DNA of 32,000 nucleotides from Allobaculum fili (GTDB lineage: Bacteria > Bacillota_I > Bacilli_A > Erysipelotrichales > Erysipelotrichaceae), in contig NZ_JAHDSX010000003.1 in the NCBI RefSeq assembly GCF_020969955.1, positions 60,001 through 92,000 on the forward strand, read 5' to 3'. The notes beneath the pieces were generated by a model. That model was not told where the DNA came from. It did not search any database and was given only the letters and a program-made list of their open reading frames with translations. Position 1 is the first letter of the stretch; each line of letters starts with the position of its first letter. Shown piece after piece: positions 1-32,000 of the stretch. The translations under genes were made by a program, and so were the position numbers.

Positions 1-1829
1 AGACGCGAGCTGAACAGGCGGGCGATGTCAAATGCGTTTCGAAACTCATCTTCCACGATCAGATAGCCTTTTTCCATTTCCGGCACCTGCCAGAGATGGC
101 TTTCATAATGCATGCGCTCTTCCAGCTGGTTCTGTTCCAGACGGGTGTGCGTATATTCACAGAAACTTGGGTAATACTGCGAAACGTTCCAGCGAATATC
201 GGCAATCGGCGATTTAGAAGAACTGAACCAGTAAATCTCATCTGCCCCATTCGCCAGACCTTCAAGGGCGATTTCCGTACCGACGCCAAGATAGCGGGAA
301 ATTCCAGGAACAATGCGGTTCTGCATGCCAGGGCCGTCCACATGCCAGATCGCCCGGCAAGTGCCGGCTTCGCTGGCAGGCGGAGCAAGGACTTCAACAA
401 GCGGCTGATGGACGAGATGGCTCAGGGCGTCGACCAGACCGTCCACACTGCGGTCGAGCGCGCAGTAAGTGAGCGGATCGCCCGAAGATTCACAGATTTC
501 CAAAATGTTTCGCAGACCGATCTGACCTGTTCCTAAAAGATTGGAAGGTTCCAGAAGCAGAACGAACTGTACCTCTTTGAGGAAGCCGATATTGTTGTGA
601 ATGAACGTGTGGTTATAAATGTTGTGGAACGTAATGATGCCGACGCTGATGTCGTCGCTTCTTCCCTTCTCACTGAGCTCCTCCGTCATCCACAGCTTTT
701 TCAGGTTGGTCGTTTCCAGAAATCCGTCGGTAATCCATTCCTTGATATCCTGTGCGTCCGTACTTCGGCCGCAGATCACGAGAACCTTTTTATTTTTAAG
801 GAGCGTGGCAATCATCGGAAGCATGAGGTAATACGTGAAGTCTCTATAAAAGGGATTCATTACGACCAGACTTTCACGGTTAAGCAGCTGTCTTGCCGCC
901 TTCTGATAGTCCGGCTGCAGAGGAATTCCGATATCCAGCAGGGAGTTGAAATACGCAGAAGCCAGTTCATCGATTTCTGTGTTTTCGAGAGCATCTTCCT
1001 GATAGAGTCCGGTGACTTTTGCCACCGTTTTTCTTTTCTGATGATCATCGAAGCAAAGCCGGTCTCGGAACATTTTTTTAAGAGACGCACGGATCGTATC
1101 GCATTCCGCGCTGTTTTCTTCTTCGGCCAGAATTTTTCCTTCGTTTTTCTCAGGCTGCCAGCCGTTTAAAAAGGCGAAGCATTCTCCAAGAATCAGGATT
1201 CCGGCAACCGGCGTCATCATTGCGGGAATGTTCGATCCCCCAATGCCGGAATACACATACTGGGTAATGAGATAAATGAAATAGCAGAAGAAGACTGCCG
1301 CCATGATCAGAACCCGCAGATTGTAGTACCGCGGCTTGAGCACGTAGCGTTCCTGCGGATTGGTGTACTGCCGCAGGGCTCTTTCATCTTTCTCGTAAAA
1401 TTCGCCAGAAGTCAGATCAAACAGATAGGCATGGTTTTCCCAGAGGCTGACCAGTTTTCGAAACGTCAGTTTCTTGACGAGCAGCCAGAACAGAGCCAGC
1501 AAAATGTTGGACCAGACAAAGGCCCCCAGACCCGTCAGAATCGTGCCGGCCAGCCAGGCAAAGAACGCATAGAGATAGCGGCCAAGCAGAGGAATCTGGC
1601 CAACTAGATTCGCGATCCAGATCAGAATGTCGTACAGAAACTGAAGAACGGCATCGTTGTTGAACATGCCAAGGCACACAACAAGCAGACAGAGGAACGG
1701 AACAGCGAACTGATAGCAGCGCTTTTTCGGTTTTTCATGAATCAGAAACGGCGTCATGATGAAAAAGAACTGAAAGGCGAACAGAACCCAGAACAGGATA
1801 AAGGAGATAAATGCGTGGATATAATTCAT
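1..1829 (-). CDS. Polytopic membrane protein with a large soluble C-terminal region, function unknown (3' end cut by window edge; absent from supplied ORF track)
   Basis: Manual reverse translation from ATG 1829-1827 gives 609 uninterrupted codons to the window edge (MNYIHAFISFILFWVLFAFQFFFIMTPFLIHEKPKK ... LIVEDEFRNAFDIARLFSSRL). The first ~215 aa hold at least five hydrophobic helices and the rest is soluble. AGGAGGA lies 8 nt upstream, inside the last codons of the upstream gene, whose TAA (1836-1834) is 4 nt from this ATG. The plus-strand ORFs listed here (96..536, 597..1169) are antisense shadows. Confidence 0.75.
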   Translation of the reverse strand, partial: MNYIHAFISFILFWVLFAFQFFFIMTPFLIHEKPKKRCYQFAVPFLCLLVVCLGMFNNDAVLQFLYDILIWIANLVGQIPLLGRYLYAFFAWLAGTILTGLGAFVWSNILLALFWLLVKKLTFRKLVSLWENHAYLFDLTSGEFYEKDERALRQYTNPQERYVLKPRYYNLRVLIMAAVFFCYFIYLITQYVYSGIGGSNIPAMMTPVAGILILGECFAFLNGWQPEKNEGKILAEEENSAECDTIRASLKKMFRDRLCFDDHQKRKTVAKVTGLYQEDALENTEIDELASAYFNSLLDIGIPLQPDYQKAARQLLNRESLVVMNPFYRDFTYYLMLPMIATLLKNKKVLVICGRSTDAQDIKEWITDGFLETTNLKKLWMTEELSEKGRSDDISVGIITFHNIYNHTFIHNNIGFLKEVQFVLLLEPSNLLGTGQIGLRNILEICESSGDPLTYCALDRSVDGLVDALSHLVHQPLVEVLAPPASEAGTCRAIWHVDGPGMQNRIVPGISRYLGVGTEIALEGLANGADEIYWFSSSKSPIADIRWNVSQYYPSFCEYTHTRLEQNQLEERMHYESHLWQVPEMEKGYLIVEDEFRNAFDIARLFSSR

Positions 1830-1833
1830 CGGT

Positions 1834-3813
1834 TTAATCCTCCTGATCCTTCAGGCCGCTTTTTTCTACGACCTTCATTTCATAAGGTTCCAGACGTTTT
1901 TTATCGATGCTCGTCACAAAGGGAAACGGCGAATGAATGACCGTTCCGTCCGGGAACGAGACAAAGACGGGATCTTCCGGTTCTTCCAGCAAATATGCCG
2001 GGTTTCGTTCAGGCGGAATTTCCAGATCGAAAATTACCGTATGCACGATGCGGCTGTTCGAACCTGGCCAGATGTTGAACGCGTTCATCCAGCTTTTTAC
2101 CGTAGCCGCCCGGTTGTCGATGGCCTTGATGTGCGCCAGACACTTCAGCTCCTGATTGGAGCGGCTGTTGTTTTCCTTTTCGAAGCGATAGACAATTCGA
2201 TTTCCCCGGATGGATGCGCAGCAGTTTTTCAAATACTGCGTAATCGCGGGAATTTTGGCTTCGATGGAGTGGAGCGCCTGATCAAGGGTGTAGTTGTATT
2301 CGAAAATGCGAACCCCCAGAATCACCCAGAAAACGACGATCACCGCAATGCAGAAGATCAGCATGCCAATCGATGCCGCATAAACTAAAAACGAGTAATC
2401 CCCCATGGACTGATTGCGCATCAGACAATAGGCGACAAAAGGAATGACGCCTAAGAAACAGGCGCAGATGCACACCGCTGTCGCGGCGAGCGCCTTGAAG
2501 GAATACATGCGGTGGCTCATGTTTTTCTGGACCACTTTATCCCGTTCTTTCAGTTTGATGTGCACCTGTCGGAGCTTCATCATGATCGGCGTATAGCCGG
2601 AAAGGACTTCATGTTCGTAATCGGCTGTCTCCTCCCGTATCGCGGCGATCTGATAGGAGTTGAAGTTCAGCTCCTCTGCCGATTCGAGTTCGACGGCCTG
2701 ATGCGCGTACTGACAGCTGCGTTCGACCGAGCGCTCATACGCACCGATTACTTTTCGAAACGCTCTTCGACTTACGCGGACCTTCTTTTTCCAGGCAGGC
2801 AGTTCGGGTCTTGGCAGATCCCCTGTCGGCCCGGTAAAAAAGCGTGGAATATAAATATCGTCATTCGAAGTGAGGGTGATGTCGACCGGAATCGAACGTT
2901 CGAGATCCGGCGTATCCAGATTTTTCGAGGTGTAGTTCACGGAATGAAGAACATCAATTTCCTGCTGCAGAAAGAAGCGAATATCGTTCATTTTCAGAAG
3001 GTATTCTTCGAAATAGGTCTTCAGAACCTCTTCACTGGCGTTGGCCGACATTTCATACAGGCGATAGGCTTCAAAAGTTCCCGCCGGGAACTCCTCTTCC
3101 GCTAAAAGCAGCACGGTCAGCCAGAAGCGAAACATGGATTCCTGAAACATGGATGTATCCGGTTTGGCCTGCCTGAATGTGAGAAAACGGCAGGCTGCAG
3201 GATAACGGTTTCGCTGCCAGAACAGGGACGCATAAAAATCGCCGATATTTTCGATTTCCGGTTCTTCGTACGAGATGGAATCGGATTCGGACTCAATCAT
3301 CGTGCGAAACAGAAAGATTTCGTTTGGCTTTGGAATCGGCATTTCCGACTGCTCGGAAAGTTTGTCGTACAAAGCCTTTTGCTGATCGAGAAGAATCTGG
3401 TAATCGTCATCGCCCATGCTTTTGCGCCGGGTCGCTTCCAGACTGATGTCGGGAATGCCCCCAAGCATCTGGCTTAAGCGGATCAGGGCGTACTTGCTCT
3501 TATGGACTAAAGGAAACAGATCATCGTTTTCGATGTAGTCAAAAGGATTTCCTTTCTGGGTCGTCTTTTCCCGGTTATCCAGTTCCCAGTGATCCGCCGC
3601 CGTCCCGTCAATCGGGTCGACGACAATCGCGCGCCAGTTCTTAACGCCTTCGAGCTGGGTCTTTAAATCTGGAAGAGCTTCATAAAAGTCTTCACCATTT
3701 TCGTCCCAGAAACAGAAGCAGACTTTTTCTTTTTCAATTGAGTTTTCGAACAGCAGCTTATGCTGGTCAAAGCTTCTCTGCGCCGATCTGGGATAAATAA
3801 TGACAGTCAGCAA
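1834..3813 (-). CDS. Hypothetical 659-aa protein with a C-proximal two-helix membrane hairpin
   Basis: Long ORF with a TTG start at 3813 preceded by AAAGGAGGAG 6 nt upstream. It has a ~440-aa soluble N-terminal part, then two adjacent hydrophobic helices (ALAATAVCICACFLGVIPFVAYCL and FLVYAASIGMLIFCIAVIVVFWVILGV), then a ~140-aa tail. I can assign no motif to a known family. Confidence 0.8.
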   Translation of the reverse strand: MLTVIIYPRSAQRSFDQHKLLFENSIEKEKVCFCFWDENGEDFYEALPDLKTQLEGVKNWRAIVVDPIDGTAADHWELDNREKTTQKGNPFDYIENDDLFPLVHKSKYALIRLSQMLGGIPDISLEATRRKSMGDDDYQILLDQQKALYDKLSEQSEMPIPKPNEIFLFRTMIESESDSISYEEPEIENIGDFYASLFWQRNRYPAACRFLTFRQAKPDTSMFQESMFRFWLTVLLLAEEEFPAGTFEAYRLYEMSANASEEVLKTYFEEYLLKMNDIRFFLQQEIDVLHSVNYTSKNLDTPDLERSIPVDITLTSNDDIYIPRFFTGPTGDLPRPELPAWKKKVRVSRRAFRKVIGAYERSVERSCQYAHQAVELESAEELNFNSYQIAAIREETADYEHEVLSGYTPIMMKLRQVHIKLKERDKVVQKNMSHRMYSFKALAATAVCICACFLGVIPFVAYCLMRNQSMGDYSFLVYAASIGMLIFCIAVIVVFWVILGVRIFEYNYTLDQALHSIEAKIPAITQYLKNCCASIRGNRIVYRFEKENNSRSNQELKCLAHIKAIDNRAATVKSWMNAFNIWPGSNSRIVHTVIFDLEIPPERNPAYLLEEPEDPVFVSFPDGTVIHSPFPFVTSIDKKRLEPYEMKVVEKSGLKDQED

Positions 3814-4117
3814 TGTACACTCCTCCTTTCTTTTTTCAAAAGCAGAAATTCAGTAAAGCAATTACAGTAAGGCAAATCCATCATGGATTCGAAGGAACGG
3901 ATCTAAAGCGGGGAAAAAGCCGACTGGCTTCATCGCAAAATGAAATTTTCATCTTCTTCGTGAATTTCCATCCGCGAAAAATAGATAAAGGATAGAAGAA
4001 CGAGAAGGAAAAGCCGCTGCAGGAAAAAACAGAAGGAAAGAAGAGATTTGGCAGCAGTTCCCCTCTTCTTTCGATCTTTCAATCCTTTGAAACTTTTCGA
4101 ATCATGATCCTATAGGT

Positions 4118-4157
4118 AAATAGCTCCTGCATTGGAAGGGCAGTGCAGGAGCTATTT
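4118..4157. repeat. Perfect 14-bp inverted repeat (AAATAGCTCCTGCA - 12 nt - TGCAGGAGCTATTT) in the spacer downstream of the tubulin-like gene
   Basis: Arms at 4118-4131 and 4144-4157 are exactly complementary. No U-run follows on either strand, so this is not a canonical intrinsic terminator. Confidence 0.8.
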
Positions 4158-4264
4158 CAAACGTTCAGCCAGATCCTGGCTATTCTTTACAGAACCAGAG
4201 AGAAGCCAAAGCGATTTCTTCTGAATCTTTCAGTGAAGTAAAGGATTCGGGAAATTCGAATACT

Positions 4265-7200
4265 TTAAGCGTTCTTTGCTTCTTCGCCGTTCTTTGCTTC
4301 TTCGGCATTTTTTGCCGCCGCATGAATCATTTCCTGATACTTGCGATCGTAGAGCTCTTTCATCGTTGGTTCGTGATGATACTTCAGCTTGTAGAGATAC
4401 TTGTTATCGACGATCTCATCAATGCGGTCGCGAATCAGAGTTACGGATTCATCGTCAAAGCGTTTTGCCGGCTTCGGTACGTTTACGTAATCAGTCATAT
4501 TGTTCAGGAAAAGCTGGAACTGATCGGAAATAATCGAGAAGGCTACCGCGTACATCTCTTCTTCGCCTGTAAACGTGCTGACATAGTTTTCGATCAGAGC
4601 GATCAGGTTATCGATCATGGAAGTGAAGTCGGACAGATAGTAATCGCAGTTCGGCATGCTGTATTTGAGCCAGAAGAGAAGATCGAATACCGATGGTTTC
4701 ATGGGGCTCTTTACAGGGATGAATTCCCGGAGAACGAATTTTGGCTCGTCCTCGCGGACAGCTTCTTCATCGTAGTAATCGCCGAGTGCCTTTTTCTCAT
4801 CCAGCCAGTTGATTCGACGGATCAGGGTAGACTGCGCGAGAGACAGGCTCTTCTTCACCTGCTTTTCCTTTTCCGCTTCCATTTTGCGAAGCATGATGTC
4901 TACCTGCGGCGGGTTGATGCTTAAGGCGTCGAGAACTTCGTAAAGTTCATCGCAGCTTGTGCCGTTTGGAACAATGAAGTCTTCGTTGCTGGAGTTGGAA
5001 GGCTTATAGATTACGTCCATGCCGTCGAGGTGATTGGAATCGACTTTCTGATCCACATCCCCGGTAAGCATTCCCCAGAGGAAAGCCTGGAAGATTCCGT
5101 CTTCGACAATCTTCTGGTTGCGGTCATCCAGATCCGGCATATACTTCGTCAGATGCCAGTGACGGTCCATGTGGGGAGTGATCTCGAAATTCTTCTCTAC
5201 GTTCGGACCCAGTTTCCTGTAAATCCGCATATAGGCTTCGTAGTAGTCTCCGCCTGGCTTTCCATTTTCCGGAGCGCGGAAGCGTTTGAAGTCACCCGGA
5301 TTGAGTGTATATACCGCTTTGTAGACGAGCAGATCGTACTTGGAAATGTTTTTATCCGCAACGCCGCCAAGTTCCTGATTCAAATACTTCTGAACAAAGT
5401 CATGGCGAAGCGGGTCGTCATCCAGCAGAACCGCCGGGTTATAGGCAGCTGCACGAATCACGTGACCTTCCACACCCATCGGCTCTTCGAGGAACATACT
5501 GGCCAGATTGTTGACTTCGGTCAGGGTATCCGCAGCGACCAGTTCTACATCTTCACGGCTGAGCTCATCGGCATGACGTTCAATTTCTACTTCTTTCATC
5601 AGAGCGGAAATGACGTCCATGTCAATGACTTGCGCGAAATGATTCTGAATTTCATCTTTGTAGTATTTGATGATCACATCGCGGAACAGTTTGCCAAAAT
5701 GCGAAGCTGCCGGAGGACGCTTTTCCGTTTTGGAATATTCCAGAATATCCTGGAAAATCAGAGCGGAAAGCTTGCCGGTAATTGATTCCTGCGCATCCGC
5801 TGCCCCGACGATATCGAGAAGTTCTTCCAGGCAGGCTTGACTGGTACATGTATAGCGAATAGCGCTGCCGTCGCGGTTGGCAATCTGCTGAGGAATCAGG
5901 CGTACGCGATTGCTTTCTTTTTCCACAAACGTTGGATACGTTTTATAGAAGTCATCAAAATCGCTGGCCAGCTGAGTAAAGAATTTAATGCCTTCGCCAT
6001 AGACAATCAGTTTTGCCCATGCGCTGGCAAACGTGAAAAATTCGGATTCATCACTGACAAGCGTTTCCGTTTCCTCAATAAATTTCTTGATGATCCGTCT
6101 TGAAATTTTGTTTCGATTTTTCTTGTTGTAGCGATCGTTCGCCGTTTCCACTTTATTTGTCGTAGCGGGATCATCGAACGGATGCAGCATGGATCGTTTG
6201 GCATCATCGTCTTCGCCAAGTTCCTCCTGGGCCGTCGAGTAGGCATAATTGCAGTTGCGAACCATGGCATAAACCATGTAGCGAACGGCGTTTGGATGAA
6301 CGAAGCCTCCGTCTTCCGTCTTCAGATAATGCTGGAAGTAATAGGGTTTCGGATTCTTTCCTCGAGGTGAAGCGCTGAAAACATCCAGGGCAACGTGACG
6401 GCCGGTTTCACGGGAAACGCGCATCAGACTTTGTGCAAGTCGAATGATGGCCCCTTCCAGAGAATTGATCGCGCCTTTATCGACTTTGCCTTTGGAAGCC
6501 TGCAGGCGTGAACGCTGTTTGTTGATCTCAAAAAGGATCTGTTTGATCTCTTCGTTCTCGCGGATTTTCTTTTCCAGATGACTATCCAGAGCATGGACGA
6601 AGGATCGGGACAGTTCTTCCCACTGTGTTCCTTCTCCATATTCATCTTCGTGTTCTTTATGGGTCTGGCGGAAAATCATCTGCTGGAATGTGCCTTTGTC
6701 ATCGGATTTGGAGTCTACATTCTTAAGGTAGAACGTATGCGGGTCTTCAAATTCGACCGAAGGATCCTGCTTTTTCTCCGCTTTCCGTTTATTCAGGTCT
6801 TCTGTATACGCTTTATCGATCGTCAGCCATTCTTCACCAAGCTGTTCAAAGCAGGTCTGTCCGGCGAGATAGTCGAGAATTTCTTCATACGGATATTTCA
6901 GGACCGCAGATCCGGCACCGCAGAAACGATCCCGTCCGCCCGACTGAATGAGCGCCTTAATGGCATTGTCTTCACTGGAGTTGCTTCGACTGGATGCGCC
7001 GCTGATCGCCTGCGCGTAAATCGTATTGGCTGCATACGTCATGTATTCATCGAAGCTGCTGAGCGAAAGATCATCCGCGTTGCGGCGATCGAACAGGAAG
7101 CAGAAATTGAATGGCGATTCGTTGTAGTTCACATCTTTTCCGGACATTGGGTGAGGAACTGAGAACTCAAGATCTTTGTACTTTGTGTTTTCCAGAGCCT

Positions 7201-7858
7201 GGTCGCCTTTGCGCATGAAGGCATCCAGCTCACGGACGGATGCATAGGCATTGGCAAAGATGCTTGCCTTCTCATCCTGGCTCTTTGCGGAAGCGAAAAT
7301 TTCCGGCAGCAGGAAGAAACCGCGAACAACCGATCCGGTTTTGTTAAAGCTGGAGTTGAGAAGATGCTTAATGTACATCGCAATAGGAATTACGATTCCA
7401 GAGCCCGTACCGCCGGCTAAGGAAGACACAATAATGACGCGGATCGCCTGGTTGCCAGCATCGCCGTTGAGCCGGAACAATGTGTCGATCGCATCGTCGA
7501 GCGCACGCAGCTTGCCTTTGCTCATCGCTTCGTCCAGGGCCAGCCGGCTGATCGCACGAACCTGTCCTGCACCTTCTGTCGGTGTCTTGCTGTTCAGAAT
7601 GGTATGAATGGGGAACCAGTCTTCACGGGCGTGTCTGTTGCGCTTGAGATAGTCTTCAATTTTATAAGGTGCCGATGTCTGAATCTGTACGACCGTGGCA
7701 TCTTCTTCTTTTCTGTGTCTCAGATCATTCCGGTCTGTATCAATGCAGACAAACTGCAGGCGGTTTCTGTCTTTCAATGACTTCGCCATCTTCGAAAGCT
7801 TCGTGCAGATCGTACTGCCCGCGCCGCCAAGTCCAATAATTACTGTTGGAGCAGTCAT
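4265..7858 (-). CDS. Giant (1197 aa) tubulin/FtsZ-superfamily GTPase-like protein (Tubulin_2 / FtsZ-like type) with a long unassigned helical C-terminal extension
   Basis: The N-terminus carries the tubulin/FtsZ nucleotide-binding loops in order. T1 is VIIGLGGAGS (nt 7814-7834), T3 is TEGAGQVRAISRLAL (aa 94-108), and the T4 signature is SSLAGGTGSGI (AGGTGSG = nt 7397-7417). These are followed by FANAYASVRELD, reminiscent of tubulin YNATLS..L.E. A strong RBS (AAAAGGAGGAAATGGA) precedes the ATG. There is no signal peptide or TM helix. Confidence 0.85.
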   Translation of the reverse strand: MTAPTVIIGLGGAGSTICTKLSKMAKSLKDRNRLQFVCIDTDRNDLRHRKEEDATVVQIQTSAPYKIEDYLKRNRHAREDWFPIHTILNSKTPTEGAGQVRAISRLALDEAMSKGKLRALDDAIDTLFRLNGDAGNQAIRVIIVSSLAGGTGSGIVIPIAMYIKHLLNSSFNKTGSVVRGFFLLPEIFASAKSQDEKASIFANAYASVRELDAFMRKGDQALENTKYKDLEFSVPHPMSGKDVNYNESPFNFCFLFDRRNADDLSLSSFDEYMTYAANTIYAQAISGASSRSNSSEDNAIKALIQSGGRDRFCGAGSAVLKYPYEEILDYLAGQTCFEQLGEEWLTIDKAYTEDLNKRKAEKKQDPSVEFEDPHTFYLKNVDSKSDDKGTFQQMIFRQTHKEHEDEYGEGTQWEELSRSFVHALDSHLEKKIRENEEIKQILFEINKQRSRLQASKGKVDKGAINSLEGAIIRLAQSLMRVSRETGRHVALDVFSASPRGKNPKPYYFQHYLKTEDGGFVHPNAVRYMVYAMVRNCNYAYSTAQEELGEDDDAKRSMLHPFDDPATTNKVETANDRYNKKNRNKISRRIIKKFIEETETLVSDESEFFTFASAWAKLIVYGEGIKFFTQLASDFDDFYKTYPTFVEKESNRVRLIPQQIANRDGSAIRYTCTSQACLEELLDIVGAADAQESITGKLSALIFQDILEYSKTEKRPPAASHFGKLFRDVIIKYYKDEIQNHFAQVIDMDVISALMKEVEIERHADELSREDVELVAADTLTEVNNLASMFLEEPMGVEGHVIRAAAYNPAVLLDDDPLRHDFVQKYLNQELGGVADKNISKYDLLVYKAVYTLNPGDFKRFRAPENGKPGGDYYEAYMRIYRKLGPNVEKNFEITPHMDRHWHLTKYMPDLDDRNQKIVEDGIFQAFLWGMLTGDVDQKVDSNHLDGMDVIYKPSNSSNEDFIVPNGTSCDELYEVLDALSINPPQVDIMLRKMEAEKEKQVKKSLSLAQSTLIRRINWLDEKKALGDYYDEEAVREDEPKFVLREFIPVKSPMKPSVFDLLFWLKYSMPNCDYYLSDFTSMIDNLIALIENYVSTFTGEEEMYAVAFSIISDQFQLFLNNMTDYVNVPKPAKRFDDESVTLIRDRIDEIVDNKYLYKLKYHHEPTMKELYDRKYQEMIHAAAKNAEEAKNGEEAKNA

Positions 7859-8058
7859 TCCATTTCCTCCTTTTTTCTTTTTCTCTTTGTAGTGCTGATT
7901 TTTATTTCTGACTGGCCAGGCCAGCCTGTGAAACCAATAGCGAAAATGCCCGTTCGTCTCAAGTCCGCTTCCGTTAATTTCCCTTAGAACATACGGCTTT
8001 ACACAAGGCCTTCTGGATCCTGGACGGGCGGGTTTAAACCTTGTGAAGCCATTCCGGA

Positions 8059-10698
8059 TCAGTGTTTTTTGTTGGAAAATTTGAAGCTGACGGTGACATT
8101 GGGGTCGGTCATCACCTTAAGACCCTTAAGCACAAACGGTGTTTCATATCCGAACACAAGATTGATGACCTTTTCCGGATTCGTACCCAGCGAATAATTT
8201 TTATGGTTAAACGTAAAAGCGCATCGGTTGCAGAGGGCTTCTGGATTTTCCCAGCGAATGTTCCCGCCTTTAACCGCGGTGAACTGCAGGCTGAGTTCAG
8301 AAATAATTCCGTTTGTATTTCCTAATTCGAAATTCAGCGTTGCACTCTCGGGTTTAAACGGATTAATCCGGTCGCTGAAGGACAGTTCGTAATCCTGCCG
8401 CGGACGGCCTCTTCCCTCCAGTCCCATCCTGATTCCGCGCCGATCCAGATAATGGCCTTTGGCGCTGACATATGTACCCCGTTTAAAACGCGGTTTGGTA
8501 ATAAATTTATAGACAAGGAACAGGGTAAGAAGCGATGCCAGAACAATCAGGATGAATTTCAGTAAATACGCCCACAGAGAAAGCGGCATGATGCTGATCG
8601 CATCTTCTGTCTGGCCTTCTTCCTGCTGTCCGCTGGCCAGCGTAATGTCCAGGTCCACGTTCAGATCCAGGTCGTTGGGAAGGACGCTGGTTGCTGCGGG
8701 TCCGCCCAGATAGAAGCGGTAACACGATGGCTGCTCATCTTTGACTACATCAAATTCCAGCGACTGGAAGCAGACCCACCGAATGAGCTGATCGAGAAAA
8801 TTCGGGGCGTGCTGGCTGGCTGTAAACGTAAAGCTGCTTACGCCTCTTTCCCATTCGTCTTCATTAAGATCTCTCAGTGAGCCGTCCTCTTCTTCGACCT
8901 GCACTTTGGCGAGAATATAGGCTTCGCTTCCCGAGCCTCTCTGGTTCGGATCGAACATGTAGGTTCGTTCGCCTTTTTTATACGTCTCCTCAGGATTCTG
9001 AAGCGTAATCATCAGATTCAGCGGCTCTGGTGCGACATAGCGAATTTCCACGTTGCCTTCCCCCGCCTGCTGATAGCTGCCGTTATCGCGGGTGACTTTG
9101 AGGACAAGATTCTGAGTTGTCGATGTAATGCCCGATCCCTTCTGATCGGTCGCATAAGAAGGCGTCAGATTTACGACGCCGTCCTGGTCGCTCATTGAGA
9201 TCTCCCAGTTCACCCCTTCGGTACCGGTGACTTCGAATGAGTAGGAATCAAAGGTATCCTTATTGATTCGGGTTCCATCCGGTGCCGAGACCGAAGCCTG
9301 CACAGGCTGCTCTCCGCTCAGCGTTCCCGGGTTGATATCGTATCCAGCCGGCTGCGAAAAGAGGACGGAGATCGGTGCGTCTTTTACATCCAGTTTTGCC
9401 GATTCTCCCGTCATGTTGATATTTCCCGGAAGCCGGGCGACCGACTGAAGAGTGGCTTTGCCTGGTGCTAAATTCAGTTTTTCTCCGTTGGTGTACGTGA
9501 CTGTGTTTCCGTCTTCATCCGTTACGGTCAGCGCAAATTCCGAACCTTTAAGAAGTTCCGACTGAGAAGGGTCAATCGGTGTTCCCGTAAGCGGGTCAAA
9601 GATCTGAATAACGACTGTACTTTCTCCGCCAGGAATGGATATGCCGTCCTGAATTTCTGTATCGGTAGTTACTTCGGATCCGCTGCGCAGAATCGTCCGG
9701 AATTCAATTCCGGGTTCTACATACACATCCACGTCATCGGACGTACTTTCGAATGTGTACTTTCCCGAAGAGAAAGGCTTCTTTGGATCCTTGGCTTCAT
9801 ACGTCACCACTTTGCCGTTCAGATTTGGAGCAATGGCACAACCCGAATTGCATTCCGGCTGCGGAGTCTTATCGTTTACCGAAACCTCTACAGAGAAAGG
9901 CTTGGCCGGTACATCTTCGCCGTTGATTTTTGCGTTCGTTACTTCTGTCTGCTTGCCCTGAGCAAAAACGATGAATTTTGAAATGGGTACGTCCGCCTGA
10001 AAGGAATAGGAGGAATCTCCCTGAAGCGTGACTTTCTGCAGGGAAAATACCTTCTGGGCAATTTCTGTCAGAGCACCCAGAATCGAACTCGTATCAATGT
10101 AGTACGCTTCGTAGCCGTCGTGACTCAGACTGATCTCCTCCGCATAGGACCCGATTCCCACATAGATCATATTGATGCCGTTCACGCCCGCATATTTCTG
10201 GAAATCGGATCGAATCTCCTCATTGCTCAGTTCGGTTGTATCGTTGAAAAACGCACCGTCTGTCAAAATGACAAGCCATTTCTGCTGAGCTGTGGACTGT
10301 TTGAGGTTTTCGCCCGCGGCATCGACGGCCTGGATCGGCGTGCCGGATGTATCCTTCATGTCATTGATCCGTTTGACACGATCGGCTGGATCTTCCGTTC
10401 CCTTTAAAGTAAAGAAGTCATTTTTCGAATCGTTATCTTCGGCTTTGCTCATCGGAAAAACGTTCAGTGTATCTTCTTCACCCATAAAGGCTGAAAAAAC
10501 TTCCATTGCATATTTCGCCTGAGACCAGCTGTCCATCCGGGAATTGCTCATACTGCCGGAATCGTCGTAGACAACGTTGATCTGCGTCGTATCCTTGCTG
10601 GTTTCCATCGCGGAAATCGGTGCGGTCCAGAAGGACCCGAACACTGTGAAAGCAGCCAGCATTGAAGCGAATACTTTTTCCATTTTTTTAATGAACAT
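8059..10698 (-). CDS. Secreted, C-terminally membrane-anchored von Willebrand factor A (vWA/MIDAS) domain protein, 879 aa
   Basis: Sec-type signal peptide (MFIKKMEKVFASMLAAFTVFGSFWTAPISA/ME), then a vWA start with an intact DxSxS MIDAS motif (VVYDDSGSMS; DDSGS = nt 10552-10566). A ~480-aa beta-rich T/S/V/G region follows, then a TM helix (LWAYLLKFILIVLASLLTLFLVYKFI) followed by KPRFKRG (positive-inside) and a ~150-aa cytoplasmic tail. The RBS is AGGAAG, 7 nt upstream of the ATG. Confidence 0.85.
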   Translation of the reverse strand: MFIKKMEKVFASMLAAFTVFGSFWTAPISAMETSKDTTQINVVYDDSGSMSNSRMDSWSQAKYAMEVFSAFMGEEDTLNVFPMSKAEDNDSKNDFFTLKGTEDPADRVKRINDMKDTSGTPIQAVDAAGENLKQSTAQQKWLVILTDGAFFNDTTELSNEEIRSDFQKYAGVNGINMIYVGIGSYAEEISLSHDGYEAYYIDTSSILGALTEIAQKVFSLQKVTLQGDSSYSFQADVPISKFIVFAQGKQTEVTNAKINGEDVPAKPFSVEVSVNDKTPQPECNSGCAIAPNLNGKVVTYEAKDPKKPFSSGKYTFESTSDDVDVYVEPGIEFRTILRSGSEVTTDTEIQDGISIPGGESTVVIQIFDPLTGTPIDPSQSELLKGSEFALTVTDEDGNTVTYTNGEKLNLAPGKATLQSVARLPGNINMTGESAKLDVKDAPISVLFSQPAGYDINPGTLSGEQPVQASVSAPDGTRINKDTFDSYSFEVTGTEGVNWEISMSDQDGVVNLTPSYATDQKGSGITSTTQNLVLKVTRDNGSYQQAGEGNVEIRYVAPEPLNLMITLQNPEETYKKGERTYMFDPNQRGSGSEAYILAKVQVEEEDGSLRDLNEDEWERGVSSFTFTASQHAPNFLDQLIRWVCFQSLEFDVVKDEQPSCYRFYLGGPAATSVLPNDLDLNVDLDITLASGQQEEGQTEDAISIMPLSLWAYLLKFILIVLASLLTLFLVYKFITKPRFKRGTYVSAKGHYLDRRGIRMGLEGRGRPRQDYELSFSDRINPFKPESATLNFELGNTNGIISELSLQFTAVKGGNIRWENPEALCNRCAFTFNHKNYSLGTNPEKVINLVFGYETPFVLKGLKVMTDPNVTVSFKFSNKKH

Positions 10699-10904
10699 AG
10701 CTTTTCTTCCTTTCCATGAATGAAAACTTGCAGTTTAAGCCGACCTGAAAACCGATTTGCAGACTTGAGAAGGCTTGCCAGAAAACGTATCTGCACTCAT
10801 CGTGCGAAAAGAAGTCGATTTTCAGGCATGAAATCCGCTGGGTCCAAAAGCGGGCGCTGAGCAGTCGAACAATCGTAATTGTGCGTATTCAGCAAATAAA
10901 GGCG

Positions 10905-10933
10905 ATTATTTTTGTTTCGTTTGAATATATCAA
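10905..10933 (-). promoter_or_regulatory. Possible sigma-A promoter for the vWA/tubulin-like cassette
   Basis: On the minus strand: TTGATA (10933-10928), a 17-nt spacer, then AATAAT (10910-10905). This would give a ~200-nt leader. Pattern match only. Confidence 0.3.
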
Positions 10934-11462
10934 TCTAACCTTTGCGTAAAAATATAGCTGTCCTACAAATTATAATCGGGTTCACAAGGGCTTTGCCCGC
11001 CCATTTGCAGTATTGACAAACTGTGTGCAAATTAGAGCAAATTGTCGGAAGAATTGTCGAATTCATGTGAAATAATTTCGGCCTTTTTCCTGACTCCATC
11101 AAATCCTTCAATGCGCACAAAGGAGGGCATGACTGGATGGAGATGGACAGTATCCATATTTATTCTGTTTTCATTTCTGTCGATTTCGATCCCGGGTTAC
11201 TTGCCTCCTCTGTCGGAAACATCCAGGCAGCGTTTGCTTTTCATCCCCTCCTTTTTCTTCCAGTCCGCCTTTTTCCTGAACAATCGAATTTTACCGAACC
11301 GAATTGGCTGCCCGGACGAGGGGGAGAATTTTCATAAAGCGCGAGGACGAAACAGATACGAAACAGGATCGAAAGAAGATCCGAAAGAAGAAAACGGGAT
11401 TCTGCCTTTTTCGGCCCCTCGAAAATGCATTAGATAATCCTAACTATTTTTCAATTTCCTGT

Positions 11463-11492
11463 TTGACTTTGTCGAGAGGGCTTTGGTAATAT
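11463..11492 (+). promoter_or_regulatory. Sigma-A type promoter of tRNA-Ser
   Basis: TTGACT (11463-11468), an 18-nt spacer, then an extended -10 TGgTAATAT (11484-11492). It ends ~20 nt upstream of the mature tRNA 5' end. Confidence 0.5.
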
Positions 11493-11511
11493 AAACGAGC
11501 GTTAAGCGAAC

Positions 11512-11601
11512 GGAGTCGTGTCCGAGCGGTTTAAGGTGCAGTCTTGGAAAGGCTGTGTAGGCGAAAGCTTACCCAGGGTTCGAATCCCTGCGACTCCGCC
11601 A
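11512..11601 (+). tRNA. tRNA-Ser (anticodon GGA), type II with long variable arm, CCA encoded
   Basis: Acceptor stem GGAGTCG/CGACTCC. Anticodon stem CAGTC/GGCTG with loop TTGGAAA (GGA at 11546-11548). Long variable arm, T-arm CAGGG-TTCGAATC-CCTG, discriminator G and a 3' CCA (11599-11601). Confidence 0.9.
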
Positions 11602-11613
11602 TTGAAAACAATC

Positions 11614-11653
11614 CGAACCGGGATTTCTTAAAGAAATTCCGGTTCGTTTTTTT
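11614..11653 (+). terminator. Rho-independent terminator of tRNA-Ser
   Basis: 14-bp stem (11614-11627 pairs with 11633-11646, one G:U), a 5-nt loop, then seven Ts (11647-11653). Confidence 0.8.
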
Positions 11654-11782
11654 ATGGTTTTCCCTTTTTCCTGTCTGACATTTTTTCTTTGTCTGTATGA
11701 TTTTCATGGATTCAGTCCTGTCCAAAGGAAACGTCCTGGAGTCTACATTGAATTTGACCGGCTTCTTCTCCTTCCGTACCAT

Positions 11783-11854
11783 ATTATTTTGTAAAAGAAA
11801 CTCCGGATTATTCTGTAAAAGAAACTCCGGATTATTCTGTAAAAGAAACACCGG
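11783..11854. repeat. Tandem direct repeat, 3 x 24 nt (ATTATT[T/C]TGTAAAAGAAAC[T/A]CCGG)
   Basis: Units at 11783-11806, 11807-11830 and 11831-11854 differ at only two positions. The repeat is intergenic, ~185 nt upstream of the 12039 gene. Confidence 0.9.
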
Positions 11855-12038
11855 CTTTTTTCTGGATTCAACAGAACTCACGAAGTCTTTTTCTCTATTA
11901 CCGGCTGAAAATCGGACTCGATTTCTCCGATCTCTTTTTAAAATGATCCCTTTAAAGCATTTCTAAAGCGTTTCTTCACTCGATAACGGTTCATTCCCGC
12001 TTTGCGGATGCTTCTCATCCCGACTGGAGGATTCTACG

Positions 12039-13826
12039 ATGAGCAAATCCATGCGCGGACTGTGGATCTGGACATCTCTGTTCTTTTCCCTGTTTGCTTC
12101 CTGGCCAAAACTGATGGAGTACGGATTATCTCCGTTTTTTAAATCCTATGTTTTATGGCTTCTTTTTTATAGCCTTCTTTTTCTGGCTATTGCCTTTCTC
12201 TTTACCGTCCTGAACAGAAAGTTCAATCTGCGCTCGAGGCGATCCCTTCTGGTTCATTCATCCACAACAAAAAAACAGGAACGCTTTCTGTTCTGGAGCG
12301 TCCTGCTGCTGATGATTGTGACCTGGATGCCGGCGTTCCTGGCGTTTTTCCCAGGAACCTTTGGCGCGGATGCCCCGATCCAGCTGGCGATGTATAACGG
12401 CGATCTGCCGTTCACGACGCATCATCCGTGGCTTCATACCCTTCTGCTTGGCTCCCTGCTCCGACTCGGAAACATTCTCTTTCACAACCCGAACGCAGGG
12501 ACCGGTATTTACATTTTCTTCTTTCAGATCGTGTTCTGCGCCTATGCGATCGCCAAAGCGATGCTGTATCTCTATCGAAAAGGCCTCAACGCCTGGATTC
12601 TGATCACGACTTCCTTTTTTATGGCCGTCTCGCCTTTCTCGCAGATGCTCGTGTGCTATACGACCAAGGATATAATGTTCGCTCCGGCTCTCCTTTTATT
12701 TATTGTTTCGATCTGCTCGCTTCTCTTCCCGCCAAAGCCCTCCGAAAGCGCCAGAGCCGATCTTTCCTCACCTGCAGAAAATCCAAAGGCTGTTCGGGAG
12801 AAAGACAGATCTGCAGCGTCGTCTTCCCTTCTGAAAAAGACAGCCGAGATTATCGGCTGGGGCGTTCTCATGTGTCTTTTGCGCAATCAGGGGTTATACC
12901 TGGCCATACTCGGTCTGATCCTTCTCTTCTTTGTCTATCTAAAAGACAGAAAGAAGCGCATTGTTCAGCTTTTTATGATTTCTCAGGTTTCCATACTTGT
13001 TTTGGGCTGGCTGCTTACTTCCCTTGTCCCTTCCATTGCCGGCATCAAGATTAACAATCCCCGGGAAATGCTTGCTCTGCCGATTCATCAGCTTGCCTTT
13101 GAACTGAACCGCAACGATCAGATCGAAGAGAAGTTCATTTCCAAAGAAGACGAGGCTCTCGCCTACAGCTATTTCGATGACTTTACGCCCGATCAGCTGG
13201 ATCCGTTCAGTGCAGACAGTTCCAAGGATCTTTTTTACAACGAAAAGTTCTCCGAAAATCCGGGACAGTTTATTTCCCTGTATTTGCGGGTACTGACAAC
13301 AGACTGGCGCGGCGCGATTCAGGCAGCCGCCTATCTGACCGCTCCCTATTTCGATATGCGCTATGGAGAGTACAATGCGCTCTCTGTTATGACGAGCTAC
13401 GAAGACTACGCGGATAAGCAGCATATCGCTTCCTATTCTCTGCTTCCCGGCTACCGCGACAAACTGCGCGGCATTGCAATGCAGTCGGCCACCTTTGACA
13501 ACTGTCCGCTGTGGCTGCGTTTCTTTGACCCCGGCATTACCCTTTATCTGGTGATCTTCCTTCTTGGCTATGCTATTTTCTTCCGAAGCAAGTTTGCGGC
13601 AACCGCGTGCCTCTATACCGTTCTGTATATTCTGACCATGCTGCTTGGGCCTGTTTCCCTGCTGCGCTATTCCTTTATCTATACGTATCAGTGGCCGTTC
13701 CTTCTTGGCGTTCTGCTTTTGAGCGCTCTGTCCCGCAAGCCAAAAAAGAAAACAGCCCGTATAAAACGGACCGTACGCAAATCGGCTGCCGATCCAGCCG
13801 CTGCCGCTTCCAAAGCGGCTATCTAA
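12039..13826 (+). CDS. Polytopic integral membrane protein, DUF6020-like / GT-C-type glycosyltransferase-like (family assignment tentative)
   Basis: 595-aa ORF with GGAGGA 7 nt upstream of the ATG. It has more than 10 hydrophobic helices. The motif FPGTFGADAPIQL...THHPWLHTLLLG resembles the D..Q...HHP..HT signature I associate with DUF6020-type envelope proteins. Basic C-terminal tail. Confidence 0.8.
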   Translation: MSKSMRGLWIWTSLFFSLFASWPKLMEYGLSPFFKSYVLWLLFYSLLFLAIAFLFTVLNRKFNLRSRRSLLVHSSTTKKQERFLFWSVLLLMIVTWMPAFLAFFPGTFGADAPIQLAMYNGDLPFTTHHPWLHTLLLGSLLRLGNILFHNPNAGTGIYIFFFQIVFCAYAIAKAMLYLYRKGLNAWILITTSFFMAVSPFSQMLVCYTTKDIMFAPALLLFIVSICSLLFPPKPSESARADLSSPAENPKAVREKDRSAASSSLLKKTAEIIGWGVLMCLLRNQGLYLAILGLILLFFVYLKDRKKRIVQLFMISQVSILVLGWLLTSLVPSIAGIKINNPREMLALPIHQLAFELNRNDQIEEKFISKEDEALAYSYFDDFTPDQLDPFSADSSKDLFYNEKFSENPGQFISLYLRVLTTDWRGAIQAAAYLTAPYFDMRYGEYNALSVMTSYEDYADKQHIASYSLLPGYRDKLRGIAMQSATFDNCPLWLRFFDPGITLYLVIFLLGYAIFFRSKFAATACLYTVLYILTMLLGPVSLLRYSFIYTYQWPFLLGVLLLSALSRKPKKKTARIKRTVRKSAADPAAAASKAAI

Positions 13827-13870
13827 TCTTCTGATTTTTCAAACCCAGTACAGGCATTCCTCAAATAAAA

Positions 13871-13904
13871 AGGCAGGTGTCGACTTTATCGTCGGTACCT
13901 GCCT
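13871..13904. terminator. Bidirectional intrinsic terminator between convergent genes
   Basis: AGGCAGGT/ACCTGCCT outer stem plus an inner CGAC/GTCG stem. It is flanked by an A-run (13867-13870) and a T-run (13905-13907), and lies between the 12039..13826 (+) and 13910..14173 (-) genes. Confidence 0.6.
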
Positions 13905-13909
13905 TTTCA

Positions 13910-14173
13910 TTACGAATGTCTGGCTGTCGACTCCACCTTCTGGAGTTCAAAGCGCCAGGTCTGTTTCATTTCTGGATATTTTTCATGATCCACCGGGGAA
14001 GCAAACTCATCCAGTTCGCGTACCCACAGTGAACCGTCTCCATACAGCTGGCGGTAGATCACCATTTCCTTAGCGGAATCCGCGTTTCGGGCAATGGCTT
14101 CGACCAGATACAGATCGCCTTTGAAATGACGATAGATTCGGCCAGGGTAAATTGTCTGTTTCTTTGTTTCCAT
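13910..14173 (-). CDS. DUF1653 domain protein (87 aa)
   Basis: GRIYRHFKGDLYLV...VIYRQLYGDGSLWVRELDEF matches the Y+H+KG..Y / vvY+.LY / w.RP..eF pattern of DUF1653. I prefer ATG 14173 (AAGGAGTG, 6 nt, ATG) over the track's GTG at 14182. Confidence 0.8.
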   Translation of the reverse strand: METKKQTIYPGRIYRHFKGDLYLVEAIARNADSAKEMVIYRQLYGDGSLWVRELDEFASPVDHEKYPEMKQTWRFELQKVESTARHS

Positions 14174-14266
14174 ACATGTCACTCCTTAAATCCTGAACTG
14201 CCTGATCCAGACATTTACGCTTTTACAGGCAAATTCATTACTTAACTTAAAACGAATTTTCACGCT

Positions 14267-15415
14267 CTATCCATAGACCTTTTCCGGCTGAAAGAGCATC
14301 TTGATGCCCTTCCACAGCCATTTCACAATCCAGGAAAGAATAAAGGAAAGCACGAAGAGAATCGCCTCCATGCAAAGGGTATAGAGCAGACTGAAAGCGA
14401 AACCGTTGCTTTTCAAAATCAGATTTTGCAGAGACTGAGTAAATCCTACGCTGGTCAGAATGCGCAAAATGGGAAAGTGAACAATATAGATCAGAAAAGA
14501 ATACGAAGCGGCTGCACAGATCATCGATTCTGCACCCGCTTCAACCGCTTTTTTAGCGCCTTTTCTGGGGCGAATGGCTGCCAGACCAAAAATCAGAATG
14601 AGTGCCGAGGCCAGCATGCCCCAGGCGGAATACCAGTACAGCGCGCTCGCATCGCCCGGATCTGCCGCAAAATGTTTCATCTGGACCCTGGCCCGCGCCA
14701 GATTCAGGAAAACGAAACCGGCCAGTGCCGCAGCGGCAGTGATCCAGCCGTGAAAGTGTTTTCGATTTCGATACAGAATATGTCCCCAGATCACTTCGAT
14801 GGAAGCCGGAATGGCTGCTCGGAACAGATAGTGAGAAAAGCCGGCGAGATGGTTGGACGTCAGATCGTTCACAATAAAGAACCCTAACGTAGCAGCCATA
14901 AAAAGAATGGTGGCGACTCGGGATCGATCCAGCCCGTCCGCAATCCATTTCAAAACCGGAAAGAACAGAAAGACGAGCAGATTGACGTACAAATACCACA
15001 GATGATCCATGCCGATTACACCGTTTCGCCATTGCAGAAAATCATTCAATACCGCCGGAATATCCGAAGGGACAAATCCGGGCAGGGGCAGACTGTTCAT
15101 CGCAATGCCGAGCAGACTCGCCAGAACGAGCGGAATAAAAATCCGGGTAAACCCTCGCTTGAGCGTTTTGCCATACGTACTGGAAAACAGAAAACAGCCG
15201 ATGACCATCCAGAAAATACCAACGCCATCCGCTGCCAGGCAGGCAATAAAGACACGGCCAAAAGCCGGTTCGCCGTTAATGATCACTGGCGGATACGAAT
15301 GACAGAGCAGAACGATCAGACAGGCGATCAGCCGAACCAGTTCTACGCGGGCATCTCGGCCCCTTTTCTTTTTTGGCCTGGATCGAGTCAGAGCCATTGT
15401 AGTGGATTGTGTCAT
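14267..15415 (-). CDS. Membrane acyltransferase, acyltransferase-3 family (382 aa)
   Basis: About 10 TM helices and an N-terminal RVELVRLIACLIVLLCHS motif typical of acyltransferase_3 (R..E..R.....V...H). The start is placed at ATG 15415 (AGGAGG, 8 nt, ATG). The track's longer 424-aa version has no RBS. Confidence 0.8.
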   Translation of the reverse strand: MTQSTTMALTRSRPKKKRGRDARVELVRLIACLIVLLCHSYPPVIINGEPAFGRVFIACLAADGVGIFWMVIGCFLFSSTYGKTLKRGFTRIFIPLVLASLLGIAMNSLPLPGFVPSDIPAVLNDFLQWRNGVIGMDHLWYLYVNLLVFLFFPVLKWIADGLDRSRVATILFMAATLGFFIVNDLTSNHLAGFSHYLFRAAIPASIEVIWGHILYRNRKHFHGWITAAAALAGFVFLNLARARVQMKHFAADPGDASALYWYSAWGMLASALILIFGLAAIRPRKGAKKAVEAGAESMICAAASYSFLIYIVHFPILRILTSVGFTQSLQNLILKSNGFAFSLLYTLCMEAILFVLSFILSWIVKWLWKGIKMLFQPEKVYG

Positions 15416-15592
15416 TTTTAAACCTCCTGCAAATCGTAAACGATCGGCTTTATTGTAACGGACTGAGCAGACAATTGACGAATTCTTAAAAATCGGGCAT
15501 TTCAAATAGTCGAACGCAAAAGATCCTCTGACAAAGTCCATTCCTTTTCCCTCGATTTTTCTGGTCCGTATTCATCGCCGTTTCTTATGACC

Positions 15593-15637
15593 AAAAAAAA
15601 AAGAAGAGCTGTCCCCTTACGTACAGTATCTCTTCTT
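15593..15637 (-). terminator. Strong rho-independent terminator closing the T7SS-like operon
   Basis: On the minus-strand RNA, stem AAGAAGAG/CTCTTCTT (15601-15608 / 15630-15637) plus an inner CTGT/ACAG is followed by a U-run of 8+ (complement of the A-run 15593-15600). It lies 25 nt after the stop at 15662. Confidence 0.8.
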
Positions 15638-15661
15638 TTTCTGTCCGATTTGCGAAACCCG

Positions 15662-16168
15662 TTATTCTTCGCAGGACTCTCCGCAGTTGCCGCAGAAACG
15701 GGCATCCAGCGGAAGTTTGGTGCCACAGAACGGGCAGTATTTAAACGTCATCGGCTGCTCGAACGGGTCTGAACGGTTTGAATCGCCGTTTCCGGTTTTG
15801 TTTCTGGAATCCAGATCTTCACACGGGCTGAGACTTTCGAGTCCATCTAAACTGTCCAGACTCTCAAGATTATCGAGACTGTCCAGATCGATTGAGCGAA
15901 GCTGGTCAAATATGCCGCCGGTTGAAGCGGCAGGTTCCGGTTTTGGCAGGTCCATCGTCTCAGTATGACGATCCCGCAGTTTGAGCTGTTCTTTAAGATG
16001 CGTAATCTGATCAAAATAAAGAATCAGTTCTGGCGTCGGTTCTTCGAAACGATTTTCATAAAACGCTTTGCCCAGTTCCCGGTACGCCGCATCGAGGGCT
16101 TCCAGAGACGATTCCCCTTGATCGGCTTTTGGCATTCGAATAAAAACTGTTTTATTATTTCCGCTCAT
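15662..16168 (-). CDS. Small cytoplasmic protein with C-terminal zinc ribbon and acidic Leu-Asp/Glu-Ser repeats (168 aa)
   Basis: C-terminal CPFCGTKLPLDARFCGNCG zinc-ribbon motif and a central IDLDSLDNLESLDSLDGLESL repeat. The ATG at 16168 lies 4 nt after the upstream stop (TAA 16175-16173). Confidence 0.75.
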   Translation of the reverse strand: MSGNNKTVFIRMPKADQGESSLEALDAAYRELGKAFYENRFEEPTPELILYFDQITHLKEQLKLRDRHTETMDLPKPEPAASTGGIFDQLRSIDLDSLDNLESLDSLDGLESLSPCEDLDSRNKTGNGDSNRSDPFEQPMTFKYCPFCGTKLPLDARFCGNCGESCEE

Positions 16169-16172
16169 AGTC

Positions 16173-16484
16173 TTACCCCAGTACAATCGCAAATTCGCGC
16201 TGCTTCAAATAGATCGCCGTATCCCGCCCAAGGTAATATCGACGATGTTTCCCCAGCGGCTGCCCGCTTTCTAAAAAGACAGCCCGGTTTTCAAACGGCT
16301 CAATTCCATACATGCCCAGATCACAATCGTAAAAAATGCCGACAGACGCCTTTTCGCTCTGTTCCAGAACGACTTCCGGCTCTTCCTCCATCTCCACGAA
16401 CACTTCTTCCAGATGGTGCAGCAGAACCGCTTCTCCCTTATGGAATGAGTCTGTGCCGATCAATACGCCTTCAAATCGGTTCAT
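16173..16484 (-). CDS. Hypothetical 103-aa protein (T7SS-locus associated)
   Basis: ATG 16484 is preceded by AAGGAGGA 8 nt upstream and overlaps the FHA gene 3' end by 14 nt. The track's 140-aa version starts further upstream without an RBS. No recognisable motif. Confidence 0.65.
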   Translation of the reverse strand: MNRFEGVLIGTDSFHKGEAVLLHHLEEVFVEMEEEPEVVLEQSEKASVGIFYDCDLGMYGIEPFENRAVFLESGQPLGKHRRYYLGRDTAIYLKQREFAIVLG

Positions 16485-17424
16485 GACGCAAATCCTCCTT
16501 GCTTTGTTCAAGCTGGAACAGCTGATTGGAGCCAAGGCGAAGAATCTGTCCGTCTCGGATTTCCGATTTCTGCGTGACGGGCTGATAATTGACAAACGTC
16601 TTGGAAGAAGAATTGAGATCTTCCACCATAACGCGATTCTCTTCCAGCGTCAGCCGGGCATGCCGCTCAGAGAGTGTCGTATCAAAATCGATGACAAAGT
16701 CGCTTTGCCTTCCGCATCCGATCAGCAGCTCTTTTTGCAGGCGAATCTGAATGCCCGTATTCATATGACGCAAAAACCAGTTTGACCGGGAACGCACGAT
16801 CGGTTCGGGCTCTGGGATGGAATCGGAATTTTGTACCATACCATCGTCAGAACTTTTCGGTATTTCAGCGAGCACTTCGACAGCTTCGGCAGCTTCGGCG
16901 GCTTCCTCTGGGGCTGGATCGGTTCTGAAGTCCAGCAAGTCATCCAGATCTCGCATAGCCGTATCTTCCGCCTTTTTTTCCTCGACTTCCTGATAATTTT
17001 GTTCCTGCTGAGTTTCGACAGGATCCGCTTTATCCTGCACGATGGTTTCTGCTGGACGTTCCGGTATGATTTCTGGAGCCTTCTTGCTCAAAAGGTCCGT
17101 CTCCACTTTGGAATCTGAGGAAAATTCCCGGAACATCTGATCAAAGATGTCTTTTTTGGATGACGTGGTTTCGTTTTTTGCGGATTCGAAAGCTGGAAAA
17201 CCGGCAGGCTTTTCTTCCGGAAAAACGAACGGTTCGGGTTCGGTCTGGGAATGGATGTTTGAGAAATCGCCGCCGCAGATTTCCTTTTCTTCGCTGTCTA
17301 CGGCTTTATGTCGAATGGGATCGCTGGCTGTTCTGGGAACCACGATCGGAATCAGCCCGCTAATACGGGCGGAAACCGGCGGGATATCCAGTGACGAAAC
17401 AGAAATCCACTTTGCTTTTTTCAT
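16471..17424 (-). CDS. FHA-domain protein with long acidic, probably disordered N-terminal region (317 aa)
   Basis: C-terminal FHA pattern: LLIGCGRQSDFVIDFDTTLSERHARLTLEENRVMVEDLNSSSKTFVNYQPV...DGQILRLGSNQLFQL (G-R ... S..HA ... N.t.vNg). ATG 17424 is preceded by AAGGAAGGA. Confidence 0.85.
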   Translation of the reverse strand: MKKAKWISVSSLDIPPVSARISGLIPIVVPRTASDPIRHKAVDSEEKEICGGDFSNIHSQTEPEPFVFPEEKPAGFPAFESAKNETTSSKKDIFDQMFREFSSDSKVETDLLSKKAPEIIPERPAETIVQDKADPVETQQEQNYQEVEEKKAEDTAMRDLDDLLDFRTDPAPEEAAEAAEAVEVLAEIPKSSDDGMVQNSDSIPEPEPIVRSRSNWFLRHMNTGIQIRLQKELLIGCGRQSDFVIDFDTTLSERHARLTLEENRVMVEDLNSSSKTFVNYQPVTQKSEIRDGQILRLGSNQLFQLEQSKEDLRHEPI

Positions 17425-17493
17425 GTGTCCTTCCTTATGGCTTATCGTGGTCTGCCTATCCTTTTTTCGGATTCCAAAGAAGGGGGCAGATAT

Positions 17494-17527
17494 ACGAAAC
17501 GTGGCTCGCTGTCGAACCACGTTTCGT
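17494..17527. repeat. Perfect 11-bp inverted repeat (ACGAAACGTGG - 12 nt - CCACGTTTCGT) between the small-protein genes and the FHA gene
   Basis: Arms at 17494-17504 and 17517-17527 are exactly complementary, with no adjacent U-run. A second AU-rich hairpin (CCGTTTTTT ... AAAAAACGG, 17583-17623) abuts the stop at 17626. Confidence 0.7.
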
Positions 17528-17625
17528 CAGGTGCGATCCAGTCGGGCTGTACCCGGCGGATCGCTGAAACAAATTATGGATGCCGTTTTTTCGTCCTGGC
17601 TCGACGTCATTTTGAAAAAACGGTT

Positions 17626-17922
17626 TTATTTCATTTGTCGCTGAAGATCCAGAGCGCTTTCTTCACATCGTTTCAGACTCTCTTCCAGATCCTGAAGGGT
17701 ACGGGTCATTGCCGATTCGTAGTCTTCGAGGAGCTGCTGGAGCTTCTGATTTTCCTGTATCAGCGTTTCGCACGGATGGGCAGCCGCGTGGAGTTCAGGT
17801 GACTGTCTCAGATTTGCGATGATGGAAAGAAGAAGGTTTCTCTCCTGCAGAAGAGTCTCTCTGGAGCGATGGAGCTGTCGTGCCGAGGTTCGAATTTTAT
17901 CCGAAGATCGCATTCGCCTCAT
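17626..17922 (-). CDS. Small coiled-coil protein (95-98 aa), possible T7SS substrate or partner
   Basis: Heptad-like helical sequence (LIQENQKLQQLLEDYESAMTRTLQDLEESLKRCEESALDLQRQ). Start is ATG 17922 or 17913, overlapping the upstream gene's 3' end (stop 17897) by 17-26 nt. Confidence 0.55.
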   Translation of the reverse strand: MRRMRSSDKIRTSARQLHRSRETLLQERNLLLSIIANLRQSPELHAAAHPCETLIQENQKLQQLLEDYESAMTRTLQDLEESLKRCEESALDLQRQMK

Positions 17923-18223
17923 CTTCCAGCGCCTTCAGATCATCCGTGATGGTGCTCTGTGTCTGGGTCATGGAATTGAGATAGTTTTCAATCTGGGTTC
18001 TGGCAGCAATGGTTTTCGTGATTACCGTCTGCACATTATGCAGATGGGTATCCAGGTTTCGGACCGCGTCGTTTCCCACGTTGCCAATTACGCCGTTCTG
18101 CATATTTTCTTTAACTTTCTGCAGGTCTTTCTGATATCCCTGCATCTTATCCAGTTCGGCTCCAAGTTTGTCGAGAGTCTGTCGATATTTTTCTTCCGAG
18201 ACTTTAAGTTTCAGTTTTTCCAT
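17897..18223 (-). CDS. Small helical protein, WXG100/ESAT-6-like size class (108 aa), no W-x-G
   Basis: ~100-aa two-helix-type composition with a G/N-rich turn in the middle (ENMQNGVIGNVGNDAV). The RBS is weak (AAAGAAAG). Confidence 0.6.
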   Translation of the reverse strand: MEKLKLKVSEEKYRQTLDKLGAELDKMQGYQKDLQKVKENMQNGVIGNVGNDAVRNLDTHLHNVQTVITKTIAARTQIENYLNSMTQTQSTITDDLKALEDEANAIFG

Positions 18224-18283
18224 AGTCTTTCTTTTAATGTGTTCTCTTTCTATTTTCTGATTGACTTAGATGTACAGTTTCGA

Positions 18284-18604
18284 TTACTTGCCTTTTCCGA
18301 TGCCGGCAGAGCGGAGGGAATCCGTTGCATTTTTCTCCGCGCCGACCAGGGATTCTCCAGCGCGGATAAAGCCCTTCGCCAGATCCCAGATGACCTGTAC
18401 ACAGGCATCCACCAGATCTACAAACTCATTGCCGACTTCTTTAAGGTGATCCGAGAATGTACCTTCGCTTTCCTCGTACAGCTCTCCAATCAGTGCGTCT
18501 ACCGCTTTGCTGCTTTCCTGGATAACAGTTCCAATGTTTTGAAGATCTTCGGCAGACATATCCATAACTTCTGTTGCGACTTCCAGTTCCCAATTTCCAC
18601 TCAT
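18284..18604 (-). CDS. WXG100/ESAT-6-like small helical protein (106 aa) with degenerate central motif (S-E-G instead of W-x-G)
   Basis: Strong RBS (AAGGAGGAAAG). The N-terminus MSGNWELEVATEV...AEDL is like the M.G.I.V..E.L starts of Esx proteins. The central LYEESEGTFSDHLKEV aligns by eye with the WEGQAFSRFEEQF hairpin of EsxA. Confidence 0.7.
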   Translation of the reverse strand: MSGNWELEVATEVMDMSAEDLQNIGTVIQESSKAVDALIGELYEESEGTFSDHLKEVGNEFVDLVDACVQVIWDLAKGFIRAGESLVGAEKNATDSLRSAGIGKGK

Positions 18605-18630
18605 AGTTCTTTCCTCCTTGTTTCTTTGTT

Positions 18631-18813
18631 TTACTCACCATTTCGGATCAGCCATTCTTTCAGGCGCCGGATCTGCTCGAGCTGAGCCTGACGCGCGTGA
18701 ATGTATTCCCGGGAAAATTCTCCCTCCGTTTCGCGCTGCCAGCTTTCCACGTCCATTTCTATACTGTGGATCAGCCTTTGAATCTGATCGAATAGTTCCT
18801 GTCGGTTCTGCAT
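18631..18813 (-). CDS. Small helical protein (60 aa), T7SS-locus associated
   Basis: The ATG at 18813 overlaps the YukD-like stop as TGATG (translational coupling). All-helical composition. Confidence 0.6.
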   Translation of the reverse strand: MQNRQELFDQIQRLIHSIEMDVESWQRETEGEFSREYIHARQAQLEQIRRLKEWLIRNGE

Positions 18814-19064
18814 CAAAGTAAATATAGTACATCCCCCTGACCGATCGAATAATCTTTCAAATCGTTGCCGCTTTTTAATACGCGCTGCTGTTTTTGACTA
18901 AACAGAACTTCCTGTTCGGAGGCGTAATACTTTCCGCCGGCCAGATTTTCAACCGCCTGAGCGAGCAGCTGGGTCAGTTCCTTGCAGTCCATCGAATCCG
19001 GAACCATCAGGTTGTATGTTTTCTGAATGGAAGGAACGTATAAATCGATCAGTATTTTTTCCAT
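18813..19064 (-). CDS. esaB: YukD/EsaB-family ubiquitin-like T7SS protein (83 aa)
   Basis: MEKILIDLYVPSIQKTYNLMVPDSMDCKELTQLL...LKDYSIGQGDVLYLL fits the YukD pattern (I.IDL ... dL.vp ... L.d.gI.dGD.L.L) and the gene lies immediately downstream of essC. Start is placed at the internal ATG 19064 (GAAAGGAA upstream). The track's 107-aa version lacks an RBS. Confidence 0.8.
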   Translation of the reverse strand: MEKILIDLYVPSIQKTYNLMVPDSMDCKELTQLLAQAVENLAGGKYYASEQEVLFSQKQQRVLKSGNDLKDYSIGQGDVLYLL

Positions 19065-19293
19065 AAACAGTTCCTTTCTTTGCAGCTCTATTTTCGCCGC
19101 CGTATCCATCCTGGCTTTCGTTCGTTCAGGGGACATTCCGTCCGAAAGAAGGCCTGCTCTGAACCGTCTTTCCTTTCCCGGAGTCCTTTATCTTTTCTGA
19201 ATCAGATCACTTTTCACTTTCCCGATCACCATCTCTTTTCCAATCCCTTTCTCTTTCCTGACCCGTATCTCGTGCAAAATGCACGCAGCCGGT

Positions 19294-22200
19294 CTAGCTG
19301 AGAACCGGCCGTTCATCCTCATCTTCCTGTGCGGTTTTCCTTAAATCGCCAAGCGGAAGGAAAATGGTTTCGACCTGATCGTTTTCCCAGATCAGCCCGT
19401 TATTGAGATTTTGCGTTTTGGATGGACGGACAATTCTGGAATATTCGCGCGGCAAAGTCACCAGATCCTGCCGGTCAAAGCATCCGCCAAATAACAGGGT
19501 CAGTTTCCCTTTGAAATGTGACTTCATCATAGCGTCGAAGCGTTCCGGGTCATTGGCAAGGGTGAATCTTCGAAGTTCTTCTACTTCCTCGAGGGTCAGA
19601 TTCCCTTCGTCCAGCTTTGATTTTTCTGTCTCGTGCAGTTTTCGGCTGGCCAGAGAAATGCGTTCCTTGTCCTGAGGATGCCAGCCGAATACAAAATAAA
19701 TATTGAAACCGGCTGTGTTGTTAATGATCCCGCTTAAAGGTCCGGCAGATCCGGCACTGAGATTCAGGATCAGATCCCCGTAATCGTCCACGAGAATAAA
19801 CAGAGGCTCTGTTCTTCTTCGCATCTCTTTGCGGACGATTTTCAGGCTGGCGGCTTTTTTCCAGTCTTCGATGCCTTTTTCCTTCTGGATTTCCAGGCGG
19901 ATCGTTTTGCGCTCCTTTGCGATTTTCGCAAGCTGATTGACGAACGTGTTCACCGTCTGAGCGGTCAGTTTTGTCCACTCGATTCCTTCTCGATGCGTTT
20001 TGGGAAGCTCAGAAGCACTCAGTCGAATCACAGAGCCCCCGCTCTTTTTGACGGCGGTCTGAATGGCGCCCATGACGTAGTTCACAGCGTCTGGATTTCC
20101 AAAGTAGACAGGCAGGGTGCTCAGCTGCTGAAACGGCAGCGCAATCGGGCGCAGCCGGCTGCGGATAATTCCAAGCGGAATGCGTTCTGGTTTGAACGGC
20201 GCGATGAACTCCTCATACGTCTGTTCCGGATCGATCTGCGTCAGATGATCGGGCTCGGCTGCGTCTTTCCAGATCGTATTCGCGGTTTCAATTTGCGAAA
20301 GGATCTGACCGTAGCGTTCGGCGTCATCGAGCTGAGGGTCGAGCGCGGCTGCCTGGAACTCTAAAACCCGCTTGTCCTTTCGGATGTAGCCGCGTCCGGG
20401 AAGCGGATCGGGAAAGGCCTTCGGCCGGATATCCAGCAGATCCTGATACAGATACATATCGGTCAGCCGTAAGGGCAAAGACGTCTGAATGACGCTCTGC
20501 TGTCTGGCGGTCACATTGCGCACGTCCGCGACGAGAAGCATGAACTGAATGCCGAAAGCCGGTCCGTCCCTCAGCAGCCGAAGAAGCTGATCGAGCGCCT
20601 GACGGCCCTGTCCCCTGTCGGGGAAATCGTCAAATCCGTCAATGATAAAAAACGTCAGCGGAAGGCGCTGCACTCGGCGCATGGACGCAAAGCTCGTCCG
20701 GTTATACTGCGCAAACAGTTTTTTGCGTTTTTCGAGCAGATCGTACGCAAACTGAATGAGCAGGCAGAGTTCCTCTTCGGAAGGTCGGCTCATGCACATG
20801 CCGACATGTTTCAGTTGGGAAAACATGCCCAGTGACTTTCCCGTCAGGTCGGCAATATAAAACTGCAGATCTTCCGGTGAATTTCTATCGATTGAAGTGA
20901 GAAGAATGGTTTCCGCCAGCCAGGTTTTTCCAGTTCCCGGCTCGCCGGCAATTAAAATGTTTCCCGCATTGGCCAGATCCAGCGTATAGGGCAGCTGTTC
21001 CTGATTTTCCGGATCATCCGTCAGACCGATCGTTACCGAATAGGAATCTTCCGGCTGCTTCAGAGAGCTCAGGCTGATCTGCGGATTGAGCGGGTCGAGC
21101 CATAAGGAAGGCACTTCGATTCCCTTCTGTCTGGCCAGATCGGACAAATAGGTCACTAAGGAAACGAGCTGCGAGCGGCCTTTTTGCCGTCTGGTCTGAA
21201 TCGGCTTGGTTTTAAAATACGGTTCGCCATTGGGATCGAGAAAAAGGATTTCCTTGTTTTCCGAAGACTGCGCTTCATCGGACGGCTTATACTCGGCGCC
21301 GGTCCACGCGGACTGACCCATCGCAAAGTACTCGTCGTATCCCACCAGCATGTAAAAGCGGCCGGTTTCCTTGATTTCGGCCGCATAAGGCCGGTTGATC
21401 ATGTCATTGGAGTCGCTGCGGTCCTGAACTTTCAGGCTGACGCGGAATTTGGTGTTGCTTTTGATCTGACCCGTGACGACACCCGCCGGTTTCTGGGTCG
21501 CCAGAATGAGGTGGACGCCAAGGCTTCGGCCGATACGTGCAGTAGAAACGAGCTGATCGAGAAATTCCGGATGCTGGTCATTCAGCTCCGCAAACTCATC
21601 GGAAATAATGAGCAGATGGGAAACCGGTTCGCTCACAACGCCGCGGCGGTAAAGCTGCTGGTAGCCGTAAATGTCCATCGTTCCTTCGTTGGCAATGGAT
21701 TTGGCTTCATTGAATATTTTCTGGCGGCGCTTGAGTTCACTCTCGATCGATGCCAGAGCCCGGTTCATCGTGCTTTCGTCCAGGTTGGTAATCGTACCCG
21801 CAACATGCGGCAGCTTGATTCCGCGCTGCGGATCCACAAACGCGCCCGTAAGACCTCCGCCCTTGAAGTCGATCAGAATAAACGAGACTTCGTACGGATG
21901 ATAGTTAACGGCCAGCGACAGAACGTAGGAAATGATGAACTCACTTTTACCCGACCCGGTCATACCGGCGATCAGGCCATGCGGGCCATGCTTTTTTTCA
22001 TGAATATCCAGCTCAAACAAAGACCCGTCGGGATGGACACCGACTGGTGCAGCCAGCGTTTTCATCGGGTTGGAATCTTTCCAGCGCTGTTCAATATCGA
22101 GATGTTCAATACGGCCGGCTTTGTACATTTCCAGAAAGGTCAGCATCGCCGGCAGTTCTTCTTCCTTTTTCTCTTTGGGACGGCGGATATTGGAAATTTC

Positions 22201-24048
22201 GCTGAACGCCTTCATCAGAGCGTTTCTGGAAATCGAAGCGTCCAGACAGAACAGATCCGGCTTTTCCTGATGTTCCAGCTGCAAAATATGAATGCCTCCC
22301 TCTTCGAGAGAAAAGACTTTCGTACACTCCTTAGGCAGGATGGTCGAAAAGCTGAAAATGCTGAAGCCAAGGTTGTGTCCGGCCGTGACTGCTGTCCAGA
22401 GCGATTTTGCGGATTCAAGCAGTTCCTGCGAAAAGGAGAAGACCAGATAGTACGGCGGGTTTTCCAGAACCTGTTCGCGGCGGCCTTCCTTTTTCTGCGC
22501 TTCTTCCACTCGTTCACTCAGACGCTTGGATGCTTCGGCTGCATCGGCTTCGCTGGTAATAATCCAGCGAAACTCCTGCCGGTCATCCCAGATGTGGGGC
22601 AGAAATTTTAAAAACGGATTTTCCTCCAGCATATCGCGGTCCATGACCAGAATGATTTTCAGCTCTTCCGACGCATGCAAGTAGCAGATCTGAAACAGGA
22701 GCCGGTAAAACAAGGAGAGCTTTCTCTGCAGGCTGCCGCGCACGCCGCAAATGTAATCCTCGATAAAATCGACTGTGATCGGCGCATCCGTCAAGGCGTA
22801 ATCCTGTTCGACGAGCCCGTACATTTTGAGGGCCAGAGAATCTTCATCGACGCCAAACGATCGGGATGGATACTGAATTTCACTTTTGAGCGGAACTTTT
22901 CCTTTGCCGATGCGCAGACGCAGAAAGTCCTGATGAACCGGTCTTCTTTCCCACAGCCGTCTACGGCTGGGCAGAAAGCGGAACAGATCGTCTTCCGACG
23001 GATTGTTTTCGTTGAGGTCCTGCAGTTCCATCGCCTGAACCGTTTCAATCTGATTCTGGATTTCACTGAGATATTCGTTGTAGCGAACATACCGGCGGTT
23101 TTCGTATTCTTTTCGTTCTTTCTCGGTAAACTTCGAAGTCAGCATGGGAAACATGACCGAACTGATCAGAGACGTGAAGTTTCCATTGAGCGCACTCATT
23201 CCGGAAAACACAGCCGGGCCGCCAAGGCGCAGCAGCAGAGGAATCTTGTTGGCGCTCATGGAAAGGGGCGGCAGGTCGACGGTAATTTTGACGGGATCAA
23301 AATGAAACGCACGTTCGCGCGGCTTGCGAAAAAACGGGATGCTTTCCCTTGGTTTGGGAAGAGAAGACCATTCCTTTAACTGAATGGGGTCCGTCAGAGG
23401 CGTCAGGGAGCGCACGACCGTATGTTCGGTCAGGCTCTGGATCGATAAAAAGCCTAATCCGACGACAATCAGACAGCCTGGAAATTCCAGACGGTCGCCG
23501 GCCTGAAGCGAACGCAGCGAAACAAATTCGCCGTTTACGCGCGTTCCAAACGAACTGTGCTCATCGCGCAGATGCATGCCCTCCGAGGAAAGATCGATCG
23601 TCGCATGCAGACGGGAGACGAGCGGATTATCGATTTGAATGTCGTTTTCTGACATTCGGCCGATGTGAATCTGACCGGTGCGCGGCAGGAGAAAGTTTTT
23701 CATCAAAACGGTATCTTCCGCATCCTCGATCAGCAGAACCTGCAGCCGAATCGAACCGAATTCAATTTCAAAGGCTTCCAGATTCTGAAGATCCAGACTC
23801 GTCTGCGGCTGCGTCTGATCCCAGGCTTTCAGCCGCCCGTTTCCAAAAATGGAAATTCTCTGCTCCTTTTCGTTGCGTTCAAACCAGAGGTTGATGAAGC
23901 TGTATCGATCCGAAAGCCAGATGCGACTTCGTCCGATGGGGTACTGGGACAGAGATTTGACCGTGATCAGCTGCCCTTCATGAATGAAGTACAGATTTCT
24001 GGAGCATTCTGGTACCTGTTTTAAAGAGAGTCCCTGTTCTCGACCCAT
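19294..24048 (-). CDS. essC: Type VII secretion ATPase EssC/YukB (FtsK/SpoIIIE family, N-terminal FHA domains), 1584 aa
   Basis: The N-terminal FHA region has a degenerate FHA1 and a canonical FHA2 (IHIGRMSENDIQIDNPLVSRLHATI...FGTRVNGEFV, about nt 23464-23676). A hydrophobic stretch consistent with two TM helices follows (aa ~268-303). There are three P-loop-type domains: D1 Walker A GMTGSGKS (nt 21943-21966) with Walker B LLIISDEF, D2 GEPGTGKT with IIDGFDD, and D3 without a Walker A. The RBS is AGGAAGTG. Confidence 0.95.
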   Translation of the reverse strand: MGREQGLSLKQVPECSRNLYFIHEGQLITVKSLSQYPIGRSRIWLSDRYSFINLWFERNEKEQRISIFGNGRLKAWDQTQPQTSLDLQNLEAFEIEFGSIRLQVLLIEDAEDTVLMKNFLLPRTGQIHIGRMSENDIQIDNPLVSRLHATIDLSSEGMHLRDEHSSFGTRVNGEFVSLRSLQAGDRLEFPGCLIVVGLGFLSIQSLTEHTVVRSLTPLTDPIQLKEWSSLPKPRESIPFFRKPRERAFHFDPVKITVDLPPLSMSANKIPLLLRLGGPAVFSGMSALNGNFTSLISSVMFPMLTSKFTEKERKEYENRRYVRYNEYLSEIQNQIETVQAMELQDLNENNPSEDDLFRFLPSRRRLWERRPVHQDFLRLRIGKGKVPLKSEIQYPSRSFGVDEDSLALKMYGLVEQDYALTDAPITVDFIEDYICGVRGSLQRKLSLFYRLLFQICYLHASEELKIILVMDRDMLEENPFLKFLPHIWDDRQEFRWIITSEADAAEASKRLSERVEEAQKKEGRREQVLENPPYYLVFSFSQELLESAKSLWTAVTAGHNLGFSIFSFSTILPKECTKVFSLEEGGIHILQLEHQEKPDLFCLDASISRNALMKAFSEISNIRRPKEKKEEELPAMLTFLEMYKAGRIEHLDIEQRWKDSNPMKTLAAPVGVHPDGSLFELDIHEKKHGPHGLIAGMTGSGKSEFIISYVLSLAVNYHPYEVSFILIDFKGGGLTGAFVDPQRGIKLPHVAGTITNLDESTMNRALASIESELKRRQKIFNEAKSIANEGTMDIYGYQQLYRRGVVSEPVSHLLIISDEFAELNDQHPEFLDQLVSTARIGRSLGVHLILATQKPAGVVTGQIKSNTKFRVSLKVQDRSDSNDMINRPYAAEIKETGRFYMLVGYDEYFAMGQSAWTGAEYKPSDEAQSSENKEILFLDPNGEPYFKTKPIQTRRQKGRSQLVSLVTYLSDLARQKGIEVPSLWLDPLNPQISLSSLKQPEDSYSVTIGLTDDPENQEQLPYTLDLANAGNILIAGEPGTGKTWLAETILLTSIDRNSPEDLQFYIADLTGKSLGMFSQLKHVGMCMSRPSEEELCLLIQFAYDLLEKRKKLFAQYNRTSFASMRRVQRLPLTFFIIDGFDDFPDRGQGRQALDQLLRLLRDGPAFGIQFMLLVADVRNVTARQQSVIQTSLPLRLTDMYLYQDLLDIRPKAFPDPLPGRGYIRKDKRVLEFQAAALDPQLDDAERYGQILSQIETANTIWKDAAEPDHLTQIDPEQTYEEFIAPFKPERIPLGIIRSRLRPIALPFQQLSTLPVYFGNPDAVNYVMGAIQTAVKKSGGSVIRLSASELPKTHREGIEWTKLTAQTVNTFVNQLAKIAKERKTIRLEIQKEKGIEDWKKAASLKIVRKEMRRRTEPLFILVDDYGDLILNLSAGSAGPLSGIINNTAGFNIYFVFGWHPQDKERISLASRKLHETEKSKLDEGNLTLEEVEELRRFTLANDPERFDAMMKSHFKGKLTLLFGGCFDRQDLVTLPREYSRIVRPSKTQNLNNGLIWENDQVETIFLPLGDLRKTAQEDEDERPVLS

Positions 24049-24234
24049 ACAATCACTTCCTAACTAAATCTTCCCGATTTTTCCCTGTCCTGTCCTGCCT
24101 GCCTCGGCTTCTGCACAGAAAAACACGTCGGTACGTCGACGCCATCCGGCAAAACCGTCTTTATGGCCTGCCGAGCTTAGCGTTAAGCGCAGGTTCACCC
24201 TGAGACGGCTGGCGCATGAGGCTGGCGGAACTGG

Positions 24235-24387
24235 TCAGCTTTTCGCCCGGTATTCTTCGTGAATCGCCTGAAGAATCTGCTGTTCTTTTTTCTCTTTGAC
24301 ATTGTTCAGATAAATCAGAACGGCCAGACAGATCACAACGCCGACAATGGCAATTCCCAGGCAGATGATTCCGATGGTTTTGTTCAT
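24235..24387 (-). CDS. Unlisted 50-aa single-pass membrane peptide (MNKTIGIICLGIAIVGVVICLAVLIYLNNVKEKKEQQILQAIHEEYRAKS)
   Basis: Found by manual translation and too short for the ORF track. ATG 24387-24385 overlaps the kinase TGA (24386-24384) as ATGA. It has one hydrophobic helix followed by a charged tail, with stop TGA at 24237-24235. Confidence 0.55.
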   Translation of the reverse strand: MNKTIGIICLGIAIVGVVICLAVLIYLNNVKEKKEQQILQAIHEEYRAKS

Positions 24388-26375
24388 TCGAGCCATCCTC
24401 CGTTTTCTACTTCTTCATGCTGGGTTTCGAGCAGATCCATCTCGGTATCTCCAGTCGAGCTGTCGTACTGCGCGAAAGCCTGCTGATAATACTGATCAAA
24501 GGTGTGGAACTCCCGGGCCGTAACCGGCGCCGCCAGCTGTCGATCGAGTTCCAGGAACGCGCGGCGTTTCGCATTGTTGTAATGACCGGGCTGTACTTCT
24601 TCCATGCGGGCAATGTTTTTTTCCACTTCATCAAAGCGGCCGAGTTTCTGGTTTACTACGGCCAGATTGTTCAGATCCTGATACGAGGCATAGTTCTGAT
24701 TCACAATTTCCTGAAGAAGATCCGCCTCCTTCTGGAGATACTTCTTGTCTGGCGAATTTGAAGCCAGGCGCGAATAGACGCGAATCAGCCGCTGACGCAT
24801 TCTTAATCCATACGCCTCGGGCAGTTTTTCGATCGCTTCTTCTAAAAGGCCGGCTGCTTTTTCATACTCGCCGACTTCCATTTTCCAGTCCGGAAGGCGG
24901 CAGTAAATCTGATACTGCATAGCCGGATCGGCTGTCTCCATTTTCAGCGCTTCAAGCTGTTCGATCGCCTGCGCGGTATTGCCCATCGCATGCTGGATCT
25001 CGCTCTGGGCAAGGACCAGATCGCCAGACGTCAGTCCGCCAGCCTGTGCCTGTTCCAGAACGGTATTCGCCTGATCGAAGTTTCCAAGATACGCCAGCGT
25101 GATGGCGTAATCGCGCGCCAGTGCGGCGTCGTCTTCCTGTAATTCGTAGGCTGAAGCGTAATTTTGCGCAGCCGGTTCATACTCGCCAAGCGCAAACTGC
25201 GACTCAGCCAGGTTTTTCAGCGCCTGCGCGAGATAGTTCGAATTTTTGGTAATGTCATCCATCTGCAAAACGGTATCCGCCAGATACTGTTCATTTTCCG
25301 CATATTTTCCCTGCGCGATCAGCATGTCCGAGCGCAGCAGGTCCGCATAGCCTTTGGAGGAGCTGACTTCCTTGGCTTTCTGATACGTTTCCTGCGCCTG
25401 GGCATACTGTCCGTTTCGAATCTGTTCGGTCATGGCCGTCGTGAGATGGTCATACTGATCTTTTCCATCCTGCACGATCAGGTAGACCGAGAACGCGCCG
25501 AGCGCGATAAAGAACACCAGCCCGGCAGTACAGAGGGTTTTCAGCGTTTTGACGGTCTTTCGCCATTTGCGAATGCGGCTGCTGGATTCTTCCATCACCG
25601 ACAGATCTTCCTTCATCTGCTCCGCGGATTCGTAGCGATCTTCCGGCTTTTGCGCGAGCGCCTTTTTCAGAATTTCCATAAACTCTTCTGAAGTTTTCGC
25701 GGCCAGCCCGTCCCATTGCGGATCTTCCGGGGTATAAATTTTTCCCATAGCCGCGTGATAGAGGGTGACTCCCAGCGAGTAAATGTCGCTGCGCGGGCTG
25801 AGCGCGCGAAAGCCGGGCATGGATCCGTGTGCCTGGAACTGTTCAAACACCCGTTTCTGTTCGGGAGAGCAGTAGTCTGGCGTTCCGCCGATGCCTTCCG
25901 CGCTGTTTCCTTCCATCGACGCGTTCAGATCAATAAGAACCGCGTCTCCATTTTTTCGAATCATGATGTTGGCCGGCTTTACGTCCAGATGAAGAATCGG
26001 CTTTTCCTGACGATGGAGTTCGCTTAAGGCAGAGGCAATATCCATCCCCATCTGCCGCAGCTGCAGCAGTCCAAAGTTTTCGCCGCTTTCCAGAATCTTT
26101 TCGAGCGAGCGCCCGTCAATAAATTCCATGACGGTGAAAAACTTCCCGTCGACTTCGAGGTAATCGTAGACGGCCGGCAAATACCGGCTTTTCAGTTTTT
26201 TCAGCAGGTTGGCTTCCATGCGGTTGGCTTCCTCATCGATCGAGGGGTTAAGAATCTGCTTTAAAACGACATACCGCCTCAGGTTGATCTGATAGGCCAG
26301 AATCACCAGGCCGCCTGTTCCGCTCCCGATTCTTCCTTTGATCTGATACATTTTCGAAAGTTCCGCTGATGTCAT
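24384..26375 (-). CDS. Hanks-type Ser/Thr protein kinase with a TM helix and C-terminal TPR-like repeats
   Basis: Gly loop GRIGSGTGG, VAIK-like YVVLKQI, catalytic loop HLDVKPAN (nt 25968-25991), DLN in place of DFG (Asp kept) and GTPDYCSPE. Then a TM helix (LCTAGLVFFIALGAFSVYLIV) and ~350 aa of TPR-like helical repeats. I prefer ATG 26375 over the track's TTG at 26411. Confidence 0.9.
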   Translation of the reverse strand: MTSAELSKMYQIKGRIGSGTGGLVILAYQINLRRYVVLKQILNPSIDEEANRMEANLLKKLKSRYLPAVYDYLEVDGKFFTVMEFIDGRSLEKILESGENFGLLQLRQMGMDIASALSELHRQEKPILHLDVKPANIMIRKNGDAVLIDLNASMEGNSAEGIGGTPDYCSPEQKRVFEQFQAHGSMPGFRALSPRSDIYSLGVTLYHAAMGKIYTPEDPQWDGLAAKTSEEFMEILKKALAQKPEDRYESAEQMKEDLSVMEESSSRIRKWRKTVKTLKTLCTAGLVFFIALGAFSVYLIVQDGKDQYDHLTTAMTEQIRNGQYAQAQETYQKAKEVSSSKGYADLLRSDMLIAQGKYAENEQYLADTVLQMDDITKNSNYLAQALKNLAESQFALGEYEPAAQNYASAYELQEDDAALARDYAITLAYLGNFDQANTVLEQAQAGGLTSGDLVLAQSEIQHAMGNTAQAIEQLEALKMETADPAMQYQIYCRLPDWKMEVGEYEKAAGLLEEAIEKLPEAYGLRMRQRLIRVYSRLASNSPDKKYLQKEADLLQEIVNQNYASYQDLNNLAVVNQKLGRFDEVEKNIARMEEVQPGHYNNAKRRAFLELDRQLAAPVTAREFHTFDQYYQQAFAQYDSSTGDTEMDLLETQHEEVENGGWLE

Positions 26376-26543
26376 AGTCTTCCCTGCTTCCCTTTTTCTC
26401 TCTGTCTGCAAGGATAGACGCCTGCGCGCGTATGGTTTTGCCTGTTCGATTCCAATGGAAAGGAACGGGCTGCGTACACGCAGACTTCTGTCCTCGTTTT
26501 CTGCTTTAGCTTTTATTCCCTGCTTAAGCGTTTACTGGCCGGC

Positions 26544-28586
26544 TTAAGCTTTTTTCTTTTTCACACCGTCAGCAGCTTCCGCTGGAGCCTGTGAAGGCTC
26601 GTCTTCTTTTTTCTGGTCCTGCGATTTTTCTTCCTTTGCTTTCAGTTCTGCGCTGTCTTTTTCATCCGGAGTCTGCGTTTTTTCTTCCGCTTCTGAAATG
26701 GCATTAACCCCAGCGTTTTCATTCTGGTCAAAGCGAACCAGTTTCCATTTCCCGTTGATTTTTACCGGCGCAACGCTGCGAATCATCCAGCCGCCGTCTT
26801 CAAACTCTCCGGCGTATTCGACTTTCAGACTGCCGTCCAGCATTTCAAATCCTTTTTTGGAATACGTTCCGATTCCATGCAGACCGGGTCTGGAAACGTC
26901 CAGGATTCCCTCTTTGGATTTCTTTCCGTCTGCGGAAATGATCGTGAACGTCCGATCTGTGTTCAGCGCTAAGAAGGGGCCCAGAGCATAGTTTTCCGTA
27001 TTCACTATGCTCATGGCGGGAACTTCGCGTTCGATCAGTGCAAAACAGGGAATCTGTTTTGCATCGTATGGACCGTAGGCTTTCCGGTTTACCGGATTGT
27101 AAATATAGTAGACATCCTCTTTCGCTTTGTCCTTTGCAGCGGGTGCCTTCTCATCGGAAGCGGCCTTTTTCTCGACGCGAACCAGAATCGGTGCGGCAGG
27201 CTGCTGGATGGCCGCTTTCTCATTTACAGTTTTTTCATTCGCAGAGGTTTCGCCGGACGCCTTTTTTGTATCGTCTGCTCCCGCATTCGGATCCGCTTTT
27301 CCATCCTGAGCGGCATCGGCAGCAGATGGATCGGAATCGGACGCGTCGTTGTTCTCCTTAGCAATCGGTGCTTCCTGGGAAGCAATTTTTTCCGAAGTGT
27401 TTCCGACTACGATAAGTTCGAGCTTTTCGTTGAGCGCGTAATGCGTCGTCTTTTCTGCAGCCGTTTTTTCATTCTTGTCGGCTGCAGCCGGCTTTTCTTC
27501 CTTCTTCGCGGAAGAGGGCTTTTCCTCTTTCTTGACGGGCACAGCTTTTGCTTCATGCAGATCTTTTGTAATTTCGTACTGTTTGCCCTGATCGTCCGCG
27601 CGCAGTGAAACAGACTGGATGCTTTCCGGAATTTTCGCCTGCGAATTTTTCAGCAGAATCTCGCAGCTGAGCTTTCGATCCGTACGGGTAACTTTTCCCT
27701 GCGGGGTCACAAAGCCGTAAACGCCGTCGGCGGCGATCAGCCAGCCCTGTTCGCCAATTTCAATCGGGGTAAAATCGAGCGGACCTAAATCCGCAACTTT
27801 CGTCCATCCCGGATCGGTTTTTCCGTCTTCTTCCGGTCTGGTTACATTGGCGAGCTGCGTATCAAACTCTTCCTGCTCACTGTCCGGCAGACTGGCATGC
27901 GCATCCGCAACGACCTGCTGGGCTTCAATCACATCTCCGCTTTCGATCAGGACCTGATAAAGAAGCAGGTAGGCGTCGGATCGGGCGGGATTGATTTCAA
28001 TTGCGGAATTCAGAAGACGGACAGCGGTCGCCACATCCGCCTGTTCAAGGGAATCCATCGCCTCATTCATATGCTTGCTGTACTGAATCGTATCGGCAGC
28101 CGCATTCATGACTTCTTCGATCGGTACGGCCTGACCCGCTTCGGCCATCTCGTTCACGTTTTGGGTAAACGTATCGTTTTCCTGCTGATCCAGAACGGTC
28201 TGCGCTTCTTCTACGAGCCCGATGAGCTGTTCTTCGTCGCCCTGATTCGAATACAGAGAATAGAGCTGTTCGTACGTATCGGATCGTTTCGGATCAATTT
28301 TCTTGGCTTCCAGAAGCGCTTCTTCCGCTTTGTCGTAATCCTGAGTTTCCATATATTTTTCTGCAGCCGCAATCGCTGCTTCATAGGAGTTTCCAGAATT
28401 CATCGACCGGCCCATCCAGCTGCCAAGGCCTACCCCGGCAGCGACGACTGCAGCCGTGCATCCAATTAAGATTCCTTTTTTGGCGCCTTTGGAAAGGCCG
28501 CCTTTCTTTTCGGGAGCCGGTGCTCCGCAGTTCATGCAGAACTTCATGCCGTCTGGAATTTCTGCTTTGCATTTTGGACATTTCAT
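26544..28586 (-). CDS. Bitopic protein: N-terminal zinc ribbon, TM helix, TPR-like repeats, K/E/A/P-rich linker, WG-repeat-like C-terminal region (680 aa)
   Basis: MKCPKCKAEIPDGMKFCMNCG zinc ribbon, then TM helix GILIGCTAAVVAAGVGLGSW. TPR-like segments follow (YEAAIAAAEKYMETQDYDKAEEALLEAKKIDP...; AVRLLNSAIEINPARSDAYLLLYQV...). There is low-complexity sequence (KKEEKPSSAKKEEKPAAADKNEK) and WG-repeat-like motifs (ADGVYGFVTPQGKV, INGKWKLVRFD). ATG 28586 is preceded by AGGAAGAA. Confidence 0.8.
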   Translation of the reverse strand: MKCPKCKAEIPDGMKFCMNCGAPAPEKKGGLSKGAKKGILIGCTAAVVAAGVGLGSWMGRSMNSGNSYEAAIAAAEKYMETQDYDKAEEALLEAKKIDPKRSDTYEQLYSLYSNQGDEEQLIGLVEEAQTVLDQQENDTFTQNVNEMAEAGQAVPIEEVMNAAADTIQYSKHMNEAMDSLEQADVATAVRLLNSAIEINPARSDAYLLLYQVLIESGDVIEAQQVVADAHASLPDSEQEEFDTQLANVTRPEEDGKTDPGWTKVADLGPLDFTPIEIGEQGWLIAADGVYGFVTPQGKVTRTDRKLSCEILLKNSQAKIPESIQSVSLRADDQGKQYEITKDLHEAKAVPVKKEEKPSSAKKEEKPAAADKNEKTAAEKTTHYALNEKLELIVVGNTSEKIASQEAPIAKENNDASDSDPSAADAAQDGKADPNAGADDTKKASGETSANEKTVNEKAAIQQPAAPILVRVEKKAASDEKAPAAKDKAKEDVYYIYNPVNRKAYGPYDAKQIPCFALIEREVPAMSIVNTENYALGPFLALNTDRTFTIISADGKKSKEGILDVSRPGLHGIGTYSKKGFEMLDGSLKVEYAGEFEDGGWMIRSVAPVKINGKWKLVRFDQNENAGVNAISEAEEKTQTPDEKDSAELKAKEEKSQDQKKEDEPSQAPAEAADGVKKKKA

Positions 28587-28732
28587 ATGGGTTCTTCCTG
28601 CCTTTTCTTCTCTTTTCACTACCGTAGAAACCGCCGTTTCCCGGTCTGCCTTCAAGCCTTGCGAAGGTTCGCCAGGAAATGCGTGCTTTATCTTTAACCG
28701 TTCTTTGTGCCGGTTGATTTGTTAGGACACTC

Positions 28733-28770
28733 CGAGCCTTTCCTCCGCTGTGATGTATAGGAAAGGCTCG
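28733..28770. repeat. Perfect 12-bp inverted repeat (CGAGCCTTTCCT - 14 nt - AGGAAAGGCTCG) upstream of the T7SS-like operon
   Basis: Arms at 28733-28744 and 28759-28770 lie ~150 nt upstream of the first gene (start 28586), in the divergent intergenic region. Confidence 0.7.
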
Positions 28771-29284
28771 AATTCGATCTAGATATAATCGTAATTAAAA
28801 TTTACTGCCTTTCTTCGTTTCCCAAAAAGAAGGGGTGATTCTGTCGGCTTTCGAACTTGTTTTTGCCCAATCTGCGCAGTTTTTGTGTCGTAAGTTTTCC
28901 ATTCTCTCGCATGCCCTGGATCATCCGCTCGCGTTCCGACCGTCCGATTGGCCGATCCGGGTGTAATTCTTTCTTCGGTTTCTCTGGCTCTCACAGCGCC
29001 GGCCTTTTTTCGGAACAGAATTTCCGGTTTGGTCCTGCAAAAAAGAGCGCCTTCCAAAAGCGCCCGGATCCTCTCCAAAGAAAGGGTTCGTCTTTGAAGA
29101 TCTCTTCTGTTTGAGCTCAGAGCAGAATTTTTACCCCTCCAAAATTCAGTTTTCTCGTACTTCTATACTGAAAACCAGATACAGGTTCGGTTCCCCCGAT
29201 CGCTTCTCTTTATCGCTGAGAAGCGAAGGAATCGAATTCGCGTTCCGTTCCTGGTTTCTCAGGGAAAAAAGGAGGAAATACATT

Positions 29285-30022
29285 ATGCATTACGACTATG
29301 CAGAAGAAACCCATAAATGGGTTCTGGATGCGTTTGAAGAAATCGGCATCCACAAATTCGACGACACGAACGACGGCCTGATCCGCTTCTCCATGCTTGT
29401 GCCGAAGTCCAAATTCAGAGCCTACGATTTCGCGATCCGGCTGTGCGATCATACCCTCACCATGTACATGATCGCTCCCTTCCGCGGGGATGACAGCGAT
29501 CGCAAAATGATGACGAAACTGGCTGTTCTTCAGACGAATGCCAACTACGGGCTGCGCAACGGAAACTTCGAAATGGATTTGCGCGATGGAGAAATCCGCT
29601 ACAAAACGTACATCAACCTGGAAAACAGTACCGTAAATCCAGACGTGCTCGATGACGCGATCCACATGTCCATCGCCGCCTTCGACGTCTATGGAAAGGA
29701 TATGGCGAAGATCGTCTATGGATTCGGTCAGGAATCCGAAGACGAAGAATTGGATGACGAAAAAGACGAAACGGAATCCGTTTCCGTCCACAGCGATTCC
29801 CCGATCCGCCGGCTGCGCGCGAAAATCATCGAGGCGCTCGAGATGCAGCCGACAGAAAACTTCTTTGAACATCTTTATCAGCTCTTTGGCGGCGAATCCC
29901 CCGAAGGGGAAACCGCGGACCCGGAAACCGTCATCGATCTGGTTGCGGAAACACTCGATCTGCCCCCTACAAAGATTCTGGAAACGATCATGGACACGCT
30001 TCGCGAGTTCAGCGGGGAGTAA
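29285..30022 (+). CDS. YbjN-like (secretion-chaperone-like fold family) protein with acidic C-terminal extension (245 aa); family call tentative
   Basis: ATG 29285 is preceded by AAAAGGAGGAAA. The N-terminal ~150 aa fit the YbjN pattern by eye (...LIRFSM....F....I......L.MY.......D....L..LQTNANYGLRNGNFEMDLRDGEIRYKTY). An E/D-rich tail follows. Confidence 0.6.
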   Translation: MHYDYAEETHKWVLDAFEEIGIHKFDDTNDGLIRFSMLVPKSKFRAYDFAIRLCDHTLTMYMIAPFRGDDSDRKMMTKLAVLQTNANYGLRNGNFEMDLRDGEIRYKTYINLENSTVNPDVLDDAIHMSIAAFDVYGKDMAKIVYGFGQESEDEELDDEKDETESVSVHSDSPIRRLRAKIIEALEMQPTENFFEHLYQLFGGESPEGETADPETVIDLVAETLDLPPTKILETIMDTLREFSGE

Positions 30023-30256
30023 GAGGCCGGATCGGCTGAACCCATCCGCAAACCAGACGGATCCAGAAGGTATTTTTCTCGTCTGAGGCTTTCTGATCTG
30101 GTGACGCTCAAATACCACAAAACCATGCAAGGTACAGCTCAAAAAGCTGTACCTTGTCTGTTTTCGGATGTCCTGTCCGTCTGGATCTGTCTTTTGAGGA
30201 AAGATTTACAGAATATCTTGCTTTTTACGCTATACTTAAAGCAAGGAATTATACAT

Positions 30257-30619
30257 ATGACAATTGGTGACCGTCTTAAATACATTCGAATTCAGCGCAA
30301 GAAAACTCTTGAAGAAGTCGCGGCAGCCGTCGGCGTCAACCCGACTTCCATTTCCAAATACGAGACCAACCGCATCAAGAACATCCCCCAGAAAAAGCTC
30401 GAAGAGCTTGCCCGCTATTTTGACGTCTCCATTTATTACATTCTGGGACTGACCGATCCGGGAGACGCTTCCCCTCTGATTCTTTCGATTGATGAACAGA
30501 TGCTCGTTGAAGACTATCGAAAGCTTTCCCATGAGGATCAGGTCACCGTGCAGATTCTGGTCAAGCGGCTGCTTGAAGTGGCGTCCGATCCGAAGGATTA
30601 TGTGCAGCTGACGCTGTGA
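30257..30619 (+). CDS. XRE-family helix-turn-helix transcriptional regulator (120 aa)
   Basis: IGDRLKYIRIQRKKTLEEVAAAVGVNPTSISKYETNRIKNIPQKKLEELARYFDVSIYYILG is a textbook HTH_3/XRE domain. ATG 30257 has AAGGAA upstream. Confidence 0.85.
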   Translation: MTIGDRLKYIRIQRKKTLEEVAAAVGVNPTSISKYETNRIKNIPQKKLEELARYFDVSIYYILGLTDPGDASPLILSIDEQMLVEDYRKLSHEDQVTVQILVKRLLEVASDPKDYVQLTL

Positions 30620-30730
30620 CCTTTTCCTGCCAGATCCTGTTCTTTATCCAAAACAGACAGAAGAATCCGGATCCATCTGGATCCATAATTTCTAGCTTCG
30701 CAAATTTATAGCTTTACGCTTCGCGAAAAA

Positions 30731-30771
30731 AGCCGCAGTCCGACACATCGATCGTGTGTCCAACTGCGGCT
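30731..30771. terminator. Bidirectional intrinsic terminator between the XRE gene and the sirtuin gene
   Basis: 9-bp outer stem AGCCGCAGT/ACTGCGGCT plus inner GACACA/TGTGTC. An A-run lies upstream (30726-30730) and T-rich sequence downstream. Confidence 0.6.
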
Positions 30772-30841
30772 TTCGTGTTTATCAGAGATTCAACAGGAAC
30801 GAAGAAACCGGGCTGGAAACGGTCTTCCTTCCAGTTCTGTC

Positions 30842-31591
30842 CTATTCTTCGGCTTTGAGTTCCTTTACGGCTTCGCCGAGAACTTTGCCGATGGAATCGT
30901 GAATGACCAGATCCGCCTGATTGTCATACGGGGTGCTGTCCCGGTTGATCAGAACAAGGTAGCGGCCGCGGAAATACTGCAGAAGTCCGGCTGCCGGGTA
31001 AACCTGAAGGCTGGTACCGCCAACGATCATGCAGTCAGCCTGAGCGATAGCCGAAACCGCCTGGTTCAGAACGCTGCCGTCCAGGGATTCTTCATACAGA
31101 ACGACATCCGGTTTAATGATGGCGCCGTCTTTCGGATCTCTTGGAATGCCGTCCTGATCGCGGTTTTTCATCGTTTCTTCGAGCGTGAAAAACGTATGGT
31201 CTTTCGTACAGTAGTTGCGCAGAACGGATCCGTGCAGTTCCAGCACGTTGAGCGATCCGGCTTTCTGATGCAGACCGTCAATGTTCTGGGTAATTACGGC
31301 TTTCAGCTTGCCCATCTTTTCCAGATCCGCCAGCGCGTAATGCGCGGCGTTTGGAACGGCGTCGAGATAAATCATTTCATTGAAGTAGAAATTGAAAAAT
31401 TCCTTGGGGTGACGGACAAAAAACGAATGGGAAAGCATCGTTTCCGCTGGATAGGGATACTTGTTTTCCTTTTTCTCTCCATAGAGACCCGTCGGAGAAC
31501 GGAAATCTGGAATATTGCTTTCGGTCGAAACGCCGGCTCCGCCAAAAAAGACAATATTGCTGGAATCGCGAAGAATATCTGTAAGCGTCAT
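30842..31591 (-). CDS. cobB: NAD-dependent protein deacylase, SIR2/sirtuin family (249 aa)
   Basis: FFGGAGVSTESNIPDFRS, QNIDGLH and ELHGS motifs in canonical order, with RBS AAAGGAG. Confidence 0.9.
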   Translation of the reverse strand: MTLTDILRDSSNIVFFGGAGVSTESNIPDFRSPTGLYGEKKENKYPYPAETMLSHSFFVRHPKEFFNFYFNEMIYLDAVPNAAHYALADLEKMGKLKAVITQNIDGLHQKAGSLNVLELHGSVLRNYCTKDHTFFTLEETMKNRDQDGIPRDPKDGAIIKPDVVLYEESLDGSVLNQAVSAIAQADCMIVGGTSLQVYPAAGLLQYFRGRYLVLINRDSTPYDNQADLVIHDSIGKVLGEAVKELKAEE

Positions 31592-31636
31592 ATGGCTTTA
31601 CTCCTTTATTTTCCTGCCTGGGCAGCCGTCAGGCTG

Positions 31637-31668
31637 AAAAAAGACCGGAAGAAAATCTCTCCCGGTCT
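31637..31668 (-). terminator. Rho-independent terminator of clpB
   Basis: Minus-strand RNA: AGACCGG - loop - CCGGTCT followed by UUUUUU (complement of 31637-31642). It begins 10 nt after the clpB stop. Confidence 0.7.
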
Positions 31669-31678
31669 GATTATAAAT

Positions 31679-32000
31679 CTAGTCTTCTTTTTTAATGATG
31701 CCGACGGTGAATTTTCCGTCTTTGATATCTACATAGATATCGGCGTCGTTCATGATGCCTTCTTCAATCATCTTACGGGCGATGTCCGTTTCGAGATAAC
31801 GCTGAATGTAACGCTTCATTGGACGAGCACCAAAGACAGGGTCTACGCCGTTTTCGGCGATCTTGTCGTAGGCTTTGTCGCTGACATGCAGGCGAATATT
31901 TTTTTCAGCCAGACGATGTTCGAGTTCGCCGACGAACTTGTGCGCGATCTTGATGAAGGCTTTGTCATCGAGTGCGTTGAAGACCACGATGTCATCAATA
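31679..32000 (-). CDS. clpB: ClpB chaperone (AAA+ disaggregase), C-terminal fragment; 5' part lies outside the window
   Basis: IDDIVVFNALDDKAFIKIAHKFVGELEHRLAEKNIRLHVSDKAYDKIAENGVDPVFGARPMKRYIQRYLE matches the ClpB D2-small-domain consensus (IDE.VVF.PL ... G.DP.YGARPLKR.IQ). The reading frame stays open to position 32000. Confidence 0.9.
   Translation of the reverse strand, partial: IDDIVVFNALDDKAFIKIAHKFVGELEHRLAEKNIRLHVSDKAYDKIAENGVDPVFGARPMKRYIQRYLETDIARKMIEEGIMNDADIYVDIKDGKFTVGIIKKED

Follow-up and report, generated by a model that had tools for sequence, protein, structure and literature searches.

What does a bacterium do with a giant tubulin-like GTPase encoded between a vWA surface protein and two membrane proteins? 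The question is raised by four large genes, here named A to D, at one end of the window, by which we mean the whole 32,000-nt stretch of Allobaculum fili DNA that was analyzed (Table 1). Direct reading of the sequence confirmed the arrangement described in an earlier sequence-only reading, in which four co-directional minus-strand ORFs fill positions 1-10698 with spacers of 200 nt (A-B), 451 nt (B-C) and 4 nt (C-D). On the opposite strand of this region, ORFs of at least 100 aa were all embedded in one of genes A-D, and the A-B and B-C spacers contained no ORF of at least 40 aa. Gene C ended with a TAA stop at 1836-1834, followed after the 4-nt spacer by the ATG of gene D at 1829, so that the Shine-Dalgarno sequence of gene D was indeed embedded in the gene upstream. 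The TTG start of gene C was backed by a family consensus (MLTVIIY) and a ribosome-binding site (GGAGGA). Gene D continued past the window edge, and its full length of 1538 aa was taken from a close Allobaculum relative, whose contig L001 has 99.6% nucleotide identity to the window. The cassette was chromosomal and lay 0.8 kb from a tRNA-Ser gene.

Table 1. Features of the cassette, in window coordinates for genes and nucleotide features and in residues for proteins.
Feature	Position	Strand	Basis or remark
Gene A, vWA surface protein	8059-10698	minus	ORF of 879 aa and translation
Gene B, FtsZl1/Tubulin_2 GTPase	4265-7858	minus	ORF of 1197 aa
Gene C ('B5' of Makarova & Koonin)	1834-3813	minus	ORF of 659 aa, TTG start
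Gene D ('B12'), first 609 of 1538 codons	1-1829	minus	Open frame, ATG 1829 to window edge
Shine-Dalgarno AGGAGGA of gene D	1838-1844	minus	Within last codons of C, 8 nt before ATG
Stable hairpin, 14-bp stem AAAUAGCUCCUGCA...UGCAGGAGCUAUUU	4118-4157	minus	Within 451-nt B-C spacer
Best sigma-70-like promoter match, gene A	10905-10933	minus	TTGATA-17-AATAAT, 10/12 positions, consensus scan only
Protein A, signal-like segment	N-terminus		Read by eye
Protein A, vWA domain with MIDAS	residues ~35-225
Protein A, variable beta-rich stalk	residues ~226-705
Protein A, TM helix	residues 711-729		Followed by 150-aa cytoplasmic tail
Protein B, tubulin/FtsZ-fold core	residues ~1-345
Protein B, long helical region, then mixed alpha/beta C-terminal region	long helices ~340-660		AF2 model
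Protein C, alpha/beta domain	residues ~1-260		N-terminal
Protein C, long helical bundle with TM hairpin	TM 436-454, 482-500
Protein C, small beta domain	C-terminus
Protein D, polytopic membrane domain	residues 1-225		N-terminal, 5-6 TM
Protein D, strongly conserved cytoplasmic domain	residues ~290-1000		Start in window
Protein D, disordered linker, CxxC...CxxC zinc ribbon, HEMTH...E zincin peptidase	outside window		Read from L001

The co-directional A-B-C-D order was kept in 50 of the 54 genome loci with enough flanking sequence for all four genes, which bears out the co-occurrence of GTPase, vWA and membrane genes that the sequence-only reading had proposed to test. Median gaps among homologous loci were 29.5 nt (A-B), 24 nt (B-C) and -8 nt (C-D), with C and D overlapping or abutting in most of them. 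Conserved order together with gaps mostly below 30 nt marks the cassette as a real functional module, and the recurrence of the four genes goes far beyond what chance would give. The Allobaculum locus itself was looser, its B-C spacer being the longest of 74 homologous B-C junctions. That spacer held a stable hairpin, and the fold of 4090-4264 scored z=-4.2 against shuffles; as the hairpin had no U-tract, it is not a canonical intrinsic terminator. An Rfam search of the long spacers returned no match. The best sigma-70-like match lay ~207 nt upstream of the gene A ATG, and since the count of such sites in the region was no higher than in shuffles, it is weak evidence for a gene A promoter. Given the 200- and 451-nt spacers and the hairpin, A-D may or may not be co-transcribed at this locus.

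Protein B gave the cassette its identity. Pfam Tubulin_2 (PF13809) matched residues 6-335 (E=1.4e-60), and PF00091 matched the G-box only (28.4 bits, below its cut-off of 33). The three GTPase loops proposed from the sequence, T1 (GLGGAGS, residues 9-15), T3 (EGAGQ) and T4 (AGGTGSG, 148-154), all aligned to E. coli FtsZ by hhalign, and the G-box G149-G154 was invariant in 114 sequences. An AF2 model of the protein (pLDDT 90.2, pTM 0.76) had 79 Foldseek matches in the PDB at E<=1e-3, of which the best 50 were all tubulin-superfamily structures (gamma-tubulin, CetZ, FtsZ, TubZ, BtubA). These spanned 325-390 aligned columns, the length from which coverage of the C-terminal subdomain is inferred, with target-normalized TM-scores of 0.48-0.52 for CetZ and S. 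aureus FtsZ. By profile and modeled fold, protein B is thus a member of the tubulin/FtsZ superfamily, in agreement with the earlier reading of its N-terminus. FtsZl1/Tubulin_2 is, to our knowledge, the most divergent branch of that superfamily. No FtsZ_C or Tubulin_C domain was found in protein B, and an attempt to assign a T7 loop by hhalign to E. coli FtsZ was rejected as the alignment was unreliable past T4; Makarova & Koonin (2010) likewise failed to identify T6-H7 in FtsZl1. In the model, an invariant R291-S-N-S-S-E296-D297-N298 motif opened a helix at 288-306, after an H7-like helix at 269-285. Compared with the known cytomotive tubulins, protein B had large inserts and around 850 additional residues. 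Homologues formed >940 clusters at 90% identity, and all 120 homologues among the matches listed were near full length (1131-1247 aa). The protein is predicted to be a soluble cytoplasmic GTPase.

Protein A, a vWA head on a stalk, is predicted to be the only extracytoplasmic part of the cassette. Its MIDAS (DxSxS at D45, S47 and S49, with T120 and D147) was invariant in 30 sequences, so the intact motif claimed from the sequence is a family feature, and the TM helix and ~150-aa cytoplasmic tail were also located as described. Profile searches, proposed as a check on all four proteins, placed B in Tubulin_2. For A, no Pfam vWA family matched the window protein at E<=0.1; VWA_2 was matched by 6 of 30 homologues, at best with E=3.6e-6, about the gathering score. 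Within protein A the vWA region was conserved best, at 34.5% identity; the stalk reached 21% and the tail 16%, and the stalk varied in length as well as sequence.

The other two proteins, described earlier as membrane proteins, are from their TM segments membrane-anchored with their bulk in the cytoplasm. Protein C had the expected TM hairpin, with both ends predicted to be cytoplasmic, and matched nothing in Pfam. The closest folds to its AF2 model (pLDDT 83.3) were ClyA-family alpha-pore-forming toxins (AhlB, SmhB, MakA, YaxA/XaxA), which share with it an elongated helical bundle with a hydrophobic helical hairpin and topped the Foldseek list with probabilities up to 0.97, but which were weak matches below significance (E 5e-3 to 2e-2), with TM-scores of 0.2-0.3, rmsd >20 A and no sequence similarity. 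Protein C differs from these toxins in its additional alpha/beta domain at the N-terminus and in its predicted permanent residence in the membrane.

Protein D had the polytopic N-terminus described for it. The sequence-only reading, confined to the first 609 aa, could not show that the full protein ends in an invariant HExxH peptidase and is followed by variable genes. Loop charges placed everything after its TM segments in the cytoplasm. Across 25 sequences the zinc-ribbon ligands (C1314, C1317, C1336, C1339) and the peptidase residues (H1430, E1431, H1434, E1461; motifs HE[LM]TH...EGM) were invariant, and the HExxH with a third downstream ligand gives the C-terminus the sequence features of a putative zincin. 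Curated peptidase families did not claim it: DUF6782 reached 18.9 bits (cut-off 27), BSP 14.5 (cut-off 23.8), and MXAN_6640_HExxH and Hvo_1808 fell far below their cut-offs. In a Treponema locus, D lacked the C-terminal HExxH domain and instead had an N-terminal S8 subtilase, indicating that a protease was kept in another form. The protein D family comprised 293 clusters at 50% identity, and a word-index homologue search with the first 609 aa returned only 3 proteins. A candidate P-loop in D ('VLVICGRS ... FVLLLEPS' as degenerate Walker A/B) was rejected because the loop is too short. Sequence-profile searches of the PDB gave nothing significant for A, B, C or D, including sub-profiles of the central domain and C-terminus of D. 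Hidden paralogy among the cassette proteins was considered and discarded after a negative all-against-all hhalign.

The cassette belongs to the FtsZl1 (Tubulin_2)/vWA operon class, subtype vWA-FtsZl1-'B5'-'B12 membrane zincin/Zn-finger'. The four-gene architecture is not new, having been catalogued by comparative genomics when Makarova & Koonin (2010) defined the family FtsZl1; in their supplement the same four genes appear for Ruminococcus lactaris and "Bacteroides" capillosus, and a comparison by size and order found agreement with RUMLAC_01526-01529 and BACCAP_04121-04124. As in Allobaculum, FtsZl1/vWA operons have an adjacent upstream vWA gene with an intact MIDAS, and we found no essential difference between them and the cassette. 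New here are the full tubulin-fold model, which is of high confidence and also aligns with the C-terminal half of FtsZ/CetZ, the topology assignment, the synteny counts and the inventory of variable genes after D. The sequence-only reading had pointed to Tubulin_2/FtsZl families with membrane-associated neighbors, none known to be experimentally characterized, and this was correct: our literature searches found no experimental or functional work on FtsZl1/Tubulin_2, none on defense systems that pair a tubulin-like protein with a vWA protein, and no report since 2010 of a function, structure or polymerization behavior for FtsZl1/Tubulin_2. As the four-gene subtype is compact and occurs fairly widely among Firmicutes of gut and rumen, and each component has invariant, mutable residues (the MIDAS in A, the G-box and E296/D297 motif in B, the HExxH in D), it offers a practical entry to the role of giant tubulin homologues.

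The genes around the cassette were far more variable than the cassette itself. The gene after D, gene 5, encoded an EccC-like ATPase in 24 of 62 loci, a transglutaminase-like protein in 9 and an E-like TM protein in 5, and 8 of the 62 stopped at D with the next gene on the opposite strand. TIR genes lay within 10 kb of the cassette in 8 of 87 loci, directly 3' and co-directional in 4 (raw counts), and in the near-identical genome of Allobaculum sp. Allo2 a DUF4062-like ORF followed the TM-protein gene E; DUF4062 has been reported as a TIR-like NADase defense family. Further neighbors included type I R-M with HEPN, AbiEi/AbiEii, integrases, ICE genes and T7SS. Many flanks were housekeeping genes (IMPDH, tRNA synthetases, SpoIIIAA, cardiolipin synthase), and overall the flanks were unconserved, with 112 Pfam families among 101 neighbors and none in more than 4 loci. 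The whole cassette was tandemly duplicated in one locus (L082) and gene A alone in another (L063).

Our best reading, a tentative one, is that the cassette is a transmembrane sensor-to-protease conflict system gated by its tubulin-like GTPase. A, B, C and D would form one membrane complex acting as an outside-in sensor-actuator (anti-phage, anti-mobile-element or inter-bacterial). Binding of a ligand at the extracellular MIDAS of A would send a signal through the membrane, and in response GTP-dependent self-assembly of B would be nucleated or released where C and D face the cytoplasm. Assembly of B may act as a threshold switch, and assembled B would activate the peptidase of D, the membrane-active helical hairpin of C, or both. 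Genes after D, which differ between lineages, could add further outputs, namely the EccC/EssC-like ATPase, the transglutaminase-like protein, or a TM protein paired with a TIR/DUF4062-like NADase. We favor a conflict system because of the unconserved flanks, the variable gene 5, the TIR/DUF4062, R-M, Abi, integrase/ICE and T7SS neighbors and the tandem duplications, because the MIDAS of A, the G-box of B and the HExxH and zinc ribbon of D are invariant, and because an independent study (Kaur, Burroughs, Iyer & Aravind 2020, eLife) placed related neighborhoods with a tubulin and an extracellular vWA among conflict systems, in which the tubulin provides NTP-dependent multimerization and effectors are variable. 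A contact- or phage-triggered response and the positioning of a surface structure had both been offered earlier as possible roles, and genomic context favors the former, only circumstantially. Were it a conflict system, a cytoskeletal-type GTPase and an extracellular sensor would join the bacterial immunity repertoire. Extracellular sensing is unusual among known anti-phage systems, which counts against this reading, as do the housekeeping flanks, the weak similarity of C to toxins, the long spacers and hairpin, and the lack of any match for A, B, C, D or E among the known and candidate defense models of PADLOC-DB v2, where the accessory ATPase alone was matched, by generic FtsK-like models (mad8, SspH).

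The systems of Kaur et al. (2020) closest to the cassette are the GAP1-N2/DO-GTPase systems of Firmicutes and Actinobacteria, in which tubulin-domain and coiled-coil proteins occur with extracellular-vWA membrane proteins. Their defining TRAFAC GTPase was missing here: no non-core ORF with G1, G3 and G4 was found in 83 neighborhoods, and no GTPase family was present among the conserved neighbor clusters. HSP70 and FNIII, also part of the GAP1-N2 systems, were not among the conserved neighbors, and in the cassette the place of conserved partners is taken by hairpin protein C and membrane zincin D. It seems rather unlikely that the cassette is an integrin-like immune device and the first tubulin-based defense system, in which a MIDAS receptor would sense a phage, toxin or foreign cell at the surface and act through a B polymer switch on a membrane-tethered zincin protease, a ClyA-like inserter and plug-in effectors (TIR-like NADase, EccC-like ATPase, transglutaminase). 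Were it so, it would provide a first function for the FtsZl1 branch and a prokaryotic precedent for outside-in signaling to a tubulin polymer.

A serious rival to the conflict reading, if on balance an unlikely one, is a membrane-remodeling or positioning cytoskeleton, in which C and D would attach cytomotive B filaments to the membrane and A would tie them to the wall or exterior. Such filaments would shape membranes, make vesicles or hold a surface structure in position, with a component processed by the D peptidase. This is the role that Makarova & Koonin (2010) inferred for FtsZl1 operons, from which the conflict-leaning context described here departs, and it was also the main interpretation in the sequence-only reading. 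It is consistent with the tubulin/FtsZ fold, conserved nucleotide-binding loops and long coiled-coil-like region of B and with three of the four cassette proteins being membrane proteins, and an ancient core function is suggested by a distant Bacillus locus that keeps only the A-B pair (on a 5.5-Mb 'plasmid' record that is clearly chromosomal). Protein B has in common with FtsZ, TubZ, PhuZ, CetZ and BtubAB the GTPase fold and the T1/T3/T4 loops, but its partners are neither centromere-binding nor divisome proteins. The patchy, HGT-like distribution, the contexts with integrases and ICE genes and the effector-like accessory genes (TIR, transglutaminase, ATPase) argue against remodeling, genes for cell-envelope biogenesis were not consistently linked, and a structural role would leave the invariant protease and zinc ribbon unexplained. 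If correct, it would add a new membrane-shaping machine in Gram-positive bacteria.

We consider it distinctly unlikely that the cassette mediates adhesion-coupled, 'integrin-like' signaling for gut colonization, with A binding a host, mucus or partner-cell ligand through its MIDAS and attachment being turned into a response. The architecture of A would suit such a role, with a MIDAS vWA held outside the cell by a long variable stalk that leads to a TM helix and cytoplasmic tail, as would the extra copies of A in L063. The hosts (Lachnospiraceae, Oscillospiraceae, Erysipelotrichales, Actinobacteria and Treponema MAGs) point the same way in that almost all loci came from gut or rumen bacteria, but the non-gut actinobacterium Naasia aerilata also carries the cassette. 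No sortase, pilin or adhesin genes were linked to it, and adhesion would not explain the TIR, R-M, Abi and integrase neighbors or the EccC-like ATPase.

Alternatively, the cassette might work with an FtsK/EssC-family ATPase as an accessory to type VII-like secretion or translocation, carrying proteins or DNA across the envelope, with A, C and D in roles like those of EccB, EccE and EccD/MycP, a proposal that we regard as improbable. The gene-5 ATPase is soluble and has one intact Walker A motif. It matched EccCa, EssC and EccCb best (E 4e-21 to 3e-16), well above TraB and FtsK. A true EssC is encoded in the same window at 19294-24048, 8.6 kb upstream of the cassette (803.7 bits, cut-off 778.4), EssC and WXG100 lie immediately upstream in L002, and the Treponema subtilase recalls the mycosin of ESX systems. 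The T7SSb/ESX cast is also loosely analogous, with a single-pass large-ectodomain protein, a hairpin protein, a polytopic protein and a protease. Nevertheless, when the EssC of the window and the ATPase of L003 served as phmmer queries, complete EssC turned up beside the cassette only in the window and L002, WXG100 was near it in 1 of 87 loci, and 38 of 62 loci had no ATPase, which unlike membrane EssC/EccC is soluble. WXG100, EsaA, EssA and EssB were not among the conserved cassette genes (the targeted search covered EssC and WXG100), nor were substrate genes. A, C and D showed no detectable homology to T7SS components, and no profile similarity to one another or to the ATPase, and the bulk of C and D is cytoplasmic. 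A general T7SS link was rejected on the EssC and WXG100 counts and is retained as a low-probability rival.

That four large genes are merely adjacent and co-directional in Allobaculum, as the unusually long spacers and stable hairpin might suggest, is effectively refuted by the same four families recurring in the same order in several phyla, where their junctions overlap or are very short, in loci that are not one recently transferred element (B identity 28% to 55%).

Carriage on plasmids or phages was considered and discarded. With B as tblastn query, PLSDB yielded, besides the Bacillus record mentioned above, only distant Tubulin_2 proteins, encoded on megaplasmids of Deinococcus, Thermus and Azospirillum. 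A search of IMG/VR gave no match, and one of INPHARED gave a single unannotated 9.8-kb fecal contig.

Four genes filled nucleotides 1-10698 of the window (see table): a vWA/MIDAS surface protein (A), an FtsZl1/Tubulin_2 GTPase (B), a protein with a transmembrane (TM) hairpin (C) and a polytopic protein (D) whose frame ran to the window edge. The sequence-only reading of this region held in every checkable detail, including the ORF coordinates, the intergenic spacers of 200 nt (A-B), 451 nt (B-C) and 4 nt (C-D), and the ribosome-binding site of D, AGGAGGA, inside the last codons of C. Every plus-strand ORF of at least 100 aa in this region was embedded in A to D, and no ORF of 40 aa or more was found in the A-B or B-C spacer. 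Among 74 homologous B-C junctions (median 24 nt), the B-C spacer of the window had the greatest length, and it contained a stable hairpin in a region with z=-4.2 against shuffled sequences. This hairpin lacked a U-tract and an Rfam match, and may represent an attenuator, a processing site or a remnant.

Coordinates of features in the window and in homologous loci (prefix L)
Feature	Coordinates	Strand	Details
A	8059-10698	-	ORF, 879 aa
B	4265-7858	-	ORF, 1197 aa
C	1834-3813	-	ORF, 659 aa, TTG start
D	ATG at 1829 to window edge	-	open frame, at least 609 aa
B-C spacer hairpin	4118-4157	-	14-bp stem
tRNA-Ser(GGA)	11512-11601	+	
DUF6020 membrane protein	12039-13826	+	
Acyl_transf_3 acyltransferase	14267-15541	-	
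Small Zn-ribbon protein	15662-16192	-	EssC neighbour
FHA protein	16471-17520	-	EssC neighbour
EssC	19294-24048	-	1584 aa, FHA + FtsK_SpoIIIE
Ser/Thr kinase-TPR protein	24384-26411	-	EssC neighbour
Zn-ribbon-TPR protein	26544-28655	-	EssC neighbour
SIR2-family protein	30842-31591	-	249 aa, E=5e-48
E (TM protein after D)	L001:18767-21358		863 aa
DUF4062-like ORF (Allo2)	L090:16548-17248		TIR-like, frameshifted
D homologue (Treponema MAG)	L062:15716-20800		
Kinase-AAA_16-TPR protein	L064:871-4878		1335 aa

We retrieved 80 genome loci containing B relatives and analyzed them by simple ORF calling and clustering. Their hosts were Lachnospiraceae, Oscillospiraceae and related families, Erysipelotrichales, some Actinobacteria and Treponema, along with a few MAGs that were probably mis-binned. 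ORFs assigned to B, A, C and D occurred in 81, 77, 75 and 69 loci, respectively, and the strict co-directional order A-B-C-D was kept in 50 of the 54 loci long enough to hold the four genes, with median junctions of 29.5, 24 and -8 nt; two of the four exceptions were artefacts of small antisense ORFs. A distant Bacillus relative possessed the A-B pair only. A-B-C-D (hereafter the cassette) is therefore a conserved four-gene module, which bears out the earlier claim that these genes belong together. The window shared 99.8% nucleotide identity with Allobaculum sp. Allo2 (CP078088.1), in whose public, complete assembly (L090, CP078088.1:2257703-2279313) the cassette genes appeared as many small fragments because of 18 indels relative to the window in 10.8 kb; P0121, for example, was a 536-aa fragment of D. 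Long-read indel errors, as opposed to true pseudogenization, probably account for this fragmentation. The locus continued past the window edge in L001, a metagenome contig from a closely related strain that shared 99.6% nucleotide identity with the window.

The sequence-only proposal of a membrane-coupled cytomotive system was reasonable in outline, but the architecture was not new. Makarova & Koonin (2010; PMC2875224) defined the family as FtsZl1, usually partnered by a vWA protein with intact MIDAS plus lineage-specific membrane proteins, and Additional file 5 of that study lists exactly the A-B-C-D architecture, including a Bacteroides capillosus ATCC 29799 version with proteins of 861, 1183, 658 and 1435 aa. 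In Firmicutes and Actinobacteria, Kaur et al. (2020; PMC7159879) found related neighbourhoods of tubulin and extracellular-vWA genes, centred on GAP1-N2 GTPases, which they read as NTP-gated conflict systems; unlike these, the present subtype has no additional GTPase gene, as none of the non-core ORFs in 83 neighbourhoods carried G1+G3+G4 motifs. PADLOC had no model for any core protein A to D, and full-text literature searches found no experimental study of the cassette or of FtsZl1. The cassette is thus another member of a computationally defined, experimentally uncharacterized kind and, being compact and mutable, offers a way to study what FtsZl1 tubulin homologues do.

Pfam Tubulin_2 matched residues 6-335 of B (E=1.4e-60), with a match to PF00091 confined to the G-box. 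Over 940 homologues of B were found, and the best 120, those listed, were all near full length. An alignment of 114 sequences showed invariance in T1, in T4 and at many further N-terminal positions, and the AlphaFold2 model built from it was confident (pLDDT 90.2, pTM 0.76). Foldseek comparison of the model to the PDB returned 79 matches at E<=1e-3, and the 50 listed were all tubulin-superfamily proteins (gamma-tubulin, CetZ, FtsZ, TubZ, BtubA), with 325-390 aligned columns and target-normalized TM-scores of up to 0.52. B is therefore a tubulin-fold GTPase, as had been suggested from its loops. A sequence-profile search with B detected no solved structure, and a profile-to-sequence alignment with E. 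coli FtsZ agreed at T1, strand S2, T3 and T4 and was unreliable past T4. The invariant RSNSSEDN at residues 291-298, just after an H7-like helix, is a candidate T7 equivalent. A homologue of B (32.5% identity, 78% of the query) was encoded by INPHARED entry MT836542.1, an unannotated 9.8-kb 'Bacteriophage sp.' sequence from human faeces; this is likely a misclassified bacterial contig, and no relative of B was found in IMG/VR.

In A, the MIDAS residues D45, S47, S49, T120 and D147 were invariant and a single TM helix (711-729) preceded a 150-residue tail, in agreement with the intact vWA site, membrane helix and tail previously ascribed to it. Profile support was weaker, as VWA_2 matched 6 of 30 A homologues and no Pfam vWA profile matched the A of the window itself. 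Identity was highest in the vWA head (34.5%), followed by the stalk (21%) and the tail (16%). Three A paralogues stood in a row ahead of B in locus L063, and a Turicibacter MAG (L082) carried tandem cassettes (...B-C-D, then A-B-C-D), a pattern suggesting that the extracellular component has diversified. C had no family match and no PDB sequence match; its model (pLDDT 83.3) comprised an N-terminal alpha/beta domain, long helices including a hairpin at 436-500, and a small beta domain, and its best fold matches, below significance, were ClyA-type pore-forming toxins. Read from L001, D was 1538 aa in full length, with an N-terminal polytopic domain, a central domain (~700 residues) with very strong conservation, a disordered linker, an invariant zinc ribbon (CxxC...CxxC) and an invariant zincin peptidase site (HExxH...E). 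Clustering of D-like proteins at 50% identity gave 293 groups, nearly all of 1000-2000 aa and matching N-terminally. Because of positively charged loops in the polytopic domain, the remainder of D is predicted to be cytoplasmic; overall, A alone is predicted to be extracytoplasmic, with C and D carrying large domains on the cytoplasmic side of the membrane. The D homologue of a Treponema MAG (L062) lacked the Zn-ribbon/HExxH end and carried Cu_amine_oxidN1, Peptidase_S8 (E=1.6e-50) and Big_2 domains at its N-terminus, a presumably extracellular subtilase thus taking the place of the cytoplasmic zincin. HExxH was also missing from D in L064 and L066.

Beyond D, 62 loci had 1.5 kb or more of sequence, and in these we surveyed the next gene. 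A soluble ATPase of ~1157 aa followed in 24 (Walker A intact; best matches EccCa/EssC/EccCb, not FtsK or TraB), a transglutaminase-like protein in nine, an E-like TM protein, as in the window's own lineage, in five, and a weak Castor/Pollux-like TM protein in two. The cassette ended at D before an opposite-strand gene in eight, and D adjoined unrelated housekeeping genes in the rest. E itself, which followed D in L001 and Allo2, had three N-terminal TM helices, a Rossmann-like motif and no Pfam match. TIR-domain genes lay within 10 kb of the cassette in 8 of 87 loci, directly after it and co-directional in L013, L023, L088 and L089; L013 and L023 had E-like proteins and then TIR_2 genes. In Allo2, the DUF4062-like ORF began ~100 nt after E, with MSMNNRESIYTAFLSSTSDLEDIRK; a recent report describes DUF4062 as a TIR-like NADase defence family. 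E and the TIR-like protein may be an effector pair accessory to the cassette, or a two-gene defence system of their own beside it. Flanks were otherwise unconserved, with 112 Pfam families in 101 immediate neighbours, each in at most four loci. Neighbours included type I R-M with HEPN, AbiEi/AbiEii, integrases, ICE genes and T7SS genes, and housekeeping genes were also numerous.

We infer that the four proteins would assemble into a single complex: by binding its ligand, A would control the GTP-dependent assembly of B onto C and D, and this assembly would activate the peptidase of D, the hairpin of C or both. Our tentative preference is for a role in conflict or defence, on circumstantial grounds: a patchy distribution across unconserved contexts, the swapping in of accessory genes, TIR or TIR-like NADases among them, the recurrence of defence and mobile-element neighbours (as raw counts), and duplications affecting either A or the cassette as a whole. 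Membrane remodelling or positioning, close to the membrane remodelling or vesicle biogenesis proposed for FtsZl1 operons (PMC2875224), is a less likely but serious rival, and adhesion signalling, which would centre on the surface protein A, is less probable still.

The window EssC, 8.6 kb upstream of the cassette, scored above the cut-off (803.7 bits vs 778.4) of the NCBIfam equivalog model of type VII secretion EssC, and the DUF6020 and Acyl_transf_3 genes, both also in L001, sat between them. We rejected a general link between EssC and the cassette, as a full EssC was near it only in the window and L002; a T7SS-like translocation role is the least probable of the functions considered. In L064, the co-directional Ser/Thr kinase-AAA_16 (STAND-like)-TPR gene lay ~2.3 kb upstream of the cassette, separated from it by two smaller ORFs, echoing both the FtsZl1-kinase association noted by Makarova & Koonin (PMC2875224) and the kinase-TPR gene of the window. 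The SIR2-family protein is possibly a housekeeping deacetylase. The distance from A to the tRNA-Ser gene upstream of it was ~0.8 kb, and G+C reached its minimum for the window (0.42-0.46) in the 10-12 kb interval, which could mark an island insertion site.

Follow-up and report, generated by a model that had tools for sequence, protein, structure and literature searches.

The 1197-residue product of a minus-strand gene in the 32,000-nucleotide stretch of Allobaculum fili DNA analysed here (the window) almost certainly belongs to FtsZl1 (Pfam PF13809, Tubulin_2), the family that diverges most within the tubulin/FtsZ GTPase superfamily, and is predicted to be cytoplasmic. The overall explanation that we favour, and consider probable, is that this GTPase acts as a GTP-gated membrane scaffold that would connect a vWA sensor to effectors in a conflict or surveillance role. 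Coordinates of the features discussed are collected in Table 1.

Table 1. Features of the FtsZl1 gene and its cassette, in window coordinates.
Feature	Position	Strand	Basis
Tubulin-like protein, FtsZl1 / Pfam Tubulin_2, 1197 aa, predicted cytoplasmic	4265..7858	-	ORF check, PF13809, homologues, hydropathy
Tubulin/FtsZ-type GTPase domain, aa 1 to ~310 (S1-H1 through H8)	6929..7858	-	AlphaFold, Foldseek
T1 loop GLGGAGS, aa 9-15	7814..7834	-	Recomputed; homologue alignment
T3 region TEGAGQVR (E95 to R101), within aa 96-108 motif	7535..7573	-	Invariant residues, hhalign
T4 signature AGGTGSG, aa 148-154	7397..7417	-	Recomputed; GGTGSG invariant
Strand S6 and candidate T6 loop FCFLFDRRNADDL, aa 252-264	7067..7105	-	Model places a strand at aa 252-256
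Candidate T7/H8 motif RSNSSEDN, aa 291-298	6965..6988	-	Homologue alignment and AlphaFold model
Helical stalk, aa 324 to ~480, including 41-residue helix 324-364	6419..6889	-	DSSP on AlphaFold model
Subfamily-specific C-terminal module, aa 441-1197, mostly alpha-helical	4268..6538	-	AlphaFold, Foldseek, phmmer
Alpha/beta subdomain, aa ~789-975	4934..5494	-	Homologue alignment and AlphaFold
18-nt tandem repeat, 2.6 copies, encoding A(E)EAKN tail	4270..4315	.	Tandem Repeats Finder, 89% matches
Perfect 14-bp inverted repeat in tubulin-like/B5 gap	4113..4155	-	Sequence read
Gene 1: vWA protein, 879 aa	8059..10698	-	Homology and topology prediction
Gene 3: B5, 659 aa, two-TM hairpin aa 447-500	1834..3813	-	Cassette comparison and topology
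Gene 4: B12, first 609 aa in window	1..1829	-	100% identical to L001:13855-18471

An earlier note on this DNA had proposed a highly divergent protein of the tubulin/FtsZ fold, a view borne out by the Tubulin_2 match (aa 6-335, 205.9 bits where the cut-off is 27, E=1.4e-60) and by the known structures that the AlphaFold model resembles. The reading frame begins with ATG, has an AAGGAGG ribosome-binding site 8 nt 5' of the start, and on recomputation returned the same coordinates for itself and for every motif claimed. The note had left the protein unclassified; in fact FtsZl1/Tubulin_2 was described and named in 2010 (Makarova and Koonin, 2010), and NCBI names relatives 'tubulin-like doman-containing protein'. 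The 2010 description gives an FtsZ-like domain at the N-terminus, a coiled coil, a helical C-terminus, operons with vWA genes, and a T6-H7/T7 region that is not recognisable. These features fit the window protein and count for its FtsZl1 identity. Since the family was named in 2010 and the gene lies in the usual FtsZl1 operon of membrane proteins, the protein is of a known kind. The homologue search gave more than 900 sequences, with full-length matches in 120 of 120 among those listed; identity is 29-40% to relatives in species-representative genomes and 55% to the best metagenomic relative. The profiles of the classical families stay below cut-off: PF00091 scores 28.4 bits (cut-off 33) and matches the AGGTGSG stretch only, and the FtsZ equivalog TIGR00065 scores 15.9 bits (cut-off 295). 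A search with an FtsZl1 family profile found no FtsZ or tubulin chain in the PDB at E<=1, and the literature yielded no experimental study of any FtsZl1 member.

The AlphaFold model of aa 1-480 (pLDDT 83) predicts the tubulin/FtsZ nucleotide-binding fold for aa 1 to ~310. In a Foldseek search of the PDB with this model, TubZ, FtsZ, CetZ, BtubA and gamma-tubulin matched at E ~2e-6 and probability 1.0; the search gave 182 matches at E<1e-3, and the best 50 of the 182 all belong to the tubulin/FtsZ superfamily. TM-scores are modest (0.26-0.34 normalised by query, 0.32-0.51 by target). The comparison with FtsZ, TubZ, CetZ and tubulin that the earlier note had proposed thus gave matches to all of them at probability 1.0. 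The similar E-values of these matches do not sustain its hint of a closer kinship to tubulin than to FtsZ.

The nucleotide-contact loops are conserved across 68 aligned homologues. T1, T3, T4, the NAYA/ExD motif of H5 and the T6-like N260 are invariant, and the T2 DTD and the T5-like RGFxxLP invariant or nearly so. Within T1 the invariant glycines are G9, G11, G12 and G14, and G9, G11 and G14 are kept in distant family members too. The T3 motif GAGQVRAISRLAL (aa 96-108, nt 7535-7573) contains the region that hhalign places on FtsZ GLGAGA and tubulin YTEGAE, and a further motif, FANAYASVRELD, occupies aa 201-212. The FCFLFDRRNADDL region, in which F252, F254 and N260 are invariant, includes a candidate T6 loop. 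Distant plasmid-borne family members keep T1, T3 and T4, the motif of H5 and the D297-N298 core discussed below. The protein resembles FtsZ in its Rossmann-like GTPase domain, in T1 (GxGGxG), T2 (DTD/NTD), T3 (GAG) and T4 (GGTG(S/T)G), and in having H7 followed by an acidic motif at the T7/H8 position. It differs from FtsZ in lacking the FtsZ_C beta-sheet domain, a GxxNxDxxD T7 motif and the conserved C-terminal peptide, and in carrying several inserts between T1 and T4 and ~850 additional C-terminal residues. With tubulins and BtubA/B it shares the serine of T4 GGTGSG, the spacing from T1 (aa 9-15) to T4 (aa 148-154) and a T5/H5 sequence, NAYA...E.D, resembling tubulin EPYNA...L.E; unlike them, it has neither an intermediate domain nor Tubulin_C, and its PF00091 score is below the cut-off.

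The earlier note had reported no GxxNxD/E synergy loop; a regular-expression search of the protein finds none, in agreement with the 2010 family description. A candidate acidic motif does exist, with RSNSSEDN conserved at the T7/H8 position. Across the 68 homologues, seven of the eight residues vary little or not at all, position 295 being S or N. RSNSSEDN runs from the last part of the poorly modelled loop that follows H7 (269-285) into the start of H8 (293-305). Bacillus and Thermaceae family members retain its D297-N298 core. The assignment of RSNSSEDN as a putative functional T7/H8 site is weak: it depends on the order and spacing of helices in a model with pLDDT <50 for the loop 287-292, hhalign is unreliable past H5, and Deinococcus members lack the motif.

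Neither FtsZ_C nor Tubulin_C is matched in Pfam, and the AlphaFold model has no post-H8 beta-rich activation domain. The helical stalk and a ~700-aa subfamily-specific module stand in its place. This part of the protein, which had been described as ~850 aa of unassignable charged helix, is a conserved module with many invariant residues. It is modelled with confidence (pLDDT 87 for aa 441-1197), and in Foldseek searches of the PDB and BFVD gave nothing better than E ~0.05. In a phmmer search of 1.84 billion representatives it found only 268 clusters (50% identity), and matches to full-length hits begin at about residue 460-540; by this measure the C-terminal ~750 aa are confined to this one subfamily. 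Most of the invariant C-terminal residues lie in the alpha/beta subdomain (F789, E791, G795, Y846, Y850, H896, W901, H902, Y951, C969 and E974). The hydropathy scan found no TM segment in the protein, its sole match (aa 139-157) being the buried strand S4 and the T4 loop. Because the operon encodes membrane proteins, binding of membrane or partners by the extension is plausible.

Lacking the activation domain, the protein may fail to polymerise or may do so differently. On one reading it does not polymerise at all, the tubulin-like domain serving as a GTP switch or dimeriser that regulates partners, like degenerate NTPase modules, with loss of the activation domain amounting to loss of the filament. 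The missing post-H8 domain and the missing canonical T7 motif fit that reading; the near-invariance of RSNSSEDN is, however, difficult to account for if the site has no function in trans, and every nucleotide-contact loop is retained. We regard a non-polymerising switch as rather unlikely, and GTP-dependent self-assembly as an evenly balanced proposition.

TubZ (2xka) is the top Foldseek match, and the window protein shares with TubZ and PhuZ the character of a highly divergent tubulin-fold GTPase. A role in DNA segregation of the TubZ/PhuZ kind, or as an extra FtsZ paralogue in cell division, is nevertheless effectively refuted. FtsZ, CetZ and tubulins score equally well in Foldseek, and the region after H8 is entirely different from that of TubZ and PhuZ. 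No TubR-like partner and no tubC or other centromere partner is present; the neighbours are membrane proteins, encoded in an operon of chromosomes or integrative elements. By tblastn, no more than 10 plasmid records and a single unannotated 'phage' contig hold distant relatives. The TIGR00065 score and the missing FtsZ C-terminal domain also count against these identities.

The gene stands second in a strictly ordered cassette of vWA, tubulin-like, B5, B12 and a variable fifth gene. This order is identical in ~80 loci from Lachnospiraceae, Oscillospiraceae, Erysipelotrichales and Microbacteriaceae, and among loci with enough contig to show it, essentially all have the vWA gene upstream of the tubulin-like gene. 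The vWA protein has a signal peptide, the MIDAS motif DDSGSMS, one TM segment (aa 711-729) and a 150-aa cytoplasmic tail, and is thus an extracellular vWA protein anchored by a single TM helix. One of its regions has no Pfam domain match; the protein is 29% identical over 788 aa to a homologue (L002) that matches Pfam VWA_2. The name B5 is the one used in Additional file 5 of Makarova and Koonin (2010). B12 is partial in the window because its gene runs off the left end. The full protein has 1538 aa, with a polytopic N-terminus, a large cytoplasmic region, a Cys4 zinc ribbon (C1314/C1317/C1336/C1339) and an HExxH...E zincin domain (H1430-E1431-x-x-H1434...E1461). These residues are invariant, and Pfam metallopeptidase matches are weak. 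The fifth gene encodes an FtsK/HerA-like ATPase of the FtsK_SpoIIIE family in 23 loci, and 7 further loci give short or truncated matches; elsewhere its product is transglutaminase-like, a GmrSD_C nuclease or a TM protein. The window has the TM protein (E863 type), where many loci have the FtsK-like ATPase.

Makarova and Koonin (2010) proposed that FtsZl1 functions in membrane remodelling, and the cassette might accordingly be a housekeeping machine of the envelope in which cytomotive filaments, acting with membrane partners, would bend the membrane or organise it, for instance in vesicle formation, with no part in conflict or defence. Of the four core partners, three are membrane proteins; throughout the family, operons link FtsZl1 with vWA and membrane proteins; and many flanking genes are ordinary housekeeping genes. 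The distribution is, however, patchy, as the 268 clusters indicate; the fifth gene varies as an effector would, and a machine of pure remodelling would hardly be expected to include a zincin protease. The cassette is, moreover, horizontally mobile and accessory. One copy directly follows an integrase and a TetR gene in an integrative conjugative element-like region with TraG and Toprim genes, and other copies adjoin type I restriction-modification and HEPN genes, AbiE, or an integrase and a TIR-LRR gene. We therefore consider a purely remodelling function unlikely.

The FtsK_SpoIIIE-family ATPases bring to mind a secretion or translocation apparatus related to T7SS or conjugation, with B12 as channel, the ATPase as motor and the tubulin-like protein as assembly scaffold. 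In the window and in one locus of a related clade (L092) the cassette adjoins the T7SSb genes EssC, YukD and WXG100, and the copy in the conjugative element-like region lies beside TraG. Adjacency to T7SS genes is, however, confined to these 2 of ~90 loci examined, most loci have no ATPase, and no secreted substrate or WXG gene was found inside the cassette. Such an apparatus is very improbable.

Our preferred reading, the GTP-gated membrane scaffold, can be put as a sequence of steps. The tubulin-like protein would bind GTP and associate with itself head to tail, so that the acidic residues of RSNSSEDN (E296/D297) complete the GTPase site of the neighbouring subunit. The scaffold so formed on the cytoplasmic face of the membrane would dock on the membrane-protein partners, linking the vWA/MIDAS domain, when it binds a ligand outside the cell, to the B12 protease and the product of the variable fifth gene. 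The whole would most likely be a conflict or surface-surveillance system; this sensor-to-effector or conflict role we propose tentatively. It is not established, because no cassette protein scanned has a significant PADLOC match, the flanks are mixed and the defining components of the conflict systems described by Kaur et al. (2020) are missing. Among the cassette proteins scanned with PADLOC, the vWA protein had at best a marginal match to Csm5 (E=0.0093), and the ATPase matched generic P-loop models (mad8, SspH). Besides the housekeeping genes, a minority of the flanking genes match defence models, a count made without baseline comparison.

Kaur, Burroughs, Iyer and Aravind (2020) placed related neighbourhoods that combine tubulin and vWA proteins, in Firmicutes and Actinobacteria, among conflict systems centred on GAP1-N2 GTPases. 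The cassette resembles these in pairing a tubulin-domain protein that has a C-terminal helical/coiled-coil extension with a membrane-bound extracellular vWA protein; it differs in that a Pfam scan of its proteins found no double-Obg-type GTPase, GAP1 or FNIII-repeat domain, and in carrying B5, the zincin B12 and a fifth gene that varies. Thermaceae megaplasmids (Meiothermus, Allomeiothermus, Thermus) likewise bear modules for a vWA protein, a Tubulin_2 protein, a hypothetical protein of ~680 aa and then a protease-like protein, which are set among defence-type genes, beside Swt1-HEPN or WYL genes. Their tubulin-like protein differs from that of the window in its size (~905 aa) and C-terminus and is 23-25% identical in the N-terminal domain; the third gene product has no BLASTP similarity to B5, and the protease is a Lon-like BrxL rather than a zincin.

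The closest parallels are the operons listed in the 2010 supplement for Ruminococcus lactaris ATCC 29176 (RUMLAC_01529 to 01526) and 'Bacteroides capillosus' ATCC 29799 (BACCAP_04124 to 04121), which have the same four genes. They agree with the window in Pfam family, gene order, protein sizes and the membrane-associated zincin-plus-zinc-finger protein, and their FtsZl1 proteins in the N-terminal GTPase, helical stalk, helical C-terminal module and length of ~1140-1200 aa. The window differs from known vWA-FtsZl1-B5-B12 operons in its own tandem-repeat tail, a hairpin-containing gap before B5 and, where many loci have the ATPase, the TM protein as fifth gene. The earlier note had attributed a duplicated EEAKN peptide at the C-terminus to an 18-nt direct repeat. 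The two copies (aa 1186-1190 and 1192-1196) and the repeat unit stand, and its extent of 4271-4306 proved slightly short. The tail is strain-specific, the closest homologues (<=55% identity) having different C-terminal ends. The gap between the tubulin-like gene and B5 is unusually long at 451 nt (~20-40 nt in other loci), and its inverted repeat might act as a partial terminator or as a site of processing.

The tubulin-like gene proposed in the earlier note is real: its reading frame of 1197 codons begins with ATG and is preceded, 8 nt upstream, by an AAGGAGG ribosome-binding site (coordinates of this and other features are in the table). In the Pfam scan, Tubulin_2 (PF13809) was the sole domain above its cut-off (205.9 bits against 27, E=1.4e-60), covering aa 6-335 and positions 1-350 of the 356 in the HMM. 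The protein differs from tubulin in that PF00091 (Tubulin) fell below its gathering score (28.4 bits against 33, aa 140-167 only) and Tubulin_C gave no Pfam match, and from canonical FtsZ in that it failed the equivalog TIGR00065 (15.9 bits against a cut-off of 295) and had no match to FtsZ_C. More than 900 homologues were found, the best 120 of which are all full length (~1130-1250 aa); some carry the NCBI label 'tubulin-like doman-containing protein' (sic). Tubulin_2 is the FtsZl1 family, defined as an N-terminal domain followed by a coiled coil and a helical C-terminal domain, in which neither the T6-H7/T7 elements nor the FtsZ/tubulin C-terminal domain were recognisable to its authors, and whose genes lie in operons with vWA and membrane proteins (Makarova and Koonin, 2010; PMC2875224). 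We regard membership of the protein in FtsZl1/Tubulin_2 as practically certain; no other branch of the tubulin/FtsZ superfamily is as divergent as this family. The description from sequence is now sixteen years old, and a search of the literature found no study of FtsZl1 by biochemistry, structure or genetics; in a phylogenetic study of 2023 the proteins served as an outgroup only.

The whole-family sequence profile found no solved relative in the PDB, neither FtsZ nor tubulin, and returned spurious helical matches only. For aa 1-480, an AlphaFold2 model derived from an alignment of 68 sequences (pLDDT 83) gave 182 Foldseek matches in the PDB at E<1e-3, headed by TubZ (2xka), FtsZ (1fsz, 7ojb), CetZ (4b45, 4b46), BtubA (2btq) and gamma-tubulin, each with probability 1.0 and E from ~2e-6 to 1e-4. 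The model thus supports a tubulin/FtsZ fold for the nucleotide-binding domain, and no other P-loop or Rossmann fold, the outcome that the earlier note had named as refuting. Together with the PF13809 match, it bears out the view that this is a highly divergent member of that fold. The hint of a closer tie to tubulin, drawn from the resemblance of T4 to GGGTGSG, was not borne out: no subfamily is clearly closest in structure, so the T4 serine is no evidence of special affinity to tubulin.

The motif coordinates of the earlier note were all reproduced on recomputation, and the glycines of T1 (GLGGAGS) and T4 (AGGTGSG) are invariant in the 68 homologues, across which all loop residues were judged. 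The T2-like loop reads DTD, the counterpart of NTD in FtsZ. After H8 the model has no beta-rich activation domain; the only predicted strands are two short hairpin strands inside a helical stalk. A regular-expression search of the protein also confirmed that a canonical T7 (GxxNxD/E) is missing. At the H7-to-H8 junction of the model, where topology would put the T7 loop and the catalytic acid of H8, stands RSNSSEDN, in which seven of eight positions are invariant or nearly so; a conserved S7-like segment, G308-R...G314-A-G316, follows. The T7/H8 motif is NxDxxD in FtsZ and NxDxxE in alpha-tubulin. On the strength of its position in the model and its conservation, we infer that E296/D297 is a candidate T7 equivalent. 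The D297-N298 core recurs in distant Tubulin_2 proteins from megaplasmids ('QEDN' in Bacillus, 'VFDN' in Thermaceae) and is absent from the Deinococcus members among them. An hhalign comparison of the family N-terminal profile with one FtsZ (E. coli) and one beta-tubulin sequence, of which the FtsZ sequence was confirmed against the PDB, was sensible for T1-T4 and had near-zero confidence past H5, and was not used for the T7 assignment. The strings SSEDN, NSSED and SEDN are all absent from the 2010 supplementary alignment.

These features suggest how the protein may work. It would bind GTP via the T1-T6 loops and would self-associate head to tail, so that E296/D297 of one subunit complete the active site of the next. 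We judge the chances of such GTP-dependent self-assembly to be evenly balanced. Alternatively, with no canonical T7 and no activation domain, the protein could be a non-polymerising GTP switch; given the conserved E296/D297 at the T7/H8 place, we consider this unlikely.

The remainder of the protein had been described as ~850 aa of unassignable helical sequence. It is indeed mostly helical: a second AlphaFold model (aa 441-1197, pLDDT 87) consists mainly of long helices, and Foldseek found nothing significant for it in the PDB or the viral BFVD library. It also contains, however, an alpha/beta subdomain, to which most invariant residues of the C-terminal part belong (F789, E791, G795, Y846, Y850, H896, W901, H902, Y951, C969 and E974). 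In a phmmer search against 1.84 billion cluster representatives, the C-terminal region matched only 268 clusters; full-length matches are proteins of ~1100-1300 aa in which the match starts from ~residue 460-540, and shorter ones look like gene fragments. This pattern indicates, at the sequence level, that the region is a conserved, FtsZl1-subfamily-specific module, always fused to the tubulin-like domain. No TM segment is predicted in it. The duplicated EEAKN tail is encoded, as had been noticed, by an 18-nt tandem repeat (2.6 copies). It is absent even from the closest homologues and is thus a strain-specific expansion in a non-conserved tail.

Features of the locus, of the tubulin-like protein and of related loci. 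Plain positions are window nucleotides; aa, residues of the tubulin-like protein; L handles, other loci with the cassette or a related module. Invariance is across 68 homologues.
Feature	Position	Strand	Remarks
vWA protein (gene 1)	8059-10698	-	signal peptide, MIDAS DDSGSMS, long region without Pfam match
Tubulin-like protein (gene 2)	4265..7858	-	
B5 (gene 3)	1834-3813	-	two-TM hairpin
B12 (gene 4)	1829 to beyond window edge	-	1538 aa in full on near-identical contig L001
Tubulin-like/B5 gap	3814-4264		451 nt
Gap hairpin	~4113-4155		perfect 14-bp inverted repeat AAATAGCTCCTGCA...TGCAGGAGCTATTT, no T-run after
EEAKN tandem repeat	4270-4315		
GLGGAGS (T1)	aa 9-15, nt 7814-7834	-	recomputed; invariant G9, G11, G12, G14
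T2-like loop			invariant D40-T41-D42
T3			invariant E95-G96-A97, Q99-V100-R101
GAGQVRAISRLAL	aa 96-108	-	recomputed
AGGTGSG (T4)	aa 148-154, nt 7397-7417	-	recomputed; invariant G149 to G154
T5-like loop			invariant R179-G180-F181, L184, P185
FANAYASVRELD	aa 201-212	-	recomputed
H5			invariant N203, Y205, A206, E210, D212
FCFLFDRRNADDL	aa 252-264	-	recomputed
S6 and T6-like Asn			invariant F252, F254, N260
H7			invariant Y272, A276, A277
RSNSSEDN			invariant R291, S292, S294, E296, D297, N298; N293 in 67/68
S1, then H1	S1 aa 5-10		AlphaFold model
S2; S3	aa 34-40; 57-60		AlphaFold model
Inserts, then H3	H3 aa 101-113		AlphaFold model
S4, then H4	S4 aa 140-146		AlphaFold model
S5, then H5	aa 177-183, 194-217		AlphaFold model
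Inserted hairpin, then S6	S6 aa 252-256		AlphaFold model
H7; low-confidence loop; H8	aa 269-285; 287-292; 293-305		AlphaFold model
41-residue helix, then further helices	aa 324-364		AlphaFold model
Hairpin strands after H8	aa 400-404, 411-415		AlphaFold model
Alpha/beta subdomain	~aa 789-975		AlphaFold model
E863-type TM protein	L001 18767-21358; L092 19581-21752		~9 more loci
GmrSD_C protein	L062 20135-21088		equivalents in L066, L073, L077, L079
Thermaceae modules	L087 5297-13374; L090 5366-14458; L091 5395-13354		Swt1-HEPN, WYL and transposase genes beside
tRNA-Ser(GGA)	11512-11601	+	Rfam 47.6 bits, ARAGORN
T7SSb-like locus	15662-28655	-	
Zinc-ribbon protein	15662-16192	-	T7SSb-like locus
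FHA protein	16471-17520	-	T7SSb-like locus
YukD-like protein	18813-19136	-	T7SSb-like locus
EssC	19294-24048	-	T7SSb-like locus; TIGR03928, 804 bits
Ser/Thr kinase with TPR repeats	24384-26411	-	T7SSb-like locus
TPR protein	26544-28655	-	T7SSb-like locus
HTH_3 (Cro/C1-type) regulator	30101-30619	+	
SIR2-family protein	30842-31591	-	PF02146, E=5e-48

The tubulin-like gene is the second of a cassette read leftward on the minus strand. The vWA protein is predicted to have a single TM helix (aa 711-729) and a 150-aa cytoplasmic tail. The N-terminus of B12 is polytopic, and the protein also carries a Cys4 zinc ribbon, which is invariant, and a zincin motif of the form HExxH...E; the B12 profile gave only weak metallopeptidase matches in the PDB and Pfam; in Actinobacteria the zincin part is a separate gene (~275 aa). 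The order vWA, tubulin-like, B5, B12 is strictly conserved at ~80 loci of species-representative genomes, from Lachnospiraceae, Oscillospiraceae, Erysipelotrichales, Microbacteriaceae and a few MAGs labelled Myxococcota or Proteobacteria. The same operon appears in the 2010 supplement (PMC2875224), so that the cassette itself, and not just the protein family, was already known. With both family and operon described then, the locus adds no new family. What the analysis adds is a structural model in which the activation domain is replaced, with E296/D297 as a candidate T7/H8 motif; a conserved C-terminal alpha/beta subdomain in which His, Cys and Glu residues are invariant; and a defined set of four or five partner genes, with membrane topologies predicted for their products. 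The locus is a clean FtsZl1 representative, and these features serve as handles for experiments. The gap between the tubulin-like and B5 genes is longer here than elsewhere (~20-40 nt), and the hairpin in it may be an internal attenuator or processing site.

The fifth gene of the cassette is variable. It encodes an FtsK/HerA-like ATPase at 23 loci (plus seven short or truncated matches), an E863-type TM protein at ~11, the window's own contig included, a transglutaminase-like protein at nine, an RCK-like protein at six, and a GmrSD_C nuclease at five actinobacterial loci. E863-type proteins (~640-860 aa, no Pfam match) follow B12 in most of their loci, where the FtsK-like ATPase is absent. The GmrSD_C protein (~300 aa) carries the C-terminal domain of a type IV restriction endonuclease and lies downstream of the cassette in three loci and upstream in two.

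From the demonstrated fold, loops, cassette and predicted topologies, a mechanism can be proposed. The assembly of the tubulin-like protein would sit beneath the membrane with the vWA tail, B5 and B12 as its docking sites, and through it, binding by the extracellular vWA/MIDAS domain could be coupled to the B12 protease and to whatever the fifth gene encodes. Of the functions open to such a device, conflict or surveillance would be the most likely; for the cassette as a whole, a sensor-to-effector or conflict role is possible but falls somewhat short of probable. In its most far-reaching form, the reading is that the cassette could be an uncharacterised membrane-embedded GTP-driven machine, perhaps a new apparatus for surface sensing or a conflict system against phages or plasmids. 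Here a tubulin-fold protein without the canonical activation domain would polymerise via a non-canonical E296/D297 interface, and what the vWA domain binds outside the cell would be signalled to an effector in the cytoplasm, the zincin protease or another. We put this forward tentatively, as a doubtful whole. A GTP-driven machine would be the first functional assignment for FtsZl1 and a new use of the tubulin fold; a conflict or sensing system would mean that the fold is used for signalling and not for division or segregation. A TubZ- or FtsZ-like role in segregation or division, although TubZ and FtsZ share the fold, is very improbable: a TubZ/PhuZ-type segregation system was rejected because the neighbours are vWA, B5 and B12 and not a TubR-like adaptor and centromere.

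The genomic surroundings contain hints that point to an accessory and mobile cassette. Its flanks differ from locus to locus. One copy directly follows an integrase and a TetR gene in an ICE-like region with TraG and Toprim, one is downstream of type I restriction-modification and HEPN genes, one is near AbiE, and one has an integrase gene on one side and a TIR-LRR gene on the other. The 2010 proposal of a housekeeping role in membrane remodelling would suit the predicted membrane topologies; set beside the integrases and the ICE-like region around some copies, it seems rather unlikely. In tblastn searches of plasmid and phage collections, only 10 distant plasmid matches and one phage-collection match were found, the latter (32.5% identical over 78% of the protein) at 6931-9699 of MT836542.1, a 9.8-kb 'Bacteriophage sp.' contig without annotation, recovered from human faeces; a phage origin was set aside. 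In the window, a genomic island with the cassette may have integrated at a tRNA-Ser(GGA) gene found ~800 nt upstream of the vWA gene start.

Comparison with described defence systems bears on the proposed conflict role. Tubulin-plus-vWA neighbourhoods of Firmicutes and Actinobacteria have been counted among GTPase-centric conflict systems, of which the GAP1-N2 systems comprise a TRAFAC-clade GTPase with N-terminal zinc ribbons, GAP1 and FNIII repeats (Kaur et al., 2020; PMC7159879). The cassette differs from these, as their defining components (GTPase, GAP1 and FNIII) are missing from it; at HMM-level sensitivity, Pfam found no GTPase or FNIII domain in the vWA, B5, B12, E863 or ATPase proteins. 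With PADLOC-DB v2, none of the four core proteins (tubulin-like, vWA, B5, B12) had a significant match; the closest was a marginal one of Csm5 to the vWA protein (E=0.0093), and the FtsK-like ATPase drew only generic P-loop matches (mad8 and SspH). The 122 nearest flanking ORFs include BrxB, BrxH, PifA, CARF, WYL and type IV restriction genes among many housekeeping genes, a count without a baseline. On Thermaceae megaplasmids, an analogous module pairs a tubulin-like protein with a protease in parallel to the cassette: a vWA protein, a tubulin-like protein (~905 aa), a hypothetical protein (~680 aa) and BrxL, the BREX Lon-like protease. A description of this pairing was not found in the literature searched. 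The third gene was rejected as a B5 homologue, as it has no BLASTP similarity.

The window also holds a T7SSb-like locus. T7SS genes adjoin the cassette only here and in one locus of a related clade (L092), where they stand directly before it, and T7SS was therefore set aside as part of the system; that the cassette is itself a secretion or translocation apparatus, which the FtsK-like ATPase of some loci and this neighbour might suggest, we consider improbable. Further along, a SIR2-family gene lies near that of an HTH_3 regulator; SIR2 domains occur in several defence systems.

What the first reader, a model, noticed from the sequence alone, without database searches (positions are those of the whole stretch)
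15593..28586. Atypical type VII secretion-like operon: EssC + YukD + small helical proteins, but no recognisable EsaA/EssA/EssB or toxins
Seen: twelve minus-strand ORFs from 28586 to 15662 are tightly packed. Junctions include ATGA (kinase / 50-aa ORF), TGATG (YukD / 60-aa ORF), a 14-nt overlap (FHA / 103-aa ORF) and a 4-nt gap (103-aa / zinc-ribbon ORF). A strong terminator at 15593-15637 closes the operon. T7SSb hallmarks are present: EssC with FHA region, TM helices and three P-loop-type domains (D1 intact; D2 Walker B DG rather than DE; D3 lacking a Walker A), a YukD/EsaB ubiquitin-like protein and ~100-aa helical proteins. Not seen: a large polytopic EsaA/YueB, EssA, a canonical pseudokinase EssB/YukC, LXG or other polymorphic toxins, or immunity genes. 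In their place are a catalytically intact-looking kinase, an FHA protein, two zinc-ribbon proteins, a 50-aa TM peptide and a 103-aa unknown. Established: in Staphylococcus and Bacillus the membrane core is EsaA-EssA-EssB-EssC. Inference: this is either a reduced or divergent T7SS subtype with a different membrane core, or an EssC-based machine with another role.
Basis: partly seen in the sequence, partly recalled or inferred. Interest (0 to 1): 0.7.

Follow-up and report, generated by a model that had tools for sequence, protein, structure and literature searches.

The report
Kinase-regulated type VII secretion variant
This is a real and intact type VII protein-secretion gene cluster from the gut bacterium Allobaculum sp. 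Allo2; it belongs to the already published class of variants that use a membrane kinase and phosphothreonine-binding (FHA) modules instead of the classical EsaA/EssA/EssB core, but it sits on a rare branch of its own that no published subtype covers.

Summary
Twelve intact minus-strand genes (28586-15662) encode an EssC ATPase, a YukD-like protein, four small helical proteins, a membrane Ser/Thr kinase with an outer TPR domain, a 50-aa membrane peptide, an FHA protein, a 103-aa unknown and two zinc-ribbon proteins. No EsaA, EssA, EssB or LXG model matches any of them.

Garrett, Higginson & Palmer (2024) described T7SSc-j, several with this kinase/FHA/zinc-ribbon logic.

This locus fits none of them fully:
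- Its EssC is closest to TseC, at 36-37% identity. That equals the distance between TseC and TsdC. It is only 28% identical to TsjC.
- In NJ trees it falls outside the T7SSe clade.
- It lacks the PP2C phosphatase, the Ig-like TsxI protein and the DUF6382 domain.

The twelve-gene set recurs in three metagenomic relatives whose EssC is 43-46% identical. An exhaustive search found only one other 50%-identity cluster above 40% identity.

The DNA matches Allobaculum sp. Allo2 (CP078088.1) with 0 mismatches. That deposited genome carries 44 indels here, which fragment EssC and the kinase.

Verdict: a new variant of a known kind, of moderate interest.

The parts
26544..28586 (-). g1, 680 aa. N-terminal zinc ribbon (cytoplasmic), one TM helix (about residues 38-56), an extracellular TPR domain, then a beta-rich and low-complexity C-terminal region. 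TsxK-like (zinc ribbon + 1 TM) but with a large outer domain.
   Evidence: Pfam Zn_Ribbon_1 E 1e-7 and TPR_19 E 3e-12. TM by hydropathy. The AF2 single-sequence model is confident only for residues 1-27 and 66-248, which is helical repeat. Orthologues: L088 729 aa (5e-34) and L089 1031 aa (9e-33).
24384..26375 (-). g2, 663 aa (TsxD-like). Hanks-type Ser/Thr kinase (cytoplasmic), one TM helix (283-301) and an extracellular TPR domain.
   Evidence: Pkinase E 1e-30 plus several TPR models. Catalytic motifs are intact and conserved in the W-clade orthologues. Best solved relative is M. tuberculosis PknB at E 2e-13; no EssB/YukC among the 60 best hits listed (116 matched at E<=1e-8). Orthologues: L002 7e-138 and L089 5e-139.
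24235..24387 (-). g3, 50-aa single-pass membrane peptide. Its start overlaps the kinase stop (ATGA). The charged C-terminal tail ends in a conserved E-E-Y motif. Candidate TsxH-like component.
   Evidence: Junction. TM at 7-25. Syntenic 54-55 aa peptides follow the kinase in L088, L089 and L036 and share the C-terminal motif; a 50-aa gene is called at the same position in L002.
19294..24048 (-). g4, 1584 aa. EssC/TsxC FtsK-SpoIIIE-type ATPase with an N-terminal FHA domain that keeps GR, SxxH and NG.
   Evidence: TIGR03928 803.7 bits, above the 778.4 cut-off. FHA E 6e-14. Walker motifs. FHA alignment. Phylogeny.
19286..19311 (-). G+C-rich hairpin at the EssC stop codon, at the start of a 229-nt intergenic gap. 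Possible internal attenuator or processing site.
   Evidence: Terminator-like scan hit. Folds to -22.8 kcal/mol. Function not tested.
18813..19064 (-). g5, 83 aa. YukD/EsaB-like ubiquitin-fold protein (TsxB) without a C-terminal Gly-Gly.
   Evidence: PF08817 E 8e-5, below the gathering score. Orthologues in L088, L090 and L007 hit PF08817 at E<=1e-5. phmmer hits in nearly all related loci.
18631..18813 (-). g6, 60-aa predicted helical hairpin, translationally coupled to YukD.
   Evidence: Orthologues in L002 (6e-5), L088 (1e-10) and L089 (3e-9) at the same position. No Pfam hit.
18284..18604 (-). g7, 106-aa helical protein. Possible second WXG100-like protein or partner.
   Evidence: WXG100 E 0.058 for the window protein only. 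The family profile finds no EsxA among the 60 best of 96 PDB matches listed. Orthologues in L002 and L088.
17897..18223 (-). g8, 108 aa. Best candidate for the WXG100/EsxA-like core substrate (TsxA).
   Evidence: 6 of 8 family members hit Pfam WXG100 weakly, best E 0.003. The family profile aligns full-length to S. aureus EsxA 2vrz/2vs0 at E 0.03, amid coiled-coil noise. Sister-clade orthologues keep a W-x-D motif at the hairpin turn.
17626..17922 (-). g9, 98-aa helical protein overlapping g8 by 26 nt.
   Evidence: Weak DUF5344 match, E 0.015. Syntenic orthologues of about 93-101 aa in L002, L088 and L089.
16471..17424 (-). g10, 317 aa. Long N-terminal region without detected domains (read as disordered from its composition) plus a C-terminal FHA domain that keeps GR and SxxH. 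TsxJ-like, but without DUF6382.
   Evidence: FHA E 4e-14. No DUF6382 hit at E<=1. Motifs. Orthologues: L002 168 aa and L089 149 aa.
16173..16484 (-). g11, 103-aa protein of unknown fold (predicted all-beta), overlapping the FHA gene by 14 nt.
   Evidence: Orthologue after the FHA gene in L002 (9.5e-9). A 97-aa gene follows the FHA gene in L089. No Pfam hit. hhalign against TseJ/DUF6382 and against FHA gives probability below 1%. AF2 pLDDT 33.
15662..16135 (-). g12, 157 aa (168 aa from the upstream ATG). Soluble protein with a helical N-terminus, an acidic LDSL-type repeat and a C-terminal zinc ribbon.
   Evidence: Zn_Ribbon_1 E 3e-7. No TM. Orthologue L002 227 aa (1e-16).
15590..15645 (-). Intrinsic-terminator-like hairpin plus U-run that closes the gene row.
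   Evidence: Sequence. Folds to -19.9 kcal/mol.

Best explanation
The locus encodes a type VII protein-secretion system of the kinase/FHA-associated lineage (the T7SSd/e supergroup of Garrett et al. 2024). It lies on a separate and rare branch with its own accessory set.

Proposed working, by component:
- EssC (g4) is the membrane ATPase and channel subunit. D1 is the catalytic module.
- The YukD-like protein (g5) helps EssC assemble with its membrane partner, as YukD does in B. subtilis.
- The four small helical proteins (g6-g9) are the exported WXG100-like substrates or co-substrates. g8 is the EsxA-like one.
- The single-pass kinase with an outer TPR domain (g2) takes the topological place of the pseudokinase EssB, together with its coupled 50-aa peptide (g3).
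- Where T7SSb has a fixed pseudokinase-FHA contact, this system probably uses threonine phosphorylation. The phosphothreonine would be read by the EssC FHA domain and by the separate FHA protein (g10, with its partner g11), switching assembly or activity on in response to an envelope or extracellular cue sensed by the TPR domain.
- The zinc-ribbon proteins (g1 membrane-anchored, g12 soluble) are accessory parts equivalent to TsxK.
- No dedicated phosphatase is encoded within the 32 kb.

Shown here: the identity of the domains, intact motifs, conservation of the gene set, and the phylogenetic position.

Inferred: export, the phospho-switch, which protein is phosphorylated, and all roles of g1, g3, g11 and g12.
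For: Identity of the core:
- EssC is above the TIGR03928 cut-off.
- YukD-like, FHA, kinase, TPR and zinc-ribbon domains are all detected.
- The kinase catalytic motifs are intact and conserved in orthologues.
- The EssC FHA keeps GR, SxxH and NG. In Garrett et al., Table S1, these are conserved only in the kinase-containing subtypes.

Conservation:
- The gene set is found again around EssC proteins of 43-46% identity in L002, L088 and L089: orthologues of g2, g4, g5, g6 and g8 in all three, and the others in at least one, though not every gene in every locus and some contigs are cut.

Phylogeny:
- The W clade has 100% bootstrap support.
- W plus its sister clade has 100%.
- The supergroup that also contains TsdC and TseC has 87%.
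- The best reference match is TseC, at 654 bits and 36% identity.

Substrate candidate:
- The g8 family is weakly but consistently WXG100/EsxA-like.

Literature:
- T7SSc-j with kinases, FHA proteins and zinc-ribbon TM proteins, and the proposal of phospho-regulation: PMC11217815.
- YukD promotes YukB-YukC assembly: PMC12637312.
- The YukC pseudokinase was copurified with the YukB FHA domains, and YukC contacts all T7SSb parts: PMC9600267.
Against: - No secreted toxin or LXG protein and no immunity gene lies in the locus, so the payload is unknown.
- The WXG100 assignment stays below every curated threshold.
- The canonical S-x-N-G-T loop of the EssC FHA reads SSFGT in the window, and the Asn is also missing in L002, L088 and L089. 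pThr binding is therefore likely but not certain.
- The g10 FHA lacks NG.
- No conserved Thr was found in the kinase juxtamembrane segment, so no phospho-acceptor can be named.
- No PP2C is found in the 32 kb, which is unusual for a reversible switch.
- The phylogeny rests on NJ trees and on OCR-derived reference sequences taken from a supplementary PDF.
Confidence: 0.72

Rival explanations
1. It is simply a member of the published T7SSe subtype, or of T7SSj, that has lost a few genes. On this view it is not a separate variant.
For: - TseC is the best-matching reference.
- The locus shares TsxA/B/C/D, an FHA protein and a zinc-ribbon TM protein with T7SSe.
- The TPR-bearing kinase recalls TsjD.
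- A TPR kinase followed by a 55-aa peptide also occurs in a locus whose EssC falls in the T7SSe clade (Hungatella L036).
Against: - Window-TseC identity is 37%, the same as TseC-TsdC (37%) and below TseC-TsiC (41%). True T7SSe loci score 54-57%.
- The window clade joined the T7SSe clade in 0 of 200 bootstrap replicates.
- Identity to TsjC is the lowest among the Bacillota references, at 28%.
- TsxF (PP2C), TsxI (Ig-like) and DUF6382 are all absent. The Neobacillus T7SSe reference locus has the DUF6382, Ig-like and PP2C-like genes.
Confidence: 0.15
2. It is an ordinary T7SSb whose EssB, EssA and EsaA are too diverged to be recognised. On this reading the kinase is EssB, the 50-aa peptide is EssA and the 680-aa protein is EsaA.
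For: - The kinase has EssB's topology: a kinase fold inside, one TM helix, and a helical domain outside.
- EssC passes the Firmicutes EssC model.
Against: - No YukC, EssA or EsaA hit at E<=1.
- The kinase is catalytically intact, and its closest solved relatives are PknB-type kinases, not EssB/YukC.
- g1 has one TM helix, not the polytopic EsaA layout.
- The EssC FHA keeps the pThr motifs that T7SSb EssC lacks: 0% GR and 0% SxxH in TsbC.
- Identity to S. aureus EssC is only 28-29%.
Confidence: 0.04
3. It is an EssC-based machine with a non-secretory role, for example a kinase/FHA envelope-signalling module or a DNA or protein translocase. Alternatively it is a decaying remnant.
For: - No toxin or immunity genes are present.
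- The WXG100 matches are sub-threshold.
- The deposited Allo2 genome shows the genes in fragments.
Against: - The combination of YukD, EssC and a cassette of four small helical proteins is the T7SS signature, and it is conserved across the W and sister clades.
- All twelve ORFs are intact in the window. The identical EssC belongs to a 90%-identity cluster of 73 member sequences.
- The fragmentation in CP078088.1 consists of 44 indels with 0 mismatches, the pattern of assembly errors rather than decay.
Confidence: 0.07

Closest known systems
T7SSe (Garrett, Higginson & Palmer 2024; e.g. Neobacillus/Bacillus spp.)
   Same: - The EssC has an FHA domain that keeps the phosphothreonine-binding motifs.
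- It has a YukD-like TsxB and a membrane Ser/Thr kinase (TsxD).
- It has a separate protein with a C-terminal FHA domain (TsxJ-like).
- It has a small single-pass protein and a zinc-ribbon + 1-TM protein (TsxH/K-like).
- More than one small helical protein follows EssC.
- TseC is the best-matching reference EssC, at 36-37% identity.
   Different: - The EssC lies outside the T7SSe clade, at the same distance as TsdC.
- There is no PP2C phosphatase (TseF).
- There is no large Ig-like Sec-signal protein (TseI).
- The FHA protein has no DUF6382 domain.
- The kinase carries an extracellular TPR domain.
- The zinc-ribbon membrane protein has a roughly 620-aa outer domain. Zinc-ribbon proteins are multiple and variable in relatives.
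- There is an extra conserved 103-aa protein (g11) and a 60-aa hairpin protein (g6).
T7SSj (a few Clostridium species, e.g. C. acetobutylicum, C. felsineum)
   Same: - The kinase has a C-terminal TPR domain.
- The EssC FHA has all three pThr motifs.
- An FHA protein and a zinc-ribbon TM protein are present.
   Different: - Identity to TsjC is only 28%, the lowest among the Bacillota references, and TsjC branches far away.
- TsjF and TsjI are absent here.
- No T7SSj locus could be fetched for a direct gene-by-gene comparison.
T7SSb (Staphylococcus aureus Ess, Bacillus subtilis Yuk)
   Same: - Both have EssC, a YukD/EsaB-like protein and small helical substrates.
- In both, a kinase-fold single-pass membrane protein sits next to an FHA-bearing EssC.
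   Different: - There is no EsaA, EssA or EssB.
- The kinase is catalytically intact rather than a pseudokinase.
- The EssC FHA is pThr-competent.
- No LXG toxins or immunity genes lie at the locus.
Threonine-phosphorylation pathway of type VI secretion (PpkA-Fha-PppA of Pseudomonas aeruginosa, PpkA-TssL-Fha of Agrobacterium tumefaciens)
   Same: Both have the same logic. A membrane Hanks-type kinase and an FHA protein are encoded inside a secretion-system cluster, which suggests post-translational gating of assembly. This is an analogy only, cited in PMC11217815.
   Different: - The secretion machine is unrelated.
- T6SS clusters normally include the PP2C phosphatase PppA, which is missing here.
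- No experiment exists for any T7SS of this type.

Membership tests
Type VII secretion systems in general | Membrane FtsK/SpoIIIE-family EssC/EccC ATPase with several P-loop domains | tested here: met
   TIGR03928 803.7 bits, above the 778.4 cut-off. Two FtsK_SpoIIIE stretches. Walker motifs.
Type VII secretion systems in general | WXG100-family (EsxA-like) small helical protein encoded with EssC | tested here: inconclusive
   g8 family: 6 of 8 members hit PF06013 at best E 0.003, below the gathering score, and the profile aligns to S. aureus EsxA at E 0.03. g7: E 0.058 in the window protein only. There is no W-x-G in the window proteins; sister-clade orthologues have W-x-D.
Type VII secretion systems in general | YukD/EsaB ubiquitin-like protein (absent only in T7SSd) | tested here: met
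   PF08817 E 8e-5, at 23.7 bits and under the gathering score of 27. Orthologues pass at E<=1e-5. No C-terminal Gly-Gly.
T7SSb | EssB/YukC pseudokinase membrane protein | tested here: not met
   No PF10140/YukC hit at E<=1. The kinase has intact catalytic motifs, and its nearest solved structures are PknB-type, with no EssB/YukC among the 60 best hits listed (116 matched at E<=1e-8).
T7SSb | EsaA/YueB polytopic protein and EssA/YueC | tested here: not met
   No Pfam or NCBIfam hit. The only large membrane protein, g1, has one TM helix.
T7SSb | EssC clusters with TsbC, and its FHA domains lack the pThr motifs | tested here: not met
   28-29% identity to S. aureus EssC; it clusters elsewhere. 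GR, SxxH and NG are present, against 0/0/21% in TsbC.
T7SSe | TseC-type EssC (phylogenetic clustering) | tested here: not met
   37% identity to TseC against 54-57% for Neobacillus loci. The window clade joined the T7SSe clade in 0 of 200 bootstraps. Caveat: NJ trees and OCR-derived references.
T7SSe | TseD membrane Ser/Thr kinase | tested here: met
   g2: Pkinase E 1e-30 and one TM helix.
T7SSe | TseF PPM/PP2C phosphatase | tested here: not met
   A PP2C profile built from related loci finds nothing in the six-frame translation of the 32 kb. None appears in the three relatives' contigs either. The rest of the genome was not searched.
T7SSe | TseI: large protein with a Sec signal and Ig-like domains | tested here: not met
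   No Ig-like domain in any locus protein. The Neobacillus reference has Big_13/PKD domains.
T7SSe | TseJ: DUF6382 (N-terminal) plus FHA (C-terminal) | tested here: not met
   g10 has the FHA domain but no DUF6382 at E<=1. g11 against the TseJ alignment gives hhalign probability 0.2%. The Neobacillus TseJ hits DUF6382 at 5e-16.
T7SSe | TseK (zinc ribbon + 1 TM) and TseH (small 1-TM protein) | tested here: inconclusive
   g1 has a zinc ribbon and one TM helix but also a roughly 620-aa outer domain. g3 is a 50-aa single-pass peptide. No reference TseK or TseH sequences were available for a homology test.
T7SSj | TsjC-type EssC | tested here: not met
   28% identity and 389 bits, the lowest of the FHA-bearing references. 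It branches apart.
T7SSj | TsjD kinase with a C-terminal TPR domain | tested here: met
   TPR_12/16/14/19/1 matches over residues 330-540 of g2. Only the architecture was compared; homology to TsjD was not tested.
T7SSj | TsjF phosphatase and TsjI Ig-like protein | tested here: not met

The most novel reading that the evidence does not exclude
The window clade, and possibly its larger sister clade in Faecalibacterium and other gut Clostridia, is a T7SS subtype not covered by T7SSa-j.

Its membrane core would be a TPR-sensor kinase, a coupled roughly 50-aa peptide with a conserved E-E-Y tail, and a variable family of zinc-ribbon-anchored surface proteins. It has no dedicated phosphatase, so activation would be a one-way or housekeeping-reset phospho-switch. 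The zinc-ribbon proteins could be the docking partners of the FHA domains, or even the cargo.

It would be the first T7SS noted in Allobaculum, a genus with mucin-degrading members that several studies in the library link to colitis or barrier damage. It would have been hidden because the deposited genome is frameshifted at this locus.
Probability: 0.45. Interest if true: 0.55.

Novelty: new variant of a known kind. Interest (0 to 1): 0.4.

Why it matters
The biology of the kinase/FHA-type T7SS variants is entirely untested, and every published statement about them is bioinformatic.

This locus offers three things:
- It adds a compact version with no dedicated phosphatase, in a cultured gut isolate (Allobaculum sp. 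Allo2), so knock-outs, secretomics and phosphoproteomics are feasible.
- It sharpens an evolutionary question. The fixed pseudokinase-FHA contact of T7SSb (EssB-EssC) may be a frozen relic of a real phospho-switch like this one.
- It shows that surveys restricted to RefSeq protein annotations can miss systems in genomes with indel errors. Here EssC is split into six ORFs in CP078088.1.

The limits are equally clear. No effector is identified, and the concept itself is not new.

Tried and rejected
1. AlphaFold2 on g11, single sequence because no usable homologues were found. Mean pLDDT was 33, so no fold search was run.
2. AlphaFold2 on g1. Only the zinc ribbon and the TPR part are confident. 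The 430-aa C-terminal region is unmodelled, so a fold search was judged pointless.
3. Is g11 a split-off DUF6382 or a degenerate FHA domain? hhalign probability is 0.2-0.35%, so both ideas were rejected.
4. Are the g1 TPR and the g2 TPR paralogues? BLASTP shows no significant similarity. The apparent "kinase" HMM hit to g1 was a generic TPR signal from my full-length profile.
5. Is the g7 family WXG100? Only the window member hits, at E 0.058, and the PDB profile search returns only coiled-coil or designed proteins. This is left open.
6. GTDB genome scan with an EssC alignment.
7. Word-indexed homologue search for g1. It returned only g1 itself.
8. A bootstrapped tree built with Biopython's blosum62 distances timed out. 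It was replaced by a p-distance NJ tree.
9. A conserved juxtamembrane Thr as phospho-acceptor. None is conserved.
10. A T7SSj reference locus (C. acetobutylicum) could not be fetched. Only an OCR copy of TsjC from the paper's Fig. S2 was usable.

Full report
**Observation**

The window carries twelve consecutive minus-strand ORFs between 28586 and 15662. The same genes were called independently on a 61.7-kb Logan contig that encodes the identical EssC.

- The kinase and the 50-aa ORF overlap by ATGA.
- YukD and the 60-aa ORF overlap by 1 nt.
- The FHA gene and the 103-aa ORF overlap by 14 nt.
- The 103-aa ORF and the last zinc-ribbon gene are 4 or 37 nt apart, depending on the start chosen.

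The row ends in an A/U-rich hairpin of -19.9 kcal/mol followed by a U-run.

"Tightly packed" needs qualifying. There are four gaps of 168, 186, 229 and 201 nt, after g1, g3, EssC and g9. A G+C-rich hairpin of -22.8 kcal/mol sits right at the EssC stop codon. The row may therefore hold several transcription units.

**Domain content**

Pfam and NCBIfam scans of all twelve proteins gave the following:
- EssC scores above the curated cut-off of TIGR03928 (803.7 against 778.4 bits) and has one clear FHA domain.
- A YukD-like protein scores E 8e-5, just below the Pfam threshold. Its orthologues pass.
- A Hanks-type kinase scores E 1e-30. It is followed by one TM helix and TPR repeats.
- One protein has a C-terminal FHA domain.
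- Two proteins have zinc ribbons.

Nothing matched YukC/EssB, EssA, EsaA/YueB, LXG, DUF3130 or DUF3958, even at E<=1.

The kinase keeps GxGxxG, the VVLK lysine, HLDVKPAN, a DLN variant of DFG, and SPE. These motifs are conserved in its orthologues. Its closest solved relatives are PknB-type kinases, and no EssB/YukC appears among the hits listed.

The weak D2 Walker B and the D3 without Walker A also appear in the reference EssC, TseC and TsdC sequences of Garrett et al.. They are family traits, not oddities.

**What is already known**

Garrett, Higginson & Palmer (microLife 2024, PMC11217815) defined eight further T7SS arrangements, T7SSc-j, from RefSeq.

Several of them replace EssB/EssA/EsaA with other parts:
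- a membrane Ser/Thr kinase (TsxD)
- a PP2C phosphatase (TsxF)
- a DUF6382-FHA protein (TsxJ)
- small single-pass proteins (TsxH)
- a zinc-ribbon single-pass protein (TsxK)
- a large Ig-like protein (TsxI)

In the kinase-containing subtypes (d, e, j) the EssC FHA domain keeps the phosphothreonine-binding motifs GR, SxxH and NG, whereas T7SSb has lost them. The authors propose phospho-regulation by analogy with type VI secretion.

The held library contains no later paper that extends the scheme. It contains none that links Allobaculum with type VII secretion.

**Which subtype?**

The window EssC FHA has IGR, SRLH and VNG, which is the kinase-type pattern.

I recovered one reference sequence per subtype from the OCR text of the paper's Fig. 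S2. These are noisy and cover about 1000-1290 residues each.

BLASTP ranks TseC first at 654 bits and 36% identity. It is followed by TsiC (506), TsdC (462), TsgC and TsfC (about 440), S. aureus EssC (396, 29%) and TsjC (389, 28%). Genuine T7SSe loci score 50-54% against the same TseC reference (Neobacillus, whose TseJ, PP2C-like, kinase and Ig-like TseI genes were checked here, and L013).

On a trimmed alignment, window-TseC identity is 37.0%. That equals TseC-TsdC (37.2%) and lies below TseC-TsiC (41.3%).

NJ trees with 200 bootstraps gave these supports:
- 100% for a "W clade": the window, L002, L088, L089, P0002 and P0006.
- 100% for W plus a sister clade "S": MAGs of Faecalibacterium, Merdiplasma and others.
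- 87% for the supergroup that also holds TseC and TsdC.
- 0% for W joining the T7SSe clade.

By the paper's own criteria of phylogeny plus gene content, the locus is therefore a separate branch of the T7SSd/e supergroup. It is not T7SSj, despite the shared TPR kinase.

**Conservation**

The nearest EssC relatives in 5.8 billion protein clusters are only 43-46% identical, and all come from metagenome assemblies.

Three of their contigs repeat the gene set:
- a TPR kinase with an overlapping 50-54 aa peptide
- EssC
- an 83-85 aa YukD-like protein
- a hairpin protein of about 60 aa
- three helical proteins of about 100 aa
- a small FHA protein followed by a protein of about 100 aa
- several zinc-ribbon proteins, variable in number and size (155-1031 aa), including g1 and g12 orthologues

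None of these contigs has a PP2C gene, although the contigs are short. The sister clade does carry one or two PP2C genes, and often a vWA-FHA fusion. No PP2C is found anywhere in the 32-kb window.

An exhaustive HMMER search of 1.84 billion cluster representatives with EssC residues 1-660 found only one other representative above 40% identity. The next hits are at 35-37%. The W type is conserved but rare.

**The small proteins**

The g8 family is the best EsxA candidate:
- Six of eight members touch Pfam WXG100, best E 0.003.
- The profile aligns end to end with S. aureus EsxA at E 0.03.
- Sister-clade members keep W-x-D at the hairpin turn.

All of this is below curated thresholds. For g7 there is no family-level support. 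g6 and g9 have syntenic orthologues only.

g11 is conserved next to the FHA gene but is related neither to DUF6382 nor to FHA. It could not be modelled.

For g1, only the zinc ribbon and a TPR domain are modelled with confidence.

**Source organism**

A g11 fragment is annotated in Allobaculum sp. Allo2. The corresponding 20 kb of CP078088.1 aligns to window 6248-26504 with 0 mismatches and 44 gap openings.

In that deposited genome EssC is split into six ORFs and the kinase into two. This pattern is typical of uncorrected indel errors. It may explain why protein-based surveys did not list this system.

Allobaculum belongs to the Erysipelotrichaceae, not the Clostridia.

**Mechanism**

Shown here: an intact EssC, a YukD-like protein, an intact membrane kinase, FHA domains with the phosphate-binding Arg and Ser, co-inheritance of the set, and the phylogenetic position.

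Taken from established work:
- YukD promotes the association of YukB (EssC) with the pseudokinase YukC (PMC12637312).
- YukC contacts all T7SSb components and was copurified with the YukB FHA domains (PMC9600267).

Inferred, for this locus:
- The TPR kinase and its coupled peptide occupy EssB's place.
- Threonine phosphorylation is read by the EssC FHA domain and by the g10/g11 pair.
- That read-out gates assembly or activity.
- The small helical proteins are exported.

Weak points:
- No phospho-acceptor can be named.
- The S-x-N-G-T loop is SSFGT in the window, and the Asn is likewise absent in the three relatives.
- There is no phosphatase.
- No effector is identified.

**Verdict**

The kind is already known. 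This is a new, rare variant of it in a cultivable gut bacterium, of moderate interest.

Noticed in passing
window 1834-10698 (-): A separate three-gene cluster. It holds a 1197-aa protein with an N-terminal Tubulin_2 domain (PF13809, E 1e-60; 4265-7858), an 879-aa protein with no Pfam match but a DDSGSM MIDAS-like motif and a hydrophobic stretch near its C-terminus (8059-10698), and a 659-aa protein with hydrophobic stretches (1834-3813). The same Tubulin_2 gene is seen, fragmented, in CP078088.1.
   Followed up: partly
window 11512-11601 (+): tRNA-Ser (GGA) lies in a low-GC gap between the tubulin-like cluster and the genes flanking the T7SS locus. Whether it marks an island border was not examined.
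   Followed up: no
L091 = CP078088.1 2274770-2294982, against window 6248-26504: The deposited Allobaculum sp. Allo2 genome is identical to the window except for 44 indels in 20 kb. These split EssC into six ORFs and the kinase into two. The cause is probably assembly error, which would hide the system from protein-based surveys.
   Followed up: yes
window 24235-24387; L088 1765-1929; L089 14757-14921; L036 13658-13825: The roughly 50-aa single-pass peptides that follow the TPR kinases share a charged C-terminal tail ending in E-E-Y, R-E-Y or K-K-Y. This also holds in a Hungatella MAG whose EssC falls in the T7SSe clade.
   Followed up: partly
L002 2397-4706 (-): A 769-aa fusion of an FHA domain with an ABC ATPase and an ABC-2 permease is encoded divergently beside the W-type T7SS of a relative, next to its small FHA protein.
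   Followed up: no
L088 1997-9692; L089 1893-2903 and 9472-14674; L002 1-1485, 8314-9555 and 16665-18098: Relatives carry three to six zinc-ribbon (Zn_Ribbon_1/DZR) proteins per locus. They vary widely in size, from 155 to 1031 aa, and have no other known domain apart from one weak SH3_3 hit on a neighbouring 155-aa protein that has no zinc-ribbon hit. Their variability resembles that of polymorphic surface or cargo proteins.
   Followed up: partly
L014, L018, L019, L026, L047 and about 40 other loci: A large clade of EssC genes, mostly from MAGs labelled uncultured Bacilli (some carry other labels), is 44-46% identical to TseC. It has no kinase, PP2C or FHA protein within 10 kb. Its subtype was not determined.
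   Followed up: no
L005 8360-9982; L036 9519-11195: A sister-clade locus and a T7SSe-clade locus each encode a vWA-FHA fusion protein directly upstream of EssC or near the kinase. This recalls the vWA component TscE of T7SSc.
   Followed up: no
L061, L063, L065, L078: In my crude ORF calls these loci show, besides an EssC-like ORF of 1517-1555 aa that matched my FHA profile (itself built partly from full-length EssC proteins), a longer ORF of 1698-1964 aa. Whether that longer ORF is EssC-like was not checked; for L063 it gave no BLASTP hit to any reference TsxC.
   Followed up: no
window 15662-16135 (g12), residues about 95-120: An acidic near-repeat, LDSLDNLESLDSLDGLESL, lies between the helical N-terminus and the C-terminal zinc ribbon.
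   Followed up: no

What the first reader, a model, noticed from the sequence alone, without database searches (positions are those of the whole stretch)
24384..26375. Catalytically intact-looking Hanks kinase at the EssB position, plus three FHA modules: possible phosphothreonine gating of a T7SS
Seen: the kinase keeps the Gly loop (GSGTGG), the VAIK-type Lys (VVLKQI), HLDVKPAN (nt 25968-25991), the metal-binding Asp (DLN) and the SPE motif. It is bitopic with an extracytoplasmic TPR region. The same operon encodes FHA modules in EssC (canonical FHA2 at about nt 23464-23676) and a stand-alone FHA protein (16471-17424). No PP2C-type phosphatase is visible in the window. Established: FHA domains bind phosphothreonine. 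EssB/YukC of canonical T7SSb is a bitopic pseudokinase that contacts the EssC N-terminal region. The Pseudomonas H1-T6SS is switched on by the PpkA kinase phosphorylating the FHA protein Fha1. Inference: here an active kinase may replace, or be ancestral to, the EssB pseudokinase and control assembly or firing through FHA-phosphothreonine interactions in response to an extracellular cue sensed by the TPR domain.
Basis: partly seen in the sequence, partly recalled or inferred. Interest (0 to 1): 0.65.

Follow-up and report, generated by a model that had tools for sequence, protein, structure and literature searches.

The report
Sensor kinase beside a type VII secretion ATPase
A gut Clostridia-type bacterium encodes an apparently active membrane serine/threonine kinase next to its type VII secretion motor and phosphothreonine-reader (FHA) domains, an arrangement and regulatory idea already published in 2024, so this is a further, slightly different example, not a new principle.

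Summary
ORF 24384-26375 (-) is a genuine Hanks-type Ser/Thr kinase (Pfam Pkinase 107.5 bits). Every catalytic residue is invariant across 24 homologues. It has one membrane helix and an outside TPR domain, and shows no detectable match to EssB/YukC. It lies directly upstream of a true EssC with a tandem FHA N-terminus. A separate FHA protein lies downstream, and the window holds no PP2C phosphatase.

Garrett, Higginson and Palmer (2024, PMC11217815) already described T7SS subtypes c, d, e and j. These have an EssB-topology active kinase (TsxD, with a TPR ectodomain in TsjD), FHA proteins, Zn-ribbon proteins and proposed phosphothreonine control.

This locus is nearest T7SSe by its ATPase. It lacks the phosphatase and the Ig-like component. 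In both FHA domains that match Pfam's FHA model the third phosphothreonine motif (NG) is lost.

Relatives of this kinase sit next to FHA-ABC exporters more often than next to EssC. That favours a portable kinase-FHA regulatory cassette over an EssB substitute or ancestor.

Verdict: real, a variant of a known kind, moderate interest.

The parts
24384..26375 (-). Bitopic Hanks-type Ser/Thr kinase, 663 aa (TsxD-like). Kinase domain aa 10-249 (nt 25629-26348), membrane helix aa 283-301 (nt 25473-25529), extracytoplasmic TPR region aa ~305-663 (nt 24387-25463).
   Evidence: Pfam Pkinase 107.5 bits plus TPR families. Catalytic residues are invariant in 24 homologues. Aligns to M. tuberculosis PknB over aa 2-258. 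AF2 mean pLDDT 87.9. PDB fold matches are all true kinases. Membrane helix from hydropathy.
24235..24387 (-). 50-aa single-pass membrane protein whose start overlaps the kinase stop. It has a short basic/acidic cytoplasmic tail ending EEYRAKS (TsxH-like).
   Evidence: Translation and called gene. A 48-50 aa equivalent follows the kinase in L084, L086 and L089, with a conserved tail.
19294..24048 (-). EssC/TsxC ATPase, 1584 aa. Degenerate FHA1 aa ~17-108 (nt 23725-24000). FHA2 aa ~116-205 (Pfam 128-189, nt 23482-23667) with GR (130-131), SRLH (145-148) and SSFGT in place of the NG motif. Walker A motifs GMTGSGKSE (695-703) and GEPGTGKTW (1035-1043).
   Evidence: TIGR03928 803.7 bits, above the cut-off. 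Pfam FHA and FtsK_SpoIIIE. AF2 of aa 1-223 has pLDDT 87.9; its best PDB matches are EssC/YukB tandem FHA structures 5fwh, 9qks_H and 1wv3. Motifs.
18813..19064 (-). YukD/EsaB-like ubiquitin-fold protein, 83 aa (TsxB-like).
   Evidence: Pfam YukD 24.6 bits, E 4.4e-5, just under the cut-off of 27. 36-37% identical to the equivalent gene after EssC in L089, L090 and L092.
17626..18816 (-). Four small helical proteins (60, 106, 108 and 98 aa). They are candidate WXG100-like substrates or partners.
   Evidence: The 106-aa protein gives a weak full-length WXG100 match (E 0.058). The same series of small genes follows EssC in L089, L090 and L092. Their identity as WXG100 proteins is not established.
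16471..17424 (-). Stand-alone FHA protein, 317 aa. [quoted passage not shown]
   Evidence: Pfam FHA E 3.4e-14 with no DUF6382 hit. Motifs.
26544..28586 (-). Zn-ribbon, one membrane helix, then an extracytoplasmic TPR/low-complexity protein, 680 aa, immediately upstream of the kinase (TsxK-like with a large ectodomain).
   Evidence: Pfam Zn_Ribbon_1 and TPR_19. Membrane helix. Similar Zn-ribbon/TPR proteins flank the kinase in L084, L086 and L089.
15662..16484 (-). 103-aa protein with no matched family (16173-16484) and a 157-aa C-terminal Zn-ribbon protein (15662-16135), which close the co-directional gene run.
   Evidence: Called genes. Pfam Zn_Ribbon_1. No family for the 103-aa protein.

Best explanation
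The gene encodes a catalytically competent, bitopic Hanks-type Ser/Thr kinase with an extracytoplasmic TPR sensor domain. It is the TsxD-type component of a non-canonical, EssB-less type VII secretion locus. By its ATPase the locus is closest to T7SSe; its kinase ectodomain is like that of T7SSj.

Proposed mechanism, step by step:
1. A signal at the cell envelope acts on the TPR ectodomain, possibly together with the neighbouring Zn-ribbon/TPR membrane protein and the 50-aa membrane partner. This step is inferred.
2. The kinase phosphorylates threonines on itself or on a cluster protein. The acidic low-complexity region of the FHA protein and the EssC linker are candidates. This step is inferred.
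3. FHA2 of EssC and/or the stand-alone FHA domain bind these phosphothreonines, changing assembly or ATPase activity of the secretion machine after translation. This step is inferred.

What is shown:
- The kinase fold and its intact catalytic residues.
- The topology.
- That the ATPase is a true EssC with a tandem FHA N-terminus.
- Conserved genetic linkage of this kinase family to FHA-bearing membrane ATPases.

The kinase is better seen as a portable kinase-FHA regulatory cassette, as in PknF-Rv1747 or T6SS PpkA-Fha1, than as a structural stand-in for EssB.
For: Kinase:
- Pkinase scores 107.5 bits and there is no YukC hit.
- G19, G22, K39, E54, D131, K133, N136, D149, E172, D197 and R247 are invariant in 24 homologues that share only 23-40% identity with the window kinase.
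- It aligns to PknB residue for residue. Fold matches are true kinases.

EssC:
- It passes the EssC equivalog cut-off and has a tandem FHA fold.
- FHA2 alone is closest to the phosphothreonine-binding FHA domains of Rv1747, GarA, EmbR and OdhI.
- FHA2 and the stand-alone FHA domain keep the phosphate-contacting Arg and Ser, and the His.

Linkage:
- EssC relatives at 38-45% identity all carry kinases, with or without PP2C and FHA proteins.
- The closest kinase relatives (37-39% identity) lie near both an EssC and an FHA-ABC exporter whose FHA has the full GR/SxxH/NG signature.
- By tblastn, 15-17 of 21 dereplicated metagenome clusters of this kinase family encode an FHA protein within the flanks.

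Published precedent:
- Garrett et al. 2024 found kinase presence correlated with FHA motif conservation in TsxC.
- A 2026 preprint shows threonine phosphorylation of an FHA protein controlling Esx genes in an actinobacterium.
Against: - No biochemical data exist for any member.
- The NG asparagine, one of the three canonical phosphothreonine-binding motifs, is replaced in both FHA domains. It is Phe in EssC across the subclade P0121-P0124 and Val in P0125-P0126, and Ser in the FHA protein. Binding may therefore be altered or lost.
- The Mg-binding motif is DLN (DFN in the family) and not DFG.
- No PP2C is in the window, so reversibility is unexplained.
- One relative with a degenerate GR still has a kinase and PP2C, so the motif-kinase correlation is imperfect.
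- The kinase family is linked to ABC exporters more often than to EssC, so EssC need not be its main target here.
- A terminator-like hairpin sits at the 3' end of essC, so a single operon is not proven.
Confidence: 0.6

Rival explanations
1. The kinase is a general envelope-signalling kinase. Its real partners are other FHA proteins or transporters (for example an FHA-ABC exporter encoded elsewhere in this genome) or the Zn-ribbon/TPR membrane proteins. Its position next to essC would then reflect a shared genomic island, not direct control of secretion.
For: Among 21 dereplicated metagenome clusters of this kinase family, 9 are adjacent to an FHA-ABC exporter and only 3 to EssC; some have neither. 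In L084 the kinase is adjacent to the FHA-ABC gene and 8 kb from EssC. Zn-ribbon/TPR proteins travel with the kinase whether or not EssC is present.
Against: In this window no FHA-ABC gene is present. The kinase is separated from essC only by its 50-aa partner gene, on the same strand. In the EssC-centred view, every inspected EssC that keeps GR has a kinase. EssC FHA2 keeps the Arg and Ser phosphate ligands.
Confidence: 0.2
2. The kinase is the structural replacement, or an ancestral form, of the EssB/YukC pseudokinase. It would be a scaffold that binds the EssC FHA domains and nucleates the membrane complex, with catalysis dispensable.
For: It has the same bitopic topology and the same gene position directly upstream of essC. 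No EssB, EsaA or EssA is found in the window or in seven related EssC loci. In B. subtilis the YukC pseudokinase dimer contacts the YukB FHA domains (literature cited).
Against: No sequence similarity to YukC even at E<=10. No EssB/YukC among the top 50 fold matches. Strict conservation of all catalytic residues implies selection for catalysis. The same kinase family works beside ABC exporters, which have no known EssB-like core component. The ectodomain is TPR and not the EssB C-terminal fold.
Confidence: 0.1
3. The kinase controls the locus at the level of transcription. This would resemble IreK-dependent induction of the Enterococcus T7SS, or the Esr1 pathway of Schaalia. It could act through the FHA protein or the nearby XRE-type regulator, with no direct gating of the machine.
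For: Published examples of kinase-dependent transcriptional control of T7SS are cited. An HTH_19/XRE regulator is encoded at 30101-30619 (+). The stand-alone FHA protein has a low-complexity region followed by a C-terminal FHA domain, similar to the output protein EsrG.
Against: The FHA protein has no DNA-binding domain. The ATPase itself carries an FHA domain with the phosphate ligands retained, which is hard to explain under purely transcriptional control.
Confidence: 0.1

Closest known systems
TsxD membrane Ser/Thr kinases of T7SS subtypes c, d, e and j (Garrett, Higginson and Palmer 2024, Microlife 5:uqae013, PMC11217815), especially T7SSe and T7SSj
   Same: N-terminal cytoplasmic kinase with a conserved active site, one membrane helix and a helical outside domain (TPR in TsjD). 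It is encoded with an FHA-bearing TsxC ATPase, a YukD-like TsxB, small helical proteins, a C-terminal-FHA protein, a Zn-ribbon membrane protein and a tiny single-pass membrane protein. The same phosphothreonine hypothesis applies. The N-terminal 570 aa of this EssC match the paper's TseC representative best: 170 bits and 29% identity, against TsdC 107, TsfC 87, TsiC 80, TsjC 71 and S. aureus EssC 43 bits.
   Different: No PPM/PP2C phosphatase (TsxF) and no large Ig-like TsxI in the window. The FHA protein lacks DUF6382. The NG motif is lost in the ATPase FHA (reported as 90-100% conserved in TsdC, TseC and TsjC). A TPR ectodomain, the T7SSj trait, is combined with a T7SSe-like ATPase. The locus comes from unnamed gut-metagenome Clostridia, whereas that survey used RefSeq genomes.
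EssB/YukC pseudokinase of canonical T7SSb
   Same: Bitopic protein with a cytoplasmic kinase fold, encoded directly upstream of essC. In T7SSb it contacts the EssC/YukB FHA domains.
   Different: EssB has a mutated catalytic triad and does not bind ATP (literature quoted). Here all catalytic residues are intact. There is no detectable sequence similarity. The ectodomain differs.
PknF-Rv1747 of Mycobacterium tuberculosis (kinase plus FHA-bearing ABC exporter)
   Same: [quoted passage not shown] Close relatives of this kinase sit beside FHA-ABC exporters. EssC FHA2 is 38% identical to Rv1747 FHA-2 in the structural alignment. The PknF-Rv1747 regulatory relationship is from my own knowledge of the literature and was not checked here.
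   Different: In this window the FHA-bearing ATPase is an FtsK/SpoIIIE-type EssC and not an ABC exporter. The kinase carries a TPR ectodomain.
T6SS threonine phosphorylation pathway (PpkA/PppA/Fha1 in Pseudomonas; TssL phosphorylation in Agrobacterium)
   Same: A membrane kinase with an outside sensor domain, plus an FHA protein, controls a secretion machine after translation. This serves as a functional analogy (cited).
   Different: The secretion machinery is unrelated and the hosts are diderm. A dedicated PP2C phosphatase is part of that pathway; none is seen here.
Esr threat-sensing pathway linked to Esx in Actinomycetales (bioRxiv 2026, PMC13622651)
   Same: [quoted passage not shown] The pathway is genetically linked to Esx/T7SS genes.
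   Different: That pathway uses MoxR, vWA and a beta-propeller surface sensor, and occurs in Actinomycetota with T7SSa-type machinery. None of those components is in this window.

Membership tests
Hanks-type (eukaryotic-like) Ser/Thr protein kinase, Pfam PF00069 | Profile match above the curated cut-off | tested here: met
   107.5 bits against a cut-off of 31.7, E 9.8e-31, covering profile positions 1-253 of 263.
Hanks-type (eukaryotic-like) Ser/Thr protein kinase, Pfam PF00069 | Catalytic residues: Gly-rich loop, VAIK Lys, alpha-C Glu, HxD catalytic Asp with Lys and Asn, DFG Asp, APE Glu | tested here: met
   GSGTGG, K39, E54, H129-L-D131-V-K133-P-A-N136, D149 and S-P-E172 are all invariant in 24 homologues and align to the PknB equivalents. 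Two variants: HLD (a non-RD kinase) and DLN/DFN in place of DFG.
Hanks-type (eukaryotic-like) Ser/Thr protein kinase, Pfam PF00069 | ATP binding and phosphotransfer activity | not testable with these tools
   Needs purified protein.
EssB/YukC T7SSb pseudokinase (PF10140, TIGR03926) | Sequence match to the YukC/EssB models | tested here: not met
   No hit in Pfam at E<=10 on the kinase domain or at E<=0.01 on the full protein. No hit in NCBIfam.
EssB/YukC T7SSb pseudokinase (PF10140, TIGR03926) | Degenerate catalytic triad (pseudokinase) | tested here: not met
   The catalytic residues are intact and conserved.
EssB/YukC T7SSb pseudokinase (PF10140, TIGR03926) | Bitopic topology and a gene directly upstream of essC | tested here: met
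   One membrane helix at aa 283-301. Only a 50-aa ORF lies between the kinase and essC.
EssC / TsxC type VII secretion ATPase | Match to the EssC equivalog model above its cut-off, with FtsK/SpoIIIE ATPase domains | tested here: met
   TIGR03928 scores 803.7 against 778.4. Two FtsK_SpoIIIE stretches are found, and Walker A motifs are present.
EssC / TsxC type VII secretion ATPase | Tandem FHA N-terminus | tested here: met
   The AF2 model of aa 1-223 matches 5fwh, 9qks_H and 1wv3 over 215-222 columns.
Phosphothreonine-binding FHA domain | The three motifs GR, SxxH and NG | tested here: inconclusive
   EssC FHA2 has GR and SRLH but F-G in place of N-G. The stand-alone FHA has GR and SERH but S-K in place of N-G. 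FHA1 lacks SxxH and NG. That is two of three motifs; binding itself was not tested.
Kinase-associated T7SS subtypes of Garrett et al. 2024 (T7SSe / T7SSj) | TsxD: membrane kinase with a conserved active site and an outside helical/TPR domain | tested here: met
   The definition is quoted.
Kinase-associated T7SS subtypes of Garrett et al. 2024 (T7SSe / T7SSj) | TsxF: PPM/PP2C phosphatase in the cluster | tested here: not met
   None in the 32-kb window. PP2C genes are present in the related loci L090, L091 and L092.
Kinase-associated T7SS subtypes of Garrett et al. 2024 (T7SSe / T7SSj) | TsxI: large secreted Ig-like protein with a C-terminal membrane helix | tested here: not met
   No such protein lies in the co-directional cluster, and no Ig-like family hit was found in any window ORF scanned. 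The 879-aa protein at 8059-10698 has a C-terminal hydrophobic helix but no family match, and a gene on the opposite strand separates it from the cluster.
Kinase-associated T7SS subtypes of Garrett et al. 2024 (T7SSe / T7SSj) | TsxJ: DUF6382 N-terminus plus a C-terminal FHA | tested here: inconclusive
   The C-terminal FHA is present. There is no DUF6382 hit even at E<=10.
Kinase-associated T7SS subtypes of Garrett et al. 2024 (T7SSe / T7SSj) | TsxB (YukD-like), TsxA (WXG100) and TsxK (Zn-ribbon, one membrane helix) | tested here: inconclusive
   YukD scores 24.6 bits, just under the cut-off of 27. WXG100 gives only E 0.058. A Zn-ribbon protein with one membrane helix is present but carries a large ectodomain.
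Kinase-associated T7SS subtypes of Garrett et al. 2024 (T7SSe / T7SSj) | ATPase falls in the TseC or TsjC clade | tested here: inconclusive
   BLASTP of the N-terminal 570 aa against representatives retyped from the paper's Fig. S2 gives TseC as best (170 bits, 29% identity) and TsjC at 71 bits. No phylogeny was built, and the reference sequences came from text extracted from a PDF, with errors.

The most novel reading that the evidence does not exclude
This locus and its relatives (L084, L089 and the EssC clade P0121-P0126) form a further, undescribed T7SS subtype in gut Clostridia of the Lachnospiraceae type. Its features would be:
- a T7SSe-like ATPase;
- a TPR sensor kinase with a dedicated 50-aa membrane partner;
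- no cluster phosphatase and no Ig-like conduit protein;
- a remodelled FHA pocket in which Asn is replaced by Phe or Val.

The same kinase cassette is shared between EssC and FHA-ABC exporters. This would imply a modular kinase-FHA switch that evolution plugs into unrelated membrane translocases.
Probability: 0.35. Interest if true: 0.5.

Novelty: new variant of a known kind. Interest (0 to 1): 0.35.

Why it matters
No kinase-linked T7SS from Bacillota has been tested experimentally in the papers I retrieved; control by phosphothreonine remains a bioinformatic proposal there. This locus adds three points:
- It extends the kinase-linked T7SS to abundant gut Clostridia known only from metagenomes.
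- The kinase family is shared with FHA-ABC exporters. This argues for a regulatory role over a structural, EssB-like role, and gives a comparative handle on the mechanism.
- It is a natural variant without a cluster phosphatase and with an altered FHA pocket. Such a variant is useful for asking which FHA contacts are needed.

It does not open a new question. It gives one more, somewhat unusual, test case for an existing one.

Tried and rejected
- The genome-contig scan with the full kinase alignment used generic kinase motifs. It did bring in Neobacillus and Clostridium loci where PP2C and a kinase sit near EssC and/or a YukD-like gene.
- The metagenome scan with the EssC N-terminal alignment failed twice. 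There was no conserved stretch, and then 402 pattern matches gave no true relative. A scan with the TPR-region motif [YF][YF]RDYAI worked.
- hhalign of the EssC FHA1 region against the FHA2 region gave only 43% probability. I relied on structure prediction for FHA1.
- The accession lists in the paper's Supplementary Data 5 could not be turned into sequences. Subtype assignment therefore rests on N-terminal fragments retyped from Fig. S2.
- I considered the 879-aa and 659-aa membrane proteins and the Tubulin_2 protein as missing T7SS components (EsaA- or TsxI-like). No family evidence supports this, and a gene on the opposite strand separates them from the cluster.
- I looked for candidate phosphorylation sites matching pT-x-x-[ILV] in the EssC linker and the FHA protein. 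These regions are not conserved among relatives, so I name no site.
- The promoter/terminator scan gave nothing decisive on operon structure.
Full report
**1. What is at 24384-26375**

The minus-strand ORF translates to a 663-aa protein starting at the ATG at 26375.
- Pfam assigns aa 10-249 to Pkinase (E 9.8e-31, 107.5 bits, cut-off 31.7). Several TPR families match aa ~318-594.
- NCBIfam's best partial matches are PknB/Stk1-type kinases.
HLDVKPAN is at nt 25968-25991.
- phmmer against PDB sequences puts M. tuberculosis PknB first. The alignment pairs K39 with the VAVK lysine, HLDVKPAN with HRDVKPAN, DLN with DFG, and GTPDYCSPEQ with GTAQYLSPEQ.
- In an alignment of 24 homologues only 23-40% identical to the window protein, these residues are invariant: G19, G22, K39, E54, D131, K133, N136, D149, E172, D197 and R247. 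This is the pattern of an enzyme under selection for catalysis.
- Two departures from the textbook motifs are family traits and not decay. The catalytic loop is HxD without the Arg, so this is a non-RD kinase. The metal-binding motif is DFN (DLN here) in place of DFG.
- Hydropathy finds one membrane helix at aa 283-301. The AF2 model (mean pLDDT 87.9) shows a kinase lobe pair, one long helix through the membrane and an all-helical repeat domain.
- With a basic stretch before the helix and the ATP-dependent domain at the N-terminus, the TPR domain is predicted to lie outside the cell. This is an inference.

**2. Kinase or EssB-type pseudokinase?**

- No YukC/EssB model matches, even at E<=10 on the isolated kinase domain, nor in NCBIfam.
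- The top 50 Foldseek matches of the model in the PDB are all bona fide kinases (Pho85, S. aureus PknB/Stk1, M. tuberculosis PknA/PknI, MEK1 and others). No EssB/YukC entry appears among them.

**3. The surroundings**

All genes from 28586 down to 14267 are on the minus strand. In order they are:
- a Zn-ribbon / one-helix / TPR membrane protein (680 aa);
- the kinase;
- a 50-aa single-pass membrane protein whose start overlaps the kinase stop;
- EssC (1584 aa);
- a YukD-like 83-aa protein (24.6 bits, just under Pfam's cut-off);
- four small helical proteins, one with a weak full-length WXG100 match (E 0.058);
- the 317-aa FHA protein;
- a 103-aa protein;
- a 157-aa Zn-ribbon protein;
- an acyltransferase_3.

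EssC passes NCBIfam's equivalog cut-off (TIGR03928, 803.7 vs 778.4 bits). No EssB, EsaA, EssA or PP2C is detectable in any sizeable ORF of the window. tblastn with four PP2C proteins taken from related loci also finds nothing.

**4. The FHA modules**

- The AF2 model of EssC aa 1-223 (pLDDT 87.9) matches, over its full length, the tandem-FHA N-termini of Geobacillus EssC (5fwh), B. subtilis YukB in the T7SSb core complex (9qks_H) and S. aureus EssC (1wv3).
- Its second half alone matches phosphothreonine-binding FHA domains: Rv1747 FHA-2 at 38% identity, then GarA, EmbR and OdhI.
- So the ATPase has two FHA folds, but only FHA2 is recognised by Pfam (aa 128-189).
- I used the three motifs tabulated in the literature: GR, SxxH and NG.
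  - FHA2 has GR (130-131) and SRLH (145-148), but SSFGT where S-x-N-G-T is expected.
  - The stand-alone FHA has GR, SERH and SSSKT.
  - FHA1 lacks SxxH and NG.
- The Asn replacement (Phe in P0121-P0124, Val in P0125-P0126) is shared by these closest EssC relatives. The next clade (P0127-P0131) keeps NG.
- The direct phosphate ligands (Arg, Ser) are therefore retained, while the peptide-backbone ligand (Asn) is not. The roles assigned to these residues are from my knowledge of Rad53 FHA1 and were not tested here.

**5. Is the kinase-FHA-T7SS link conserved?**

*EssC-centred view.* Relatives with 38-45% identity all carry kinases nearby.
- L089 has an FHA-ABC exporter, an FHA protein, a kinase-TPR, a 50-aa membrane protein, a Zn-ribbon protein, EssC, a YukD-like protein and the same series of small proteins.
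- L090 has a kinase, two PP2C, a vWA-FHA protein and EssC.
- L091 has two PP2C, a kinase, a PASTA kinase and EssC.
- Of three relatives whose FHA has lost the Arg, two have no kinase or phosphatase (L093, L094). One still has a PP2C and a kinase with a beta-propeller ectodomain (L092).

*Kinase-centred view.*
- The nearest homologue (39% identity) sits beside an FHA-ABC exporter and 8 kb from an EssC.
- An uncultured Merdimonas homologue sits beside an FHA-ABC exporter, with no EssC in reach.
- A Lachnospiraceae homologue is 1.5 kb from an FHA-EssC.
- One homologue has neither.
- A metagenome scan with a TPR-specific motif gave 80 loci, which fall into 21 clusters at 80% identity. Nine are next to an FHA-ABC exporter, three next to EssC, 15-17 next to some FHA protein and three next to a PP2C.
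- The FHA of the ABC exporter in L084 has the complete GR/SxxH/NG signature.

The constant partner of this kinase family is therefore an FHA-bearing membrane ATPase. That partner may be an ABC exporter or EssC.

**6. What this means for mechanism**

The data fit a regulatory cassette. An envelope signal acts on the TPR ectodomain. The kinase creates phosphothreonines. FHA domains on the translocase and on an adaptor protein read them. None of these steps has been shown for any member; they are inferred from domain content and conserved linkage.

- There is no sequence or preferential fold similarity to EssB.
- Catalysis is conserved.
- The same kinase family serves ABC exporters.

A scaffold role in addition to catalysis cannot be excluded.

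**7. Comparison with what is known**

- Garrett, Higginson and Palmer (Microlife 2024, PMC11217815) surveyed EssC neighbourhoods in RefSeq and defined T7SSc to T7SSj.
  - They describe TsxD kinases with one membrane helix and a cytoplasmic kinase domain. They note 'similar topology to EssB' but 'no apparent sequence identity', with the active site conserved.
  - They describe PPM phosphatases (TsxF), DUF6382-FHA proteins (TsxJ), Zn-ribbon single-pass proteins (TsxK), tiny single-pass proteins (TsxH) and Ig-like TsxI.
  - They show that GR/SxxH/NG conservation in TsxC tracks with the presence of a kinase.
  - They propose control by phosphorylation, with the T6SS as analogy. TsjD has a TPR ectodomain.
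- A 2026 paper notes the shared bitopic arrangement of TsxD kinases and EssB-like pseudokinases.
- A 2026 preprint shows experimentally that a kinase pathway phosphorylates an FHA protein to control Esx genes in an actinobacterium.

**8. Where this locus fits**

- BLASTP of the N-terminal 570 aa of this EssC, against representatives retyped from the paper's Fig. S2, ranks TseC first (170 bits, 29% identity). TsdC (107), TsfC (87), TsiC (80), TsjC (71) and S. aureus EssC (43) follow.
- Gene content resembles T7SSe/j, with B, C, D, H-like, J-like and K-like components and small helical proteins.
- It differs in four ways: no phosphatase, no Ig-like component, no DUF6382 on the FHA protein, and loss of the NG motif. 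It also combines a TsjD-like TPR ectodomain with a TseC-like ATPase.
- I therefore file it as a variant of a known kind, not as a clean member of T7SSe or T7SSj. A proper phylogeny could not be built here.

**9. Source organism**

The exact proteins are known only from Logan assemblies of sequencing runs and carry no names. Named relatives of the kinase are uncultured Merdimonas, Lachnospiraceae, Acetatifactor, Paralachnospira, Oscillospiraceae and Hydrogeniiclostridium, and most of the related metagenome contigs that carry a source label are human gut. A gut Clostridia origin, probably Lachnospiraceae, is an inference.

**10. Verdict**

Its regulatory core is plausible and backed by conserved linkage. 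The EssB-replacement or ancestor idea has no support. The claim of three functional FHA modules is too generous.
- The concept is published. The locus is a new variant. Interest is moderate.

Noticed in passing
window 1834-10698 (-): A 1197-aa protein with an N-terminal Tubulin_2 domain (PF13809, E 1.4e-60) lies between an 879-aa and a 659-aa membrane protein. Neither neighbour matches any Pfam or NCBIfam family. This is an unexplained three-gene module downstream of the T7SS cluster, separated from it by a DUF6020 gene on the plus strand.
   Followed up: partly
window 24235-24387 (-); L084 11995-12141; L086 12010-12156; L089 7377-7529: A 48-50 aa single-pass membrane protein always follows the kinase gene, overlapping or directly abutting its stop. 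It has a conserved cytoplasmic tail ([DE][DE]Y-x-RK[GS]). It may be a dedicated partner or substrate of the kinase.
   Followed up: partly
L084 7461-9890, L086 7091-9457, L089 2397-4706; metagenome loci L095-L174: The same kinase-TPR family is usually encoded beside an ABC exporter with N-terminal FHA domains plus a small FHA protein. This resembles PknF-Rv1747 of M. tuberculosis. It was seen in 9 of 21 dereplicated clusters, against 3 with EssC.
   Followed up: yes
window 23542-23556 (EssC aa 165-169); P0121-P0126: The conserved Asn of the FHA 'NG' motif is replaced by Phe or Val throughout the closest EssC subclade. The next clade keeps it. This is a lineage-specific remodelling of the phosphopeptide pocket.
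   Followed up: partly
window 26544-28586 (-) and 15662-16135 (-); many genes in L084, L086, L089: Zn-ribbon proteins are strikingly abundant around these kinases. Several have one membrane helix and TPR or WG-repeat ectodomains. Their role is unknown.
   Followed up: no
L092 17479-20298; L091 6393-9983; L088 16133-20613: T7SS-linked kinases in related loci carry different outside domains (RCC1/WD40 beta-propeller, PASTA, LRR). Some loci encode two or three kinases. This suggests swapping of sensor domains on a common kinase-FHA-EssC chassis.
   Followed up: no
window 19286-19311 (-): A terminator-like hairpin (9 pairs, 6 G-C) overlaps the essC stop codon, ahead of the YukD-like and small-protein genes. 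It might set different expression levels for the machine and its substrates.
   Followed up: no
window 12039-15541: A DUF6020 membrane protein (plus strand) and an acyltransferase_3 (minus strand) lie at the downstream edge of the cluster. These are possible cell-envelope modification genes. Any link to the T7SS is unknown.
   Followed up: no
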